Below are positions 1-64,000 of a stretch of DNA of 64,000 bases, in pieces; within the stretch, counting starts at the first letter, position 1; each line of letters begins with the position of its first letter. This stretch comes from a virus: IMG/VR virus record IMGVR_UViG_3300028287_000410, positions 43,763 to 107,762 of that record; one strand, given 5' to 3'. The translations under genes were made by a program, and so were the position numbers. Below the pieces are notes generated by a model. That model searched no databases. It was given only the letters and a program-made list of their open reading frames with translations, and was not told where the DNA came from.

Positions 1-1
1 A

Positions 2-472
2 GATCAATTAGCTAATCTCATTGAAGGGATTAAAAATGATCCTCAGGGACGTAGACATATTTTAAGTGCTTGGAATGTATCTGACTTAGATCAGATGGCT
101 CTGCCACCGTGTCATACTATGTCACAGTTTTATGTGAATAACGAAGGTGAACTAAGCTGTAGTCTATATCAACGTAGTGCAGACTTGTTCTTAGGTGTTC
201 CATTTAACATTGCAAGCTATGCTCTATTAACACATATGATTGCACACGTTTGCGGATTGAAAGTTGGGGATTACTATCACACTATTGGTGATGGTCACAT
301 CTATAATAATCACGTAGATGCAGTTAACGAACAACTAACACGTGAAGCTACGAAGTTTCCTAAACTAAAGATTATCGGTGAGCATAAATCTATTGATGAT
401 TTTACTATGGATAGTTTCGAGATTGTGGGTTACGATCCACTTCCATTCATTAAAGCGCCAATGGCAGTTTAA
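2..472 (+). CDS. thyA: Thymidylate synthase (ThyA), 5'-truncated by window edge
   Basis: Frame is open from nt 2 ([29 protein letters not shown]). It contains the ThyA motifs [26 protein letters not shown] and GDGHIYNNH, and ends IKAPMAV. Confidence 0.97.
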
Positions 473-473
473 T

Positions 474-1529
474 TTATTCTACTAAGTTTAGACCGTCTAT
501 AACATCCCCATCAATGACCATATCAACCGGATGTTTTTCACCATAGAATTCATTCTGTTCCCAGCACTGGTCTTCTTCATTCCAATCAAACCAAGGGCTA
601 ACTGCTAATACGTAGTTAGTCCTTTTGTACCCTGGCATTGGCTTTGCTACATATGGGCGATGTGTCACATATGTATCCCAAACATACCAATTTCCGGGAG
701 TAAATGACTTTGTTCCATAATCTTCAATTTCAATACCATATGCATTCTCTGGATTATCAAGTGCTAAGTTTATACGAAGTTCGTAAAACCAGCTTTCATC
801 TCTGTGCCATAGGAATTTGTTTGCAGTCTCTTGTGTTGCTTTATCATCGATGCCTTTAATCTGAGCAATGCGACTACGCACAGGCGAAGACTTAATTCTA
901 TCCCTTAGTGTGCCTAAATATTCATGTCCAGAACATTCACTCCAATTTCTAAATCCCCATGTGTCTGGGTACGTATCTTTGTTGATACGTTCACCTACGT
1001 CTTTTCTATCTTCGTATGTATCTAAAAGTTCATTTAGTACAGTATCGTCAATTATACCATGTTGATGTAAATATCTAAACCCATGATGCATCCCAAACTC
1101 CTGGGTCTCACTCCACAAGTCTTTATCTAGACGTTTTTCCATAATCTTTTCAAATAATGAAAAGTTCTTCATAAACAGTTCATCTGGAATGTTATTTCTA
1201 GGATACCCTAATGTCTGTGCATTCTTTGGAATATTGTCATATCTATATGTAGGATTAGTCACCAAACTCAATCCACCATAGTTAGAACTTCTAGCAAATT
1301 TACCTTGATATATGTTTAGAAACCCATACCAACCATACTTTACGAATGCGTCTTCGATACTGTCTCTTAGTGTGTCCACATCTAATTTCGTATCTTCAAA
1401 TTCGAACAATACACCTTCTTTGCTTGGTTTCATTGTTTTAGCATATTTGTCAGTATCCAGAGTTTCTGCAATCCAGGCATGGACTGCTTTTCTATCTGGG
1501 CAATCTTTTATGTAAAATCTTTTCTTCAT
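474..1529 (-). CDS. Putative 2OG-Fe(II) oxygenase (Asp/Asn beta-hydroxylase-like cupin) with N-terminal extension
   Basis: C-terminal RSRIA...WHRDE (HxD)...RINLAL...WYVWDTYVTHRP (distal His)...RTNYVL fits a double-stranded beta-helix facial triad. Confidence 0.6.
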   Translation of the reverse strand: MKKRFYIKDCPDRKAVHAWIAETLDTDKYAKTMKPSKEGVLFEFEDTKLDVDTLRDSIEDAFVKYGWYGFLNIYQGKFARSSNYGGLSLVTNPTYRYDNIPKNAQTLGYPRNNIPDELFMKNFSLFEKIMEKRLDKDLWSETQEFGMHHGFRYLHQHGIIDDTVLNELLDTYEDRKDVGERINKDTYPDTWGFRNWSECSGHEYLGTLRDRIKSSPVRSRIAQIKGIDDKATQETANKFLWHRDESWFYELRINLALDNPENAYGIEIEDYGTKSFTPGNWYVWDTYVTHRPYVAKPMPGYKRTNYVLAVSPWFDWNEEDQCWEQNEFYGEKHPVDMVIDGDVIDGLNLVE

Positions 1530-2701
1530 TTTTTATAACTCACATCTCCGGGATAGATAGGAACCATTGCGCCGGGCGCACGTTTTGGAATTTTACTGTC
1601 AGCACTAGATACACAACTATCTGAAATACACACCTTAGGCGCATCGAATAGTTTAAACCCACTCTCAATATACCCTAAGGGCTCGTCAGAACAACTGTAA
1701 GAGCGTTTAATAGACCCATCAGGCTCACGTATAATAATACCCTTAAACCCGCTTGTACAATCCCAACCTTTAAACTTGTTAAAGTTAAACGCATTAAAGC
1801 GTTCTGCTTGGTCCATGTAGTACTTGTCACCTTTACTATCTTCGAACTCTACTTGCATGATAGGTGGGACATTCTTATCATCGCCATTAATCATATCCAT
1901 CTTCCACATGCTTCCTGTGCGTGGCTTTGGACGCATTGCTTTAATAGTATTCGCTTTTTCAATAGTATCAGTGTACGCACGTTGTGGCATACCATTCTGC
2001 ATCATCTTTAGTTGTTCGTCTGTGTATCCGTCTACAACACGTGATGCAGTAGGATCTGACTGTGGTTTTAGAGTAACATTGATTCCACGCTCATGAAAGT
2101 ACATTGCGTTATTCCAATCTCTATCAAACCAGTCTGGTACAAGTACCATATTGATTGTTACTTGCACATCATGTTCCATACAGAATAGAAGTTTGTCAGC
2201 AAATTCATCCATCTTTGCATATTCACTGTGATAAGATGCAGTAATACTTGCACGATGAAACTTTGCAACAATGTCACAATATTTCTGAAACCAATCCATC
2301 TTACGTGCCATATTTGTTGTCATATGAACAGAGGTATAATTAGTGTTATCGACATCATCAGCCAAATGCTGCAAAATATCCAAGTATCCTGGATGAAAAG
2401 TAGGCTCACCGCCAGACAAAGAAAAATGGAAACTATTAAAACTGTTATCACGTGCTTGCCTCTTAATTTCATCTATGGTCGCTAGACACAACTCTGTTGG
2501 TCTATGATCTTTTCTATCACTTCTGGCATAAGGCCAGCAGTACGAACACTTGTAGTTACAGAAACGTCCTAATAACCAAGACACTGAAAACAAATCCCTG
2601 TATAAAAGTGTTCGTTGACCTACCTTAACGATATCATCATACGGCGTTGCTGTAAAGTCGTATTGTGACCAGTAGTCTGCATCTTTTTCAATCTTATCCA
2701 T
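1526..2701 (-). CDS. Radical SAM protein with C-terminal Cys-rich (twitch/SPASM-like) domain
   Basis: CNYKCSYC and SGGEPT motifs; C-terminal GWDC..G...SYSC...C..SC. Paralog of 9967..10983. Confidence 0.92.
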   Translation of the reverse strand: MDKIEKDADYWSQYDFTATPYDDIVKVGQRTLLYRDLFSVSWLLGRFCNYKCSYCWPYARSDRKDHRPTELCLATIDEIKRQARDNSFNSFHFSLSGGEPTFHPGYLDILQHLADDVDNTNYTSVHMTTNMARKMDWFQKYCDIVAKFHRASITASYHSEYAKMDEFADKLLFCMEHDVQVTINMVLVPDWFDRDWNNAMYFHERGINVTLKPQSDPTASRVVDGYTDEQLKMMQNGMPQRAYTDTIEKANTIKAMRPKPRTGSMWKMDMINGDDKNVPPIMQVEFEDSKGDKYYMDQAERFNAFNFNKFKGWDCTSGFKGIIIREPDGSIKRSYSCSDEPLGYIESGFKLFDAPKVCISDSCVSSADSKIPKRAPGAMVPIYPGDVSYKK

Positions 2702-2703
2702 TA

Positions 2704-4131
2704 TTATACCTTGTATTTTTTCATCGCGTTATATAGTTCTGGCAACTGACGTTCCATATCTTCGTCGCGGATGTCATCTAACTTGCTGTTATATTCCCAA
2801 AACTTTTTATTGTTTTCTTCTGTGAACCAATCTTCTCCGTACATGAAATTAATATTCGTGTCTAACAGATTATCCATTTTCTTGATAGCCCACTCTGCAT
2901 TTGCAGGTTTTATCATTCCTATTACGTTTGGATTTTTCTTAACTAGACTATGAAAATCAATAGTGTGTACTATTTCTTCTTTAAATTCAGTCCTAAATGC
3001 TTCCCAACTATCACGTACTTCATCCTTTACATCTTTCGGTAGGAAACGAGTACTTAATTCATGTGGTTTGTGAATAGGGTGTACATTTGCAAAAGGTTTT
3101 AAGTTATTCTTCAGTATAGGAGAGATAACTGCAAAATCTTGTTCAATCTTCCATTTTAAAAACTCTGGCAAATGAAATGCATTTAGGGAACCGATAGTAA
3201 ATGCAATCCAGGCTCTAAAATTCATAGTCTGTGTGCCTACTTCATCTAGTTTCTTTAGATTTTTTTCTATTAGTTTTGACTTCAATGGGTTGCGTACATA
3301 TTCTAGTGTGTCTCCGATACCGTCCATAGAGATACCAAACTGTACTTGCTTAAAGTTAGTCCATAAGTCTAACGCACGTGGTTGGATATTTGTTAGGTTA
3401 GTATTATACTCAAGTGTCATTTCTTTTGCTTTACCTTGCTCTACACAATACTTTAAGAAATCATAATGTCTTTCAATAATAAGTGGTTCGCCGCCTACTA
3501 GATATACGTGTTGCATACCAGCTACGTTCTCTTCTAAGTTCTCCCAGAAGTGATCTTTGTGTACCCAATCGTAATCATCAGCGACATACTTTCCCTTCTT
3601 ATTCTTATACATTTCAACGACACCATGTGTGTCTTTGAATTTACTTGATCCCCACATTTTAACATAGTCATCATACCAAGCACTAGAATCCATCGGTGAA
3701 CACATACGACATTTTAAGTTACAAAAGTTACCTAATCGAATATCGTAATACGTTTGCTTAATATGCTCTAAGTCTATTGTACCATCTTCTTCTGTATGAG
3801 CTACCGCCTGATCCCAAGTAATGTGTTGTGCAAAACGTTCACCATCATTGATACGTCGAGATTTCATACCTGCTTTTTCTTCACGTACACAACGAATACA
3901 TTCCTTATGCCACTTACCTTCAAGCATAGTAGAACGAATTTCTTTTGCTAATGGAGAGTTAATCGCATCAGTGATTTGGTCATGATGCAAATTATAGTTT
4001 GTTCCGTCTTCTTTCTTGTAAATACCACGTGTCGGTCCTTGATTAGCATGACAACACACACGCAAATCTCCATTTGCACGTGTCGAAATGTTTATCCATG
4101 GTAGAATACAGAATGTATCACTCTTTTGCAT
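2704..4131 (-). CDS. Radical SAM protein with N-terminal twitch-like domain
   Basis: N-terminal FCILPW...RVCC...CIRC, then CNLKCRMC, GGEP, YNTN and SMDG. Confidence 0.93.
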   Translation of the reverse strand: MQKSDTFCILPWINISTRANGDLRVCCHANQGPTRGIYKKEDGTNYNLHHDQITDAINSPLAKEIRSTMLEGKWHKECIRCVREEKAGMKSRRINDGERFAQHITWDQAVAHTEEDGTIDLEHIKQTYYDIRLGNFCNLKCRMCSPMDSSAWYDDYVKMWGSSKFKDTHGVVEMYKNKKGKYVADDYDWVHKDHFWENLEENVAGMQHVYLVGGEPLIIERHYDFLKYCVEQGKAKEMTLEYNTNLTNIQPRALDLWTNFKQVQFGISMDGIGDTLEYVRNPLKSKLIEKNLKKLDEVGTQTMNFRAWIAFTIGSLNAFHLPEFLKWKIEQDFAVISPILKNNLKPFANVHPIHKPHELSTRFLPKDVKDEVRDSWEAFRTEFKEEIVHTIDFHSLVKKNPNVIGMIKPANAEWAIKKMDNLLDTNINFMYGEDWFTEENNKKFWEYNSKLDDIRDEDMERQLPELYNAMKKYKV

Positions 4132-5353
4132 ATTCGTTCATCTCCGTATCTTCAAAGTTCTCTTCGCCGTTGCCTCTGAAGTCTAATTCTTTACCACAAG
4201 TCTTACCGCAAATCCAAAGACGTTCATCTGAATTTGTTTCCCAGCTTGCTACTAAGTCATTTGCAAAATATGGGGTTTTGAGTATATCAAATAATGAATG
4301 TTTTGATAAATCATTGAAATCTTTGCCATATCGTTTCCACATATTCTTATTGTCTTCGATACGTCTTGGCGTTGCCATATCGTGTCCTATTTTACTATAG
4401 TAATGTCCCTGCCAACAGCAAGGCCATACTTTACCCTGATAATCGATAAAAATACTCTTATCTCTTTTAGTTTGACATGCTATTTCTGTAACCTTTACAT
4501 AATTATCAAACCCTTTGTGCTTTTTAATTACATCATCTACTTTATTAGTAGTATTAGATTTTGTTTTTGTAGGTTCTGCTAAAATAGTTGCAAGTGCTTT
4601 CTCTTTTTGTTCTGTTGTCTTACTTTCAATTTTCTTTTTGTTTTTTGCTACATGTTGTTTAGCAACAAATGTTAATTCTTTTTTAGTTTCAATAGCTTCG
4701 ACTTCTTCTCCCTCGTAATGTGTAGGGATAACATATCTATTTGATTTCTTATATCTAAACTTGACAAAGCCCATGTCTTCTGCTAGTTGTCTCGCTTCAT
4801 CTATCTGATGCTCATTGTGTGCAAAGCCTATGAAGTCCCAACGTGCAATGCCACCATTAGCAATGAATGCTTTTGCATTACGCATAATAATATTCCACTT
4901 AGAATTCACACGATACAAATGATTAGTGTCTTCTAGTCCATCGATAGCAAAGATAACCTTGTCTGGCTTTCGCATAATAGATGCAAGTTCAATCCACCAC
5001 GCTTCCGTCTGTGCAGAACCGTTTGTACTCAACGTAACTTGTGCTACTCCCATATCTTTGCACATCTTTACCACTTCTAGTAAATATGGATACATGATAG
5101 GATCACCGTAGTTCCCATTAATGAATACGTGATTAGGAAGAAACGGTTTCATGTCTTCCAATGCTTGTTGTATTACTCTAGGATCAGTATCAGTTAAGTC
5201 TAAATCATCACGCTTCTTTAGCTTTATGTTATCTCCATCCATGCCAGTTGTTCTTCCGCACATCGGGCACAGTAAGTTGCACCTAGAAGTAAGTTCTAAA
5301 TGCATCACACCTACATCAAATTTGATGTACTCTAAGTTCTCTGATTTCGCCAT
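4118..5353 (-). CDS. Radical SAM/SPASM-like protein
   Basis: HLELTSRCNLLCPMC, GNYGDP and STNG motifs; C-terminal C...GKVWPCCW...CGKTCG. Paralog of 10983..12071. Confidence 0.92.
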   Translation of the reverse strand: MAKSENLEYIKFDVGVMHLELTSRCNLLCPMCGRTTGMDGDNIKLKKRDDLDLTDTDPRVIQQALEDMKPFLPNHVFINGNYGDPIMYPYLLEVVKMCKDMGVAQVTLSTNGSAQTEAWWIELASIMRKPDKVIFAIDGLEDTNHLYRVNSKWNIIMRNAKAFIANGGIARWDFIGFAHNEHQIDEARQLAEDMGFVKFRYKKSNRYVIPTHYEGEEVEAIETKKELTFVAKQHVAKNKKKIESKTTEQKEKALATILAEPTKTKSNTTNKVDDVIKKHKGFDNYVKVTEIACQTKRDKSIFIDYQGKVWPCCWQGHYYSKIGHDMATPRRIEDNKNMWKRYGKDFNDLSKHSLFDILKTPYFANDLVASWETNSDERLWICGKTCGKELDFRGNGEENFEDTEMNEYAKE

Positions 5354-6927
5354 CTTAAAAATATTTCTTTAGGTAAGTTTCTGTATGCATGATTCAGTTC
5401 TTTAATTTGCATTCCTCTAGTAGGAGTGCCGTCCCAGTCAGCACTATGTAATCGAATTCTATTGTTTAATTTACTAACATCATTAACAAAACGTTTGTAT
5501 ACGTCCCGTCTTTCTTCATATGATTTAATCCACATTGTGTAACGTGTAGTTATATAGTTACTACTCCACATAACATCCTCAGTTGTATCATCTTGTGTAG
5601 TGTCGATCATTGGAAGTAAAGAACTCCAGTCAGTGATTAAGTTTGCTTGTGTATATGTTACTTTATTATCCCTTACTCTTTCAAAGAACTCATACCATTC
5701 TTCCATGCTGTTAAAGATACGCAAGATACTTGCTTCGTATGCTTCTTTAGCACGTTCACGTTCTGATGCCCAGTCCTCAGACATATAATCGAAATCTTCA
5801 TATATAGAGATTAACCCTATATCTTTATTATAATAGTTTTCTTTCAAAAAGTCAAGATACATATTAAAGTTTCTTGGATCCCATTCTTCATGGACCCACT
5901 TGCGTACATCTAATGCATTTTGTGAAATGTCAAAGTAATTAATATTAACTGCGTCTATGTCTGTATCAGCATGCCAGTTTCTTAGAAAAGCAAATGTTTT
6001 AAATCCTGCTGCAACTGAATACACGTTACGCAACGGCTTTTTGTTAGGTACCATTTGAATATCGTTTACACTTTCTGTATTTAATATCCACATGGCATGA
6101 GGAGAACGTTCAACTGTAAATTGCTGATAACGTAGGAATGCAGATTTAGAATCGCCCAAGTCTGACTCCCAATGTTTAAAGTCAGCACATCCTTCTTTAA
6201 AGAATTGTTTAAACTCAGTTTGTTCTTCTTTAATTTCTGGATATAAGTATGTCTTTGTAGCTCTTACATCTTCATCAAAGTTTCCTATAGCAATGCCATT
6301 CTCTAGACTAGTGTTTATAAAGTTCCACCCAAATCCAGTACGAGTAATTTTTTCATAAGCTGGTCCGGGTGCAATATACTTAGGAGTATGCTCATCGTGA
6401 AAGTTCTCTATACTACGAAGTGCTTGTCTTACTTCTGTAGGACGAACACTAAAATCACCGAATGCAGGCTCTCCTAGTTCTTTCCATAATTTATAATTGA
6501 TTATAAAACATTGCTCATGAAATCTGAACCATCTATCTTTATGACGTTCATCAAGTATATGTCCCAATATTAGGAATTCATTATTCTGTGCCTTAGGTAA
6601 GTATTCGTGATTGCAGTATTCTCTGAATAAACTATATCCGTGTTCTAGTGGCTTCCAAGCATCATAAAATATATTACCGTATGCTTGAACTACAACCATA
6701 TCAATATCAGATTCTTTATCATCTGTTTTCATTGCTTGTAAAATTTTATCTACACTGTCTTCTTCGTAAATAGTATGCTTAAAAAAACTATAATTATTTC
6801 GCAAGAAATTATAAGTGATTGCTTTCATGTAATCACTAATTTCAGTATCACCTATTGTTTTAGATGTATCTAATACAGCACATCTAATCTGTGGATAAAA
6901 GTTATATGATCTTTGTTGCTTCTTCAT
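5332..6927 (-). CDS. Hypothetical 531-aa enzyme; possible GT-like N-domain fused to a Rossmann/methyltransferase-like C-domain
   Basis: Long coupled ORF. N-half has GHILD...HEQCFIINYKLW; C-half has YSVAAGFK...YFDIS, a glycine loop plus acidic residue after strand 2. The CDS is secure but the function is weakly supported. Confidence 0.45.
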   Translation of the reverse strand: MKKQQRSYNFYPQIRCAVLDTSKTIGDTEISDYMKAITYNFLRNNYSFFKHTIYEEDSVDKILQAMKTDDKESDIDMVVVQAYGNIFYDAWKPLEHGYSLFREYCNHEYLPKAQNNEFLILGHILDERHKDRWFRFHEQCFIINYKLWKELGEPAFGDFSVRPTEVRQALRSIENFHDEHTPKYIAPGPAYEKITRTGFGWNFINTSLENGIAIGNFDEDVRATKTYLYPEIKEEQTEFKQFFKEGCADFKHWESDLGDSKSAFLRYQQFTVERSPHAMWILNTESVNDIQMVPNKKPLRNVYSVAAGFKTFAFLRNWHADTDIDAVNINYFDISQNALDVRKWVHEEWDPRNFNMYLDFLKENYYNKDIGLISIYEDFDYMSEDWASERERAKEAYEASILRIFNSMEEWYEFFERVRDNKVTYTQANLITDWSSLLPMIDTTQDDTTEDVMWSSNYITTRYTMWIKSYEERRDVYKRFVNDVSKLNNRIRLHSADWDGTPTRGMQIKELNHAYRNLPKEIFLRWRNQRT

Positions 6928-7724
6928 TTTGTTGTTTTAGCCCAACTCTTTAAAATTAAATCTTCAAAATCTGATCCACCATATTGTCCATGAACAATCA
7001 TATGCACACGAACTTCATCAGTATCATTCATTACTGCATGACGATGACCTACATTCATCTTAAACATATTACCTGGCTTCCACGGAACATACGCATTGTC
7101 ATCAATCATTTTAAAATGACAATTTTCTGGATTGTTCAACGATATATTTAGTGGTCCTAATTTGTTGTGTTCATAATCTGTATGTGGTGTTATATAACCT
7201 CCCGGCTCTAAGTACATGTAACGAACTCTATCGAATGCTCTGTAACCCGGAATAGATTTAATCATCTTAACAGTCTCTGGACATTTATCTGCAATTTCAG
7301 TCCAATGATATGCTGCTCTTGCTTCACGTTCATCTGCATACACAAAGCCTGCTGCGGCAACATCTTTACTATCCCAATGTTGAGATACATGCTTACCTAA
7401 CCCATGTAGTGTCAGGGAGCGCCATCCTCTGTGTCCATAGTCATCGGGGTTGTTCTCATCATAATCGTTCTTTCTATGTTGAATTGCTTCATCGTAAACT
7501 GCCATTGCTTCATTATAACATGCATTCCAATCAAACTCAGGGACATCTAATTTTAACCATGGGATACCTGACTCGTGTGTAACCCATTTTGCTTGTCTGA
7601 AACGTGCTGATGGTGGGAATCTAGGCTCATTCATCATAGCATCTACAAATGTACCTGGCATCGTATCAAAGCTATAACTATTTCTATCTTTAAAATGTTC
7701 TTCTATTGTTTTTGGGTATTCCAT
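6924..7724 (-). CDS. Aspartyl/asparaginyl beta-hydroxylase-like 2OG-Fe(II) oxygenase
   Basis: WRSLTLHG...RVRYMYLEPGGYITPHTD (HxD)...HAVMNDTDEVRVHMIVHG. Start moved to the ATG at 7724, which overlaps the upstream stop (TAATG). Confidence 0.85.
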   Translation of the reverse strand: MEYPKTIEEHFKDRNSYSFDTMPGTFVDAMMNEPRFPPSARFRQAKWVTHESGIPWLKLDVPEFDWNACYNEAMAVYDEAIQHRKNDYDENNPDDYGHRGWRSLTLHGLGKHVSQHWDSKDVAAAGFVYADEREARAAYHWTEIADKCPETVKMIKSIPGYRAFDRVRYMYLEPGGYITPHTDYEHNKLGPLNISLNNPENCHFKMIDDNAYVPWKPGNMFKMNVGHRHAVMNDTDEVRVHMIVHGQYGGSDFEDLILKSWAKTTK

Positions 7725-8380
7725 TATACCAATCTCCCGAATGCCCATTTACGTTCTTCGCACCACCAACATTTACCACAATGTCCAGTGACTGGGTCTT
7801 CTATGTTTTCAAAATAATTACTAGTAGGATCATATTCACAACTTCTAGTAATCGGATAAAGTTCTTCAAGTAAATTTGCTTCTTTATACATTTCTGCAAT
7901 TTTTAGTTTATCGGAATTAAACCATGGCGTGTAAAATGTATTATTATGATGCATATATGGATTGTTGCCTGGTGTTCTGTTTGTTTCTGTAACTGGCAAT
8001 CCAAATGTATCTGTGACTTCTTTTGGAGGGTTTGATGTTATACCAGTATATATAATTCCTGTTGTGTTACTATCTAAGTATACCTGCAATTTAGGAAATA
8101 ATTCTTCACGTGTTTGTATTTCACAGTAACTAATATGATGTTCAATATTACTATTACTAGTTAACTGAATAATTTTCTCTACTACATTTACTGCCGCTTG
8201 AACATTATATCTTGATCTCTGATTATTACCAGTAGTAAAGATATGTATTGTATCTTCTTTTTCTCGCATTAAATGATAAAGCAAAATAGAACTATCTGCT
8301 CCGCCGCTACAACTCACTCCGATCGGACCAGAGTGAATATCTAAGTTTACACCAGCTGGAGAAATAGAGTAATTAATCAT
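7724..8380 (-). CDS. QueC-like PP-loop ATPase (7-cyano-7-deazaguanine synthase family-like)
   Basis: SCSGGADSS PP-loop; C-terminal TRSC...HCGKCWWCEERKWAF Zn-binding motif typical of QueC. Confidence 0.75.
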   Translation of the reverse strand: MINYSISPAGVNLDIHSGPIGVSCSGGADSSILLYHLMREKEDTIHIFTTGNNQRSRYNVQAAVNVVEKIIQLTSNSNIEHHISYCEIQTREELFPKLQVYLDSNTTGIIYTGITSNPPKEVTDTFGLPVTETNRTPGNNPYMHHNNTFYTPWFNSDKLKIAEMYKEANLLEELYPITRSCEYDPTSNYFENIEDPVTGHCGKCWWCEERKWAFGRLV

Positions 8381-9935
8381 CAGTATCCAACTCCTGCTGA
8401 TTAACGTGAAATCCGTTATCTTCTAGTTCTTTTAATAGTCTGTCATCAAACTCACCATCCCAGTCATCGCCTGCTTCTGGAGTCCAATCTAGTAATGGTG
8501 CCATCTCAGGGAATACATCTCTGAAGTTTGTATCTCTGATAGCATCCATCTTTTCAATATATTCGATAAATTCTGGCATACGTTCACGTGACCAGTCGCC
8601 GCTTGTCATAAATGATATCATACCGCGTAGACGCTTCACACCATAAGCAGCATGTAACCACTCATCTTTTCTTACTTGTGATTCAGTTACACCATCGCAT
8701 TTTTCCCAGTTCTCTTCTAACCATTCGATAAATGTATCGAACTTAGCCGCACACATTTGCTTGAACCAGTTAGGAAGAACTTTGACGTTTAGATGTGGTG
8801 GGTGATAAACAAAGTGATAGTTAATCATGCCTGCGCCCAAAGGCCATAAGTTAATTTTCTTAAAGTTTTGTTCAATTTTCCACTTGACAAAATCAGGAAG
8901 ATAGTATATGTTTAGTGCTTGTACAGCACAGGCTACTGTAACTTCTACGTTAGGACCTGTATTGTCTAGCACATGAAACATATCTACAGTATGTTGCCAA
9001 GTTGATGGGAAACGAATGTAATCATTCATCTCGCCGATTGAATCAACTGAATAATGAAAACGTACACGCTTGAATAGTTTCCATAAGTCGAACAAACGCT
9101 GTGGCATCTCTAAGCCATTGGAGTTATAGCGTAGTTCGATCTGTGGAGCGTATCCTCTACGAACAACTTCTTCAAGTAGAGTGTAATGCTCTTCAATAAT
9201 TGTTGCTTCACCACCAGCAAAGTATAGTTGCTTCATGTGTGGGATTTGCTCATACAATTGTTCCCAGAATGCTTCATTCTTTTTATGCCAGTTGTAACTC
9301 GCGCCATCAATCTGACCTTTGTTGCCCCACTGCATTGTTTCTTTCAGTGATTCGTTTTCAATAGTTGGATGTAATTTAAGCCAATCTTTAACCCACATTG
9401 AACTATCGTGCGGTGAACACATAATACATTTCAAGTTACATTTTGAACCAAGACGTAAATCTAAGTATCTGATCTTCGGAGGGATTTCACCTTCGTCAGA
9501 TGTCTCATCGATGATTTGTTCCATATCTACTCGGCGTGACCAGTACTCAGTTTCCCAAAAACGCTTAGACATATGACCAGCATCTTCTTCGTTGTAGCAT
9601 TTAATACACGACGGCGGTTTTTTATTATTAAGCATCTGCTTTCGAACATTTTTCATGTAATCATTATTCCATGATGACATTAAATCTGTATGGTTCAAGT
9701 TTGCAGGTTTACCATCTGCATTCTTTAGAACTCCTACTTCACCGCCATGTTCTTTATCATTCGTTGGTCCAACAGAACTCGCATTCGCTGTACAACAAAC
9801 TCGCATATGCCCATTTGGACGAGTAGACAAGTGTACCCATGGTAGTAAACAAAATGTATCGCTAGGTGCGTATGGCACTCGCTTACGAAACTCTGCTAAA
9901 TTCTTATTAAGTTCTTCTGATTTGTTGTCGGACAT
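8373..9935 (-). CDS. Radical SAM protein with N-terminal twitch-like domain
   Basis: FCLLPW...RVCC...CIKC, then CNLKCIMC and AGGEA. Likely start is the ATG at 9935 (MSDNK), with a GGAG RBS at 9941-9944. Confidence 0.93.
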   Translation of the reverse strand: MSDNKSEELNKNLAEFRKRVPYAPSDTFCLLPWVHLSTRPNGHMRVCCTANASSVGPTNDKEHGGEVGVLKNADGKPANLNHTDLMSSWNNDYMKNVRKQMLNNKKPPSCIKCYNEEDAGHMSKRFWETEYWSRRVDMEQIIDETSDEGEIPPKIRYLDLRLGSKCNLKCIMCSPHDSSMWVKDWLKLHPTIENESLKETMQWGNKGQIDGASYNWHKKNEAFWEQLYEQIPHMKQLYFAGGEATIIEEHYTLLEEVVRRGYAPQIELRYNSNGLEMPQRLFDLWKLFKRVRFHYSVDSIGEMNDYIRFPSTWQHTVDMFHVLDNTGPNVEVTVACAVQALNIYYLPDFVKWKIEQNFKKINLWPLGAGMINYHFVYHPPHLNVKVLPNWFKQMCAAKFDTFIEWLEENWEKCDGVTESQVRKDEWLHAAYGVKRLRGMISFMTSGDWSRERMPEFIEYIEKMDAIRDTNFRDVFPEMAPLLDWTPEAGDDWDGEFDDRLLKELEDNGFHVNQQELDTDD

Positions 9936-9966
9936 ATTAACTCCAATACTTTGATTATGTACGTAT

Positions 9967-10983
9967 TTATCTTTTAGTTTTAGCTGTCTCAATGTCAGCA
10001 ATACAACTGCACCAATCCCATTTACAGACTGTAGGTTCCACTGGGAATAGTATATCATGTGGGAAATCAATATGACCGTGACTACATTCATGATTACAAC
10101 TGCTTCCAGATGTTACATTTCCGTCCATTGTAATCACAATCGTTTCAAGTCCGATATTACATTTCCAACCCTTCCAAGTATTTTTACCTGTGCGCATTAG
10201 TTCGTTTGGTGTTACTTCTACGGTCTCTTTATTATTCTTAAATTTTAACCTTTTAGCAAACATGTTTTTTTGTTCATCGTCTGATAAATTGTTGATTGTC
10301 CAAACAGGTATATCATCAAATTTAAGTATATCGTCTAGATATTCGTTGTCGTATTTGAATGTCTCATGTGAACCTAAAGTCTTGCGTAAAGTTTTAATTA
10401 TCACACTATTGCATTTAGAATTGTTATAAAAATATTCTGCGGCTTCTCTACATTTATCAAGATGTAATGGATAGAGACATACTTGTATCGTATGAAATAC
10501 TCCGTGTTCTCTAAGAATACTTGACACATCACAAATATGATTTATGTCTGCACTTTCTGGGTGATAACTTATAACAATATCATCTAAGAACGGTGACGCT
10601 TTTGCCCACCAATTTAAAGTTCTTGACCCATTAGTTAATACACGAATTCTGTTATCAGGATCATATTCTTTGAGTCTTGAAATGAAAGGTATAAAATCTT
10701 TCCATACAGTTGGCTCACCGCCTAGCAAGTTCCATAACAATTGCTTGCCTAAACTTTTATAATGTATAGTTGCAACTCTGCAAAACTCTAATGCAGTATC
10801 TATGGACTTCCATTGCACACTACCATCATTAGCATAATCGTCACAATATGTACAGCTATAGTTACATACATTTCCCATATTCCAATCAATCGTAACAAAA
10901 TCAACATCGGACGAACTCACTAGTTCGTCATACTGATTAAGTAGACTGGTATCTGGTTCTGTAATAAACTTTATTTCTTGCAT
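9967..10983 (-). CDS. Radical SAM protein with C-terminal Cys-rich domain
   Basis: CNYSCTYC, LGGEPT and LTNG motifs; C-terminal GWKCNIG...SC...CKWDWCSC. Confidence 0.92.
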   Translation of the reverse strand: MQEIKFITEPDTSLLNQYDELVSSSDVDFVTIDWNMGNVCNYSCTYCDDYANDGSVQWKSIDTALEFCRVATIHYKSLGKQLLWNLLGGEPTVWKDFIPFISRLKEYDPDNRIRVLTNGSRTLNWWAKASPFLDDIVISYHPESADINHICDVSSILREHGVFHTIQVCLYPLHLDKCREAAEYFYNNSKCNSVIIKTLRKTLGSHETFKYDNEYLDDILKFDDIPVWTINNLSDDEQKNMFAKRLKFKNNKETVEVTPNELMRTGKNTWKGWKCNIGLETIVITMDGNVTSGSSCNHECSHGHIDFPHDILFPVEPTVCKWDWCSCIADIETAKTKR

Positions 10984-12071
10984 TATTTGAACTGTTCAGC
11001 AAACGCATCAAACTCTTTACCGCACTTTTGAGAACATACCATCGGCTTACCAGTATGTGTATTAGGTTTACCCCAACTGTCAACCAAGTTCTTAGAAAAA
11101 TAATCATTCTCTAGTACTGCTTTAAGGCCATGTGCCTTAGCATCGAATGCATCTTTGCCGCCACTCTGCTGAATTAGTTCCCACACTTGGTTTTGACCAG
11201 GCTTCTGCCACCACTTATACATGTTACCTGCAACCCAACAACAAGGTAGCACAAGACCTTCTGCACTCAAATACATATTCTTTTCTTTAGCAACCTTACA
11301 GCTAATCTCTACATTATCAAAATATTGTTCTAATGAACCATGCTTTTCTTTCAGTTCAGTAATCTTATCTAATGCTTTGTTCTGATACTTAACTTCTTTT
11401 GGCTTCGCAAGTAACTGTTGCTTTTCACCTTTTCGGTTCATAGCTTGATGTTCCTCTTTGCCTGCTACTTTCATAGTAGAAAAGAAACGCCCAGTCTTCT
11501 TTGGAATAAACTTACGAAAGCCTACTTTCTCAGCAAGCGCACGTGCCTCTTCTACTTGATGTTCATTGTGTTCAAAGATTAAGTAATCCCATTCTGCTTT
11601 ACCACCTGCTTCGATAAATGCAAGCGCATTTTCCCAAGCGATATCCCAGTTAACACCCTGACGATATAAGTGATTAGTATCACCTAGTCCGTCAAATGAA
11701 AACTTTAGATAACTCCAGTTACCAAGTGTCTTTGCAAGTTCGCGCCACCAATCGGGCTTCTTAGCGCCTGCATTAGTATTCATACCAAGAGTAAGCTCTT
11801 TCTTACATGAACGGAAATACTGAAATACTTCTAGTGTATCTTTAGCAACGATAGGGTCACCAAAGTTACCACACATATAAATTCTGTCAAGTTGCTTGAC
11901 AAACTCTGGTGGCATAATTCGTCGTACATCTTCAAGCGACAATTCATGCAACCCTAGATTTGGATTGTCTGCTCCGCCATTTTGATTTCTATCACACATA
12001 GGACATGTCGCTTGGCACTTCTCTGTGATTTCTAAATGAACAACTCTTACGTCTTCATATCCGTATATCAT
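10983..12071 (-). CDS. Radical SAM/SPASM-like protein
   Basis: HLEITEKCQATCPMC and GNFGDP motifs; C-terminal C...GLVLPCCW...CSQKCG. Confidence 0.92.
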   Translation of the reverse strand: MIYGYEDVRVVHLEITEKCQATCPMCDRNQNGGADNPNLGLHELSLEDVRRIMPPEFVKQLDRIYMCGNFGDPIVAKDTLEVFQYFRSCKKELTLGMNTNAGAKKPDWWRELAKTLGNWSYLKFSFDGLGDTNHLYRQGVNWDIAWENALAFIEAGGKAEWDYLIFEHNEHQVEEARALAEKVGFRKFIPKKTGRFFSTMKVAGKEEHQAMNRKGEKQQLLAKPKEVKYQNKALDKITELKEKHGSLEQYFDNVEISCKVAKEKNMYLSAEGLVLPCCWVAGNMYKWWQKPGQNQVWELIQQSGGKDAFDAKAHGLKAVLENDYFSKNLVDSWGKPNTHTGKPMVCSQKCGKEFDAFAEQFK

Positions 12072-13266
12072 TGTAATCCTCTTTTATAAAATCCCATATT
12101 TCTGGGACGTAATCCTTAATATGTTGATTTCGAACTTTATCGATAATCTTTGTATGTCTTGCTAAATGAATTGGATCTAATTCGTCTTCGTCTTCATATA
12201 TTTTTTCTAATACAGGCAACACTTTATTTTTAATTTGTGTCCTAGATAAGTCTTCGTGAATATCCATATTCTCTATTAGTTTAATCATAACAGGTATACG
12301 CTTTTTTCGTATAATCTTTGGTATAGATTTACAACTTAATGCTTCTGGATACATCAGTAATTCAGGGCGAATATACACTCCTTTATTATTACTCCATACT
12401 ATAGAATCAATAAGATTGAAAAAGTTGTATGCTTGTATAGTATAGCTTATTTCACCGTACAAAGCAAGGTTGTTATAAGTTATTATATTCTTATTTATTG
12501 ATTTAAATTTTACTGGATGCCTGATGTATTCAACCACCTTATCAATGCCATCGACACTGTAATTAAATGTTATTTGATTGAACTTAGAAATCTTTTCTAT
12601 AAATCTGTTGTTATCATTTGTTAAGTTTGTAGTAAAGTGTATCGGAACATCAAGCATATCACGTTCAATGAGAATGTCAAGAAACTTATCTACTTCTGGC
12701 ATAATAGTTGGTTCACCACCAAGAAACTTAACTCGCTTGCCCTTCTCTGCATTCTCTAATAAGAACTCTATATTCTCTTGTATATCTAATGTGTTTGTAA
12801 CATCGATATTACCAGCGCCCATAATAGATTCCATTATAGCGTTATTCTTTATCTCTTTTTGTAATTGAGAACTACACGCAGGTCCGCACATTCTACATGC
12901 TAGATTACATAAATTACCCGGACGTATATCTAAATCGATAGGAGAACCATACTGATTGCCATTACCTATATTAGGTAAGATATTTTCATCCTGATATAAA
13001 TCGGCAAATCTAGTTCTATCACTTTTTCCGCCACTATCTTCAAGTGAGAAACATTTCACACAAATATCTGGACGTTTGTTATCTAAGAATTCAGTTCTTA
13101 TATTTCTTAGATGCTCATTTGTCCATCTAGTTTTCAAATTAGTTTCAGTATCTGGTGTTGCCACTGAGTGTTCTGTTGTCATACAACATACACGTTCACC
13201 CTCATTGCTATGTACATACATATGTACAAAGGGAGCATAACAGAAATTATTAGGCAACTCAGACAA
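12055..13266 (-). CDS. Radical SAM protein with N-terminal twitch-like domain
   Basis: FCYAPF...RVCC...CVKC, then CNLACRMC, GGEPT, TTN and SVDG. Confidence 0.93.
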   Translation of the reverse strand: MSELPNNFCYAPFVHMYVHSNEGERVCCMTTEHSVATPDTETNLKTRWTNEHLRNIRTEFLDNKRPDICVKCFSLEDSGGKSDRTRFADLYQDENILPNIGNGNQYGSPIDLDIRPGNLCNLACRMCGPACSSQLQKEIKNNAIMESIMGAGNIDVTNTLDIQENIEFLLENAEKGKRVKFLGGEPTIMPEVDKFLDILIERDMLDVPIHFTTNLTNDNNRFIEKISKFNQITFNYSVDGIDKVVEYIRHPVKFKSINKNIITYNNLALYGEISYTIQAYNFFNLIDSIVWSNNKGVYIRPELLMYPEALSCKSIPKIIRKKRIPVMIKLIENMDIHEDLSRTQIKNKVLPVLEKIYEDEDELDPIHLARHTKIIDKVRNQHIKDYVPEIWDFIKEDYNDIRI

Positions 13267-14676
13267 TTATTTTCTCCCGATTACCATATATCTATCATAC
13301 TTTTCCAAGTTAAGTGTGCCTTTGAAGATTATTTCTGAAAGATTTAGTTTTTCTACCCAATCTTTCTCACTTGAAATTACGTTTACAACAGTTTCATCAT
13401 CATGCTCTACAAAGTTATTGTTTTGCATAATGACAAGAGTTCCTTTTGGGATACCAGAGAACCATTCATCAAAATTTTCAATGTGTTCGCAACTAGTATT
13501 TATTACACATGTAGGAGCATCAATCTCATGTAGCGTTTCAGTCCGTTCAAATGTAGTGGCATCGCTGTACTTGTAATGATTGATTGGAAGAGTTTGTGGT
13601 TCATACTTTAATCCACGTACATCATTTACAAAACTCTTAAAGCGCATACCGTCCATGATGTATTCTTTGTTTAGTGTGTCTGCTGGATTATCCGTGCTTG
13701 GGTCCATGTCGAAACTATACACATGTTTGATATTTTTAACTCTTTCAAACAATAATGCGCTCAATACACCATACCAACCTGCACAAACATATACGTTTTC
13801 GCCCAAATCAAGTTCTAGTGCATTTACCATATCAACTAACCAAGCCTTTGAACGCAATTGTCCACGTGAGAATGCATCAGTCAATGCTTGTCCTTCGAAA
13901 CGATTAATCATTTTTTTCATGTTAGTTGGGATAATGAATTTGTTCCCTGTAATGAAATCAACTGTTTCTGCTATCTTCGTTTTCATCAGCGTATTAGATT
14001 TAAGTAAAGCAATCTCTGCACAGTCTGGATTGATAGCTTGTATCACTTTAAACAGCAAGAATAAATCTGGCTCTGCTTCAACTGCAACGATATTCTTTAA
14101 CGCATCTAAGATTTCTTCTGTCGGGTCTGGCAATGAAGATACTAATCTGAATAGAAGCTCTGTCTGTAACATGACGAAACGATTAGTCCCACATGCATTC
14201 TTTAATGCACCAAGTGCCTCACTCTCTCCCAATGCACGTTCAATCACATTGAATAGAACAAAGATGTTATCACGTGAGAATTCGCCGTCGCCACATGTGA
14301 TGTTCTTTAGGTTATCAATGAAGTCTGTTTCATCTGGGTACATGCCATGTAGAACTCTGAATACAAGATATAGCTTTTGTCTGTCTGGTGTGTCAACTGC
14401 CATAAAGTTTCGTAGAGCATCTAGTGCATCATCATCCTGAGAAATAATATTGATTACTTTGAATAGAACAAATACGTTATCATCCTCTGTACGTTCATAC
14501 ACAAGGTTCATTAGCGCACGAATTGTTTCACTGTATTCTCTGCCCAAGAGTACTTGTGCAAGTGTAAAAATACTACTAAGCTCTTCTGTGTTTACTACTC
14601 GTTCTAATTCTTTTATATGAGGGTATGTTTCACCGTATAATAAACTTAGCCTGTCTGCGATTTGATATGGTTTCAT
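13267..14676 (-). CDS. Class I SAM-dependent methyltransferase-like protein with N-terminal helical repeats
   Basis: C-domain VYVCAGWYG...SFDMD...CVINTSCEH. N-domain has ~6 repeats of ALxN...xFxLFxVI. Confidence 0.6.
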   Translation of the reverse strand: MKPYQIADRLSLLYGETYPHIKELERVVNTEELSSIFTLAQVLLGREYSETIRALMNLVYERTEDDNVFVLFKVINIISQDDDALDALRNFMAVDTPDRQKLYLVFRVLHGMYPDETDFIDNLKNITCGDGEFSRDNIFVLFNVIERALGESEALGALKNACGTNRFVMLQTELLFRLVSSLPDPTEEILDALKNIVAVEAEPDLFLLFKVIQAINPDCAEIALLKSNTLMKTKIAETVDFITGNKFIIPTNMKKMINRFEGQALTDAFSRGQLRSKAWLVDMVNALELDLGENVYVCAGWYGVLSALLFERVKNIKHVYSFDMDPSTDNPADTLNKEYIMDGMRFKSFVNDVRGLKYEPQTLPINHYKYSDATTFERTETLHEIDAPTCVINTSCEHIENFDEWFSGIPKGTLVIMQNNNFVEHDDETVVNVISSEKDWVEKLNLSEIIFKGTLNLEKYDRYMVIGRK

Positions 14677-15608
14677 TATCTGTATCCTATCTTTAAGTAG
14701 TATTGTTTTTCACCGTATGTGATAACACCTGTATATAATTCAAAACTCATAGGGAATTGTTTATTGAAGTTTTGTGAACTTGCAAAAGGTTTCGGCACAT
14801 CACCTGTTTCACCAACTAACACAAGTCTACGCATGTCTGGAATCATCTTGTACCAATCTTTATAGTTCTTCAAGTAACTAATATTAGTATTGATTAATGT
14901 TCCGGGTATCTCTACGAATGGATCGCTTAAATCGCCGTTCTGCAATTGTGTGATAAATGTATGCTCATCATATCCGATATTGAATAAGTCCAGTGTTGTT
15001 GCTTTGAAGCGCCAATCTGCTAGTAATTCTTTACTCATCATCTCATCTGCCAGAAATTGACAAACGCCATTAATATCAAATGAACGAATATTTTCAAATC
15101 GTAATCTAGTATCGAATAACATCGCTGGAAGGATCCCCATACCACCACCAAGAACATATATTGCACCAAGATACATTTCACCGAACGCATGTTGCATCTG
15201 TTGTGTAATCCAACTGTACACTTTTGCATTCTCTTTATTAACGAAAGATGAAATATCAACGTTTGGGTATGAGTAAATGATTTCTTTTAGTCTGTCTGTT
15301 AGCTTATCATCAATTGGCGGAGTAATATGAGTCAAGAAGTCCATTGCTTGTCGATAGTTACCCAGTTGCTGTGCCACGTTCTCTTTTGAGTATGTTACTG
15401 CCATATCTTGATAATCATAATCAAGTTTTGCTAACGGCTTTTCACGTCTACGACTAACACGCTTGTAATTGATTGTTTCAGTAATCTCTGGTTCTTCTTC
15501 CAGTTCTTCTTGTTCAATCAAATCTGCTACGCCAACTTCATCATACAATTCATCATTCTTTTTGATGTTTGCCGCTCTGCGATTTCTACGATCACGTATA
15601 TTACTCAT
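14676..15608 (-). CDS. Methyltransferase-like protein, paralog of the C-domain of 13267..14676
   Basis: IYVLGGGMG...RSFDIN...RFKA...LINTN...IG aligns with its neighbour. Likely start 15608 (GAGG RBS). Confidence 0.55.
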   Translation of the reverse strand: MSNIRDRRNRRAANIKKNDELYDEVGVADLIEQEELEEEPEITETINYKRVSRRREKPLAKLDYDYQDMAVTYSKENVAQQLGNYRQAMDFLTHITPPIDDKLTDRLKEIIYSYPNVDISSFVNKENAKVYSWITQQMQHAFGEMYLGAIYVLGGGMGILPAMLFDTRLRFENIRSFDINGVCQFLADEMMSKELLADWRFKATTLDLFNIGYDEHTFITQLQNGDLSDPFVEIPGTLINTNISYLKNYKDWYKMIPDMRRLVLVGETGDVPKPFASSQNFNKQFPMSFELYTGVITYGEKQYYLKIGYR

Positions 15609-18600
15609 TGTTTTGTTCCTCAAATTTTTCTGCTAGCCATTCAAAATCATTAATCTTACCTAGCATTTCATCATTATCTGCATGTTTAGTCCCCCAAGCA
15701 CGTCCAGCATTAGCTCCTGCAATTGCGTATGTTCCGAACTCTCTATCAACTCCTTTAGTACACCATGCTTCTAAGCGTTCATCATCTTCATCTTGCTTAT
15801 TACGATGAATGATACTAGATGCAAGTTTAGTACACTCACGGAAAGCAGACTTCCAAGTATTGAATGGGTCTGTATTGAATGCTGTATAGTTAGCTGGTGT
15901 TGGCATTGGCTTGAACTTCTCAGAGATAGACGTTGTAAAGTCAATACGCCAATCTTTTGCATCACGCAATAACTGTGTTGGGAATAGTTTCAGACCACCA
16001 TAACCATAAATCAAATCATTCACTGGGTTCTTAGACTTCCAAGTATGCACCGTGTCTTCATCCCATACACTTGGGAAGTATTCAAAGTTAAACTCTTCTA
16101 GCAACAATGCATCAGCGTCAATTACATAAAACATGCGAGTGTCAGCTAAGTTTGCGGCTGCTTGGTGAGCATTAAAAATACCTTTAACTCCGTGTACACG
16201 CTTTGCATGTGGTACACGCTCTAATAGTTTAGCATAATGTTCGTCTGCAAGTTTCTCTTGGTAACTCAACATGATAACATCATACGGAATATCTCTTGTT
16301 GCTGCTTTGGCTTTCTTAACTGGTTTCTTATTCTTAAAGTTCATCTTGCGTAACTTATCTGCGTCTGGCTTTAATTCTTTAATAGCACTTGCTGGAATAA
16401 GTTTTAGACCACCGAACTGGTGAATGTATCCTGTATAAGGACTTTCTTTAGGCCATAGATGAAAGTGTGATTTATGGTGACGATCAACATAAAACGTTCT
16501 ATCAAAGTCATCAATCATTTCTACGTCATTGTCTAATGCCCAGAAATAACCAGTCTTTGTCATCTTTGCAGCTTTCTGATATGCTGCTGCTAAATCAGAT
16601 GCATCGATAACATCAATGTTCTTATGTTCTGTGAACTTTGCAGTGTTCTCTGAATACATACCTTCATCAAAATAGAATGCAGGATGCCCAGTAACACGTG
16701 ATGCTACTTGATCTACACGAATGATATTCTTAAATCTATCGAATGAGAAATCATCTTCACTTGGATTGAATTGCTCAAGATGCGGTCTGTGTACAAGATA
16801 TACACCTGCATCTGCTTCGCCTTCACTCTTAAACGCAAATACGTTTTCAATACTATGGATGTCTGGATAGTAGTCAAAATCAAATTCATCTACTAGTTCT
16901 ACAACTGTATCTACAACCCAATAGAATACATGCTTCTTAGCTTGCGTATACGCTTTATATGGGTCACGTGTGTAATACTTTTTGATATTGTGCTTATCTG
17001 GGATACGTGCTACAACTTCATCATGATAGATAACATTCTCTGGATGATAGTCTACGTTAGATAGAGCAAGTCCGCCATGTCCCAACTCTACTCCCTTGCG
17101 AGATGTAAACTTCCAAATATGAGTAGGGCCAGTGTCATACAAGTCTGGATAGAAATCATCAATCGTAGTATCTGTTAATTGTAAGTCCGGGTTAACCATC
17201 CAGAATATGTTAGATGTTGCAAGCGTAACTGCTTCTTCAACTGTACGTGCTTCAATGCGTTCTGGCGAAGTTAGTTTACCGACAACTTGGTCAACATCTT
17301 TTTGTTTGTCTAAGTCTGCATTATACGGCACTAGACGTACACCATTGCGCACTGTCTTACCGCTTGATAATTCTACATCAAAATTATGAATGTATGTTCT
17401 ATCATATAGTGGAGGAATATAGTCTGTTATAGCATCTGATACGTCAGTGTGTACCATCCAAACCATTTCAGTATCACAATTCTTAATGGTGTTCAAATCT
17501 AACAAATCATTTACTATAGCTACATCATAGCGTTCTGGTTTAATTGCGGTTGTCTCTTGATACAATGCTTTGCGTCTGAAGTCGAACCTTTGATATTTTC
17601 GTTCTTCAAACAAATCATAATCTTTTCTAAATAGACCTACCCCATGATATTCTAGTGCATTATCCTCCCAGTCAGTTTTTTGCCACACAACAATCTGTTG
17701 GCGACCTTCTTCTGTCATAGAGAATTCAAACTCGTAATCAAAGTTAAAATCAGTTACCGTTGTATCACTTGTAATTACATAATAGTAGCTGTATGCTGAA
17801 TTCGCTTGTGCATACTCATGTAATTCAACCATTGTATCTACTGATACTTCTTGTATGCGCGAAAATCTTGATCTTAATTCTATAAGATTTTGCTGTCCAA
17901 AGCCACGATCCCAGAAAAAGATATCGTAATCGGGGACTTTTGCTGCTACTATATCGTGGAACTTTAGATTGTATTTGTCATACTCACTAGCAACAAATAC
18001 AACACCTTTTTCAAATATATGTGCGCTTGCTAAATCATACAAGTCAGGATAGAAGTCAAAGTTCTCTACCAATTGGACTGCTAGATCAACAATAACAAAA
18101 GGGTAAGTTTTTAAATTATTCAGTCCGCTCTTCAAGGTACTTGCTTGTACAATCAGTGTTTCTTTTAGTTTGCCGATAACGTCTTGTACATCTTTTTGCT
18201 TATCTGTGTCTGCATGTTTAGGAACAAGACGAATACCATTACGTACTGTCTTGCCATTTGCTGTCTTTACTTGAAAATTATGAATGAACTCACGATCATA
18301 CGAGAACGGATAAAACTCTGTTATGAAATCTTCAACATCTTCGTGTATCAACCAATACATATCTGCATCAACTGAGTGATTTAGATTATGCATATCAGTA
18401 GTACGAATTACAGGGAACTCTAAGTCACGTGCAACGGGATCTTTTTCGTATACTGCTTTGCGCCTAAAGTTAAAGATAGCATACTCACGCTCTTTAAACA
18501 TTGGACCATCTTTAGGAAATAGCCCCACACCATGATACTCTCTGACTAATTCTGTCTTTGGATTTTCTTTCTGCCAGACTACAACTTTTTGATTTTCTTT

Positions 18601-19260
18601 ATCAAGTCCAAATGCAAATGAATAGTCAAAGTCAAATGTATCAAAAATCTCTGTATTTGGATGCACTAGATAATAAAAATCAGTACGTGCTTCTTTACGA
18701 CACAATTCATGCACATCGATATTAGTATCTCCGCGAACTAAGTTTATACCTGGAAAACGTTCTTTTAATTTTTCAAAGTTTGCTTTTCCATAATCTTTCT
18801 CCCAATAAAAGATATCATACGTTTCTGTAGTCGGCTTGTATTCTACTTTATCAGTAGTATGCTCTTTAAAGTCGCCAGTCAAGTAATATGCATCTTGGAT
18901 ATACTGAACTTCTTTATTCTTTACGTCACTTGTTTTGAATAGCTTGACACCAACAACTGAACGAAAGACATTGCGCTCATCTGCATTCCAAACATGTACT
19001 ACATCCTCGTCCCAGCTATCGGTTTGAAAATCGAAATCGAAATCTTCATCGACATATACATCTGGATCAATAATCCAGAAGTGTTTTGTGTTTGTAATAG
19101 AGGCAATTTTACTAATTGCTTTATCAATCTTTGGATCACTCCAATCCTCTAGATTGATTTTAACCATGCGAAAGTTAGGATATTTTTCACGTATCCTATC
19201 TAAACGTTCATTAGTTTCTCTATCTGATTTGTAAGTTAGATAAAAACCGTCGTATGCCAT
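15601..19260 (-). CDS. Multi-repeat glycosyltransferase-like protein (about 10 GT-A-like units)
   Basis: C-terminal unit AHQAAANLADTRMFYVIDADA (DxD)...YGYGGLKLFP...AFREC is homologous to 45162..46139. Nine upstream degenerate copies are visible by eye. Confidence 0.7.
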   Translation of the reverse strand: MAYDGFYLTYKSDRETNERLDRIREKYPNFRMVKINLEDWSDPKIDKAISKIASITNTKHFWIIDPDVYVDEDFDFDFQTDSWDEDVVHVWNADERNVFRSVVGVKLFKTSDVKNKEVQYIQDAYYLTGDFKEHTTDKVEYKPTTETYDIFYWEKDYGKANFEKLKERFPGINLVRGDTNIDVHELCRKEARTDFYYLVHPNTEIFDTFDFDYSFAFGLDKENQKVVVWQKENPKTELVREYHGVGLFPKDGPMFKEREYAIFNFRRKAVYEKDPVARDLEFPVIRTTDMHNLNHSVDADMYWLIHEDVEDFITEFYPFSYDREFIHNFQVKTANGKTVRNGIRLVPKHADTDKQKDVQDVIGKLKETLIVQASTLKSGLNNLKTYPFVIVDLAVQLVENFDFYPDLYDLASAHIFEKGVVFVASEYDKYNLKFHDIVAAKVPDYDIFFWDRGFGQQNLIELRSRFSRIQEVSVDTMVELHEYAQANSAYSYYYVITSDTTVTDFNFDYEFEFSMTEEGRQQIVVWQKTDWEDNALEYHGVGLFRKDYDLFEERKYQRFDFRRKALYQETTAIKPERYDVAIVNDLLDLNTIKNCDTEMVWMVHTDVSDAITDYIPPLYDRTYIHNFDVELSSGKTVRNGVRLVPYNADLDKQKDVDQVVGKLTSPERIEARTVEEAVTLATSNIFWMVNPDLQLTDTTIDDFYPDLYDTGPTHIWKFTSRKGVELGHGGLALSNVDYHPENVIYHDEVVARIPDKHNIKKYYTRDPYKAYTQAKKHVFYWVVDTVVELVDEFDFDYYPDIHSIENVFAFKSEGEADAGVYLVHRPHLEQFNPSEDDFSFDRFKNIIRVDQVASRVTGHPAFYFDEGMYSENTAKFTEHKNIDVIDASDLAAAYQKAAKMTKTGYFWALDNDVEMIDDFDRTFYVDRHHKSHFHLWPKESPYTGYIHQFGGLKLIPASAIKELKPDADKLRKMNFKNKKPVKKAKAATRDIPYDVIMLSYQEKLADEHYAKLLERVPHAKRVHGVKGIFNAHQAAANLADTRMFYVIDADALLLEEFNFEYFPSVWDEDTVHTWKSKNPVNDLIYGYGGLKLFPTQLLRDAKDWRIDFTTSISEKFKPMPTPANYTAFNTDPFNTWKSAFRECTKLASSIIHRNKQDEDDERLEAWCTKGVDREFGTYAIAGANAGRAWGTKHADNDEMLGKINDFEWLAEKFEEQNNE

Positions 19261-19287
19261 ACTTACCCTATAGTTGCAATTTCTTAC

Positions 19288-19316
19288 ATTATAACAGATT
19301 AATCGTCCGTTGTAAA
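19288..19316 (-). promoter_or_regulatory. Sigma70-type promoter for the left modification operon
   Basis: Minus strand TTTACA-17 nt-TATAAT with extended -10 TG, 27 nt upstream of the 19260 start. Confidence 0.7.
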
Positions 19317-20831
19317 GACTTTAATTCCATAATGCTTCGAAAAATCTTCTGCATCTTTAATGTCATTGACAATAGGTTGACCTTTAATGTTCAACGATGT
19401 ATTTACTAAGATTGGACAACCAGTCTTTTCTTTGAACTTAGTTAGCAGTTCGTATAACCCCGGATGTGTTTCTTTGTTTACTGTCTGTACACGTGACGTA
19501 CCGTCTTTGTGTATGATAGCAGGAAACTGTTCTGGATACTTGCACTTGGCAACAAACTGCATGTAAGGACTTGCAGTGATATTCTCTGGCATATCAAAGT
19601 AATCATGTACGTCTTCTTCTAGTATCATAGGAGCAAACGGTCTGAACTTCTGTCTACGTTTGATTTCATTCATTCTGTCTTTGATAGTGTCGCCACGAGG
19701 ATCAGCAGTTAAAGTACGATTGCCTAATGCTCTTGGTCCAAACTCCGCACGTCCATTAGCAATGCCAATGATATCTCCGTTTAGCAATGCTTCTAATGAT
19801 TTCTCTACTGGATACGTACCTTCAATGTTATGACCTAGATATGCAGTCTCCCAGTTAATACGTTCTTTAAAGAACATCTGTGATGCACCAATACAACTAC
19901 CAGCATCACCAGGGTTTGGCATGATCCATACATTATCATAGTTGTGAGTGATGTTGCTGTTAGCACTACAATTAAGTGCGCAACCGCCCATAATAACCAA
20001 GTTCTTACTATCTACTTTTTCTTTAGCATCCTCAATAATAGCAGCAAGCATTTGCTCATATACGTATTGTGTAGCTGCCGCTAAGTCAAACATATCTTGC
20101 TCAGTAGTTAGTTCTGACAAGAACCATTTACAACCACGGTGTAAGTTCTTTTGAAAATTCACTAAGATATAATATTCTAAATTACTATTGTTTAAAATGA
20201 TTTTAAATTCATCGTATATATGTGCGATTAATGACTTGCCATTAACACGTCTGTGTAAGTCGCCATAGGCTGCCATACCCATAAGGATATATTCGTCCTC
20301 TTGTGGCTTTAGACCTAGACGTTGTGTCATTGCACTATAGAATAATCCAACTGAGTTTGGGTAACCTTGACTATATTTTTGTGTTAAATTGTCGCCTTTA
20401 CCTTCCCATATTGTTAATGTCTCATATTCGCCCATACTGTCAATAACAACAACTGCCGCATCATCAAATCCACTAGTAAAGTATCCACTTGCGGCATGCG
20501 TGTAGTGATGCTTTTGATATTTAATTTTGATGCCATCTAATTCTGGAAACTTCTTTAGATAGTTTACTGGCAATTCATCTAAATCAAATGCAAGTGTATA
20601 CTGACCAGCAGTAAATTGTCTAAACTTCTTTAGAATAGGCTTTTCATACCAAGCAATAACATCTGGCTTACCATACGACAAAGCCTCCTGAATAATTTCT
20701 TCATTCAGTAGTGGATCATTTTTAATCTTAGAATAGCGTTCACTATGACTGGCGAAAAGAATTTCACCATCTTTAATAACGCTAACTGCCGCGTCATGAT
20801 TCAGCGCGCCAGATATACCCAGTACAATCAT
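19299..20831 (-). CDS. Carbamoyltransferase (NodU/CmcH/TobZ family)
   Basis: HDAAV...SERYS.IKND, HHYTHAASG, DSMGE, MGMAAYG, GGCALN, GDAG, EFGPRALGNR, FRPFAP, HKDGTSRVQTV and NTSLN motifs. Confidence 0.96.
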   Translation of the reverse strand: MIVLGISGALNHDAAVSVIKDGEILFASHSERYSKIKNDPLLNEEIIQEALSYGKPDVIAWYEKPILKKFRQFTAGQYTLAFDLDELPVNYLKKFPELDGIKIKYQKHHYTHAASGYFTSGFDDAAVVVIDSMGEYETLTIWEGKGDNLTQKYSQGYPNSVGLFYSAMTQRLGLKPQEDEYILMGMAAYGDLHRRVNGKSLIAHIYDEFKIILNNSNLEYYILVNFQKNLHRGCKWFLSELTTEQDMFDLAAATQYVYEQMLAAIIEDAKEKVDSKNLVIMGGCALNCSANSNITHNYDNVWIMPNPGDAGSCIGASQMFFKERINWETAYLGHNIEGTYPVEKSLEALLNGDIIGIANGRAEFGPRALGNRTLTADPRGDTIKDRMNEIKRRQKFRPFAPMILEEDVHDYFDMPENITASPYMQFVAKCKYPEQFPAIIHKDGTSRVQTVNKETHPGLYELLTKFKEKTGCPILVNTSLNIKGQPIVNDIKDAEDFSKHYGIKVFTTDD

Positions 20832-20838
20832 TTAATTC

Positions 20839-20952
20839 TCACTTATATATAAACGGATCACGTTTACGTAATTCTTCTAAACGCTTTTTCAGTTCTTTGC
20901 GTCTTTTATACTCTGACCAAGGCCAAGTAATAACTTCCCAAATCTTTCTCAT
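20839..20952 (-). CDS. Small basic protein (37 aa) upstream of the carbamoyltransferase, not in the ORF track
   Basis: MRKIWEVITWPWSEYKRRKELKKRLEELRKRDPFIYK. It is coupled by TAATG to the upstream gene and ends 8 nt before the carbamoyltransferase start. Confidence 0.75.
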   Translation of the reverse strand: MRKIWEVITWPWSEYKRRKELKKRLEELRKRDPFIYK

Positions 20953-21683
20953 TATCCTTCTCCGTTTCTTGTTTTTTCAATGTCTTCAAATAGAATTGTA
21001 GACCAGTCTTCGTGTGCATCCTCATCTGGATGCATATAACGCTCATCACCTTCTTGTTTAAAATACATTTGGTTCTCATGCATATATGTAAAGAAAGTCT
21101 GTTGTTCATAGATATGTGACATATCTAACTGTGTAAGAACATTACCCATATCAGCTTGTTCACATAATTCAGTAAACTTAGTTGCCTCTAATAGATTGGG
21201 AGTCAAGTTCAATGAATTAAAAATAATATACTCTAAACCAGCATTCTTAAAGAAATTCTGTAGTGTAAGAATATGAATTAAGTACTGATGGAAATCATAT
21301 ACTGGTGACCAGAAATGTTTCATGTACAGTGTGTTAAACAAATCGATATCTCTGTTTGTTTGTTCGTCCAGCATAATATTACCGTGATACTCATGTGCAG
21401 GTACATTATGAATTAATGTATTTGTTGCTTCGATAAAGTGTTCACGTCTACTTGGTGCAGTCATACCAATTGCGCAAAACGGCTTCTTACCTTCTGTTAG
21501 TAAGTCGCTTACTGTTGTAATAGTATTACGCACAATGTATTGATTGCTAACTCCGCGTTGTGCCTCTGAGATCGTATCACTACGTTCAAAGCCTAGCTTC
21601 TCTGCTAGTTCAAAAGGCCATGCTTTATCTTTTAGTGCAAGTCCAGTCCCGTATGTAAAGCTACATCCATTTGCATATAACAT
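20952..21683 (-). CDS. SGNH/GDSL hydrolase-like protein
   Basis: Block I YANGCSFTYG, block II GVSN, C-terminal MHPDEDAHEDW. Confidence 0.75.
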   Translation of the reverse strand: MLYANGCSFTYGTGLALKDKAWPFELAEKLGFERSDTISEAQRGVSNQYIVRNTITTVSDLLTEGKKPFCAIGMTAPSRREHFIEATNTLIHNVPAHEYHGNIMLDEQTNRDIDLFNTLYMKHFWSPVYDFHQYLIHILTLQNFFKNAGLEYIIFNSLNLTPNLLEATKFTELCEQADMGNVLTQLDMSHIYEQQTFFTYMHENQMYFKQEGDERYMHPDEDAHEDWSTILFEDIEKTRNGEG

Positions 21684-21703
21684 ATTATTATTCCTCTAAT
21701 TTA

Positions 21704-22309
21704 CTACTTCTCATTATACTCGAAACAACCCAACAATGCAAGTCTTTGTTTTGTACCGATGTTTTCTACTTTGTGTTCCCAATTACTATTAAGATACCAG
21801 ACTTCGCCAGGTTGCATTAATTGCTTGACCACTCCGTTCTTTGTCTTCATATGCATAATTTGTTCACCATCGATAACTACAGAAAATCTGTCTTTACCGG
21901 GTTGGTCAATATGATATGTTAAATCGTCATCCTTTTGAATTGTTGCATATCGTAATCTACATATTGCAGAATTTAACATATACGCAAGTTCTTCATATAC
22001 TGGATTAAATTCCTCCCGTAATTGAATATAATTACTTTCAGTATTCTCATCGCTTGGCAACTTGTACTGAATATCATACTGGTTATAATTAACAACATCC
22101 CTGTCATCAACAGTGTTGACTTCTATAGGAAGTTGTGTTAATCTTAGTTGTTTTGCAGTATCCAGTGACGGTGGTGTGTTTTTGAACTCTTTTCGTAATA
22201 GCTCAAGTGCTGATTCAGTTACGTTTCCATAATATCTAAATAATGGATATTTCAATCTCTTTTTCACTATCATTTTTTGACTGCTATAATTTTGTATAAT
22301 ATTATTCAT
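21704..22309 (-). CDS. Asp/Asn beta-hydroxylase-like 2OG-Fe(II) oxygenase/cupin
   Basis: RLRYA...YHID (HxD)...PGEVWYLNSNWEHKVEN...RLALL. Confidence 0.75.
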   Translation of the reverse strand: MNNIIQNYSSQKMIVKKRLKYPLFRYYGNVTESALELLRKEFKNTPPSLDTAKQLRLTQLPIEVNTVDDRDVVNYNQYDIQYKLPSDENTESNYIQLREEFNPVYEELAYMLNSAICRLRYATIQKDDDLTYHIDQPGKDRFSVVIDGEQIMHMKTKNGVVKQLMQPGEVWYLNSNWEHKVENIGTKQRLALLGCFEYNEK

Positions 22310-22330
22310 ATGTTCCTCATTAACTGCTAA

Positions 22331-22346
22331 GATAAATATATTTATG
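22331..22346. promoter_or_regulatory. Back-to-back (G/C)ATAAATA late-promoter-like motifs between divergent genes
   Basis: GATAAATA on + (22331-22338) and CATAAATA on - (22339-22346) form the palindrome ATAAATATATTTAT. A further GATAAATA lies at 22421-22428. Confidence 0.5.
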
Positions 22347-22475
22347 CAATAAAAAATTATTACAAACAGTTTCCCAAAGAGGAAATATGTTTATTATGGC
22401 AGATCATTGAAATATTTTAAGATAAATAGAAGAGCTAAGAAATAATTAATTATTTCATGAAAGTAGGAATTACAA

Positions 22476-23396
22476 GTGAACACAAAAATATTAAACTATT
22501 ATGAAGTTCTTCCTGAGGAAAATACATTTGTTGACATTATGGCAGACATAACTCATAAATGCAACATGACATGTAAGAACTGTTATATACCTAACCGCGA
22601 TGTCCCAGACATGGATTTAGAAAAATTTAAAGATTTCATGTCACGGATTGCCGGTAGATGTATGATTAGAATTGTTGGAGCAGAACCAACAATGAATCCG
22701 CTGTGTGAAGAGTACATTAAAGCAGTTTTTGAGAATGGCCATAGATGTATTCTTCTGACAAACGGTTTAAGGTTATCACATAAAAATTACGTAAGTAAAT
22801 TACACAATGCTGGACTAAGACATATATACCTAAGTCTTAACGGAGTTGATAATGATGATTGGTACGAGTCTATAGATGAAATGCGATGTGCTGATAAAAA
22901 AATAAAAGCATTACAAAATATCCGTGAGCGTAAATTTATATTAGATACGGGAACTATCATTGTTCCGAATGTGAATGAAGATGCGCCCGGTGCGTTATTA
23001 GAATTGTTTGACAGAGAAAATATTAATAATGCTCTCATGCGAATTAAGAATGTTGGTCAATTAGGTAGATTTCAAACAGAAGCCGACGATAATGTAAAAA
23101 TGGATCAACTAGTTAAACTATGTTCAGAACAAATGAACATCAGCGAAGACTATATAAATAGTTTTAGAAATAAAAAATTATATGGTATATATGAAGAAAA
23201 GAACTCTATACTATTTCCGTTACGTGAGGGTAACAAAATATTAAACAGAGGCAGATGGGTTAAGATTACAAATTGGGATACAGACAACGAAATCGGTATA
23301 CCAGATCCTAACTCGCCAAGGCGTGGGCGCATTACAAAAGATTTTATGCTTGCACCAACATACGAACACATTAAATTAAACGAAGGTGGATACTAA
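22476..23396 (+). CDS. Radical SAM protein (MoaA-like core, no auxiliary Cys domain)
   Basis: ITHKCNMTCKNC, GAEPT, LTNG and YLSLNG motifs; GTG start with AGGA RBS. Confidence 0.9.
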   Translation: MNTKILNYYEVLPEENTFVDIMADITHKCNMTCKNCYIPNRDVPDMDLEKFKDFMSRIAGRCMIRIVGAEPTMNPLCEEYIKAVFENGHRCILLTNGLRLSHKNYVSKLHNAGLRHIYLSLNGVDNDDWYESIDEMRCADKKIKALQNIRERKFILDTGTIIVPNVNEDAPGALLELFDRENINNALMRIKNVGQLGRFQTEADDNVKMDQLVKLCSEQMNISEDYINSFRNKKLYGIYEEKNSILFPLREGNKILNRGRWVKITNWDTDNEIGIPDPNSPRRGRITKDFMLAPTYEHIKLNEGGY

Positions 23397-23398
23397 AA

Positions 23399-23635
23399 AT
23401 GAGTAAGACTAGAGAAACACTTAAAAAAATTGCTATGGACAGGGTCGATATCGAATTGACAGATGAAATTATTAATTCCGGTACTTCCTTTAAGGATCTA
23501 GGGATAGATTCTTTGGATTCTATTGAAATTATTGTTTCAATAGAGGATGAATTAGATATTGAATTATCAGATGAAACGCTAGACGCTGTAACTAATATCA
23601 AAGAATTAGCAGACTATTTGTCAGAATTTGACTGA
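23399..23635 (+). CDS. acpP: Acyl carrier protein
   Basis: Acidic 78-aa protein with DLGIDSLDSIEIIVSIEDELDIELSDE, the phosphopantetheine-attachment DSL motif. Confidence 0.92.
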   Translation: MSKTRETLKKIAMDRVDIELTDEIINSGTSFKDLGIDSLDSIEIIVSIEDELDIELSDETLDAVTNIKELADYLSEFD

Positions 23636-24636
23636 TGTTATTACCGTTAATTGACGGTATAGAAGTTGATTTAAATGATGATTTAGATTTATATTTTTTC
23701 CATGAATACGTACAATGGAAAAACTATAGCTTCAATCGTGTAGACAAAAAAGGCATACGAGAAAAAATTAATCTTTCAGCATTCCAAAAGGTATATATGC
23801 AAAGAGCAAATACCGGTGGATGGAATTTCGCAGAAGAAGACGTATATAAGTTTGATGAGGTGCGTTTTGAATTGCCGAATGAATGCAAGACAATATGTAT
23901 CAGCAAAAAAGACAATGATTACGAAACACTTATAATACAACTTGCAAGTTTAAGTGGGCATGGCAGTAGATTAACACAGCCGTTTAGCAGTACATCCGAA
24001 AGCATTTACAACACGAATGCAGATATTATTGTAGTGAACGAAGACCCTCTTCGCTTTCCAGAGTTTTTATACCCTTCGTGTTATATACTAGGGTGCAGTG
24101 AACGATTACACTCTATGAAATTAATGGCAGATGATGTTAGAAGAATTATCACCGAAAAGGGAAAGCAATATAAGAAAATTGTAGTATATAGTGACAGTAA
24201 ACATGCTGGGTCTGGATTGAGTTTTGCAATTGAACTAAGTGATATTGTTACTCATTGTTTTACAGTACACGGAACAAACACGCATGATTTTAATGAAAGC
24301 CCTATTGTCAAAGATTATCTAGAAAATTACAAGACAGGTTGGCATACAAGTCCTGCACAATGGATGCACATTGTAAAATGCTATCAATATAAAAATCGCT
24401 TCGAAATACCAGATCATATATTGAATCCATTAAAGCATATCAAAAATTATAATATAAAAGTTGATTACTACCATGGCAAGTACGATGATGAATATAGGCC
24501 ATTTTTGAAATACGCACAGGAATTAGATACAGGAATAAGTTATCATGAAGTTGACTATAGAACAAAATACGAAACTCATAATATTAGAAATCATATAGAT
24601 AGAAAAATTTTACCCGGATATATCAATGAAATTTGA
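23635..24636 (+). CDS. Putative alpha/beta-hydrolase-like protein (paralog 1)
   Basis: VVYSDSKHAG nucleophile-elbow-like motif, YHGKYD and terminal THNIR. Clear paralog of the next gene. Confidence 0.45.
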   Translation: MLLPLIDGIEVDLNDDLDLYFFHEYVQWKNYSFNRVDKKGIREKINLSAFQKVYMQRANTGGWNFAEEDVYKFDEVRFELPNECKTICISKKDNDYETLIIQLASLSGHGSRLTQPFSSTSESIYNTNADIIVVNEDPLRFPEFLYPSCYILGCSERLHSMKLMADDVRRIITEKGKQYKKIVVYSDSKHAGSGLSFAIELSDIVTHCFTVHGTNTHDFNESPIVKDYLENYKTGWHTSPAQWMHIVKCYQYKNRFEIPDHILNPLKHIKNYNIKVDYYHGKYDDEYRPFLKYAQELDTGISYHEVDYRTKYETHNIRNHIDRKILPGYINEI

Positions 24637-25648
24637 ATTTTACAATCAATTATGGGACTTTGACGATGATGTAGAGCTATACTTTCTACATGAAAAAATA
24701 CTCCAATACACATATTCCACCATCAAAAATGACAGTAATAAGAAAATTGATAGGTTCTCACGAATATATAAGACTGATTTTATTAATGTATTAGAACAAC
24801 GTGCAGAAACAGGCACTATAGAGTTTGCTAGACCATTGGTACAAAGCTACAACGATGAGTTATTTGAGAATGTATCAGATGATTATACAATGTGTTGGAA
24901 GCGAACTAACATAGAACACGACACATTGATTATTCATTTGACAAGTTTTGCAGGACACGAAGGTCGATTGTCTTCCCCTCTCACAAATGTAAGTGAAAAG
25001 ATTATTAATTTAGACACAGATTTATTGATTGTAAATGAAGATCCATTCAGAATGCCAGAAATTCTATACCCAAGTAATATGGTACTTGGTGTAAGTAATA
25101 AATGTGATAGCATAAAATCAACATGTAACCAGATTAGAAAATATATTAATAAAGAATACAAACATGTTATTCTCTACGCAGATAGTAAACATGCTGGATC
25201 TGTTGTTAGCATCGCATCAGAATTGCAAGATTTAAATATTCGTGTGTTGACAACAGGTGGACAATCTACATATAACTGGGAAACATCTCCATGGGTTAAA
25301 GGTTATCTGAAATGGTTTAATAGACCCGAATATCTAAAACATCAATATATGCCTATCACAGGAGTTGTACTTATGCATATTGTAAAGTGTTATAAATTCA
25401 AACAAATGAATATAGACAAGCGTATAACAGACCCATACAAGTTCTTAAATGATTATGATATACCGGTTGATTTCTTATATGGGAAATACGACATAGATTA
25501 TGTAGGATTTAAAAACTATGTAGAAAGATTGAAAATAAACAACTTGACCATGCACGAAATTGATTACAAGATTTCTAGTTCGCAAACACATAACATTCGA
25601 CCATATGTTGATAGGTTTGTACTAAAAGATTACATAGAAAACTTATAA
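24626..25648 (+). CDS. Putative alpha/beta-hydrolase-like protein (paralog 2)
   Basis: ILYADSKHAG, LYGKYD and THNIR; shares NEDPxRxPExLYPS with paralog 1. Confidence 0.45.
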   Translation: MKFEFYNQLWDFDDDVELYFLHEKILQYTYSTIKNDSNKKIDRFSRIYKTDFINVLEQRAETGTIEFARPLVQSYNDELFENVSDDYTMCWKRTNIEHDTLIIHLTSFAGHEGRLSSPLTNVSEKIINLDTDLLIVNEDPFRMPEILYPSNMVLGVSNKCDSIKSTCNQIRKYINKEYKHVILYADSKHAGSVVSIASELQDLNIRVLTTGGQSTYNWETSPWVKGYLKWFNRPEYLKHQYMPITGVVLMHIVKCYKFKQMNIDKRITDPYKFLNDYDIPVDFLYGKYDIDYVGFKNYVERLKINNLTMHEIDYKISSSQTHNIRPYVDRFVLKDYIENL

Positions 25649-26587
25649 GTCACTTAACTGTGGAAATATTAATCTTCTTGCTATTAACTCATTAATATCT
25701 TTACCATTATGGGCCGAGATTCCGACAAAAAATGAGAAGGGATCATCCAATTTCTGAAATTTCAGAAAATCTTTTAAATCTTTAGGTACGCTTCTAATGT
25801 CTCTGCCTTTTAAATTATTTAATATGTCAATAAGATTACGGTTGCTATTAACAAGTTCATCACGTTCAGCAAGAAATTCTTTTTCTACAACGCTTTTTAA
25901 TTTATGTCTACCAGACCATAAGTCAAACTCACACAATCTGTCTTTGAATACATTTCGTAGTGTATTTTTATATTTTACAGATTGTAACTTTTGTATGTCA
26001 CCGAATAACATTTCTGTTTTATAAAATTTACTAAACCCATGGTCGAAGTCATTTGGTGGTATAACGTATTCAATCATATTCGTTATAGGGTTAGTAAAAC
26101 TAAATCTCCCAACAGTTGGCCACAATACGATTACTTTTAAAGGTAAACGTTCTCTTGTTGCTAACCACATTGCATTGTGAAATACCGCATCGGGTCCGCA
26201 TCCGCCAACTCCCCAGTTTATTACCTGCCTACCAGTTAATTTACTCAAGTATTCGCCTATCGTATGTTCATACTCTATGCCAACTCCTTGAACGTGAGAA
26301 CACCCTAGTATCACAATCTTATCTGAAAAATCATAATCATCTGTCATATCATATTGATTGTTTTCAATGCTAGGGACCCGCATCCCTATATTATTAAAAG
26401 AATAATCGATAGGATCAGTTTTAAATCTCCAGTTTTTAAAAAGTCCTGTATATTTAGGATTATCAAGGTTCGCTTTATATCCTTCTATTGTGTCGCTTCC
26501 ATTAAATGGTTCGGATATTGGATGCCAGTCTTTTGGATCCAGGCTTCTAAAGTTACTGTAAAATACGCTGTTATCAAGTTGGGTCAT
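25643..26587 (-). CDS. SGNH hydrolase-like protein
   Basis: ILGCSHVQG, NWGVGG and terminal AHNG. Likely start is the ATG at 26587 (MTQLD). Paralog of 28968..29927. Confidence 0.65.
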   Translation of the reverse strand: MTQLDNSVFYSNFRSLDPKDWHPISEPFNGSDTIEGYKANLDNPKYTGLFKNWRFKTDPIDYSFNNIGMRVPSIENNQYDMTDDYDFSDKIVILGCSHVQGVGIEYEHTIGEYLSKLTGRQVINWGVGGCGPDAVFHNAMWLATRERLPLKVIVLWPTVGRFSFTNPITNMIEYVIPPNDFDHGFSKFYKTEMLFGDIQKLQSVKYKNTLRNVFKDRLCEFDLWSGRHKLKSVVEKEFLAERDELVNSNRNLIDILNNLKGRDIRSVPKDLKDFLKFQKLDDPFSFFVGISAHNGKDINELIARRLIFPQLSDL

Positions 26588-26611
26588 ATGAATATTTATG
26601 TTCATTATTTT

Positions 26612-26653
26612 CTTGACAAATCTGCGAATCATGCTATATTAATTAAGTAATCA
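26612..26653 (+). promoter_or_regulatory. Sigma70-type (early) promoter, copy 1 of a 42-bp exact repeat
   Basis: CTTGACAAATCTGCGAATCATGCTATATTAATTAAGTAATCA: TTGACA-16-TATATT with extended TG. Identical to 29951..29992. Confidence 0.8.
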
Positions 26654-26670
26654 GAGAGAAAGAGAATCAT

Positions 26671-26910
26671 ATGTTTAGAATCCCTAGTTTTTATAAAGAC
26701 ACTGTAGACTTCACAACTGCTTGGAACACAATCACAAACTTTGGTCGTGGCGATGCACTTGAAGGTATGAATGCTATGAACCGTGTTTGGGAAGAGCATT
26801 GCGCATCAGGTGATGAAGATGATACATTTTTTGACAACTACGAATACGAAGCGAATGCTTACAACGTAGTGTTCGAAAACATGGGTAAACTATTTGGAGA
26901 AGCAGCGTAA
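26671..26910 (+). CDS. Hypothetical acidic phage protein (79 aa)
   Basis: Directly downstream of the promoter and a purine-rich RBS. Confidence 0.75.
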   Translation: MFRIPSFYKDTVDFTTAWNTITNFGRGDALEGMNAMNRVWEEHCASGDEDDTFFDNYEYEANAYNVVFENMGKLFGEAA

Positions 26911-26912
26911 TA

Positions 26913-27113
26913 ATGTGGGAACTTAGAACAACATTCAGTGAACCAAATCCCTTGAGGCCCGGCGATGGCCTCGAGCAAAGTGGTTTGCTGGTTGAAACTC
27001 TATGTGAAGCATTGTCTTGGTGGGAGTGTAGAACACGTATAGGTTGTCACGTTAGAAGAACTCACGTCATGCTTGATCCCAATGGAAGAGTAGCGAAAAT
27101 AAAATTTGATTAA
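26913..27113 (+). CDS. Hypothetical protein (66 aa)
   Basis: Follows the previous gene by 2 nt, with a GGAG RBS. Confidence 0.65.
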   Translation: MWELRTTFSEPNPLRPGDGLEQSGLLVETLCEALSWWECRTRIGCHVRRTHVMLDPNGRVAKIKFD

Positions 27114-27200
27114 GGAACGTCCGATGAAAGAATTTATGAACAACCAGCACGGCTTGTTTCGACAAGGAAAGAAAGCTGGTATTCCAGTCTATGAGGCGAA

Positions 27201-27350
27201 ATGAAAACTCCCAGAAAAGTAAACGATTTTCCGCAAAAAGGAAATCACATTGGAGATTTGATTCTCCTACCATCTGGTCAAGTTTATCGGTGGTGTGAAT
27301 TTAAGCGTTGGCAACGTTGGCTCATCGCCGAACAAAAAGGAATCAAATGA
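27201..27350 (+). CDS. Hypothetical small protein (49 aa), not in the ORF track
   Basis: MKTPRKVNDFPQKGNHIGDLILLPSGQVYRWCEFKRWQRWLIAEQKGIK, preceded by GAGG. Confidence 0.45.
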   Translation: MKTPRKVNDFPQKGNHIGDLILLPSGQVYRWCEFKRWQRWLIAEQKGIK

Positions 27351-27405
27351 TGTATATGGCGGAGATGCAATATACGATAATTTACATGTTTACTTCAAAT
27401 AGAGG

Positions 27406-27434
27406 TTGACATTCATAACGAATCAGTATATAAA
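27406..27434 (+). promoter_or_regulatory. Sigma70-type (early) promoter
   Basis: TTGACA-17 nt-TATAAA with CGAATCA in the spacer, upstream of the pentapeptide repeat gene. Confidence 0.7.
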
Positions 27435-27464
27435 GAATGTATAAGTTAGAGAGAAGGACTAAAA

Positions 27465-27908
27465 ATGACTAAAGATGAACTTCAAGTAATCCTAGAAAAA
27501 CATAAGCTATGGCTCCAGGGTAATAAAGAAGGAGTTCGTGCTGACTTGCGCGGTGCTGACTTGTGTGGCGCTGACTTGAGTGGTGCTAACTTGATTGCTG
27601 CTAACTTGAGTGGTGCTAACTTGAGTGGTGCTATCTTGAGGGGTGCTATCTTAGAGGTTGCTAACTTGAGTGGTGCTACCTCGAGGGGTGCTGACTTGAG
27701 GAATGCTAACTTAGGGGGTGCTAACTTAGAGTATGCTGACTTGCGTGATGCTAACTTGAGTGGTGCTGGCTTAGAGAATGCTAACTTAGAGGAGGCTGAC
27801 TTGTGGTGTGCTAACTTGAGTGGTGCTGACTTGTCTGATGCTAACTTGAGTGGTGCTGACTTGAGGAATGCTAACTTAGAGGGTGCTAACTTTGGAGAAA
27901 CAGAATGA
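27465..27908 (+). CDS. Pentapeptide repeat protein
   Basis: About 23 tandem A(D/N)Lxx repeats after an N-terminal HKLWL cap; 15-nt DNA periodicity (gctaacttgagtggt). Confidence 0.95.
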
Positions 27909-28072
27909 ATAAACTTGAAGAACTCCAAGCCGCTTGTGATGCTGCTGCTCAGGATGAGCTGGATGCTGCTATTGTGATGCTGCTCATGCTGCTTGCTGTA
28001 GCTGCTGTAGCTGCTGTAGCTGCTCTCCAAGCCGAGCTAAAGAGAACACAAGAGGAGAGACAGAATGACTGA
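27905..28072 (+). CDS. Small Ala-rich protein (55 aa), not in the ORF track
   Basis: [22 protein letters not shown]...; ATGA overlap and GGAG RBS. Confidence 0.5.
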
Positions 28073-28241
28073 ACTTGAAGAACATAAGGCTGCGCGTGCT
28101 GATGCTCGTGCTGCTGTTGATGCTACTTATGATGCTGCCCGTGCTGATGCTTGGGCTGCTGCTGATGCTTATGAAGTTTATAAAATGGAGCAAGGTTATC
28201 GCTGGAAAGGTACTGAAGGCGACATATGGGTTAAATCATGA
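28065..28241 (+). CDS. Small Ala-rich protein (58 aa), not in the ORF track
   Basis: [36 protein letters not shown]...; GAGGAG RBS; overlaps the next gene by ATGA. Confidence 0.6.
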   Translation: MTELEEHKAARADARAAVDATYDAARADAWAAADAYEVYKMEQGYRWKGTEGDIWVKS

Positions 28242-28975
28242 TTGATGCATCTACGTTCTGTAATCAGGATTTGGAACCGGTCCGCCTCTATGATGAACCG
28301 ATCACTAAGCTAGAACTGCTTGCACTTGCTATTGCTGCTCAACGCATTAATGGTGGGTATTATAAACGTGGTGGACATTCTGGCTTTGTTAACAAAGTCG
28401 AAGACGGTGAGGAAGTACAACGCTTTGAACTTGTTAAGCAATCTAATCGCTTTGTTATGGAAACTGTTCAACAAACAGACCCAAACATTATCACTAAAGA
28501 ATTACTTGCAGAAGCGTCTGAAATGATGACCGCTCTTGAAATGGACTATATGTTCAAAGTTCTAGGTGATAACATGAATGATTTTGAAAGTTCCATTCAT
28601 CAATTCTTAGCAGACGATATTGAGGTTCAGCTTTGGATGCATGTTGGTGTAGTTGCTTATATCCCCGAATATATAGAACGTGAAACAAAACAACGTGAAC
28701 TCACAGAACGTTCAATAGGTTCTGAATATATCGGTACCAAAGGTAAAGCTATCGTTACTGAAATTGAGATTATTTCTAAGCGAGCCGCAACACAGTGGGC
28801 AGGTTGGAATGTAAATGCTATTACTACTGATGGTAACCGTGTTTCATTCTTTACTACTAAAGATGATTTAGCAAATAAAAAAGGTGTCTTTAAAATCGCC
28901 GCTAAGGTAAAAGATTGTGGTAATGTTTGGCAAGACCCAGATATTAAAGAAACTCGTCTTAACTACGTTAAGTAA
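28238..28975 (+). CDS. Hypothetical phage protein, possible C-terminal OB-like beta domain
   Basis: 245-aa coupled ORF; beta-rich C-terminus SEYIGTKG...TRLNYVK. Confidence 0.7.
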   Translation: MIDASTFCNQDLEPVRLYDEPITKLELLALAIAAQRINGGYYKRGGHSGFVNKVEDGEEVQRFELVKQSNRFVMETVQQTDPNIITKELLAEASEMMTALEMDYMFKVLGDNMNDFESSIHQFLADDIEVQLWMHVGVVAYIPEYIERETKQRELTERSIGSEYIGTKGKAIVTEIEIISKRAATQWAGWNVNAITTDGNRVSFFTTKDDLANKKGVFKIAAKVKDCGNVWQDPDIKETRLNYVK

Positions 28976-29927
28976 AATTTTCTCTGTAGATTAAATCAGC
29001 AACGTCCATGCAGATACTTCTACCCCAATGGGCAAGTCTAGGCGACTTGTCCTTTTCTTCTATATACATATCTCTAGCATAAAAATCATCAATGAATTTG
29101 ATATGGTCTGGGTTGTTATAGTCCAACTTTAATTTTCCAGTTTCTAAATCAACTCGCATTTGATAGTAAGTTATATCCTTAGGTTTCATCCATTCTGCTT
29201 CTAGCAATGGGCCTTTACCAGCTTCGCCGCTGTTTGTTACATCATACTGTATTGTCCCAAGGATATTATGTACATCTTTATACAATTGATAATCATATAA
29301 TGTATTATAACAGAAGTCAGAATTAAGATACGTAGTCGGTGTCAAATATTCTGCTCTATGCTGTTTTCTTTCTGCATTGGATAAATGAGCAGCATTAGTA
29401 ATATCCGAATGATCCCACATACCTTTCCCATTCAGCCCGTAACCATATGTCCAAGTGCTTCTGTTTGTATGTGTCCAAAGTACTATAACTTTTTTAGGTT
29501 TATATTTTTTTATAACGTGTATTGCATTATTATGAATACGGCGATTACTAGATCCAGGGACCCCAAGATTCATAGTCGGTACGTTATATTTAGAAGTCAG
29601 TATAGAAGATACAGTATTATAACTCTCAATTGATTGACCATATACATAAGAACAACCTACTATAGCACATGTATTGTCCCAGTCTACAGTATCAAATTCT
29701 ACATCATTTCTGAAGCCGTCACTGTTATGTACATAAAAATGTGGATCATCAGCTTTATTACCACTAAATCTCCAATTTGGATGGGCATACTTTTTTGCTC
29801 GGTCACAGTTTAGTCTCTCGGTGCCTTGTGGACCGCCTATGTACTCTAGCTTGCCACTATTTCGTGTCATGAACTCCGTATCAGGTATTTTATCCAGTGG
29901 TTCTATTATATCAGTAATGCTTCTCAT
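28968..29927 (-). CDS. SGNH hydrolase-like protein
   Basis: IVGCSYVYG, NLGVPGSSN and terminal AHWG. Start is 29927 or 29933. Confidence 0.68.
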   Translation of the reverse strand: MRSITDIIEPLDKIPDTEFMTRNSGKLEYIGGPQGTERLNCDRAKKYAHPNWRFSGNKADDPHFYVHNSDGFRNDVEFDTVDWDNTCAIVGCSYVYGQSIESYNTVSSILTSKYNVPTMNLGVPGSSNRRIHNNAIHVIKKYKPKKVIVLWTHTNRSTWTYGYGLNGKGMWDHSDITNAAHLSNAERKQHRAEYLTPTTYLNSDFCYNTLYDYQLYKDVHNILGTIQYDVTNSGEAGKGPLLEAEWMKPKDITYYQMRVDLETGKLKLDYNNPDHIKFIDDFYARDMYIEEKDKSPRLAHWGRSICMDVADLIYRENFT

Positions 29928-29950
29928 AAACATATTTATGCTAAAAAATA

Positions 29951-29992
29951 CTTGACAAATCTGCGAATCATGCTATATTAATTAAGTAATCA
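29951..29992 (+). promoter_or_regulatory. Sigma70-type (early) promoter, copy 2 of a 42-bp exact repeat
   Basis: Identical to 26612..26653; followed by a GAGAGG RBS and the lipoprotein start. Confidence 0.8.
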
Positions 29993-30002
29993 AAGAGAGG
30001 AA

Positions 30003-31748
30003 ATGATTCTTATGAAACTCAAAGCACTAACACTACTAACAATGTCAGTTGCAGTAGCAGGATGTCAAACCATTGCTGGTACAATTGATTCATCGCAACG
30101 AATGCTCAATCAACTCGGCTACAATGCTGGTCCAGTTGACGGCGCTTATGGTAAGAAAACACGTGGTGCTTTAGAAAAGTTCTATGCTGATAATGGCTCG
30201 TCATATGATGGTAAACTTGATGCAAATGAAGTTGCTGATTTGACTGAGGCAATGGATGCGGCAGGGCTAGATTCATATCAAGTAGATGCACACACATCGC
30301 AATTTTCAGGCAAACACTACGGCACAGATTTAAAAATGCGTGGTAATAAATATATCCTGCCATTGCGCTCAACAACTAATGCACCAGATAAAATTCATCA
30401 CGATGACCAACGTACTTGGGCAATCACATATGATACTGATGAAACAAATTTTTACGCGGTGGGAGATTTCAATAATGACGGTGTTCGTGATTATTTCGTA
30501 ACTTTTGCTCAATGGGATCTGCTTGGCGAACTTGGCGCCGACGGTACATTTATAGGCGAGGGCTGGCAAGTAGGCAAATCAATGTCTTATGCGATGATAG
30601 CTGGTGACCCGGAGACGGGGTATGCGACTCCAAATCTATACATGATGGGAGGTGCGAAATTTAATTTCAAAGGAGAAAACTTAACTGACCGTATTATTCA
30701 AACAGGTAATTTGGGTAAGCTAGTAACACATCAACCAGCGCCTGTTCAGCCACTTGTAGCAGATTTCAACGGTGACGGAGTAGACGATGTTTATGTTGCT
30801 TCCGCAGTTCGTAATGGAGCTAATAATCAGGCGTTTCACAACTACTTCTTGTCTCAACCCGATGGTACGTTTTTAGAGTCAAGCAAAACACATCTTCGTG
30901 GTCATAGCATTGATAGAAAAACTGGGCGTTTCACCAAATTCTCTCACCGCGCTGAGGTTTCTGATTTAGATAATGATGGAGATATGGACATTGTTTTTGC
31001 TCATGTTGAATGGATTGGCAATAATGGAGAAATCGGTTGTTTTATTAACGATGGCACGGGGAAAATGAAAAGTAAGCGTTGCGGCAATCAACACGGAACT
31101 AATGTTAAAGTAGGCGACTTTAATGGTGATGGTCACAAAGACATGTTAGCTTTTCCTTCAGGCACATACGAATGCAGTAACTATTTTGGTGAAGATAAAA
31201 GACGGAAATACCCTGCAACTAAGGCTCAGCGTACGCCGCGTGTAATGTTCGGAAATGGCACGAATAACTGGTCTATTAATCGTGGGCACACATTCAACGG
31301 TGGCTCAGTTGGTTATCAACAGCATAGAACAGACATTAAAATCCCTCTTTGTAATATACCAGAAGCAATCGTAATGGATGTCGATAATGATGGCGACTTA
31401 GACTTGGTAGGTAATGCTGTCGGATATCAGTACACAGGAGGATATTTCGTTGTTTTCAAAAATGATGGAGCGGGGAACTTTACTATTAGTAACACAATTG
31501 CTGCAAAGTACCCTCGTCCAGAAATGATTGACTATGATACGTTCCCAAAAGAAGAGGCTGGTCATGGTTTGCAAGGCTATTGCTACAGTCTTTATACAAT
31601 TGACATTAACCATGATGGAAATATGGATTTCATGTGTGATGGGAATAGGTCACAACCAGTAGATGGCACAGTTTGGGTTAATGATGGTACAGGTAATTTC
31701 AAGCGTTTAGGCAAGTCACAGCTACAAAAGTTTGCAGATATCTTTTAA
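30003..31748 (+). CDS. Lipoprotein with peptidoglycan-binding domain and FG-GAP/VCBS repeats
   Basis: Signal peptide with VAGC lipobox; PG_binding_1-like QRMLNQLGYNAGPVDGAYGKKTRGAL; six D(F/L/V/I)(N/D)xDGxxD repeats. Confidence 0.85.
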   Translation: MILMKLKALTLLTMSVAVAGCQTIAGTIDSSQRMLNQLGYNAGPVDGAYGKKTRGALEKFYADNGSSYDGKLDANEVADLTEAMDAAGLDSYQVDAHTSQFSGKHYGTDLKMRGNKYILPLRSTTNAPDKIHHDDQRTWAITYDTDETNFYAVGDFNNDGVRDYFVTFAQWDLLGELGADGTFIGEGWQVGKSMSYAMIAGDPETGYATPNLYMMGGAKFNFKGENLTDRIIQTGNLGKLVTHQPAPVQPLVADFNGDGVDDVYVASAVRNGANNQAFHNYFLSQPDGTFLESSKTHLRGHSIDRKTGRFTKFSHRAEVSDLDNDGDMDIVFAHVEWIGNNGEIGCFINDGTGKMKSKRCGNQHGTNVKVGDFNGDGHKDMLAFPSGTYECSNYFGEDKRRKYPATKAQRTPRVMFGNGTNNWSINRGHTFNGGSVGYQQHRTDIKIPLCNIPEAIVMDVDNDGDLDLVGNAVGYQYTGGYFVVFKNDGAGNFTISNTIAAKYPRPEMIDYDTFPKEEAGHGLQGYCYSLYTIDINHDGNMDFMCDGNRSQPVDGTVWVNDGTGNFKRLGKSQLQKFADIF

Positions 31749-31769
31749 TTTAGAAACACATCTATAAAA

Positions 31770-32461
31770 TTAAAATGGGGCACCAAGTGTCCCATTTTTT
31801 ATGTTTTCTAAAATCAATCTAGCCCACTCTGCGTGTGCATCAGCACCAAAATGTTCTGCTGGTGTTCGTTCATATCCATTATTTACAAGATATTCCCAGT
31901 AAGGTGTTGCACAATGAAATCCTCATTGTACACACTTCTGTCACTCTCTGTCATCCAATAAGTATATCCAGATTTATCAAGCATATACTTTGCACTAAGT
32001 ATATTCTTTATCTTTAAAATATCTGTATATTCCGGATCTGCGATATATTTAATATAATAATCGTAAAACTTTCTGTTATCTTTACTAACTTTCCATCTAG
32101 AACCGTCAGGATTAATACCATCATATCCCATTCCAACTGAGAAGTTCTGATACCCATCTTGTGTTTTTAATTCAATTCTATCAGGGCCTGTCCATTGGAT
32201 AAGGAACTTATCTCCCTTTTCTGCCTTGTGCGTTTCACCGAAGAATTCAAACCCATCATTTAATAAATCATATATAACACGATGTATTCTATCGTTGCTA
32301 CCTCCAGGCCAAGACAAGTTAATAGGATCAAGTCCCAACTCACGTGCTACGATTGCCCCATAGCAGTTCGTTAGGTTGGTATCAGTAAAATGACCAATAC
32401 CAGCGCCTTCTATTTCGCATCCCATGCCATGGGAACACGCAATGATGAATAACTTACTCAT
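31770..32461 (-). pseudogene. SGNH hydrolase-like gene split by a -1 frameshift near 31920
   Basis: Frame 0 (ACSHGMG, GGSN) stops at 31883 with no catalytic His. The -1 frame continues ...TPAEHFGADAHAEWARLILENI to a stop at 31770. Confidence 0.6.
31772..31800. terminator. Rho-independent terminator between convergent genes
   Basis: AAAATGGGGCAC-CAA-GTGTCCCATTTTTT hairpin with T-tract, just after the lipoprotein stop. Confidence 0.75.
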
Positions 32462-33321
32462 AGGTGCCACTCATAATCTTTTGCATATCCTGCATATATA
32501 CGTTGTCCTGTTGGATTTAAATGCCACGAATCAAAAAATATACAAGATTCTTTTCCAAATTTATTTTCGATTGGACTTAAAAAATATTTTCGTATATTAT
32601 CGCTATAATAACCTGGTGTTTTTAATTTGCGTTCTAATCTAACATTAAGATTTTTTATTGCAGTTTCAGCATCATCTCCATATGTATCTATCAGATACTT
32701 TATTTGTACGTGAAAGAAATCATTTATCAAACAATGCCCTGTTGGTAATTTCATAGCATCTGTTAAGTCATAATAATTTGTTACTTCTGGTATGAACGTT
32801 CTCAGTGAGTAATCAGGCATATACTCCGTAACATAATCACTTTTTACTTCAATTGGCTCAAAATGCCCATGTAATATTTTGAAATTTGCCCCAGTATCCC
32901 GTAAAACTAGAGAAATATAATTATTCCAAGTACTATGTTTTAGTCTATCTCCCAATGGCGAATTGAATCTATCTGCATAATCTAAAATTCTTTTGTCTTT
33001 ACTCTCTGCGTAATCTGACCAAATATCAGGATGATTAAGATCAGTGTCGATATACCTCGTAAACTGGTCTACTGATTCCTTTGGCGACATAAATCTAGGA
33101 CCAGTACTTAAACATATTAGAACAAAATCACCTGGTTGAATTTCAGCAATACAATCTCTGCACATAGTTACGATTGCTTCTGTTGAAATGCCAGCTTTCG
33201 CATAATTTTTTACCTCGTATCCCTTTTCAGAAAACACAATATCAACCCAACTTTGCTTTTGTCCTCTTGGAAAAGTGCTATCCTGAAAACTGTCGCCGAA
33301 TACCCAACACTTCTTAGACAT
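32458..33321 (-). CDS. SGNH hydrolase-like protein
   Basis: WVFGDSF, NYAKAGIS and terminal DSWHLNPTGQ (DxxH). Confidence 0.78.
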   Translation of the reverse strand: MSKKCWVFGDSFQDSTFPRGQKQSWVDIVFSEKGYEVKNYAKAGISTEAIVTMCRDCIAEIQPGDFVLICLSTGPRFMSPKESVDQFTRYIDTDLNHPDIWSDYAESKDKRILDYADRFNSPLGDRLKHSTWNNYISLVLRDTGANFKILHGHFEPIEVKSDYVTEYMPDYSLRTFIPEVTNYYDLTDAMKLPTGHCLINDFFHVQIKYLIDTYGDDAETAIKNLNVRLERKLKTPGYYSDNIRKYFLSPIENKFGKESCIFFDSWHLNPTGQRIYAGYAKDYEWHL

Positions 33322-34186
33322 TAGAAAGCTCCAACATTGTTGGAATTATTTCTTTATTAATACAGTGAACATGATACGCATTATTAATATCAAAAACGGT
33401 ATCTGTAACTAATTGATTCCACGACGGCTTTAGCTCTGCTACAAAGTCACCATTTGATTTTATTCGCATTTGCAACCATTGAAAAAACACTTCATCTGAT
33501 GGATGAAATAAAAGGTGTTCTTGGTCGCTACTACTAACCTCTTTATAAGGCAATGTCATCGCATGAGTGTTTTGCGGTTCTGTTATGAAGTACTGCTGTT
33601 TGTGCTTATGAATTTCTATACAAAAATTTACGTAATCATTTACCATAGTTTCAGTTATTGTTTTTTTATTTAATATTAATAGTCCAGAATTATAACGATA
33701 TCGCAGTGTTTTGATATCTTCGAATGTCATCCCAGTGTACATGCAATAGTAGTACAAGAATGATGTGTCATACAAGTATGGTTTTTGTCTACAACTAACA
33801 GTGAGAACATGATTTTTATAACATTGTTGATCCAATACGCAATTATCAACATCATCTAATTTTTTGTACTCCATAAATACACTATCAAAATCTGCAAATA
33901 CGAAATATGTCATTTCAGGATAATCTTCTATTGCTGATAGTATAGTATAAAGTTTTCCTATGCCAGGGAACACTCTCATAGCATTTATCGGTATATTGTA
34001 ATCAGAGAATGTTCTACCAGTTAAATTGTATCTATATGGAACTTCGTCTCCGTAAAGTCTGTACTTCATATCATTAAATTCAGCAAAGCGTTTATGGTTT
34101 TGTATAATGTCTTGCTTATAAGGCTTTATTAAGTCATAATGTACACCTTTATATAGTGTGCTGATTAGCATAGTATCAGTCGCCAT
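33314..34186 (-). CDS. Putative glycosyltransferase (GT-A fold, nucleotide-diphospho-sugar transferase)
   Basis: K...YFVFADFDS (DxD), YNSGLLIL, SDEVFF and HVH, a layout resembling GT8/GT34. Confidence 0.7.
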   Translation of the reverse strand: MATDTMLISTLYKGVHYDLIKPYKQDIIQNHKRFAEFNDMKYRLYGDEVPYRYNLTGRTFSDYNIPINAMRVFPGIGKLYTILSAIEDYPEMTYFVFADFDSVFMEYKKLDDVDNCVLDQQCYKNHVLTVSCRQKPYLYDTSFLYYYCMYTGMTFEDIKTLRYRYNSGLLILNKKTITETMVNDYVNFCIEIHKHKQQYFITEPQNTHAMTLPYKEVSSSDQEHLLFHPSDEVFFQWLQMRIKSNGDFVAELKPSWNQLVTDTVFDINNAYHVHCINKEIIPTMLELSNV

Positions 34187-35342
34187 TTAAATATCCCTCT
34201 AGTCCTGAGAATACATCATTAAAGTTCTGTTCTCTAATCTTGTCGATTTGATTAATATCTTTGCGCACATTTAAGAAATCCATTTGAGTATTGTTCATAT
34301 AGTTTACAACACCATCGATAGTTTTTTCTTGTAGAATATCATTCCATTCTACAAGAAATTCATTTTCAATTCTATCAGTTATAATATTCTTAACTTCTTT
34401 CGGTAATGCTGCAATGCTTGTATTAGCATCATATACAATATTTAGCCAGACTGGGATTTGTTTCTCATAATAATATTCTAGGCTCTCAATAAGATTAAAG
34501 ATACTATATACACTCACTCCATAGCTGATGGTTGGAGTAATACCTGCGTTAACATATCTTTGTAACGTATCTTCATATACACTCCACTCTGCTGGATATC
34601 TAGAATATTCGAACCCTTCACGAACCCCATCTGCACTTAACATAATAGTGATATGTTTAAAGTGCGGCCAGATATTTTTAACTGCATGTTCTGGGAATAT
34701 AGTACCGTTCGTAGCGTAACTTACTGTAATATTCTTACTCAATCCACGTTCAATCAGTCTTTCTAAGAATTGAAATTGTTGCTTAATAAGCATTGGTTCA
34801 CCGCCAAAGATTTCAATTGCTTCAACATGTTCCATCATTGTATCTAGTTCTTCCCAGAACTTGTCATTATTATACCATTTGAAGTTTGCTAATTGCAAAT
34901 CAGAGAATACTTTATTTGTATTGAATAGTTTCTTCTTGTCATCAATCCATTTTGAACTACTAAATTCGTTGCATATACGGCATTTAAGATTACATGTATT
35001 TCCTGGCTTTATATCTATAATCTTTAAGTTGAATTCGCCACGCTTAATATTATCAATTTCCATAGCATAGCGTTCATTCTCTCGCATACGTCTACTAACG
35101 TTACCATTGGCTTCTTCGCTATAGCATTTCCGGCACCCGGAATTAGGTTTATCGGCAAGCATTTTATCTTGCATGTTTTTAATCCAAGTACTATTTCTAA
35201 TGTCATGTATACTATCAGTTCTAGCATTAAAATGCGAACCATCGTCTTTAAGATAGTGTCCATCGTATACACAACATGGTCTAATTTTACCATTGGTATC
35301 TACTTCAAAATGCACAAAAGGAAGAACACAGAACTTACTCAT
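34176..35342 (-). CDS. Radical SAM protein with N-terminal twitch-like domain
   Basis: FCVLPF...RPCC...CRKC, then CNLKCRIC and GGEP. Confidence 0.93.
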   Translation of the reverse strand: MSKFCVLPFVHFEVDTNGKIRPCCVYDGHYLKDDGSHFNARTDSIHDIRNSTWIKNMQDKMLADKPNSGCRKCYSEEANGNVSRRMRENERYAMEIDNIKRGEFNLKIIDIKPGNTCNLKCRICNEFSSSKWIDDKKKLFNTNKVFSDLQLANFKWYNNDKFWEELDTMMEHVEAIEIFGGEPMLIKQQFQFLERLIERGLSKNITVSYATNGTIFPEHAVKNIWPHFKHITIMLSADGVREGFEYSRYPAEWSVYEDTLQRYVNAGITPTISYGVSVYSIFNLIESLEYYYEKQIPVWLNIVYDANTSIAALPKEVKNIITDRIENEFLVEWNDILQEKTIDGVVNYMNNTQMDFLNVRKDINQIDKIREQNFNDVFSGLEGYLNGD

Positions 35343-36532
35343 TAGAATAGTCCTTTAAATTCGTCTAGATAATCAACGATAGTATGTTCTCTGATAGTGT
35401 CTAATTCTTTTGTGTACTCTATCGCACTTTCCCATTTTGCTTTATTGTCTGGACCACCGAACATATTCTTTAGTTCGTTCATTTTCCAGTCATCAAATAT
35501 ATTTGAAAACCTGTCGTGAATAGAATCGCGCATTGCTTTTGGCAACACCGCTGGTGACAGAATGTCTGGATCATACACATAGTTATGATGTACCCAAACA
35601 CCGTGTTCTCTGTGGAAGAAGTTGAAAAAGTCTCCCAACGTGCTGTAGTTCATCCACGATACAGTCTGTGTAACGTCTAGTTCAAAGTCCTCTTCTTTAA
35701 GACGTAAGAAGTTCTTCATTACAGTATCCCATTCTGTTGGGAATCGGATGTAGTGATTTCTATCACCTAGATCATCAATAGAACACGATACTTTTACATG
35801 ATCGAACTTGCGCCATAGAGCAATGATATCTTCATTCATGTTCGTCATGTTGATGTTATACCATAGTTTGATATCTGTTTTACCCATTTCAACTAAACGC
35901 TCTAAGAACTTAAAGTGTTGTTTGATTAATGTTGGTTCCCCACCATTGATATAGAATGTCTTTACATTATCACAATGCTGTAGTAAGTCTTCCCAGAACC
36001 CCTCACGTTCAGGCCAACGAAAGCCTTCCATCGTGTTGTAGTCTGTTAACTTAAACGTTGTTGCTTTCTGTAGCTGGTCATAATCATTACGCCATTTACT
36101 ACTAGACGCCGGGTTACATGTTCTACATTTTACATTACAAACATTGCCCAACCTTAGCTCAACAAACTCTAGTTGTACGTCTTTCATGTATCCAGTGTCG
36201 TCAGTGGCGTCCCTAGCGACTCCTACAGTGTACTCAGGATAGTTCTTTATTTCTTCTATGCGTTTACTGTGCATACCTTTAGCTTCTTCGCTATAGCAAC
36301 GCAGACACGCTTGTGGTTTCTTACCATCTAATACTTGAAGTCTCGCCTTACGAAATGTTTCACTATTCATAGTATCAAACACTGTATCACGATTTAGATT
36401 GTAATATCTATTTTCGCCATCTTTAGCACTACTACGTGCTTGACGATGATCCGCAATACAACAATGCGTCACTCCGCCATGTGGATGTGTCGCTAAGTGT
36501 TGAAATAGTAATGGGCAGAATGTATCACTCAT
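35342..36532 (-). CDS. Radical SAM protein with N-terminal twitch-like domain
   Basis: FCPLLF...THCC...CLRC, then CNVKCRTC and GGEPT. Confidence 0.93.
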   Translation of the reverse strand: MSDTFCPLLFQHLATHPHGGVTHCCIADHRQARSSAKDGENRYYNLNRDTVFDTMNSETFRKARLQVLDGKKPQACLRCYSEEAKGMHSKRIEEIKNYPEYTVGVARDATDDTGYMKDVQLEFVELRLGNVCNVKCRTCNPASSSKWRNDYDQLQKATTFKLTDYNTMEGFRWPEREGFWEDLLQHCDNVKTFYINGGEPTLIKQHFKFLERLVEMGKTDIKLWYNINMTNMNEDIIALWRKFDHVKVSCSIDDLGDRNHYIRFPTEWDTVMKNFLRLKEEDFELDVTQTVSWMNYSTLGDFFNFFHREHGVWVHHNYVYDPDILSPAVLPKAMRDSIHDRFSNIFDDWKMNELKNMFGGPDNKAKWESAIEYTKELDTIREHTIVDYLDEFKGLF

Positions 36533-36536
36533 TTTT

Positions 36537-37547
36537 TTACTCTACTATTACATCTACAATATATGGATACAGATTTGTCATATCACGATATTCCTTGGAA
36601 CCCGTAATTTTATCGTCAATACAATTTCCCAATTTAATTCTACCAAAGTTAAACTTTGGAAGCCAATAATCGTAATAATCACCAACGTCATTTTCTTCAC
36701 ACCATTGATTTTTTGCATTTCGTAGGCTACGAATAGGATCTACCTCTGCTTTTTCTGTTGGTAGCGGCATCTCATTAAAAGTAAAATTGAATGCAGGATT
36801 TACGTATTCTTGCTGTTTTAATTCTTTAGCTTGAATAAGTTCTATATCATTAGTATAATAACATTGCTCTAAATCTTTACCTACAGTAGAATAATCAAGA
36901 AATAATACACCATTTGATGTACTATCGGTCATTGGTACAAACATATTATAATCTTCATCCGACAATCTACAATTTCCCTTTTCCAAAGACGAAGAGTTTC
37001 TAAAAACTAAAAAATCATTGTTAAAATTCGTTGCGCCGCCTTCCATACGATGAACTAGATAATTAACTTTTTCTAATAGCTCGAATAGTCTATCAAAGAA
37101 CTTTTCATCCGATTCGGGTAGTATACGTTTCGTCATAATATCATAACTACAATCTTCGAAAAAACGATGTAATGCATTTAGCTTATCGACTTGTGCATCA
37201 TTTCCATTGTATTCTAATACGAGGTTGTCTGGAATTATCCAATCATCATATCTCATAGCATTTATTTCAGAGATAACTTCATTCATTATCTTCTGTTTCT
37301 CTAAAATTTCAGGTGCAGTTAATGATGTATATGTATTAAAATTAATCGTGAATTCTTCCGAGTTATTCCATACTTTTATGAAATCTTTCACTGGTTTTAT
37401 ATCATACAACTCAAACAACAGTTCATATACATTTTCTTTTTTATAATCATTATGCTCTGCCAACTGAATTCTATTCGTACCAGAACTATCATGAAAAAAT
37501 TTCTTAGCTGGAATTTTAGAATATACGATTTTAATATTACGTGTCAT
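36537..37547 (-). CDS. Hypothetical protein (336 aa)
   Basis: Long in-operon ORF with LHRFFE and VHRME His motifs; no recognisable family. Confidence 0.7.
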   Translation of the reverse strand: MTRNIKIVYSKIPAKKFFHDSSGTNRIQLAEHNDYKKENVYELLFELYDIKPVKDFIKVWNNSEEFTINFNTYTSLTAPEILEKQKIMNEVISEINAMRYDDWIIPDNLVLEYNGNDAQVDKLNALHRFFEDCSYDIMTKRILPESDEKFFDRLFELLEKVNYLVHRMEGGATNFNNDFLVFRNSSSLEKGNCRLSDEDYNMFVPMTDSTSNGVLFLDYSTVGKDLEQCYYTNDIELIQAKELKQQEYVNPAFNFTFNEMPLPTEKAEVDPIRSLRNAKNQWCEENDVGDYYDYWLPKFNFGRIKLGNCIDDKITGSKEYRDMTNLYPYIVDVIVE

Positions 37548-37554
37548 GCATTAC

Positions 37555-38319
37555 TTACTTTTCTATTGTATACCTATTTATATCAAACGGGCTTCTTTTA
37601 TTTTGTCCGATGTTTATAAAATATTTCATTGCTTGTCTCGCTAACAACTTTTTATTAGTATCTGACATATGATTTAGTTTTTCAAAATATTTAAGGTTTT
37701 CCCTGCGTACTATTTGCATTAAGTTAAACTCATCGCCATCAAAAAGGTCACTAAATGAATGTAATACTAATACATCATTTTTCATAGTATTCAAATAAGT
37801 TTGTACAAGACTAAATTGATTTTTTACATCATCAGCATACATGCAGCGTGTTAAGTATGTTTGCCAAAATTCTTTATCTTTTTTAAAATATTTACATTGT
37901 TCTTTAGGAATAGAGGACAGTTCAAAATCAGGATCTATAAATTTCCACGCCGTAGAATGCCAACCTTGAGATTCATCATCTAATAAATTTGTAACACGTG
38001 AAGCATTGGTCACGCCGAATATTATAGTATCATTTTCGTCATACTCAGTTTCCATATAATGAAACAGCATTTGAACACTATAATTTAAACTAGTACCTGA
38101 GTTTGCATAATTTAAAAGACTCATATTCAAATTATCTGCTAATAAACCTGTCCAAGACAGACCTTGATTAGGTATATTATGAATCTTACCCGTGCTATGT
38201 TGAAAAAAACTATCCCCGAATACTACTAGCCGCCGGCCTTTTTTATTATTGTCAGTACGATGGATCTTGCGGTTTTCATAATTTATACTTAGTAATAAAT
38301 TTTTAAGTCTTCTAGTCAT
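37555..38319 (-). CDS. SGNH hydrolase-like protein
   Basis: VVFGDSF, NYANSGTS and terminal NHMS. Likely start 38319. Confidence 0.72.
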   Translation of the reverse strand: MTRRLKNLLLSINYENRKIHRTDNNKKGRRLVVFGDSFFQHSTGKIHNIPNQGLSWTGLLADNLNMSLLNYANSGTSLNYSVQMLFHYMETEYDENDTIIFGVTNASRVTNLLDDESQGWHSTAWKFIDPDFELSSIPKEQCKYFKKDKEFWQTYLTRCMYADDVKNQFSLVQTYLNTMKNDVLVLHSFSDLFDGDEFNLMQIVRRENLKYFEKLNHMSDTNKKLLARQAMKYFINIGQNKRSPFDINRYTIEK

Positions 38320-39703
38320 AGCGTTTCCACCAATCATATAATTCTGTATCTAGTTTGTAAATATCTTCTAATCGATACTGCTCTTGTCTAATCTTATCAA
38401 GTCTATCCTGATAGCCTTTACCATTCTTAAACTCTTGTTCGTGTGTATCTGGGAACTGTTCAGCAAACGTTGGGCGTTTCTTCATTTCGATAAGGGTATT
38501 TATTAGTGTCTCTTGCTTGTTAGTTGCAATGGGTTTCATATAATCAAGTAGCTCATCAATCTTTCTGTCCAGAATATGACGCGGCCACGCGAACGGTGAC
38601 ATAACGATGTCAGCATGGAACGCAAACATTATCTTTGTTTCCATACGTACATCTAGCTCTAATGATAAGTCAAACAAATCTTTTAGTGAGAACATGCCCG
38701 GACCAGTGATAGTCAAATCAAACAACATCCTGTGTTTACCGCCTGGTGCCGCCAGTCCTTGCTTAAAGTTGTCTAGCCACTCCTCCCATACGATACCTTT
38801 ACGAATGAACTCTACGATATCTCCTGTGCCATCAATACTCGCACACATCAACCAGTCTTTAAACTGTGGCAGATAGTCAAACAAGTTCTTGCCTTTAAAG
38901 TCTACACGTGATAGATTAGAATTATAACGCAAATGACAGTTCTTTGCAGAACCGTTGTTTACCATTTCTTCTAATGCCCACCAATGTATATCATACATAA
39001 GAGGTTCTCCGCCTACCCAATAGATTTCTTCTACTACGCCATCAGAGATAGCTTTCTTGAATTCAGGTTCAGCAACATCTTTCTGAAACTTTTGCATCTT
39101 TTGTTTAACTGTTGGTTGCATAAAAGGCTGATGTTCAATCGACCACATATCATGCTTTTTCTTTTCAGCTTCCCATGCACTTGATAATTGCTCACCGCAC
39201 ATACGACATTTAAAGTTGCATAGATTACTGTAGCGATAATCAAATGAGATTGTAGGCATAGTTGTATACCCATCATCATCTGTTTTGTCAAATGCTTCCT
39301 GAATTTTATCTTTAAACAGAACACCAGTGAACCACTTGCGATACGAACTTAGAGATAGAGTGTCATCATTACATACATCACATTGTGGGATACGTTCACC
39401 CGCCATTAGCTTCTTGCGAATGTCACGCATGTATGGGGAGTTCCAATGCTCTTCTAATGTCATCGGATTGAAATCATCAGCATCAGTTTTAGAATCAGTT
39501 ACTTTGCCATATTTTGAATCGTTTGATGCATCAATATATTGTTTCTGAAAAGAATGCTCTTCACGTGATGCACAACACATTCTACGTTCACCCTGTGGAG
39601 AGATATAAGTATGTGACCATGGTGCCATGCAGAAAGTTTTGTTTTCACTTTCTTCTGCACAACTCGCATCGTCTTTCCAGATGGGTATAATTCTTTTAGT
39701 CAT
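38312..39703 (-). CDS. Radical SAM protein with N-terminal twitch-like domain
   Basis: FCMAPW...RMCC...CDVC, then CNFKCRMC and GGEP. Confidence 0.93.
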   Translation of the reverse strand: MTKRIIPIWKDDASCAEESENKTFCMAPWSHTYISPQGERRMCCASREEHSFQKQYIDASNDSKYGKVTDSKTDADDFNPMTLEEHWNSPYMRDIRKKLMAGERIPQCDVCNDDTLSLSSYRKWFTGVLFKDKIQEAFDKTDDDGYTTMPTISFDYRYSNLCNFKCRMCGEQLSSAWEAEKKKHDMWSIEHQPFMQPTVKQKMQKFQKDVAEPEFKKAISDGVVEEIYWVGGEPLMYDIHWWALEEMVNNGSAKNCHLRYNSNLSRVDFKGKNLFDYLPQFKDWLMCASIDGTGDIVEFIRKGIVWEEWLDNFKQGLAAPGGKHRMLFDLTITGPGMFSLKDLFDLSLELDVRMETKIMFAFHADIVMSPFAWPRHILDRKIDELLDYMKPIATNKQETLINTLIEMKKRPTFAEQFPDTHEQEFKNGKGYQDRLDKIRQEQYRLEDIYKLDTELYDWWKRYD

Positions 39704-40940
39704 GTACGTAACTCGCTAACTCTGGTAAGTAATCTTCAACTCTTTGATTTCTAATGGTATCTAACTTTCTTGTAATCTTAGAATACTGTGGCCACCATTC
39801 TTCATGCATACTTGGGTTATCAAGCATTTTTCTATAACTTATAAACTGCGGTAGTGTATATGATACATCATTATTCTGAGTTTGTAAATAGTTAATATGG
39901 TCATCTAGTTTCTTTTTTGCGTTATTCATCACTTCAGGAGGAGCAATTTCTACACGATAATATTCTGGATGAAACAATGGGTTAAGTCCAAACTTGTTAA
40001 TGTCTATAAGTTCATTCTCATACAAATACTTATGCAAGTCTACGACATGGTCAATGTTCATGATACCAACAGTACAGCTATCAAATATTTCTACGTTCGG
40101 ACATTCACGTCTTATAAGACGAATGTTCTCTTCAATCTTGTCCCACGGTTGCCCTGCTCTTACGTATTCCGCACGTGGACCATATGCATCAATAGATGCC
40201 ATAATCTTAACACGTTCTAGTTTATTCCAAATATCAATTGCACTGCGTTTCTTGTATGTAAGTTGACTTAAATTTGTCTGATAAAAGATATGAGCATTAA
40301 GATTTCCCTGTGCAATTACTTCATCGATGAAAGCCCAATGCTCTGGCATAATAAGAGGTTCACCACCTGCAAAGTAAATACGTTCTAAATTTTTAATTTG
40401 TGGTCTAGTTTCATCCATCAATGAATCAAAATTACTTCTAACTTTTTTTACTTTTTGATGGTGTATCGCAAACGTATCACCTAATAGTTTAACACTATCA
40501 TCAAACCACATTGTACTAAAATCAGGACCGCAACTTCTACACTTCATATTACAATTGTTACTGAAACGAATATCCCAATATGTAATTCGTAGCTCGTTTA
40601 AAGTGCCATCCTCTGAGGTGTTTTCTACTAAATCATAATGATGACCGTTTTCTTTATTCATACTTTGTCGTAAAGATTTGAATCCATATTCTTCTTGCTC
40701 ATAGCATCGTGTACACGCTTCACTACGTTCTCCGTTAAGCATGTTCTTACGTAGTTGTTTTGCTTTATCTGTATTAAGAATATCTCCGAGTGGAGTATCA
40801 TTTAAATTACCAAATTGATGTTCTTTTCCAACATTACTTAAACAACATGGATACACTTCACCACCTGCCCAAGCATGTACATGTACCCAAGGTGCCATAC
40901 AGAATACTTTACTATCTTTTATATCATATTTGTTCATCAA
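39696..40940 (-). CDS. Radical SAM protein with N-terminal twitch-like domain
   Basis: FCMAPW...YPCC...CTRC, then CNMKCRSC and AGGEP. Confidence 0.93.
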   Translation of the reverse strand: MMNKYDIKDSKVFCMAPWVHVHAWAGGEVYPCCLSNVGKEHQFGNLNDTPLGDILNTDKAKQLRKNMLNGERSEACTRCYEQEEYGFKSLRQSMNKENGHHYDLVENTSEDGTLNELRITYWDIRFSNNCNMKCRSCGPDFSTMWFDDSVKLLGDTFAIHHQKVKKVRSNFDSLMDETRPQIKNLERIYFAGGEPLIMPEHWAFIDEVIAQGNLNAHIFYQTNLSQLTYKKRSAIDIWNKLERVKIMASIDAYGPRAEYVRAGQPWDKIEENIRLIRRECPNVEIFDSCTVGIMNIDHVVDLHKYLYENELIDINKFGLNPLFHPEYYRVEIAPPEVMNNAKKKLDDHINYLQTQNNDVSYTLPQFISYRKMLDNPSMHEEWWPQYSKITRKLDTIRNQRVEDYLPELASYVHD

Positions 40941-42063
40941 TATACTCTACTAATTCTGGGAATGCTACTTCAAATAGTCCCGGTCTTGTTCTTCTTGAAT
41001 AATCTAATTTACTACGAAGGTTAGATATATCTCCAGTGCCGTTCATTATTCTAATCAACCAATTATCATTACCAATAATTGGGTTAATCTGACAATCATC
41101 TAATTTGTGATTTTCAAATTTAAGTCTAATACGCTGTTTAAATTCTTCTGGTAAGTCAATAGAATTAAATGGGTGTGTGACAATATTATTGAATACTTTA
41201 ACATTATGTTCACTGCACCAAACATGAAAGTCCGGCAAGTCAAATATATTTAGTGCGGATACACTATGCGATATTTCTACTTGACATAAGCCTTCATCTC
41301 TAATAGAAATAAATTTCTTAAACACTTCATATGTTTCTTCCCATTTACCTGGATATCTCTGAAACTCAAACTTCTCATGTGTGTTATCTAGGCTAAGCAT
41401 AATACGAACAAGTTTAAACTCTTTAAAATATTTAACAAGTTCTTCTGGCCATATAGTACAGTTAGTAAACCATGTGATTTCGATATTCTTTGCTAAGTCA
41501 CGTTTAACAAGAAACTCAATCAGAATCTTTTGCTTCTTAATCATGAACGGTTCCCCACCTGCTAATTCAACTCTTTTCAAGTTATTAGCATGTAGATTAA
41601 GTTCTTCCCAGAATTCATCTGTGTCTTGCCATTTAGGTGCAGGCGTATACTTAATACCAAATTGTTTATCTATACTTCCCCATTTACTACTAGAATGCGA
41701 ACCACAAATTGCACATGCTAAGTTACATGTGTTCCCCATTTTTAAATCGATTGATTGTAGCATGTCTTGTTCAAAACCAAGATTATCTTTCCAAAGTTTT
41801 ATCTCTCTGGTACGTTTACTTTCACCGCCAGACTTTTCTACGTCATAGCACTGAGTACAATCTTTTTCAAAATGTGAATCGAAGTTATCAATCCATTCTT
41901 TTCTATCTGATGAATTGATAACTTCTGTAATAGTATTTGTATATGCGTTTGCTTTTTTGCCATCAATAGAAAAACGTTTTGAGCTAATACAACACGGAGT
42001 CATTTCTCCTTGTGTCGTAAGTTCAATATTGTTAGTTACTAATGGACAAAACTTCCTAGTCAT
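40924..42063 (-). CDS. Radical SAM protein with N-terminal twitch-like domain
   Basis: FCPL...TPCC...CTQC, then CNLACAIC and AGGEP. Confidence 0.93.
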   Translation of the reverse strand: MTRKFCPLVTNNIELTTQGEMTPCCISSKRFSIDGKKANAYTNTITEVINSSDRKEWIDNFDSHFEKDCTQCYDVEKSGGESKRTREIKLWKDNLGFEQDMLQSIDLKMGNTCNLACAICGSHSSSKWGSIDKQFGIKYTPAPKWQDTDEFWEELNLHANNLKRVELAGGEPFMIKKQKILIEFLVKRDLAKNIEITWFTNCTIWPEELVKYFKEFKLVRIMLSLDNTHEKFEFQRYPGKWEETYEVFKKFISIRDEGLCQVEISHSVSALNIFDLPDFHVWCSEHNVKVFNNIVTHPFNSIDLPEEFKQRIRLKFENHKLDDCQINPIIGNDNWLIRIMNGTGDISNLRSKLDYSRRTRPGLFEVAFPELVEYIDEQI

Positions 42064-43603
42064 CTACCACAACACCACCTAGTGCGTCATTCTCTGTATC
42101 CCAACCACCAACAGCTTTCTCATGTTCATCATCGCCGCCATCATACGCTTCAGTCGTTGCAGGGTCCCCGGCACGATCCGCAACACTAAGAACAAACGTT
42201 TTAGTCTTAATTTGTTCTTCTGTAGGGACTTCCGCTTCAAGTGTTTGATACCAATCTGCTATTGGACCAGGGAATGTTTCGACAAAGTTATGACCTCTAC
42301 GCACATCAAACTGTTGAAAGAATGCTTTAAAGTCATGATATAGTTTATCTTGCTCGGCTGTATTCTTATGTGGAGTCTTAACAATATCAAGATAATCAAT
42401 TAGACGTTGAATACTTGCGCGTTCGCCATCAGTCAATGCTTGTTGATTTAAAAAGAACCATGCTTCTAGTTTGTCTTTATAGAATGTTTTGATATTCACA
42501 GGAAGAATTGCCGCACTTTGAAATGATGGGAAACGTAAAATGTTTAGCGTCATTGTTGGCGCACGTTTTCCATATTCTTTACGTAGTTCAAGCATCTCAT
42601 CCATGAACTCTGTAATAGTAGTTAAGCATAATGAATTGATTGTCATCATCATATGTAACTTCTGTACATTAGATTCTTTAAGAACACGATGGATACTATT
42701 CATCCATAGATCATAATCTAGGCCGTCACGTATATACTCAGCTTGTGTTTTTGCTGCTTCCATCGATGTGTAAATTTCAAAGTTGGGAACATGCCATGAT
42801 TTCTCGATCAATTTGTCCAACACTTTGGGTGTCTGCGGAGAGAGATTACTATTGATAGCAAATCTCATGTTACGACCGCGATGTGGATTTTGTTCAAACC
42901 AATCAAACAACTTCCATGTACCAGTATGCATAATAGGCTCGCCGCCTGTAATGCGAATTTCTTCTAAGTTGTCTGCAAGATCACTTTCCCACCATTCGTG
43001 AAACGCTTTAATGAACGGGTTGTCTTCTGCTTTTCTTGCTGCAGGTTCTGCCCATGGTGCAGTGTCAACAAAGTGACCGCGACCATCAGACTGAATGTTT
43101 TGATATGCACCATAATCGTTGATGTCTTTAACCCATGCAGTTGAAAATGCTGGGTTACAATAAGTACATTTTAGATTACATGCTCTATCGAATGAGATTT
43201 CAAGTGTGCGTAGAAGCGCATTTTGATCCCATGGCATTTCCATACTTGCATCAATATCTTCATCTTTGAAGATTTCAGTTTTGAATACACGGTCAGAGAT
43301 ATGGTCTTTACCCATGTCTTCAACTTTCCAACAGTATTCACATTCTGCTGGGCGCTTACCTTCTTGCATTTGCTTACGCATAAGTTTCTTATGCTTTGTA
43401 TTGTGAATTGCAGTTGGGTTATCTTTTAATTCTTCAAGTGGAATCCAGTGCCCGGGCGGGTGGTGACAACTTGCTGTCTGTCCGTGACCTAACCAAATAG
43501 TAGCGTTATACCATTTAGCGGCACAGTAGCTTTCACTCTTGCTGTCGATCATACGCTCTTTGTATTGATGAAGGGTTTCGCCTTCCCAGTGTTTACGCCC
43601 CAT
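42056..43603 (-). CDS. Radical SAM protein with variant N-terminal Cys/His domain
   Basis: YCAAKW...SCHHP...CEYCW, then CNLKCTYC and TGGEP. Confidence 0.92.
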   Translation of the reverse strand: MGRKHWEGETLHQYKERMIDSKSESYCAAKWYNATIWLGHGQTASCHHPPGHWIPLEELKDNPTAIHNTKHKKLMRKQMQEGKRPAECEYCWKVEDMGKDHISDRVFKTEIFKDEDIDASMEMPWDQNALLRTLEISFDRACNLKCTYCNPAFSTAWVKDINDYGAYQNIQSDGRGHFVDTAPWAEPAARKAEDNPFIKAFHEWWESDLADNLEEIRITGGEPIMHTGTWKLFDWFEQNPHRGRNMRFAINSNLSPQTPKVLDKLIEKSWHVPNFEIYTSMEAAKTQAEYIRDGLDYDLWMNSIHRVLKESNVQKLHMMMTINSLCLTTITEFMDEMLELRKEYGKRAPTMTLNILRFPSFQSAAILPVNIKTFYKDKLEAWFFLNQQALTDGERASIQRLIDYLDIVKTPHKNTAEQDKLYHDFKAFFQQFDVRRGHNFVETFPGPIADWYQTLEAEVPTEEQIKTKTFVLSVADRAGDPATTEAYDGGDDEHEKAVGGWDTENDALGGVVVDD

Positions 43604-45161
43604 ATTTTACCTCGTATTCTTCTTTAGCTTCATTCCAGAAGTCTGTCATTTCAGGGAATGTTTCTAAGAAATTTAGTCCCCTACGCTTATCGTACTGTGT
43701 AAAGTATTCGTAGAAACGAATTAACTTATCACTTAATTCTGCGTCACTCATATTTAGTCCTTCTTTTGCCCAAGCTAAATCACGCTCAAGTTTTAGGACT
43801 TCATAGTTCTTAAACCCAGTGTACTTACGACCATACAAGTCGTTCTCTAATACGTTAGCTTTCATATAATCAATGTTCTGTTGAATAGTATCTAACATGA
43901 TAGGATCTGCTAACTGAATGGTCATCCAGTCTGGATAGCGTAAGTAAGGAATATCAAACCAAATACGTTGACGTTTTTTACGAACAAATTCTGGATGCTT
44001 AAATCCATTTCGGTCGGGAGGCTGAATAACTTTGTCTTCTTGTTTCTCATAGCCAAACTCTTCACGTAGTTTTAGAATCATATCTAAGAACCCACGTAAA
44101 TTCGGTATACTTAGGAGAGTAAAAGTGTTAATAAATGAAATCTCTGTACCATCTGTTTCAGATAATACTCGACGGCAATTTTCATACATTGTATCAAAAT
44201 CAAGACCATCACGCAGATATTCAGCCTGTTTCCCAACACTGTCTACACTTACATATAAACTAAAATGTTTACATGCTGGTGCAACATACCAATGATTGCC
44301 GCTATCAGGATTGAAACGTTCTGGATCTTCCCAAACACGGACTTCTTCTAATTTCTGTATTTTCGCAATGAACTTATCCATTAACGCTGGTTGAGGAGGC
44401 GCCATGTTTGACGTAATACTCAAATCTAAGAATGCGTTTGGATTTTCATTGACGTAATCTAATACTTTGAATGTATTCTTATCCATGAGAGGTTCACCAC
44501 CTGTCATACGAAATACTTTCAAGTCTTTATATGTTTCTGGAAACCACTTCCAGAATGCTTCGATATATGGATTATCTTTACGTGCAACTTCAAGTGGCAT
44601 CATGCCAGTCTTACGTAAGTAATCAATATCATTATGTCCAGTACCATTTGAGAAGCGGAAGCCACCATGCTTCTTAATATCATCTTCCCATGCTGTACTA
44701 AGATGCGGAGAACAATAAGAACACTTTAAGTTACACGCTTGATTGAAGTTTACTTCAACATATCTCGGTGTAATCTTATGATCCCATGGATTATTTACTA
44801 CTTCATCCCATGCGTCTTTAACCCACCACTCACTTGAGCGATAATGTCTGTCACTCAATCTTCCTTCTGTGGGAGCATTGGGCGCATCTTCTACATTCCA
44901 ACAGTACTGACAACCCTCAGGGCGCTTACCCTGCAACATTTGCTTACGCTCTTGCATCTTGAATGTTGTATTGTGTAATGCACCTACATCTTTTTTCAGT
45001 TCATCTAACGGAATCGCATGTGTGGGAGGATGATAACAACTATGTGTGCGACCTTGTGGTAAATGCAAACTTACTTGCAACCACTTAGCCATACACATTG
45101 AAGGTGAAAGAGAATTTAATTTTTGACGTGTTGCTTGTGCATCGTCATCGTAATTTGACAT
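43593..45161 (-). CDS. Radical SAM protein with variant N-terminal Cys/His domain
   Basis: MCMAKW...SCYHP...CQYCW, then CNLKCSYC and TGGEP. Tandem paralog of 42056..43603. Confidence 0.92.
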   Translation of the reverse strand: MSNYDDDAQATRQKLNSLSPSMCMAKWLQVSLHLPQGRTHSCYHPPTHAIPLDELKKDVGALHNTTFKMQERKQMLQGKRPEGCQYCWNVEDAPNAPTEGRLSDRHYRSSEWWVKDAWDEVVNNPWDHKITPRYVEVNFNQACNLKCSYCSPHLSTAWEDDIKKHGGFRFSNGTGHNDIDYLRKTGMMPLEVARKDNPYIEAFWKWFPETYKDLKVFRMTGGEPLMDKNTFKVLDYVNENPNAFLDLSITSNMAPPQPALMDKFIAKIQKLEEVRVWEDPERFNPDSGNHWYVAPACKHFSLYVSVDSVGKQAEYLRDGLDFDTMYENCRRVLSETDGTEISFINTFTLLSIPNLRGFLDMILKLREEFGYEKQEDKVIQPPDRNGFKHPEFVRKKRQRIWFDIPYLRYPDWMTIQLADPIMLDTIQQNIDYMKANVLENDLYGRKYTGFKNYEVLKLERDLAWAKEGLNMSDAELSDKLIRFYEYFTQYDKRRGLNFLETFPEMTDFWNEAKEEYEVKYGA

Positions 45162-46139
45162 TTAATGTCCGCTCCAGCCTGTTGTCTTTTCTGTTGCCAT
45201 TGGATTCTTAACACGAGGCGGATTAGTATATACCCGCTTAAAGAATGAAGCTACTTCTGGTGTTGGATCACATAGTTCCATACCAATCTTATCAACTAAG
45301 ATATCGCCAATACGCAGACATTCATCAAACAATTTATCATAGTCCCATTCTACTTTTGTATTCTCACATTTCATTTCGCCACCTGAGAACTTGGGTAATA
45401 CTTCGTTCTCGAAATACTCTTTGAACCAATCATAGCTAGAAATATTTTCTAGTACAAAATCATCATTCAAGTTCATATCATAACAGCCCAAACGTGCACC
45501 GAACAATGCCCAGATACCGTTCTCTACATCAGAACCAATGTTACACCATGTGATTAGACGCTCGTAATTCTTAGGCCAGATACGTTTCTTAAAGTCTTCT
45601 ACTGGAACTTTCTTACCTTCGTCAAGTGACATTTTAGCACCTTCACGATACCCTGCACGAAATGCTTGGAACGGTGAACCTGCATTATATACTAGTGAGT
45701 ATACATTGTTCATCTGAATGTAGTTCAAATCCCAACAGAAGTCAACCTTTTTAGTTTCATCTTCTGCGTTTTCATGTGTCTTCATATCTAACACAAGTTG
45801 TACAGGCCAACACTTAATGCCGCCATTACCGTAGACTAGACCGTTAACAACATTCTTTGCTGACCATGAAATAACTGAGTTAGCTAAATCTGTACCTTCT
45901 GGGAATGTAAGTTTAATATCAAAGAACTTTTCATCTACAATGTTATCACCGTCAATAGTAATAAATCTATCTGTATCACTTTGTCTCGCACATTCTTTAT
46001 GTGCGTTATCAAATCCTTTTACACCGTCTACACGTTTAGCAAACGGAAACTTCTGTAAGATGTCCGCCCAGTGTTTCTCTTTATTAGGTTCATCGTAACT
46101 TAGATAAAAAACATCTAGTTCGCCAATTTCTAATTCCAT
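45162..46139 (-). CDS. Glycosyltransferase-like protein (GT-A), single-domain paralog of 15601..19260
   Basis: LSYDEP...AKRVDGVKGFDNAHKECA...FITIDGD (DxD)...YGNGGIKCW...AFRAGYREG. Confidence 0.7.
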   Translation of the reverse strand: MELEIGELDVFYLSYDEPNKEKHWADILQKFPFAKRVDGVKGFDNAHKECARQSDTDRFITIDGDNIVDEKFFDIKLTFPEGTDLANSVISWSAKNVVNGLVYGNGGIKCWPVQLVLDMKTHENAEDETKKVDFCWDLNYIQMNNVYSLVYNAGSPFQAFRAGYREGAKMSLDEGKKVPVEDFKKRIWPKNYERLITWCNIGSDVENGIWALFGARLGCYDMNLNDDFVLENISSYDWFKEYFENEVLPKFSGGEMKCENTKVEWDYDKLFDECLRIGDILVDKIGMELCDPTPEVASFFKRVYTNPPRVKNPMATEKTTGWSGH

Positions 46140-46141
46140 TA

Positions 46142-46717
46142 TTATACTCTCCTTAACGAATAACTGTCGAAGTACTTACGAGTGTAAATACTTATATTGT
46201 ATTTATAGTCGTAGTTAATAGTTACTTTTTCACCACTCAACAAATCACTAAACTTAATCATTTGCATACTGATAAGAAACTCTGGCCTATCTTTGTGCGT
46301 AATGAAGAATGGATGTGAGTCTGTTCCGGCGACTATAACGGATTGGTTCTTGTCTACATTTGAACGTTCTACAAGTCCAGCACTTGCACTGATAACAATA
46401 GCATCTTCTGTCATTTCTATATTAATGTCAGCGCCGTCAAGTTCTGTAATCTTTGTTATCTGATTTTCAGAACTACGTTGCTTAATATTGACCTTACGCT
46501 TTACAATATCGTACATCAATGGATTGACGTTGCGCTTTATAGTGTAGTCCGAAAACTTATACGTGCCATCAATGAACGGAAGAATATCATCTAGTTCAAA
46601 CATTGCATACATGTTATCAGTATCGTCAGTTCTTCCACTGATACTTGTTATAGTACCAGTGTCATCAAAGTACACATATCTGTTTGTTCTGTTTTCTTCT
46701 AATGTACTTGTAATCAT
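46142..46717 (-). CDS. Hypothetical protein
   Basis: In-operon ORF; likely start 46717 by ATGA overlap. Confidence 0.7.
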   Translation of the reverse strand: MITSTLEENRTNRYVYFDDTGTITSISGRTDDTDNMYAMFELDDILPFIDGTYKFSDYTIKRNVNPLMYDIVKRKVNIKQRSSENQITKITELDGADINIEMTEDAIVISASAGLVERSNVDKNQSVIVAGTDSHPFFITHKDRPEFLISMQMIKFSDLLSGEKVTINYDYKYNISIYTRKYFDSYSLRRV

Positions 46718-47571
46718 AGAACTGCCTTTTCGTAAGTCGCAATCTTTTCTTGTGTCATCCATTCTTTCTGTACATAATGTACTGGAAGATTTTGAACAAA
46801 GTTGCCTATGCGAACTTCAAGATTGTCTGATAATTCACTTGGAATACTCTTTGTCCAGATGTTATCAATCTTTGTTCGTTCAATGTTCTGAACGTGAGAC
46901 TTCATATGCACAAATGTAGGAACATCCTTAATATCATAATCGCACACAACTTCTTCAATGTCAAGTAGTTTAATTGCAAGAGCATATGCCATATCAGCAC
47001 TCATCCAGTTCTGACCAATACCTTTAAGGAACTTGTCATAGTAAACATTCCAATGTGTCATGATAAGCTCAACCATACGAAAAAATTCATATGCTGGTTG
47101 TGTCTTCTTAAAGTATGAGAAGTTACTGTATACATCTGGTAGTTCTAGTTCTGTAAACTTCTTGCGATAGAAATCATCTACAACATCTTCGCCACGAAAT
47201 GTTTTTACATTTGTACAACACCATACGTCTTTAGTAGCTAGATAATCCCACCAATGATCCACACTATGTGTAAACACCATATCACTATCTAAGATAATCG
47301 TTTCATCAAACGGAGACATATGAATGTATTTCCATTTGTTATGGATTTTCCAGTTGTCTGCACCAGCATCATCGTTCCAAGGAATGTCTACAATATGATC
47401 GAAAACTTTGCGATGCTTATCTTGTACTAAACCCTTAGTGTATTCATCTACGCATACACAAATTGCGTTCTCGCGCTGTGTGGCTTTTAGACTAAGTGCT
47501 AGAGCGTATGTCATTTCTAGATAGTCAAACTCATTATTGTTTTGAGCTATTACAATATAACCTCTACTCAT
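46714..47571 (-). CDS. Putative glycosyltransferase (GT-A, GT8-like)
   Basis: RGYIVIAQN...YLEMTYALALSLK...NKW...SPFDETIILDSD (DxD)...FVHMK. Confidence 0.75.
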   Translation of the reverse strand: MSRGYIVIAQNNNEFDYLEMTYALALSLKATQRENAICVCVDEYTKGLVQDKHRKVFDHIVDIPWNDDAGADNWKIHNKWKYIHMSPFDETIILDSDMVFTHSVDHWWDYLATKDVWCCTNVKTFRGEDVVDDFYRKKFTELELPDVYSNFSYFKKTQPAYEFFRMVELIMTHWNVYYDKFLKGIGQNWMSADMAYALAIKLLDIEEVVCDYDIKDVPTFVHMKSHVQNIERTKIDNIWTKSIPSELSDNLEVRIGNFVQNLPVHYVQKEWMTQEKIATYEKAVL

Positions 47572-48434
47572 AATGTTTCTCCTAGTTCTAACATCGTATC
47601 TACATTACGTTCAATCGCACGTTTATTCATAATATGCAAATCTGTATTAGTGAAGCGGGACAATAAATGTTCTTCGATTGTTTCTGCTTTAGCACAATAC
47701 ATGATAACATCATTTGCACTGTTTACTCTAAAGATATCATCTAAGTCAAATGAATTGTTAAGATAATCAATTGGAAGTGACGGAGCTTTAAATGATACGT
47801 TACCATTTAACATATGTAATGCAATAGCAAATGCAAAATCATTTCTAAACAAGTTACCAGAGCAATTGTATAGAGCATAATAGTATTTGTAATTGTACTT
47901 GATATGTATGATTAGATTGAATAGGTTTTCTGCGAACTCACTCTTTCTAAAAAAGAATACTGTTGCCCAACACATTGGAATAGTAAAATCATCAATATAG
48001 GAAACATTACCGCCATGTCTACCAGCAATGTCCCTATATTGATAATTAATCATGAAGTCATTCTCGCTTCCCCATACCTGGTCAAGAGTATCACTCATTA
48101 TAAAGTAATCACAATCAATGACTAGAGTTTCTTCATATGGTGAAAGTTCATATACTTCACTGCGTCCCATATTTTTGAAAGACGCATACTCAGGACTATT
48201 CGCAGTATCTTTAAATAGTCTAGTATTCTCTGGTTGAAAGTTATCTGAAATAATAGTTCTGTCGAAATATTGTTTGATTAGTTCTGGATGTTCATCTGCT
48301 GATGCGCTATCAGTGACTAGACAGATTTCATCAAATTCACTAAGATTTTTTCTAGCGTATCCAGCACTTGCACATGCAATTTTTACATAATCAACGTAAC
48401 CATTATTTCTTGCAAAAAGAATAATACCACGCAT
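47568..48434 (-). CDS. Putative glycosyltransferase (GT-A), tandem paralog of 46714..47571
   Basis: RGIILFARN...YVKIA...SPYEETLVIDCD (DxD)...FRNDFAFAIA...HIMNK. Confidence 0.75.
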   Translation of the reverse strand: MRGIILFARNNGYVDYVKIACASAGYARKNLSEFDEICLVTDSASADEHPELIKQYFDRTIISDNFQPENTRLFKDTANSPEYASFKNMGRSEVYELSPYEETLVIDCDYFIMSDTLDQVWGSENDFMINYQYRDIAGRHGGNVSYIDDFTIPMCWATVFFFRKSEFAENLFNLIIHIKYNYKYYYALYNCSGNLFRNDFAFAIALHMLNGNVSFKAPSLPIDYLNNSFDLDDIFRVNSANDVIMYCAKAETIEEHLLSRFTNTDLHIMNKRAIERNVDTMLELGETL

Positions 48435-48814
48435 TAGATTTCAAGTACCTTTTCAATTTTACGAGAGCTACGTAACTTTTGATAGTCATTGTAGTATTCG
48501 TTAATTACTTCAAAGTAAAGACTGCTAATGTCTTCTAAGAACTTTGTAGTATCATCGATTTGAATTGGAATATCATTCTTATCTAATAGAATTAAACTTG
48601 ATTTGCCAGATGTCACAGCCATATTTACAAAAGCAATCAACTCTTGCGATACACGAAATGTACCACCGTTTGTGCTATAAGACAATAGGTTCTGTGTCTT
48701 GACTTTAAGATTATTCTTAGCCAAGTTAAATGTTTGCATTGTATTTGAAAAGTCTAGTGCTTTAGCAAGACGTTCTTGCTCTTCGCTAGAGGAATTAATA
48801 GTTTCGTTTGACAT
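48434..48814 (-). CDS. Hypothetical protein (126 aa), first gene of the right modification operon
   Basis: Strong AGGAG RBS, preceded by a consensus promoter. Confidence 0.8.
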   Translation of the reverse strand: MSNETINSSSEEQERLAKALDFSNTMQTFNLAKNNLKVKTQNLLSYSTNGGTFRVSQELIAFVNMAVTSGKSSLILLDKNDIPIQIDDTTKFLEDISSLYFEVINEYYNDYQKLRSSRKIEKVLEI

Positions 48815-48840
48815 GGTTATATTCTCCTAATATTACTTCT

Positions 48841-48869
48841 ATTATATAGAATTATTAGTCAAATGTCAA
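48841..48869 (-). promoter_or_regulatory. Perfect consensus sigma70 promoter
   Basis: Minus strand TTGACA-17 nt-TATAAT, 26 nt upstream of the 48814 start. Confidence 0.85.
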
Positions 48870-48872
48870 GTA

Positions 48873-49847
48873 TTAAAGTTCAGAAATATGAGAGTATGTT
48901 GGAGTTGGTATGACAACACCGTTACCTGATGGGTCATTATCATCTGCACGTTGTTGGTCAATCGTTACAGTAAGTGTGCCTTCGGTATAATCAGTGCCTG
49001 TCCAAGAGCCGCCGCCGTCGTTTGTCCATGTACCAGTATCTGATACGTGGCCATCGTTGTATTCAATTTTGATATCAACTGCGGCGCCGTTTGTTCTTGC
49101 ATATACATTAAGTTGGTTCTGCACGTAATCACCAGTGCCACCTTTTGTGTACACAAGTGCGTATGTTGCTGTTAAACTAGTAAATCCTACACCCGGAGTA
49201 CCAACACTTGCTGAACTCTCTGTGGAATTATTTGATAGTTTAACCATTGCAATCGCTGTAAGTAAATCAGCCCATGAATCACTTTGTGCGTGTGATACAT
49301 CATAACCTGTTAATTCTGTAGACAAACGAATTTCACCGCCTGTGTTAAAGAAGTTACGCATCGCATCTGTATCTGCAAATGTAGTTTTGAATTCGTAATT
49401 TTGTGGGTTATTTGAATTATCCCAATGATTGCCTGCCGTTGCAGGATCTACGAATGTCTTTGATGACGAAATTTTGTTTGTCTCAAGCGTCATCAAAGAG
49501 ATGTCGTAGTTTAATTTGTTAGCACGAACACTTGCTATATCCGCTACAAGTGTAGGAATAAGTTCAATGATTCTATTAGGTGCCGGAAAGTCAGGGTCTG
49601 TTGTGACTGCAGGTATACTAATAGTCGTAGCTTGGTGCAAAGCGGCGAATTTTATAGATGTTAATAATTCATCCCAATTCGCCGCTCTGACTTTTGAACC
49701 AGCAGTCACAAGAGTCACTAGTAGCTGTGATTGCCCATAACCTGAATCACCTGCCCCTAATCCAACAATCTCATTAATATCATTTGCGAAACCATTGAAA
49801 TCAGATGCTCTGATTTTGCCTCCCAGATAGTAACTTTGTGGTGCCAT
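48873..49847 (-). CDS. Putative virion structural / tail-fibre-like protein
   Basis: Thr/Gly/Asp-rich; GYGQ and FFNTGGEIRLS motifs shared with the neighbour; lies in the baseplate module. Confidence 0.6.
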   Translation of the reverse strand: MAPQSYYLGGKIRASDFNGFANDINEIVGLGAGDSGYGQSQLLVTLVTAGSKVRAANWDELLTSIKFAALHQATTISIPAVTTDPDFPAPNRIIELIPTLVADIASVRANKLNYDISLMTLETNKISSSKTFVDPATAGNHWDNSNNPQNYEFKTTFADTDAMRNFFNTGGEIRLSTELTGYDVSHAQSDSWADLLTAIAMVKLSNNSTESSASVGTPGVGFTSLTATYALVYTKGGTGDYVQNQLNVYARTNGAAVDIKIEYNDGHVSDTGTWTNDGGGSWTGTDYTEGTLTVTIDQQRADDNDPSGNGVVIPTPTYSHISEL

Positions 49848-49877
49848 TTAATTTGTCCTCAGTATATTATTCTTTTA

Positions 49878-50795
49878 TTATAGTGTATTTGTAACTGTGA
49901 AAGATGGATTAGTTATGCTTACTGATCCGCTTGCGTTTGTGAGTTTTAATGAAGACACATTAACAGTCGATGTACCTGGAACAACATCTTGTCCAGTCCA
50001 TGACCATGCGCCGCCGTAACCTGAACCAGAACCACTACGTGCTACGTGTGCATCTACTAGACGTACTGTAACATAGATGTCTGAACCTGACTTATATGCA
50101 GAGATATCTGCATAGTTAGATGAATAATCACCATCGTTAGCATACTCGCGTTTGATGTATGCATTTGATGTTGATAAATCTGAATACTTTTTACGTGTTG
50201 ATGTATCAATGTTAGTTGAATCTGTTGCACGTGCTGAAATGCGATATGTTCCCACTTCTGCTGTTAACTGTTCCCATGACGTACCTTGTTGATTACTAGT
50301 TGTGTCACTGTGTGACATTGAAATACGAATTTCGCCGCCTGCAGCGAACCACGCATCCATAGTTGCAGTTGAACCAAAAGAAATACGTGTTACTGTATCA
50401 CGTGTGCCGTTCCAGTTAGAAACAGTCTGCGATGTTTCTGTTACTGCTGACATATCCCAACCTGAAGAATAACTCCATGGTGAATTGAAACGTGTGTTGA
50501 TTTCAGTTTCGAATGTTGCTGCTGCACCTGCATAGTGTGACCATGCAACTGTTGTACCTGCATTCACTGCTGTGAAAGGGTTCGAAATGTTATAATAGTT
50601 TGAAATTTTTGCTGCCGCCGAGAAAATTGAATCGAAGTATGCATCATCGATTACATTACCTGTAACTGGGTTGTCAGCAATTGAGTGACCTTGGTTGTAG
50701 CCGCCAAGAACACCTGTTCCATTAAGAATAGTGTTCATTTTGGTACGTAGGCTTGCAAATGGGTCATTTGCGTTAATAGTTGATCCTACAGCCAT
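49878..50795 (-). CDS. Putative virion structural / tail-fibre-like protein (paralog)
   Basis: Very Ser/Thr-rich; GYNQ, WFAAGGEIRIS and SW..L motifs. Confidence 0.6.
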   Translation of the reverse strand: MAVGSTINANDPFASLRTKMNTILNGTGVLGGYNQGHSIADNPVTGNVIDDAYFDSIFSAAAKISNYYNISNPFTAVNAGTTVAWSHYAGAAATFETEINTRFNSPWSYSSGWDMSAVTETSQTVSNWNGTRDTVTRISFGSTATMDAWFAAGGEIRISMSHSDTTSNQQGTSWEQLTAEVGTYRISARATDSTNIDTSTRKKYSDLSTSNAYIKREYANDGDYSSNYADISAYKSGSDIYVTVRLVDAHVARSGSGSGYGGAWSWTGQDVVPGTSTVNVSSLKLTNASGSVSITNPSFTVTNTL

Positions 50796-50872
50796 ATTTT
50801 TGCTCCTAAGTTGACTAGTCGTTTAGTTGGCTTGCGCCGTTAAAAATCAAGAAAGATTTTCCGGATTCTTTC

Positions 50873-51535
50873 TTAATTAATTTGTATTGTAACCGTATAA
50901 TCGATTACGATTGTTCTATTCGCCGATAGTAACACTGGATGGAAAGTCACGTGTGTTAGCATCAATGTTTTATCTTCGTCCAAATCTGACCAATCGTTTG
51001 TATCATTGATTAAATTGCCAGATAATAGTGCAATTTCATCAAATGTGAAAGTTTCTGATACTGTTGAATCGTTCTCTGGAACTGTTTCATTATTCATATC
51101 AGCATATTGCTGATGATCCATTTCTACTCTAAAATTAATCTTTGATGTATTATCTGGGACAATCTCGCCTTCTCCCATATCTTGTCCTGGGAAATAAACT
51201 GTATTGTCTGTTCTTTGTTGATAAGTTTTAGCGTATAATGTTGAATTACTTGAAGTGATAGGCAGTTGGTCGTAAATACCAAATACTCTAGGAGAGCGAT
51301 ATGAAAGTGTTGTAGTTGAACTGCTACCACCGTTGCCGAATGCCATCCAATTTACAAAAGGTGCAGAACCGCCGGTATTTACATCAACTGCGGATCCCGC
51401 TAATGCACTTGCAAGCACATATGCCATGTTACCTGGGTGAATGGCATTCCTCTTTTGCACAAGAATGTCACCACTATCTTTATCAAAGATTTTAAGTGTG
51501 CCGATAACTTGTGATTTAATATCTTCGTTAAACAT
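50873..51535 (-). CDS. Putative baseplate/tail-collar structural protein
   Basis: G.LKIFD...KRNAI, MAFGNGG, FDEIAL and IDYTVTI pattern typical of myophage baseplate-associated proteins; position in the module. Confidence 0.55.
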   Translation of the reverse strand: MFNEDIKSQVIGTLKIFDKDSGDILVQKRNAIHPGNMAYVLASALAGSAVDVNTGGSAPFVNWMAFGNGGSSSTTTLSYRSPRVFGIYDQLPITSSNSTLYAKTYQQRTDNTVYFPGQDMGEGEIVPDNTSKINFRVEMDHQQYADMNNETVPENDSTVSETFTFDEIALLSGNLINDTNDWSDLDEDKTLMLTHVTFHPVLLSANRTIVIDYTVTIQIN

Positions 51536-51565
51536 TCATATCTCTCTTTTTTCAAATTCTAAGTA

Positions 51566-51573
51566 TATTTATC
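51566..51573 (-). promoter_or_regulatory. GATAAATA late-promoter-like motif
   Basis: Intergenic, 30 nt upstream of a structural gene; resembles the T4 gp55 promoter TATAAATA. Confidence 0.5.
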
Positions 51574-51595
51574 ATTTTACCTTAGATGTCTTTTC

Positions 51596-54500
51596 TTATG
51601 TGTCCTCATGTGAGTAAATTTGATCCGGAGCACCCAATACGTAAATTGTATTGCCATTATCTACACTTGTAGCAACACCATTATAGAGGCCGCGCTCTGA
51701 AATTCTCAGATTATTTGTAGATTTGCTATCGTATACCATGAACTCTACGTTTCCATTAACATCTTCAACCGCGACTAAACGTATAGTTTTAGATTTTGCC
51801 GCTTTGAATTTAGATGCTTGATCAACAACTAGAGTTTCGCCATCGAATGATGAAATTGTACCAGTATCAGTGACAGGAATATGATATCCTCTTCCAAACT
51901 TATCATACACGTAAAACTCTTTTTTGTTAAGTGTTGTTCTTGTTCCATCTGTGAATGTATCTACTGTTACGATTGAAGCATCTCTCGCTGATGCACTAAA
52001 TTCACCAGTATCAAATCCGTCTGCACTGTATGTATATTCAATATCATTGCGTAGGAACTTTCCACCTAGATATTCACCGTCTACCAATGGCTCAAATAAA
52101 CTTGTATCTGCTACTTCTTCATCGCCGCCATCGATTGCATTCAATTCAAATCTACTATGTTCACCAAAGAACTTAGTGATGTGCATATGATGCAATGCAT
52201 CAACTGTTAGGGCTGCTGTTTCATCTGTGGGATAGATACGTTCTGTTTTTCTGATCTTTGTGTGATATGGTTTCGTTTCCATTACATAATCAATTGTGTC
52301 TTGATATGAATCACGCTGATAGATTGCATATTGACGCAACGGCTTATTGAACATTGTTAAGTCGATGTAACTAGTTTTAAATATCCACTCTGGATGTGTT
52401 CTTTCTGTATACATGTATTCAATCATATCAAAGAACACTGATTTAATTTCTGAAACTTCTGCATATTCATAAATCATATTCATTAATTCGTGCAATTGTA
52501 CACTAATCTGATTAGCTGTTAACTCTGTAATACTAAAATCTAAATCAAGAACTGAATTAGCTTTGTGTACTAGTCTAATTTCTCCGTCAACTGGGAAATA
52601 GTATTCATCGCCATCATTTGACAGTTCAACTTTGAATGATGATACTCCAGTCTTATGTAAGGCAATCATATCAATGTTGCGATTACGGGACAGATATTCA
52701 AATGTCTCAATCGTTTTATACTCTTCTGTATAATGCCAATTATTTGTTGCAAATATACCGTGATTTAATGCAATGTAATCTTTATACATTGGAAAATCAG
52801 TTGCAATCATTCTTTTAGATAGTGTAGAAAGAATACTACTTGCAAAGTTATCCCTTGCTTCTGTAATATTTGCAAACCAACTATCGTATTCAGAAACATG
52901 ATATACACGCACCACGTCATCTTCTAATATGTCTACTGATGCAAGTATCCTCACATCATTAACATTAATAACAAAGTCATCATTTGTTACAATTGTGTTA
53001 TTAACTGTAATTACGATATCATCGCTAGTAAGTGAATTATCACCAATCCAATCATACGCAAATACAACACCAGTAGGGGTGATATCTGTTGCTGATACTT
53101 CGAACTGTTCGTATTGAGAAATTTTATTGTTTGCAATAGAATTCTTAAGGTCTTGTAAGAATACATCTTCTAATGGCGCACTTGATTTGCGTGAAACTAG
53201 TTCCCAATCAGTGTGGTGTGTTTCTCTATTATTGTCTATATTGTATTCGATTGAATACGTAATTGTATCCGATGTTAGTATATTTGCATTATTAGAAACG
53301 ATAACTGTATCACCGTCAACTGGGAAGAATTTGTTTACAGTTGTCGGTGAGGCAATCATCATTGAGATTTCTTCAACTGAAAACTCTTTTGTATATCTTG
53401 CTTCATCACCAGTTGCAATCCAGTAATAATACTTTGTTACAGTTTTATTTTTTATACTGTCAAAATATATTTCTGTATTGAATTGTGAAACTCCGTCTGG
53501 CAGTTTTTCACTTGTTACCCACTGTTTCACTACTACATCTGAACCTGGGACAATCTTACCCCAGAAACGTTTTGCATAATCAATATCGATGTTGCCATTT
53601 GCATCACCATAATCATCATATCTATAATAACGTGTTAGATTAGTATCCCACCAGATTTTACCTAACGATTGTGATAACCACAAATCATTATTAAGTGTAA
53701 CGTCATATTTTGCCGGATCGTTCCAGTCTACATAGTCGATATCTTTAGCAATCGAACCTGCAATCTTAAAGTTGATTGGGTCAAACAATTGATAATCGTA
53801 GAATTCGTCACCAGATTTTGCAACTATGCGATTTACATAATCAGTGTTTATTGGTGTTGCACGTCTATTTAAAATACGAAGTGTACCATACTCATCACGA
53901 TTCAACACTGCCCAACCAGAATTTAAATACTCATCTGCCCAGATTAAACTTGTATCGTTTAGTCCAAGTTCTGCATAGAACTCATCGAAATCATCACCAT
54001 TAAATCTAGGAGTAAAGCGAACAGATTTCCAGCGCATAACTTTGAAGTCTGCGTTACTAGTGACACTTGTATATTCGTTTGATAGTCCAATCTTATCAAG
54101 TATCGCTTGCGTTGTACCAGAGAATGTCATTGTGTTGTTTTCACTTGTGAAAATCATTCTACCATCACTTGAAATATTAACTGTAACATTATCAGATGCA
54201 TCATTAATTTGCTCTTTAAATTCTGCTGCACTAGAACTTAGTGTATTCGTATTACTATAAGTTCCAACTGCTATTCCCAAATCATTCCAAGCATTGCCAG
54301 TAATATCACTTAGAACGACACTACTCTCATCACTTGTGATTAAAACACGTCTATCAAATTCTTGCGCTATTGTTCCTGGCAAGCCACTTAGTGCTGTATT
54401 CAAATCTGTAATAATGCTATCAATAGAATCTACTTCTACTGATGTTTGTGCAAAGCCAAGTCGTAACATTGATCCAGGAGTAGAAGAATTTTCTTCAATG

Positions 54501-57500
54501 AGAATACTAGCGGCATTAGAAGAAATCTTTAACTTTCCAACTACAACTGATGCCGTGATGTTAGGAATGTTAAGTGAATTTATTTGTTGTGCAATACTAG
54601 ATGCTGTTGGATTAGAATTAGTTTCATATGTATTTGATGGGAACCCTAAGTCATTGAATGCCGATCCTGACAACGTAAGTTCATCTTCATTAGTTTCAAT
54701 AATTAATACATCGCCTGATATATAAGAATCTAAGTATATTAATGAATTTAAATCATCTGCTATATTTGCAAGTTTGCTCTCAATAATAGAACTAGAGCCA
54801 AAGCCAATATCAAGTAATGCGTTACCCGTCATCGTAAGTTGTGCTGTAGAACTAGTAACTACGACAAAAGCAAAACTGTTAATTGCAGCTGTTACTGGTG
54901 CGCCACTTGAATTGATTTCATCGATAATATTTTGTGCATCAAGCACAACTGCATTATGCGCTAGTGTGATTTCTACACTTTCACTGCCCGCCATTGCAGG
55001 TGTATTAATTGTAACTACTTGTCCAACTACTGTAAAGTCTGTAGTTGTTACACTATCTACTGTTACCGATGCTACACTCCAAGTAGTAGGAGAAAGTGTT
55101 TGTTGGGTAATAGTAAAATCTGTTTGTGCTGCGATAGCAGAGAACGTTTCAGTTTCATCTGCCGGAGTTGCAGGAACGTCAAAGTTGACTGTTACACCAT
55201 TAATTCTAATTTGCTTTGTTTCTGTGATTGTAGGATTTGAAATTGAGCCAAAAACTTGTATATCTCTAACCGTAACTGTGTCATTATTTCCATTAGATGA
55301 TATATCTAATTCTTTGCCTGTATCTATATCTGTAGTAGTCGTAGCAGTACTTTCTACACGTATACTTTGTGACGCACTGTAGTCAATAGTAACTGTTTCA
55401 CCATCGATATCTATTTTGTCACCTGCTTCACTCACTGCATTCTGTGTTGCTGTTGCATTGGTTCCGCTAAATGTAACTAGTGTATTTGTATTTGCAATCA
55501 AACCGTCATCACCATATACAACAATACGAACTTGTTCACCTTCACTTACGATTGGGTCTGCGGTTGCAGTATTTCCACCTATCGATATACCTGCACTTGT
55601 ACTACCTGTACCCGGTGCATATGTAAATATCTCACCATCAATAACAAGTGTGTCGCCCGAAAGAATAGTAGGGCTAGAAACATAACCAATTGCTTCAACC
55701 CCAACTGAACCTGATGTTGGGATATAAACTGAGTTGTCTGTTGTTGTATCGATTTCAACAATAAGCGGCTCGTATGTTTGGTCAAATACTAAGTATTCAT
55801 AAACCGTGACACCATTGGACATACGTGTTCCATCATTGACAAGATAATAATTACCTTGAATTTCTGGGTCTACGTTACCGTTAATGATTTTAAGATAAAC
55901 TGTTTCGCTTGTATTAACTTCATTTGTTAGTGCAATTTTCAATTGACCGTCAGATGTTTCACTAATAAAGTTAATTTCAGCAACTTCACTTAATCTCTTA
56001 ACATCCCAATCACGTTCTGTATCAAATCTTACCCATGCAAGATCACCTTCATAATATGGAAGCGTAGAAGTTACTAGAGTATCTGAATCTTGCACAACAT
56101 AATTAACATCTGATGGGTCAACGTAACCAGAAGTTTTAATTGCTACTCGTTTACCAAACTCAACTGTTGGAATTTTGTTATCCGTATTAAAGTGAACAAC
56201 ATGCGGATCACTTACAATATCAATTGTATTGATTGTAGAAGAAACTGATAGGTTGTTATCAAGTTTACCATAATCAGCAATCTTAATAGCCCACATATCA
56301 CGATGTTTCAAGTCTTCAAAGTTAGAATTGAAATTGATAATTTTATTGATACTTGAAACCGTTGACTTACCAGCCAAGAAACCTTTATAGAATTCTAACT
56401 GAGACTCACGCTCTACGCCATGATTAGTAAGATAAGTTCTCGGAGAGTATCCGATTTGATTTGATTTCAAGTTGTTTATGTTCTTTAGACTTTGATCTAC
56501 GATTGTATCTCTATAGTAACGTGTCTCGCCTACCATTGTTTCTAAGTTAGGAACAAGTTCGTTCTCATACACAATGTAACCATCTGCTGCAAGTGTACCG
56601 TCCCAATCTGTTGTTCTGTTACAATCTACAATCATGCGCAGGTTTCTGTTGTGTGAGAATGGATCATAAATTACGTCACCGTAACTGTCTACTCTATCAA
56701 CAACAAACGCTTGCTCAATATCTGCTACATCCAGTTTTATACCATACACTGGTGTCGTACTTTCCCAAGTAATTTTTGAACCATCTGAATTAAATTTAAT
56801 ATCTGTATCTGGAAGTTGTCTGCCATTTTCATCTACAACACGATAGTAGTTTTTATTTGTTTCTCTACCTACAGTTGCAACACCGTAAGGAGCTTCAAAT
56901 GATCCACTTAGTAGTATCGGGGTTAATGTAATGAAGTCTCCTGGCTGATGTACTTCTGCACTCCAGTCTAAGAATTTCTCTAACAATCTTTCAAAGTCAA
57001 CAACACGATTGTCTTCATCTACGTCAGTGAAGTCCCAGCCGATTGCTTTAAGGTATGATTGATACCCAACCATTAACTGTGCTACTTCATCACGTGTATT
57101 AAGAATATCACCATAGTTATATGATTTGATTTGATCTAGTAAAGTTTCACTGTATCCATTAGCTTCTACTTTGTTTACTCTAGGCCATTCTGGGAGTAGC
57201 TTCCAGTTTTTAATATCGTCATCAAATAGTGAACTAGCTGTATGATTAACTAGCGAAACATATGGCTTGCTATTGTAAACTGTATAACTATCTTGTCTGT
57301 AGTATTCGCCACTTGACCAAACATTGATATTAGCTTGGTCGCCGTCTGTTGACCATACTTTTTTCTTACTTGTTTTATCCCAATCTAAAGTAAAGAACAT
57401 AGGATTGTAATCATCATAACCGTGAATACGATATCCAAACTCACGTGTCTTGGGTTGTGATATCAGTGTCCACATTGAATAATCAAATTTAATTGAGTTT

Positions 57501-60469
57501 GCTGTTTCTTTAGCACTCTCACCAGTTGTTTTACGTTTGTAATATTTGTGATCATATGGATTCAATACAATATCACCTGCATTATAAGTTGCAGTATCGT
57601 TCATATCATATGTTGGGTACGCTACATCTGTGGAAACTTTTTCGATTACGATTGCAGAAAAACTTTCTGAACGATTAGGTTCACCTGCGTGTACAAATAA
57701 GTCGTAATTGTCACTAGGAATGTCGGTATAGAGACTATTAGATAAACTTGAATTCTCAGATAATAGTTTAAAGTTATTAACGAAACCACCTAGCTTTGAA
57801 CCTAATTTAAATTCATATTGTTCACGCTGTGCTGTGATAGCAGATGTACTAAACCCTTCACGTGCATGATAATATGAAATGATATTATCTACTTGTGTCG
57901 CATAGGTATCCAATACTTCAAACGGCTTAGTCAAAATCATTAGTAAGAATTCTACAAAAGCATATTCACTACTACGTCTCCATGCCATTTCAACAGGAGA
58001 TCCGTCTCCGAATTCCCAGTCTTGATCCATAGTTGAAATTTCTGCTGTTGTAATTGCGCCACCAAAAAACAAATCGTTCATAGTAGCAATTTGTCCGTAG
58101 CTATCTACTGGTACTGGCCAGTCTTTGTCGTATGCGGCTTTTAGATTTTCCCAAAAAGAAATCTGTGTATAATTAGTGCCATGTACATCAAAGTTATCTG
58201 GTTTCTGTGATAGACCAACTGTTACCCACGGTTCAACTACTGGGTTGTCTGTGCCATATACATATTGTAAAATGCCGCGCCAATGTCCAGGTGATTGCTC
58301 GTTGATAGAACGATAGTTCCATGTCTTCCAGTTGTCTGGGTCGAATGTATCATTATATAGATTATCGATATTATTTCTAATCATCCACTTCTTAAAGAAT
58401 GGATACTGTATATATTTTTTCTCTGCAATTGAATATTCAATTGTTGCATCACGGTATATACCGTAGTCGAAATACTTAATCGCATAGTCTGATGTAGAAG
58501 ATGCAATTCTATTATATACAAGAGTTTCGAATTCTAGTAGAATATCATCTGTTCTATCGCCCCACGCTGGTGTTACAGAACCATCATGACCTATAATCAT
58601 TTCAGTTGTCGGGATGTATTCGATGTCAGTTACACGTCTTGGAACATATAATGTATTGATATCCAACTTAGTTGAACTAGGCGGAATAAATGTTTCAGAG
58701 ATTTTTTCAAAATATCTTATCTGTATCTCATCATCTGCTTGCGCAGTATATTCAACAAATACAATTTCACTGCCTTGAAGTTCATAATCTGTGATATTCT
58801 TTTGTAGAACGCCATTAAGATATACAGAAAGTTTTTCTGCATCAATAACATCTGCAATCATATTATCTGGTATCGGCTGAAAACGGGACCCAACAACAAT
58901 ATCAATATCACCTAATGTATAGTGACTTAGTGCGTCACCAAAATTAATCATTGCAGTTCCGTCAAATACACTAATACTTGAACGCTTTGCTAGTGAGATT
59001 TCTTTAATCGCTTGTTCTAAAATTTCAGTAGTTGTTTTTGTATCACTGCTAGTATCTTCTAGTATATCTCTTATAACTGTTACTAATTTATTTTTATAAC
59101 TGTTATATGCCGATGACAAGAACTCAACAGACTTAACTGGATCATAGTCATCACGTGTTACTGCAAAGTATGCTTTCTTAATATCGATAGAATTGCGAAC
59201 TAACACACTGCCCAAATTATTGAAACGTGTCTTGTCTGTGTTATCACCTAGCTGTCTAAAGTTGTTTACGCCATTAGCTTCGCCAGTTAACCCATCAGTT
59301 GTTTCAATCAGTCTAATCATATGTTCGTAAACTGTTGAATATGTCATTTCTTTAAGGTTGTGATATTCATTATCTGTGTTATACTCAATCGATGGGTCAA
59401 CACGTTGCCACACAAAGTCACCATCTACTATAACATTGTCCGCTGTAGCATAATCAATATACACATAACCTTCAACTGCATTATCAAATTCAACTACATT
59501 GTCTGAATATGTGTAGTTACCAAGTTGTTTGATACCATCTACATATACATCAATATCATTTTCGTTTAATGCTGCTTGTGTAAGTTCTACTCGCTCTACA
59601 GATCCAGTGCCAACTTCATGTCTTAGATTTCTGTAATTAAACTCACATTCTACATACATAGGCTTAGAATAGTTTACACCAACTGGCAAGTCAATTCTAA
59701 AACTAAATTCACTGTTATAATCGCCTGCTTTTAATTTTGTATTAAGACCAAGTTCAATATCAAGTGGGTGTAAGTCGCTAGTAACATATTCGAAAATGCT
59801 ATAATTGTTTCCGTCGTCTGCTACAAATTGTGGTTTAACCCATACATCATCTGTTACACTATTTGCTAATTGAATGTTAGAACCGAATTCAATGATAGGT
59901 CGTTTTGCTTGTTCGATATATTGTTTATTCTCACTTGTGATAAACTCACGAATATCATCATAATGATACCATGCATTGTTATCACTCCACCAGTTACCAG
60001 TTGCTACTTTATCAATTGTAACATAGTGTTTATGGATACTATCTTGGGTTCCATCTGTAAAGAATCCAGGACTTACCCAATAATATAAACTCCAGTTTGC
60101 AAACTTGTCTGCATCAATCGGCAAATTCACTGTAAAAGATTTTGACTTAAACAATCTTCTGTGGTCGTTTGTCAGCATACCTTTATTAAACATTGCATTC
60201 AGCAAGTCATCATAGTACACGTTGTCATTTATCTTAGTATTTGAGAATACAGGTTCTAGTCCGTAATTGTCACGCTGAAACAAATGTTCAGGGAATGACA
60301 TGTAAACATCTTTGTCACTGTAAATACCTTTCTCTTTTCTGCCAAGGAATGCTTTTTCTTTTCGCATTGATCCTTTAGAGAACGCACGTTCTAGTGTAGC
60401 ATCGAAGATACTTTCTAGTTCACTGTTGCGTAAGTGTGCTGGGAGAAAGTTATATATTTTATTCGCCAT
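51596..60469 (-). CDS. Very large virion structural protein (2957 aa), probable baseplate wedge component
   Basis: Directly downstream of the gp6-like gene; C-terminal YVMETKPYHTKIR resembles the KPxHT motif of baseplate wedge partners; beta-rich repeats. Confidence 0.65.
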   Translation of the reverse strand: MANKIYNFLPAHLRNSELESIFDATLERAFSKGSMRKEKAFLGRKEKGIYSDKDVYMSFPEHLFQRDNYGLEPVFSNTKINDNVYYDDLLNAMFNKGMLTNDHRRLFKSKSFTVNLPIDADKFANWSLYYWVSPGFFTDGTQDSIHKHYVTIDKVATGNWWSDNNAWYHYDDIREFITSENKQYIEQAKRPIIEFGSNIQLANSVTDDVWVKPQFVADDGNNYSIFEYVTSDLHPLDIELGLNTKLKAGDYNSEFSFRIDLPVGVNYSKPMYVECEFNYRNLRHEVGTGSVERVELTQAALNENDIDVYVDGIKQLGNYTYSDNVVEFDNAVEGYVYIDYATADNVIVDGDFVWQRVDPSIEYNTDNEYHNLKEMTYSTVYEHMIRLIETTDGLTGEANGVNNFRQLGDNTDKTRFNNLGSVLVRNSIDIKKAYFAVTRDDYDPVKSVEFLSSAYNSYKNKLVTVIRDILEDTSSDTKTTTEILEQAIKEISLAKRSSISVFDGTAMINFGDALSHYTLGDIDIVVGSRFQPIPDNMIADVIDAEKLSVYLNGVLQKNITDYELQGSEIVFVEYTAQADDEIQIRYFEKISETFIPPSSTKLDINTLYVPRRVTDIEYIPTTEMIIGHDGSVTPAWGDRTDDILLEFETLVYNRIASSTSDYAIKYFDYGIYRDATIEYSIAEKKYIQYPFFKKWMIRNNIDNLYNDTFDPDNWKTWNYRSINEQSPGHWRGILQYVYGTDNPVVEPWVTVGLSQKPDNFDVHGTNYTQISFWENLKAAYDKDWPVPVDSYGQIATMNDLFFGGAITTAEISTMDQDWEFGDGSPVEMAWRRSSEYAFVEFLLMILTKPFEVLDTYATQVDNIISYYHAREGFSTSAITAQREQYEFKLGSKLGGFVNNFKLLSENSSLSNSLYTDIPSDNYDLFVHAGEPNRSESFSAIVIEKVSTDVAYPTYDMNDTATYNAGDIVLNPYDHKYYKRKTTGESAKETANSIKFDYSMWTLISQPKTREFGYRIHGYDDYNPMFFTLDWDKTSKKKVWSTDGDQANINVWSSGEYYRQDSYTVYNSKPYVSLVNHTASSLFDDDIKNWKLLPEWPRVNKVEANGYSETLLDQIKSYNYGDILNTRDEVAQLMVGYQSYLKAIGWDFTDVDEDNRVVDFERLLEKFLDWSAEVHQPGDFITLTPILLSGSFEAPYGVATVGRETNKNYYRVVDENGRQLPDTDIKFNSDGSKITWESTTPVYGIKLDVADIEQAFVVDRVDSYGDVIYDPFSHNRNLRMIVDCNRTTDWDGTLAADGYIVYENELVPNLETMVGETRYYRDTIVDQSLKNINNLKSNQIGYSPRTYLTNHGVERESQLEFYKGFLAGKSTVSSINKIINFNSNFEDLKHRDMWAIKIADYGKLDNNLSVSSTINTIDIVSDPHVVHFNTDNKIPTVEFGKRVAIKTSGYVDPSDVNYVVQDSDTLVTSTLPYYEGDLAWVRFDTERDWDVKRLSEVAEINFISETSDGQLKIALTNEVNTSETVYLKIINGNVDPEIQGNYYLVNDGTRMSNGVTVYEYLVFDQTYEPLIVEIDTTTDNSVYIPTSGSVGVEAIGYVSSPTILSGDTLVIDGEIFTYAPGTGSTSAGISIGGNTATADPIVSEGEQVRIVVYGDDGLIANTNTLVTFSGTNATATQNAVSEAGDKIDIDGETVTIDYSASQSIRVESTATTTTDIDTGKELDISSNGNNDTVTVRDIQVFGSISNPTITETKQIRINGVTVNFDVPATPADETETFSAIAAQTDFTITQQTLSPTTWSVASVTVDSVTTTDFTVVGQVVTINTPAMAGSESVEITLAHNAVVLDAQNIIDEINSSGAPVTAAINSFAFVVVTSSTAQLTMTGNALLDIGFGSSSIIESKLANIADDLNSLIYLDSYISGDVLIIETNEDELTLSGSAFNDLGFPSNTYETNSNPTASSIAQQINSLNIPNITASVVVGKLKISSNAASILIEENSSTPGSMLRLGFAQTSVEVDSIDSIITDLNTALSGLPGTIAQEFDRRVLITSDESSVVLSDITGNAWNDLGIAVGTYSNTNTLSSSAAEFKEQINDASDNVTVNISSDGRMIFTSENNTMTFSGTTQAILDKIGLSNEYTSVTSNADFKVMRWKSVRFTPRFNGDDFDEFYAELGLNDTSLIWADEYLNSGWAVLNRDEYGTLRILNRRATPINTDYVNRIVAKSGDEFYDYQLFDPINFKIAGSIAKDIDYVDWNDPAKYDVTLNNDLWLSQSLGKIWWDTNLTRYYRYDDYGDANGNIDIDYAKRFWGKIVPGSDVVVKQWVTSEKLPDGVSQFNTEIYFDSIKNKTVTKYYYWIATGDEARYTKEFSVEEISMMIASPTTVNKFFPVDGDTVIVSNNANILTSDTITYSIEYNIDNNRETHHTDWELVSRKSSAPLEDVFLQDLKNSIANNKISQYEQFEVSATDITPTGVVFAYDWIGDNSLTSDDIVITVNNTIVTNDDFVINVNDVRILASVDILEDDVVRVYHVSEYDSWFANITEARDNFASSILSTLSKRMIATDFPMYKDYIALNHGIFATNNWHYTEEYKTIETFEYLSRNRNIDMIALHKTGVSSFKVELSNDGDEYYFPVDGEIRLVHKANSVLDLDFSITELTANQISVQLHELMNMIYEYAEVSEIKSVFFDMIEYMYTERTHPEWIFKTSYIDLTMFNKPLRQYAIYQRDSYQDTIDYVMETKPYHTKIRKTERIYPTDETAALTVDALHHMHITKFFGEHSRFELNAIDGGDEEVADTSLFEPLVDGEYLGGKFLRNDIEYTYSADGFDTGEFSASARDASIVTVDTFTDGTRTTLNKKEFYVYDKFGRGYHIPVTDTGTISSFDGETLVVDQASKFKAAKSKTIRLVAVEDVNGNVEFMVYDSKSTNNLRISERGLYNGVATSVDNGNTIYVLGAPDQIYSHEDT

Positions 60470-60471
60470 TC

Positions 60472-63400
60472 TTATTCACCTGTTAATTCATTGTCTGCGA
60501 TTGATGAAATGATTTTTACATCTTTTGATGTTACTACGCTCAAGAAAATCTCATGCGGTTCACAATTAATACTTAGCAAGTTCTTGAAATCGTTTCCTGC
60601 ATACTTTGGAGTAATCACAACACTTGAAATATAATCTGAAAGTTCTTGGTGTAGATATGCTGCTAATTCTGAGAAGTAGAATTGATCCCCAAAATCCCAG
60701 TTATCTAAGTTAAAATATTCATTAACTTTTTTAGCAACTACACTTTTGATTTCACTATTAGTGTAAGCGGTACCGCGTTTAGCAATAACTTTGAATACTG
60801 CTTGATTTTCTGCATCTGCATACTCACCGAACAGCATCTTAAACTTAACTGGAATATAACTTACATGGTCTCCGATAGCTGCTTTATCTTCAATAGATTC
60901 CATAACCTTACGAAGTTCGAAGTTATTCGGAGATGATGGGATAACATCGCTGAACCCATTAGCAATCCATTCATTAATATTTCTAACATAATCTGCTGTA
61001 AGAACATACATATCGATAATGTTACTTGTACTTGGGTCAATGCGTTTATCTTTATCTGCATAATGATCCCAACGGAAACTCATGAACGTGTCCTCGACAT
61101 AGCTACGACCCATAACTACACGGTAATGAACACCGTTATAATCAATTTCAGTTCCATCTTCATTCACTAACCCATATTCAAAGCTAGTAGTCCATATACC
61201 TGAAATCTTACGCTTCCAAACATTTGTTTCTGGGTTGTACCAAATAATAGCTGTAGACGGAAGTGCTTCAGTGTCAGTTGCTGCAATCGCACGGCTTGAT
61301 ACTTTTTCGTAAACAACATCATCTTGTGTGTAATCTTCAAGTATAATGTAAGATGCGACTTCGCCATCGAACACATTAAGAATACCATGCGGATCCTTTT
61401 CTGAGTCCATATGTATCACTTTAACCTTCGAATAATCTGTATAGCCCGCATCGGTAATAAATTTATCATATACATAACTTTGTACATCTTTATATGATTG
61501 TACTTTTACATTAGTTCTATATGTAACATCAACTGCTGCTTCAACTTTAACTGTAAATATTGATAGGTCTGCGATGCCCACTCCTGCAATACTCACATCA
61601 AGTAGTGTGCCTTCACCAGGATCAAATGTCCAGAATGTAATTGTATATGTTGATGCATCTACTTCTAGATCCCAATGATCTCTAGAAACAAACGCGCCAT
61701 TTGGCATCTGAATTAATATGCCTTCTTCTGTTAAAACTGTAGTAGAATTAAAAACGATTTTACCATACGCTAACTGTTTCCACTTAACGTCATTATCATT
61801 TAAGTCAATGCCCCAACCATCATTTCTTGGGAATTCAAAATCATACATGTTACCGTTAACTGTAGTGAAATACTCAGTCTGTACCCCAATCATTGGATGT
61901 GATGCAGTGTCAATTGTTTCACCTTCTGGAAGCTCGTTTTGGTCTACCCAAATAAAGTTTGAACTGTCACTTGCGTCTGAGAAATATGATGAACTAGGAG
62001 TTCCTTTAAATCCAGTGTCAAGTAAATCTGCTGAACTCAATGTTACTGTAGAAGATGTTGATGCAACATTTGCGGCATCTGACGTTTCGACATTAACTGC
62101 TAGAGCAGGATAAACATACTCATCACTTTCTACAAAATCTACATCATTTTCTACTACACTAGATTCGCCCACAAACCCAGATGTATCTGCGATATCAAAT
62201 GAGATTACATATTGTGGATCTTCTCCGATGATTGGTACATCGCCATTTACATCTAATTCAGGAGTTACCTGATATTCAATACCCAGTGGAGATACCAAAT
62301 AATGCTGTGTACTTCTGTGTACAATTTGTCCTGGGTGCCCGTTGATAAATTCTAAAGTCTCATTTGCACCGGTGTATTGATATACCGCATCAAACGTTGC
62401 GCCGCTACCGTCTTGTACATAGTTAGTAATTGGTGCGTGTCCGATTGCAACTGTATCTGTTTGCACATTATCTACTGCAACTGAATCAGCTTGCACATCA
62501 TAGTAGTTAATTAGAAGCTGATCACGTTCTGCTAAATTAGTTTCATTGTCAACAACCATTTCATTATTGCCATAATAGAATTTAACTTGGTCGTTACTTT
62601 CAAAAACAATTCTTTTACCTGTGAAACTTACTGTGTATTCTGCTTCGTTATCTCTGATACCTGGATTATATGTCAGTTCTAAAAATACATCTGTGCCTGG
62701 AACAAGTGTTGTTGTTTCATCGTGAATTTCCCAACCCCACTTTACTCCATCAAATACATATTTGATAATAAATGATGACACCGAAAGGTCTTCAATCTTT
62801 TGAGATTTAATACTTGCAATTTCTGTATCTTCAAAACGTGTTCTATAACCTCTAACAATAGCTTCTATCTGACCAGATAGTTCTGGTATAATGTCTGTAA
62901 CTTCAAAGTTGTCAAAGTTTGATACTGGTGCGGTTGTACTATAATTCATACGTGTCCAATATTCTGTTCCACTATCTCCTACAAGTTTAACAAAGTCACC
63001 AGAACGTATACCATTAACCATAGTAGCACGAGGTACAATAACTTTAGGATCAGTAGGATCAATGTCAAATAATTCTGGTGCTAGAGTTAAATCAATAACC
63101 GCATCAGTGTTTGTTTTGTTTACAGAATAAAAAAGATTTACTAGACTTGGATGACGGATTGCTTTTGAAATTTCGTTTCTAATAAAATCGTTAGTGTTTC
63201 CATTTTGTCTATTAAAACGTAAGTTCATCGTAACTTCATCATCGTCCATATATACAGAACCGTCTGTGCCAGTAATACTAATATTAGAATGATGTCCTGT
63301 TACATCGTCCATTTCAAAGTAGCGTGAGTTACCTGCATATGTTGTGTTTACTGATTTTACTTTTGATACGATGTTTGAACCTAGTGATAGCGGAAGAACA

Positions 63401-63999
63401 TTATAGTCTTGCGCATTCACCATTCTGTCTTGCGCATAATAAGCACGTGGCGCAATACGTCTTACACTTGTATAAGACTCTGCCGCAAAGTTTTCTGAGA
63501 AATCACGTGTTGTTGATAACGTAAGAACTAATCTATAATTCTTTTTGTCAGCACCTGTATATGGAATAGAAATTGTTTTTTCTTTAACATCGTTTCTATC
63601 TACTCTGTAGTTTTCGTTATCTGTTGTTCGGTACCAAACACGATAGTTACCACTCGCAGCATTACCAAATACACCGTCGCCGTAATGCAATTCAATTGCA
63701 TTGTTATTAATTGTATTCACACTTACAATATCGCCATTGCCGTTACGTAGTGAATTATAAATTGCTGTTTCTCTTGTGTCGTTATCTACTTTTGTTACAC
63801 TGGATGAGTATGTATTAGTATTATCTACTTTCTGTACCCAAACATCAGAGTTTGAAATATTATTTGTTGCAACTGTCTCTATAAGATTTGAGATTTTTGT
63901 ACTGTATGAAAAGTTTTCAAACTGTAAAGTACCAGTCTTTGCATAAACAAAGAAGCCAGTTCTATCTGAAGCTGGACCTAAGTTATCGTTTCTGTTTAC
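60472..63999 (-). CDS. Baseplate wedge protein (T4 gp6-like / baseplate J-like), 5'-truncated by window edge
   Basis: Frame is open to the window end; YGDGVFG, ESYTSVRRIAPRAYYAQDRMVNAQDY and C-terminal WDFGDQFYFSEL motifs. Confidence 0.8.
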   Translation of the reverse strand, partial: VNRNDNLGPASDRTGFFVYAKTGTLQFENFSYSTKISNLIETVATNNISNSDVWVQKVDNTNTYSSSVTKVDNDTRETAIYNSLRNGNGDIVSVNTINNNAIELHYGDGVFGNAASGNYRVWYRTTDNENYRVDRNDVKEKTISIPYTGADKKNYRLVLTLSTTRDFSENFAAESYTSVRRIAPRAYYAQDRMVNAQDYNVLPLSLGSNIVSKVKSVNTTYAGNSRYFEMDDVTGHHSNISITGTDGSVYMDDDEVTMNLRFNRQNGNTNDFIRNEISKAIRHPSLVNLFYSVNKTNTDAVIDLTLAPELFDIDPTDPKVIVPRATMVNGIRSGDFVKLVGDSGTEYWTRMNYSTTAPVSNFDNFEVTDIIPELSGQIEAIVRGYRTRFEDTEIASIKSQKIEDLSVSSFIIKYVFDGVKWGWEIHDETTTLVPGTDVFLELTYNPGIRDNEAEYTVSFTGKRIVFESNDQVKFYYGNNEMVVDNETNLAERDQLLINYYDVQADSVAVDNVQTDTVAIGHAPITNYVQDGSGATFDAVYQYTGANETLEFINGHPGQIVHRSTQHYLVSPLGIEYQVTPELDVNGDVPIIGEDPQYVISFDIADTSGFVGESSVVENDVDFVESDEYVYPALAVNVETSDAANVASTSSTVTLSSADLLDTGFKGTPSSSYFSDASDSSNFIWVDQNELPEGETIDTASHPMIGVQTEYFTTVNGNMYDFEFPRNDGWGIDLNDNDVKWKQLAYGKIVFNSTTVLTEEGILIQMPNGAFVSRDHWDLEVDASTYTITFWTFDPGEGTLLDVSIAGVGIADLSIFTVKVEAAVDVTYRTNVKVQSYKDVQSYVYDKFITDAGYTDYSKVKVIHMDSEKDPHGILNVFDGEVASYIILEDYTQDDVVYEKVSSRAIAATDTEALPSTAIIWYNPETNVWKRKISGIWTTSFEYGLVNEDGTEIDYNGVHYRVVMGRSYVEDTFMSFRWDHYADKDKRIDPSTSNIIDMYVLTADYVRNINEWIANGFSDVIPSSPNNFELRKVMESIEDKAAIGDHVSYIPVKFKMLFGEYADAENQAVFKVIAKRGTAYTNSEIKSVVAKKVNEYFNLDNWDFGDQFYFSELAAYLHQELSDYISSVVITPKYAGNDFKNLLSINCEPHEIFLSVVTSKDVKIISSIADNELTGE

Positions 64000-64000
64000 A

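Follow-up and report, generated by a model that had tools for sequence, protein, structure and literature searches.

The window analysed here is a 64,000-nt stretch (positions 43,763–107,762 of IMGVR_UViG_3300028287_000410; all coordinates below are those of the window) of a 108-kb IMG/VR jumbo-phage fragment from an uncultured virus. It carries 15 radical SAM (rSAM) genes, of 18 on the 108-kb contig, and no tRNA genes. Two tightly coupled blocks, both on the minus strand, run from 19260 to 474 and from 48814 to 31883, with spacings of −49 to +38 nt between the genes inside each; we read both as late operons of a jumbo myovirus. The rSAM arrays follow tail, baseplate and giant virion-protein genes and are set between glycosyltransferase (GT)-like genes (Table 1, in which w followed by a number, e.g. 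w15601 or w45162, denotes a window gene named by its coordinate). No transmembrane proteins are encoded at the locus. In a promoter and terminator scan, counts were at chance level and only a hairpin at 31772–31798 looked meaningful.

Table 1 Radical SAM genes and partner genes in the window.
Feature	Position	Strand	Evidence
Family C rSAM	1526–2701	−	PF04055 48 bits; 56–64% identity to Bdellovibrionales genes
N_Twi rSAM (family A)	2704–4131	−	NF033640 359 bits; clade mostly bacterial
Family B rSAM, second copy	4118–5353	−	PF04055 and C-terminal PF13186
Asp/Asn beta-hydroxylase-like oxygenase	6924–7748	−	PF05118 63 bits
PP-loop ATPase, QueC-like	7724–8380	−	PF06508 30 bits
N_Twi rSAM (family A)	8373–9935	−	NF033640 430 bits; longest ORF extends to 10091
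Family C rSAM, C-terminal GWxC Cys domain	9967–10983	−	PF04055 38 bits
Family B rSAM, C-terminal twitch-like PCCW...CxxxCG domain	10983–12071	−	PF04055 26 bits
N_Twi rSAM (family A), TTG start	12055–13266	−	NF033640 284 bits; GGGAG precedes TTG
Two paralogs, weak TENA/PQQC (haem-oxygenase-like) signal	13267–15623	−	PF03070 E 7e-4, below cut-off
w15601, 1219-aa protein, seven GT-A-like repeats	15601–19260	−	Seven domain matches; last repeat alone complete
NodU/CmcH-type carbamoyltransferase	19299–20831	−	PF16861 185 bits, PF02543 152 bits
Family D rSAM, core only	22476–23396	+	PF04055 58 bits
Possible GT34-like transferase (weak)	33314–34186	−	PF05637 E 0.003, below cut-off; no PDB match
N_Twi rSAM (family A)	34176–35342	−	NF033640 320 bits
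N_Twi rSAM (family A)	35342–36532	−	NF033640 350 bits
N_Twi rSAM (family A)	38312–39703	−	NF033640 328 bits; clade in 30 loci
N_Twi rSAM (family A), protein modelled	39696–40940	−	NF033640 383 bits; AF2 pLDDT 95.6
N_Twi rSAM (family A)	40924–42063	−	NF033640 237 bits; N-terminal SPASM match
N_Twi rSAM (family A, SC-HPP variant)	42056–43603	−	NF033640 311 bits; clade in 38 loci
N_Twi rSAM (family A, SC-HPP variant)	43593–45161	−	NF033640 304 bits
w45162, single-domain GT-A-like protein, immediately before rSAM run	45162–46139	−	A3 profile 157 bits
w46714 and w47568, two GT8 (glycogenin)-like paralogs	46714–47571, 47568–48434	−	Profile vs PDB glycogenin; Atlas lead to GT8

All 15 rSAM ORFs lie at the coordinates given in the earlier note, contain exactly one CX3CX2C motif and match PF04055 (E 1e-15 to 1e-4), in agreement with that note, which had reported fifteen paralogs retaining the SAM-cluster triad. 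Eleven of the 15 score above the PF04055 gathering score of 29.5 bits; 8373 (28.5), 10983, 42056 and 43593 lie below it, and three of these four are full-length N_Twi_rSAM matches. The triad and a partial TIM-barrel core (Z 13.6 for the modelled core against anSME) place the proteins in the radical SAM superfamily. The ten genes with N-terminal cysteines match NF033640 (N_Twi_rSAM) over profile positions 1–398 at 237–430 bits (cut-off 170), and the remaining five reach 32–49 bits, over the core only. The auxiliary motifs quoted in the earlier note are present: FCxxPW/F...CC...CxxC in eight family A genes (with a degenerate PW in 35342 and 40924), CxAKW...SC(H/Y)HPP...CxYCW in 42056 and 43593, PCCW...CxxxCG in 4118 and 10983, and GWxC in 1526 and 9967; 22476 has no additional Cys cluster. 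Its five architectures, however, reduce to four families, since both N-terminal types belong to NF033640: A, N-twitch (n=10); B, C-terminal twitch-like (n=2); C, GWxC (n=2); and D, core only (n=1). Likewise, the N-terminal position of the auxiliary domain in ten genes stands, but not its novelty: because these genes belong to NCBIfam NF033640, of which this is the defining trait, it is a known, curated architecture. Three additional family A genes bring the N-twitch genes to 13 of the 18 on the contig, and all thirteen match NF033640 end to end above the cut-off, with the same four-Cys N-terminal twitch leading into a CX3CX2C core.

Two gene starts were revised. That of 39696 is likely the ATG at 40937, from start codon analysis, and that of 8373 most likely the ATG at 9935 rather than 10091, because GGAG lies upstream and a database protein with 97% identity has a length of 519 aa. 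For 22476, the best NCBIfam match is TrsS at 85 bits, far under the cut-off of 490. An ACP-like ORF with a DSL motif (23399–23635) directly follows this gene, forming part of an rSAM, ACP and hydrolase island at 22476–25648.

Across 79 diverse members of the N-twitch family, C14, C76 and C79 of the N-terminal domain are invariant, C33 is at least 90% conserved, and a GGE SAM-binding motif is conserved beside these cysteines. Each of the 13 family A genes encodes just four to five cysteines N-terminal to the core, enough for one cluster, and the family B C-terminal domain has five; the full seven-Cys SPASM motif (CX9-15GX4C...CX2CX5CX3C...C), which binds two clusters, was found in neither family. 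The auxiliary site is a putative Fe-S cluster site. Pfam SPASM matches are N-terminal (residues ~5–110) in seven of the ten family A genes and C-terminal in 4118, and a profile of the family B C-terminal domain aligned with the N-twitch profile at an hhalign probability of 91%. These matches support homology of the auxiliary module with that of SPASM/twitch enzymes; for the family C C-terminal domain, hhalign gave no link to twitch profiles. In the model of 39696, a beta-hairpin plus helices precede the core, and no solved structure matched residues 1–110 in sequence order. The core fold is common to family A and anSME, BtrN, SkfB, MoaA and BlsE (Z 12–13.6), whereas the auxiliary module lies ahead of the core in family A and C-terminally in those enzymes. 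The closest solved cores were tied within this range between peptide maturases (anSME, SkfB, SuiB) and nucleotide/sugar enzymes (BlsE, viperin, MoaA, DesII).

In a tree of 514 sequences, no two window paralogs were sisters. Every one of them falls into a separate orthologue clade, with members from other phages or Bdellovibrionales chromosomes, and pairwise identity among the paralogs is 20–35% (32% between 4118 and 10983, 25% between 9967 and 1526). Against the close relative L001, dN/dS was 0.03–0.24, with dS saturated. Judged from these sequence comparisons, the paralogs are ancient and under purifying selection. As had been proposed, they are not recent duplicates. They fall outside characterised housekeeping families, every NCBIfam equivalog match being far under its cut-off. 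The suggestion of the earlier note that the paralogs may each target a different position or residue would be consistent with this division into orthologue groups. Viral arrays contain the 43593 group more often than any other (67 tips, 62 loci); 43593 and its orthologue RsoM2USA_349 from a Ralstonia phage share 35% identity. The 8373 group is highly conserved (3012 homologues at E≤1e-20) and common to Bdellovibrionales, with 57–67% identity to their chromosomal copies, and 10983 is 50% identical to Bdellovibrionales genes. Assigning a host from the 57–67% identity to Bdellovibrionales was rejected because slow evolution explains that value as well as recent transfer does: viral members of the 8373 group are just as similar to one another (63% to L041). 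At E≤1e-30, NF033640-type proteins make up approximately 9,400 clusters (50% identity), and a single motif matched at least 591 viral contigs. Because the contig scan used a two-sequence alignment (A2), the dominance of Bdellovibrionales is biased to 8373/2704-type motifs.

Among the partner genes, the last domain of w15601 was modelled (AF2, pLDDT 89), and the 40+ best PDB matches of the model were without exception GT-A transferases at a probability of 0.9–1.0, including SunS, RmlT, ppGalNAcT and PBCV-1 A64R, although the match is modest (E from ~3e-4, TM 0.33–0.46). Of the D-A/G-D motif in the GT-A-like proteins, the second Asp is invariant, and several Bdellovibrionales members have Asn in place of the first. 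These proteins have no Pfam or PDB sequence match, the A3 profile against the PDB included (not significant). Relatives of w45162 occur in 62 of 80 viral loci, a GT-A-like domain in 64 and the GT8-like paralogs in 51–53. A profile of the latter (A5) matches glycogenin-1/2 over positions 5–108 (E 5e-7 to 2e-5) and has an invariant LDxD-type Asp, while the single sequences are without a Pfam match; hhalign gave no link between the GT8-like and GT-A-like profiles. The PP-loop gene likewise follows the 8373 orthologue in a Bdellovibrio MAG locus (L107). A gene of the thymidylate-synthase family ends at 472. Pfam yielded nothing for w474, w5332, w13267, w36537, w37555, w45162, w46142, w46714, w47568, w48873 and w49878, NCBIfam nothing for ten orphan genes and PHROGs mostly nothing; PDB sequence searches with w5332, w13267, w36537 and w33314 were not significant. 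On the contig, which represents ~30% of the genome, there is no SDR epimerase/dehydratase, sugar nucleotidyltransferase (NTP_transferase) or Fe-S assembly gene.

The same arrangement is found in the cultured Ralstonia phage RsoM2USA, where ORF355–347 run in the same order (w48873-like, w48434-like, two GT8, w46142-like, GT-A-like, an N_Twi gene of the 43593 type, GT-A-like and w13267-like, the last being RsoM2USA_347). All of these genes are annotated as hypothetical, and one rSAM stands where the window block has seven. The module adjoins ORF356, 359 and 361, whose products mass spectrometry has detected in virions (PMC8504454). In Bdellovibrionales, where neighbouring genes were annotated from six-frame ORFs with Pfam, a cassette combines two GT-A-like genes with families A, B and C (a GT2 gene adjoins in L104) and is flanked by housekeeping genes, with no restriction or Dpd-type genes and no structural protein adjacent.

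We propose, giving it about an even chance of being correct, that the locus encodes a soluble pathway in which a glycan is first assembled and afterwards modified by radical chemistry, with virion proteins as the probable target. The GT-A-like and GT8-like transferases would put sugars on an acceptor, for which a virion protein encoded by the neighbouring structural genes is the likeliest candidate, after which each rSAM orthologue group would abstract one specific H atom from a sugar or nucleotide-sugar. The CX3CX2C cluster would cleave SAM to give a 5'-deoxyadenosyl radical, while the twitch domain would hold a second [4Fe-4S] cluster, fully ligated by four cysteines, that takes up or passes on electrons within the enzyme in the manner of BtrN and anSME. 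Such chemistry could lead to oxidation, epimerisation, deoxygenation or C-C or C-X bond formation, and further decorations may come from the carbamoyltransferase, oxygenases and PP-loop ATPase. The presence in the window of tailoring enzymes typical of sugar pathways supports the idea of a glycan; the tie between peptide and sugar enzymes among core neighbours, the modest GT-A match and the missing epimerase/dehydratase and nucleotidyltransferase genes on the contig speak against it. PBCV-1 capsid glycosylation (with the multi-domain GT A064R) and mycobacteriophage virion glycosylation are likewise virus-encoded, cytoplasmic systems with multi-domain GT-A enzymes that decorate virion proteins, and PBCV-1 A64R is itself among the fold matches noted above. 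By contrast, the chlorovirus and mycobacteriophage systems lack radical SAM enzymes, and the virion-protein acceptor is putative here.

Characterised SPASM/twitch enzymes mostly modify peptides or proteins, and anSME, SkfB, SuiB, CteB and EpeE are among the top structural neighbours. Together with the virion genes preceding the arrays, this would fit rSAMs that modify amino-acid residues of virion or other proteins (crosslinks, epimerisation, oxidation; RiPP- or anSME-like), the GTs being a separate activity. We consider this unlikely: Pfam found no RRE or PqqD-like domain in any paralog, the GT-like linkage is constant in phages and bacteria, the Bdellovibrionales cassette stands apart from structural proteins, and there is no space for precursor-peptide ORFs inside the blocks because the genes overlap or touch. 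Phage GT clusters have also been proposed to block superinfection via a change of the host surface in jumbo cyanophages (Iyer et al. 2021, PMC7824862). A similar remodelling of LPS or capsule during infection would be in line with a Bdellovibrionales counterpart that could serve its own envelope, but is quite unlikely here given a locus without a flippase, polymerase, phosphoglycosyl transferase or multi-TM protein, and genes placed in the late structural region, not an early one.

The product might instead be a diffusible small molecule (a modified nucleotide, nucleoside or aminoglycoside-like compound), with rSAMs acting on free nucleotides or sugars like viperin, MoaA, BlsE and BtrN. The best sub-threshold matches of family C and several family A genes are viperin, MoaA and QueE, viperin and BlsE are among the nearest cores, antibiotic pathways include carbamoyltransferase and PP-loop enzymes, and the island beginning with 22476 would suit such a pathway; but the seven-fold GT-A repeats and the GTs of glycogenin type point to a polymer or protein as acceptor, genes for export or resistance are absent, and the module is kept beside virion genes, so that we regard a small molecule as very unlikely. 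Some thymidine hypermodification pathways involve rSAMs, and the thymidylate-synthase-family and QueC-like PP-loop genes would be compatible with glycosylation and subsequent radical tailoring of phage DNA bases. This appears highly improbable, as neither a DNA transglycosylase nor a kinase or DNA-binding domain was detected, the flanks of the bacterial cassette are of the housekeeping type, and the paralog number is hard to square with four bases.

To our knowledge, NF033640 is a curated family without a characterised member, structure or reaction, very large though it is, and families A, B and C have no known substrate. What is added here beyond NF033640 is the array size, the orthologue-group structure and the fixed GT-like partners. 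The groups and their GT-A-like and GT8-like partners turn radical carbohydrate or protein chemistry and virion decoration into a testable question, for which RsoM2USA (one rSAM), Vibrio phage K566 (four) and the Bdellovibrionales A+B+C cassette offer tractable models. More tentatively, and with rather less than an even chance, the N_Twi arrays and the previously unnamed GT-A-like family may form a widespread, undescribed protein-decorating pathway of viruses and Bdellovibrionales, directed at virions in the phages, in which sugars are rewritten by dozens of distinct radical reactions; if so, ~20 or more orthologue groups would each carry a new enzyme chemistry, with the N-terminal twitch as a permuted electron-relay module.

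A literature search for this N-terminal architecture and its curated family found nothing, and a wider one yielded only general jumbo-phage reviews and the count of 12 radical SAM genes in TARA_ERS488813_N000010, a T4-like marine viral genome that likewise encodes Fe-S assembly proteins (Nishimura 2017, PMC5332604); that report gives the gene count, without family assignment, partners or function. The heavy Fe-S demand anticipated for the locus fits this genome and the IscU and/or A-type carriers encoded by related complete jumbo phages. Because complete related phages of 337–347 kb have 10–18 copies above the NF033640 cut-off together with their own Fe-S assembly genes, the phage investment is large and conserved.

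All 15 open reading frames that the earlier note had named as radical SAM (rSAM) paralogs exist; each carries one CX3CX2C motif and matches PF04055, and every cysteine motif quoted for them was found. A contig-wide scan gave 18 rSAM genes, the N-terminal cysteine domain being present also in three further rSAM genes upstream of the window. The 10 window genes with this domain all matched NF033640 (N_Twi_rSAM; NCBIfam, "twitch domain-containing radical SAM protein") end to end at 237–430 bits, against a cut-off of 170 bits, and the other five matched its core only (32–49 bits). Having the auxiliary domain at the N-terminus is thus what defines this family, which is curated but has no characterised member. 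Of the five architectures previously described, the two N-terminal ones belong to one family. We refer to this as family A (N-twitch, 10 window genes), alongside families B (4118, 10983), C (1526, 9967) and D (22476). No NCBIfam equivalog model came near its cut-off for any of the 15 genes, which places them outside characterised housekeeping families. For gene 8373, an ATG at 9935 with GGAG upstream agrees with homologues and with a 519-aa database protein, so that translation probably starts there.

Paralog-to-paralog identity was 20–35%. A family A tree covered 514 near-full-length sequences, of which 363 were viral, 139 were bacterial and 12 came from this contig; no two of this contig's paralogs were sisters in it, the nearest relative of each being a gene of another phage or a bacterium. 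These data bear out the claim that the paralogs are strongly diverged and not recent duplicates. Clades were recovered for the 43593-type (62 loci), 42056-type (38 loci), 38312-type (30 loci), 8373-type (50 loci; 44 of 51 sequences bacterial) and 2704-type genes (17 bacterial sequences in 16 loci). Compared with a close relative, L001 (70–88% amino-acid identity), dN/dS was 0.03–0.24, ratios that are rough because synonymous sites are saturated. Purifying selection is nevertheless clear, and the relaxed selection that the earlier note had allowed for was not borne out.

Pfam placed a SPASM match N-terminally in seven family A genes and C-terminally in 4118. An N-twitch profile matched the family B C-terminal domain (hhalign; probability 91%, E 1e-6, 47 columns), which argues that the same module stands at either end of the core, N-terminal in A and C-terminal in B. 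The family C C-terminal domain had no significant hhalign match to twitch profiles. The SAM triad was invariant in 79 diverse family A sequences, as were C14, C76 and C79, and C33 was at least 90% conserved. Since four cysteine ligands are enough for one fully ligated predicted cluster, the N-domain is best described as a twitch, not a full SPASM domain. w39696 was modelled with AF2 from the 79-sequence alignment (pLDDT 95.6, pTM 0.92); in the model, residues 1–106 form a beta-hairpin and helices preceding the core. Foldseek and VIA-align matched this model over residues ~117–380 only, finding the arrangement of an auxiliary domain ahead of the core in no solved structure, and the modelled core scored effectively equally against anSME (Z 13.6), BlsE (13.3), SkfB (13.2), viperin (12.3) and MoaA (12.0).

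Arrays of such genes recur in other viruses. At least 591 confirmed viral matches came from a single motif scan of IMG/VR, and every one of the 80 best loci (~21 kb each) has 2–10 family A genes. The count above cut-off was 10–18 in two complete phages (337–347 kb, with terminal repeats) and a relative that is 92% complete; 14 control genomes held no NF033640 member above cut-off. When 1.84 billion cluster representatives were searched by profile, 9,420 matched at E<=1e-30. Among these matches were many proteins of 790–1400 aa (P0121–P0148) with two or three complete N_Twi units in one chain, fusions which suggest that neighbouring paralogs work together. Only 6 of 50,697 deposited phage records matched w39696, and Vibrio phage K566 carries a cluster of four rSAM genes. 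Twelve rSAM genes have been counted in a 183-kb T4-like marine genome (Nishimura et al. 2017, PMC5332604).

The record is a 107,762 bp IMG/VR virus, ~30% complete (CheckV), with the window covering its bases 43763–107762. Its baseplate wedge shares ~31% identity with the wedges of the 340–440 kb jumbo myoviruses Salicola SCTP-2, Salmonella Munch and 7t3, and Serratia BF. Within each of the two rSAM blocks, neighbouring genes overlap or lie <=38 nt apart. Bearing on Fe-S demand, IscU and an A-type carrier are encoded by two complete relatives (G001, G003) and the carrier alone by two others (G002, G004); neither was found on this partial contig.

Coordinates of features in and around the rSAM locus (window positions unless stated)
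Feature	Position (strand)	Observation
Block 1	19260->474 (-)	
Block 2	48873->31883 (-)	
8373, longest ORF	8373-10091 (-)	overlaps 9967-10983 by 125 nt
8373, probable gene	8373-9935	
w15601	15601-19260 (-)	1219 aa
Plus-strand island	22476-25648 (+)	small; rSAM, ACP-like ORF and two paralogs; separates the two minus-strand blocks
ACP-like ORF	23399-23635 (+)	78 aa; ACP-type DSL motif; directly 3' of rSAM 22476
Paralog pair	23635 and 24626	38% identical; next after ACP-like ORF; no family match
DUF6071 proteins (two)	20952-21683 and 31883-32470 (-)	one at downstream end of each block; one also adjoins a carbamoyltransferase in locus L137
Palindromic hairpin	31772-31798	12-bp stem, T runs both sides; between convergent genes 30003-31748 and 31883-32470; likely to act as bidirectional terminator at the end of block 2
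Secreted-looking protein	30003-31748 (+)	FG-GAP and peptidoglycan-binding
Pentapeptide-repeat paralogs	27465-27908 (+); contig 17643-19051	three on contig, 53-66% identical
Thymidylate-synthase-family gene	2-472 (+); contig 43347-44234	window's left edge; PF00303, 232 bits
Virion structural protein	w51596	2957 aa; PHROGs
Baseplate wedge subunit	w60472	PHROGs

The rSAM genes are accompanied by glycosyltransferase-like partners. w15601 consists of seven tandem copies of a GT-A-like domain, the same domain as w45162, with the C-terminal helical half kept only in the last copy; among its viral relatives, sizes run from one domain to >1100 aa. The last copy, modelled with AF2 (pLDDT 89), matched GT-A glycosyltransferases alone (SunS, RmlT, ppGalNAc-Ts, WrtF, ArnC and PBCV-1 A64R), with modest scores (E from 3e-4, TM 0.33–0.46). 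This domain family was present in 64 of the 80 best viral loci. The paralogs w46714 and w47568 matched glycogenin (GT8) by profile (E 5e-7). Further genes encode a carbamoyltransferase, an Asp/Asn-hydroxylase-like oxygenase, a cupin, a PP-loop ATPase and, with weak signal, two TENA/PQQC-like paralogs. No protein of the rSAM locus has a convincing membrane span.

Family membership, evolutionary structure, partnerships and genomic setting are established; the enzymology we infer in its entirety. The best-supported explanation, at about an even chance, is that the locus encodes a soluble system for glycan assembly and radical tailoring, probably decorating virion proteins. Such a system would be expressed with the late structural genes, each rSAM orthologue group would be responsible for one reaction, and the predicted twitch cluster would relay electrons. 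The leading alternative is that the rSAM enzymes modify protein residues directly; it is also possible that the locus remodels the host surface, that its product is a diffusible metabolite, or that it modifies DNA.

The two blocks are modules with different kin. The minimal counterpart of block 2 is ORF355-347 of the cultured Ralstonia phage RsoM2USA, which reads w48873, w48434, GT8, GT8, w46142, GT-A-like, one 43593-type rSAM, GT-A-like and w13267-like; gene order is kept as in block 2, but there is one rSAM only. This run adjoins ORF356, 359 and 361, whose presence in virions has been shown by mass spectrometry (PMC8504454). Block 1 is mirrored by a cassette in Bdellovibrionales chromosomes comprising a w45162-like gene, GT-A-like genes and rSAM families A, B and C (identity to the phage 57–67% for 8373, ~50% for 10983 and 56–64% for 1526), sometimes joined by 2704, 4118 and the PP-loop gene. 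Unrelated housekeeping genes flank the cassette, which in one locus has a GT2 gene beside it. A Bdellovibrionales MAG contig (L114, 139,884 bp) has a run of the phage type, w48873-w48434-w47568-w46714-w45162, with the order of the phage kept, and a 5.8 kb Planctomycetota MAG sequence (L081) shares 84% identity with w8373; each of the two may be a phage contig placed in a MAG by binning.
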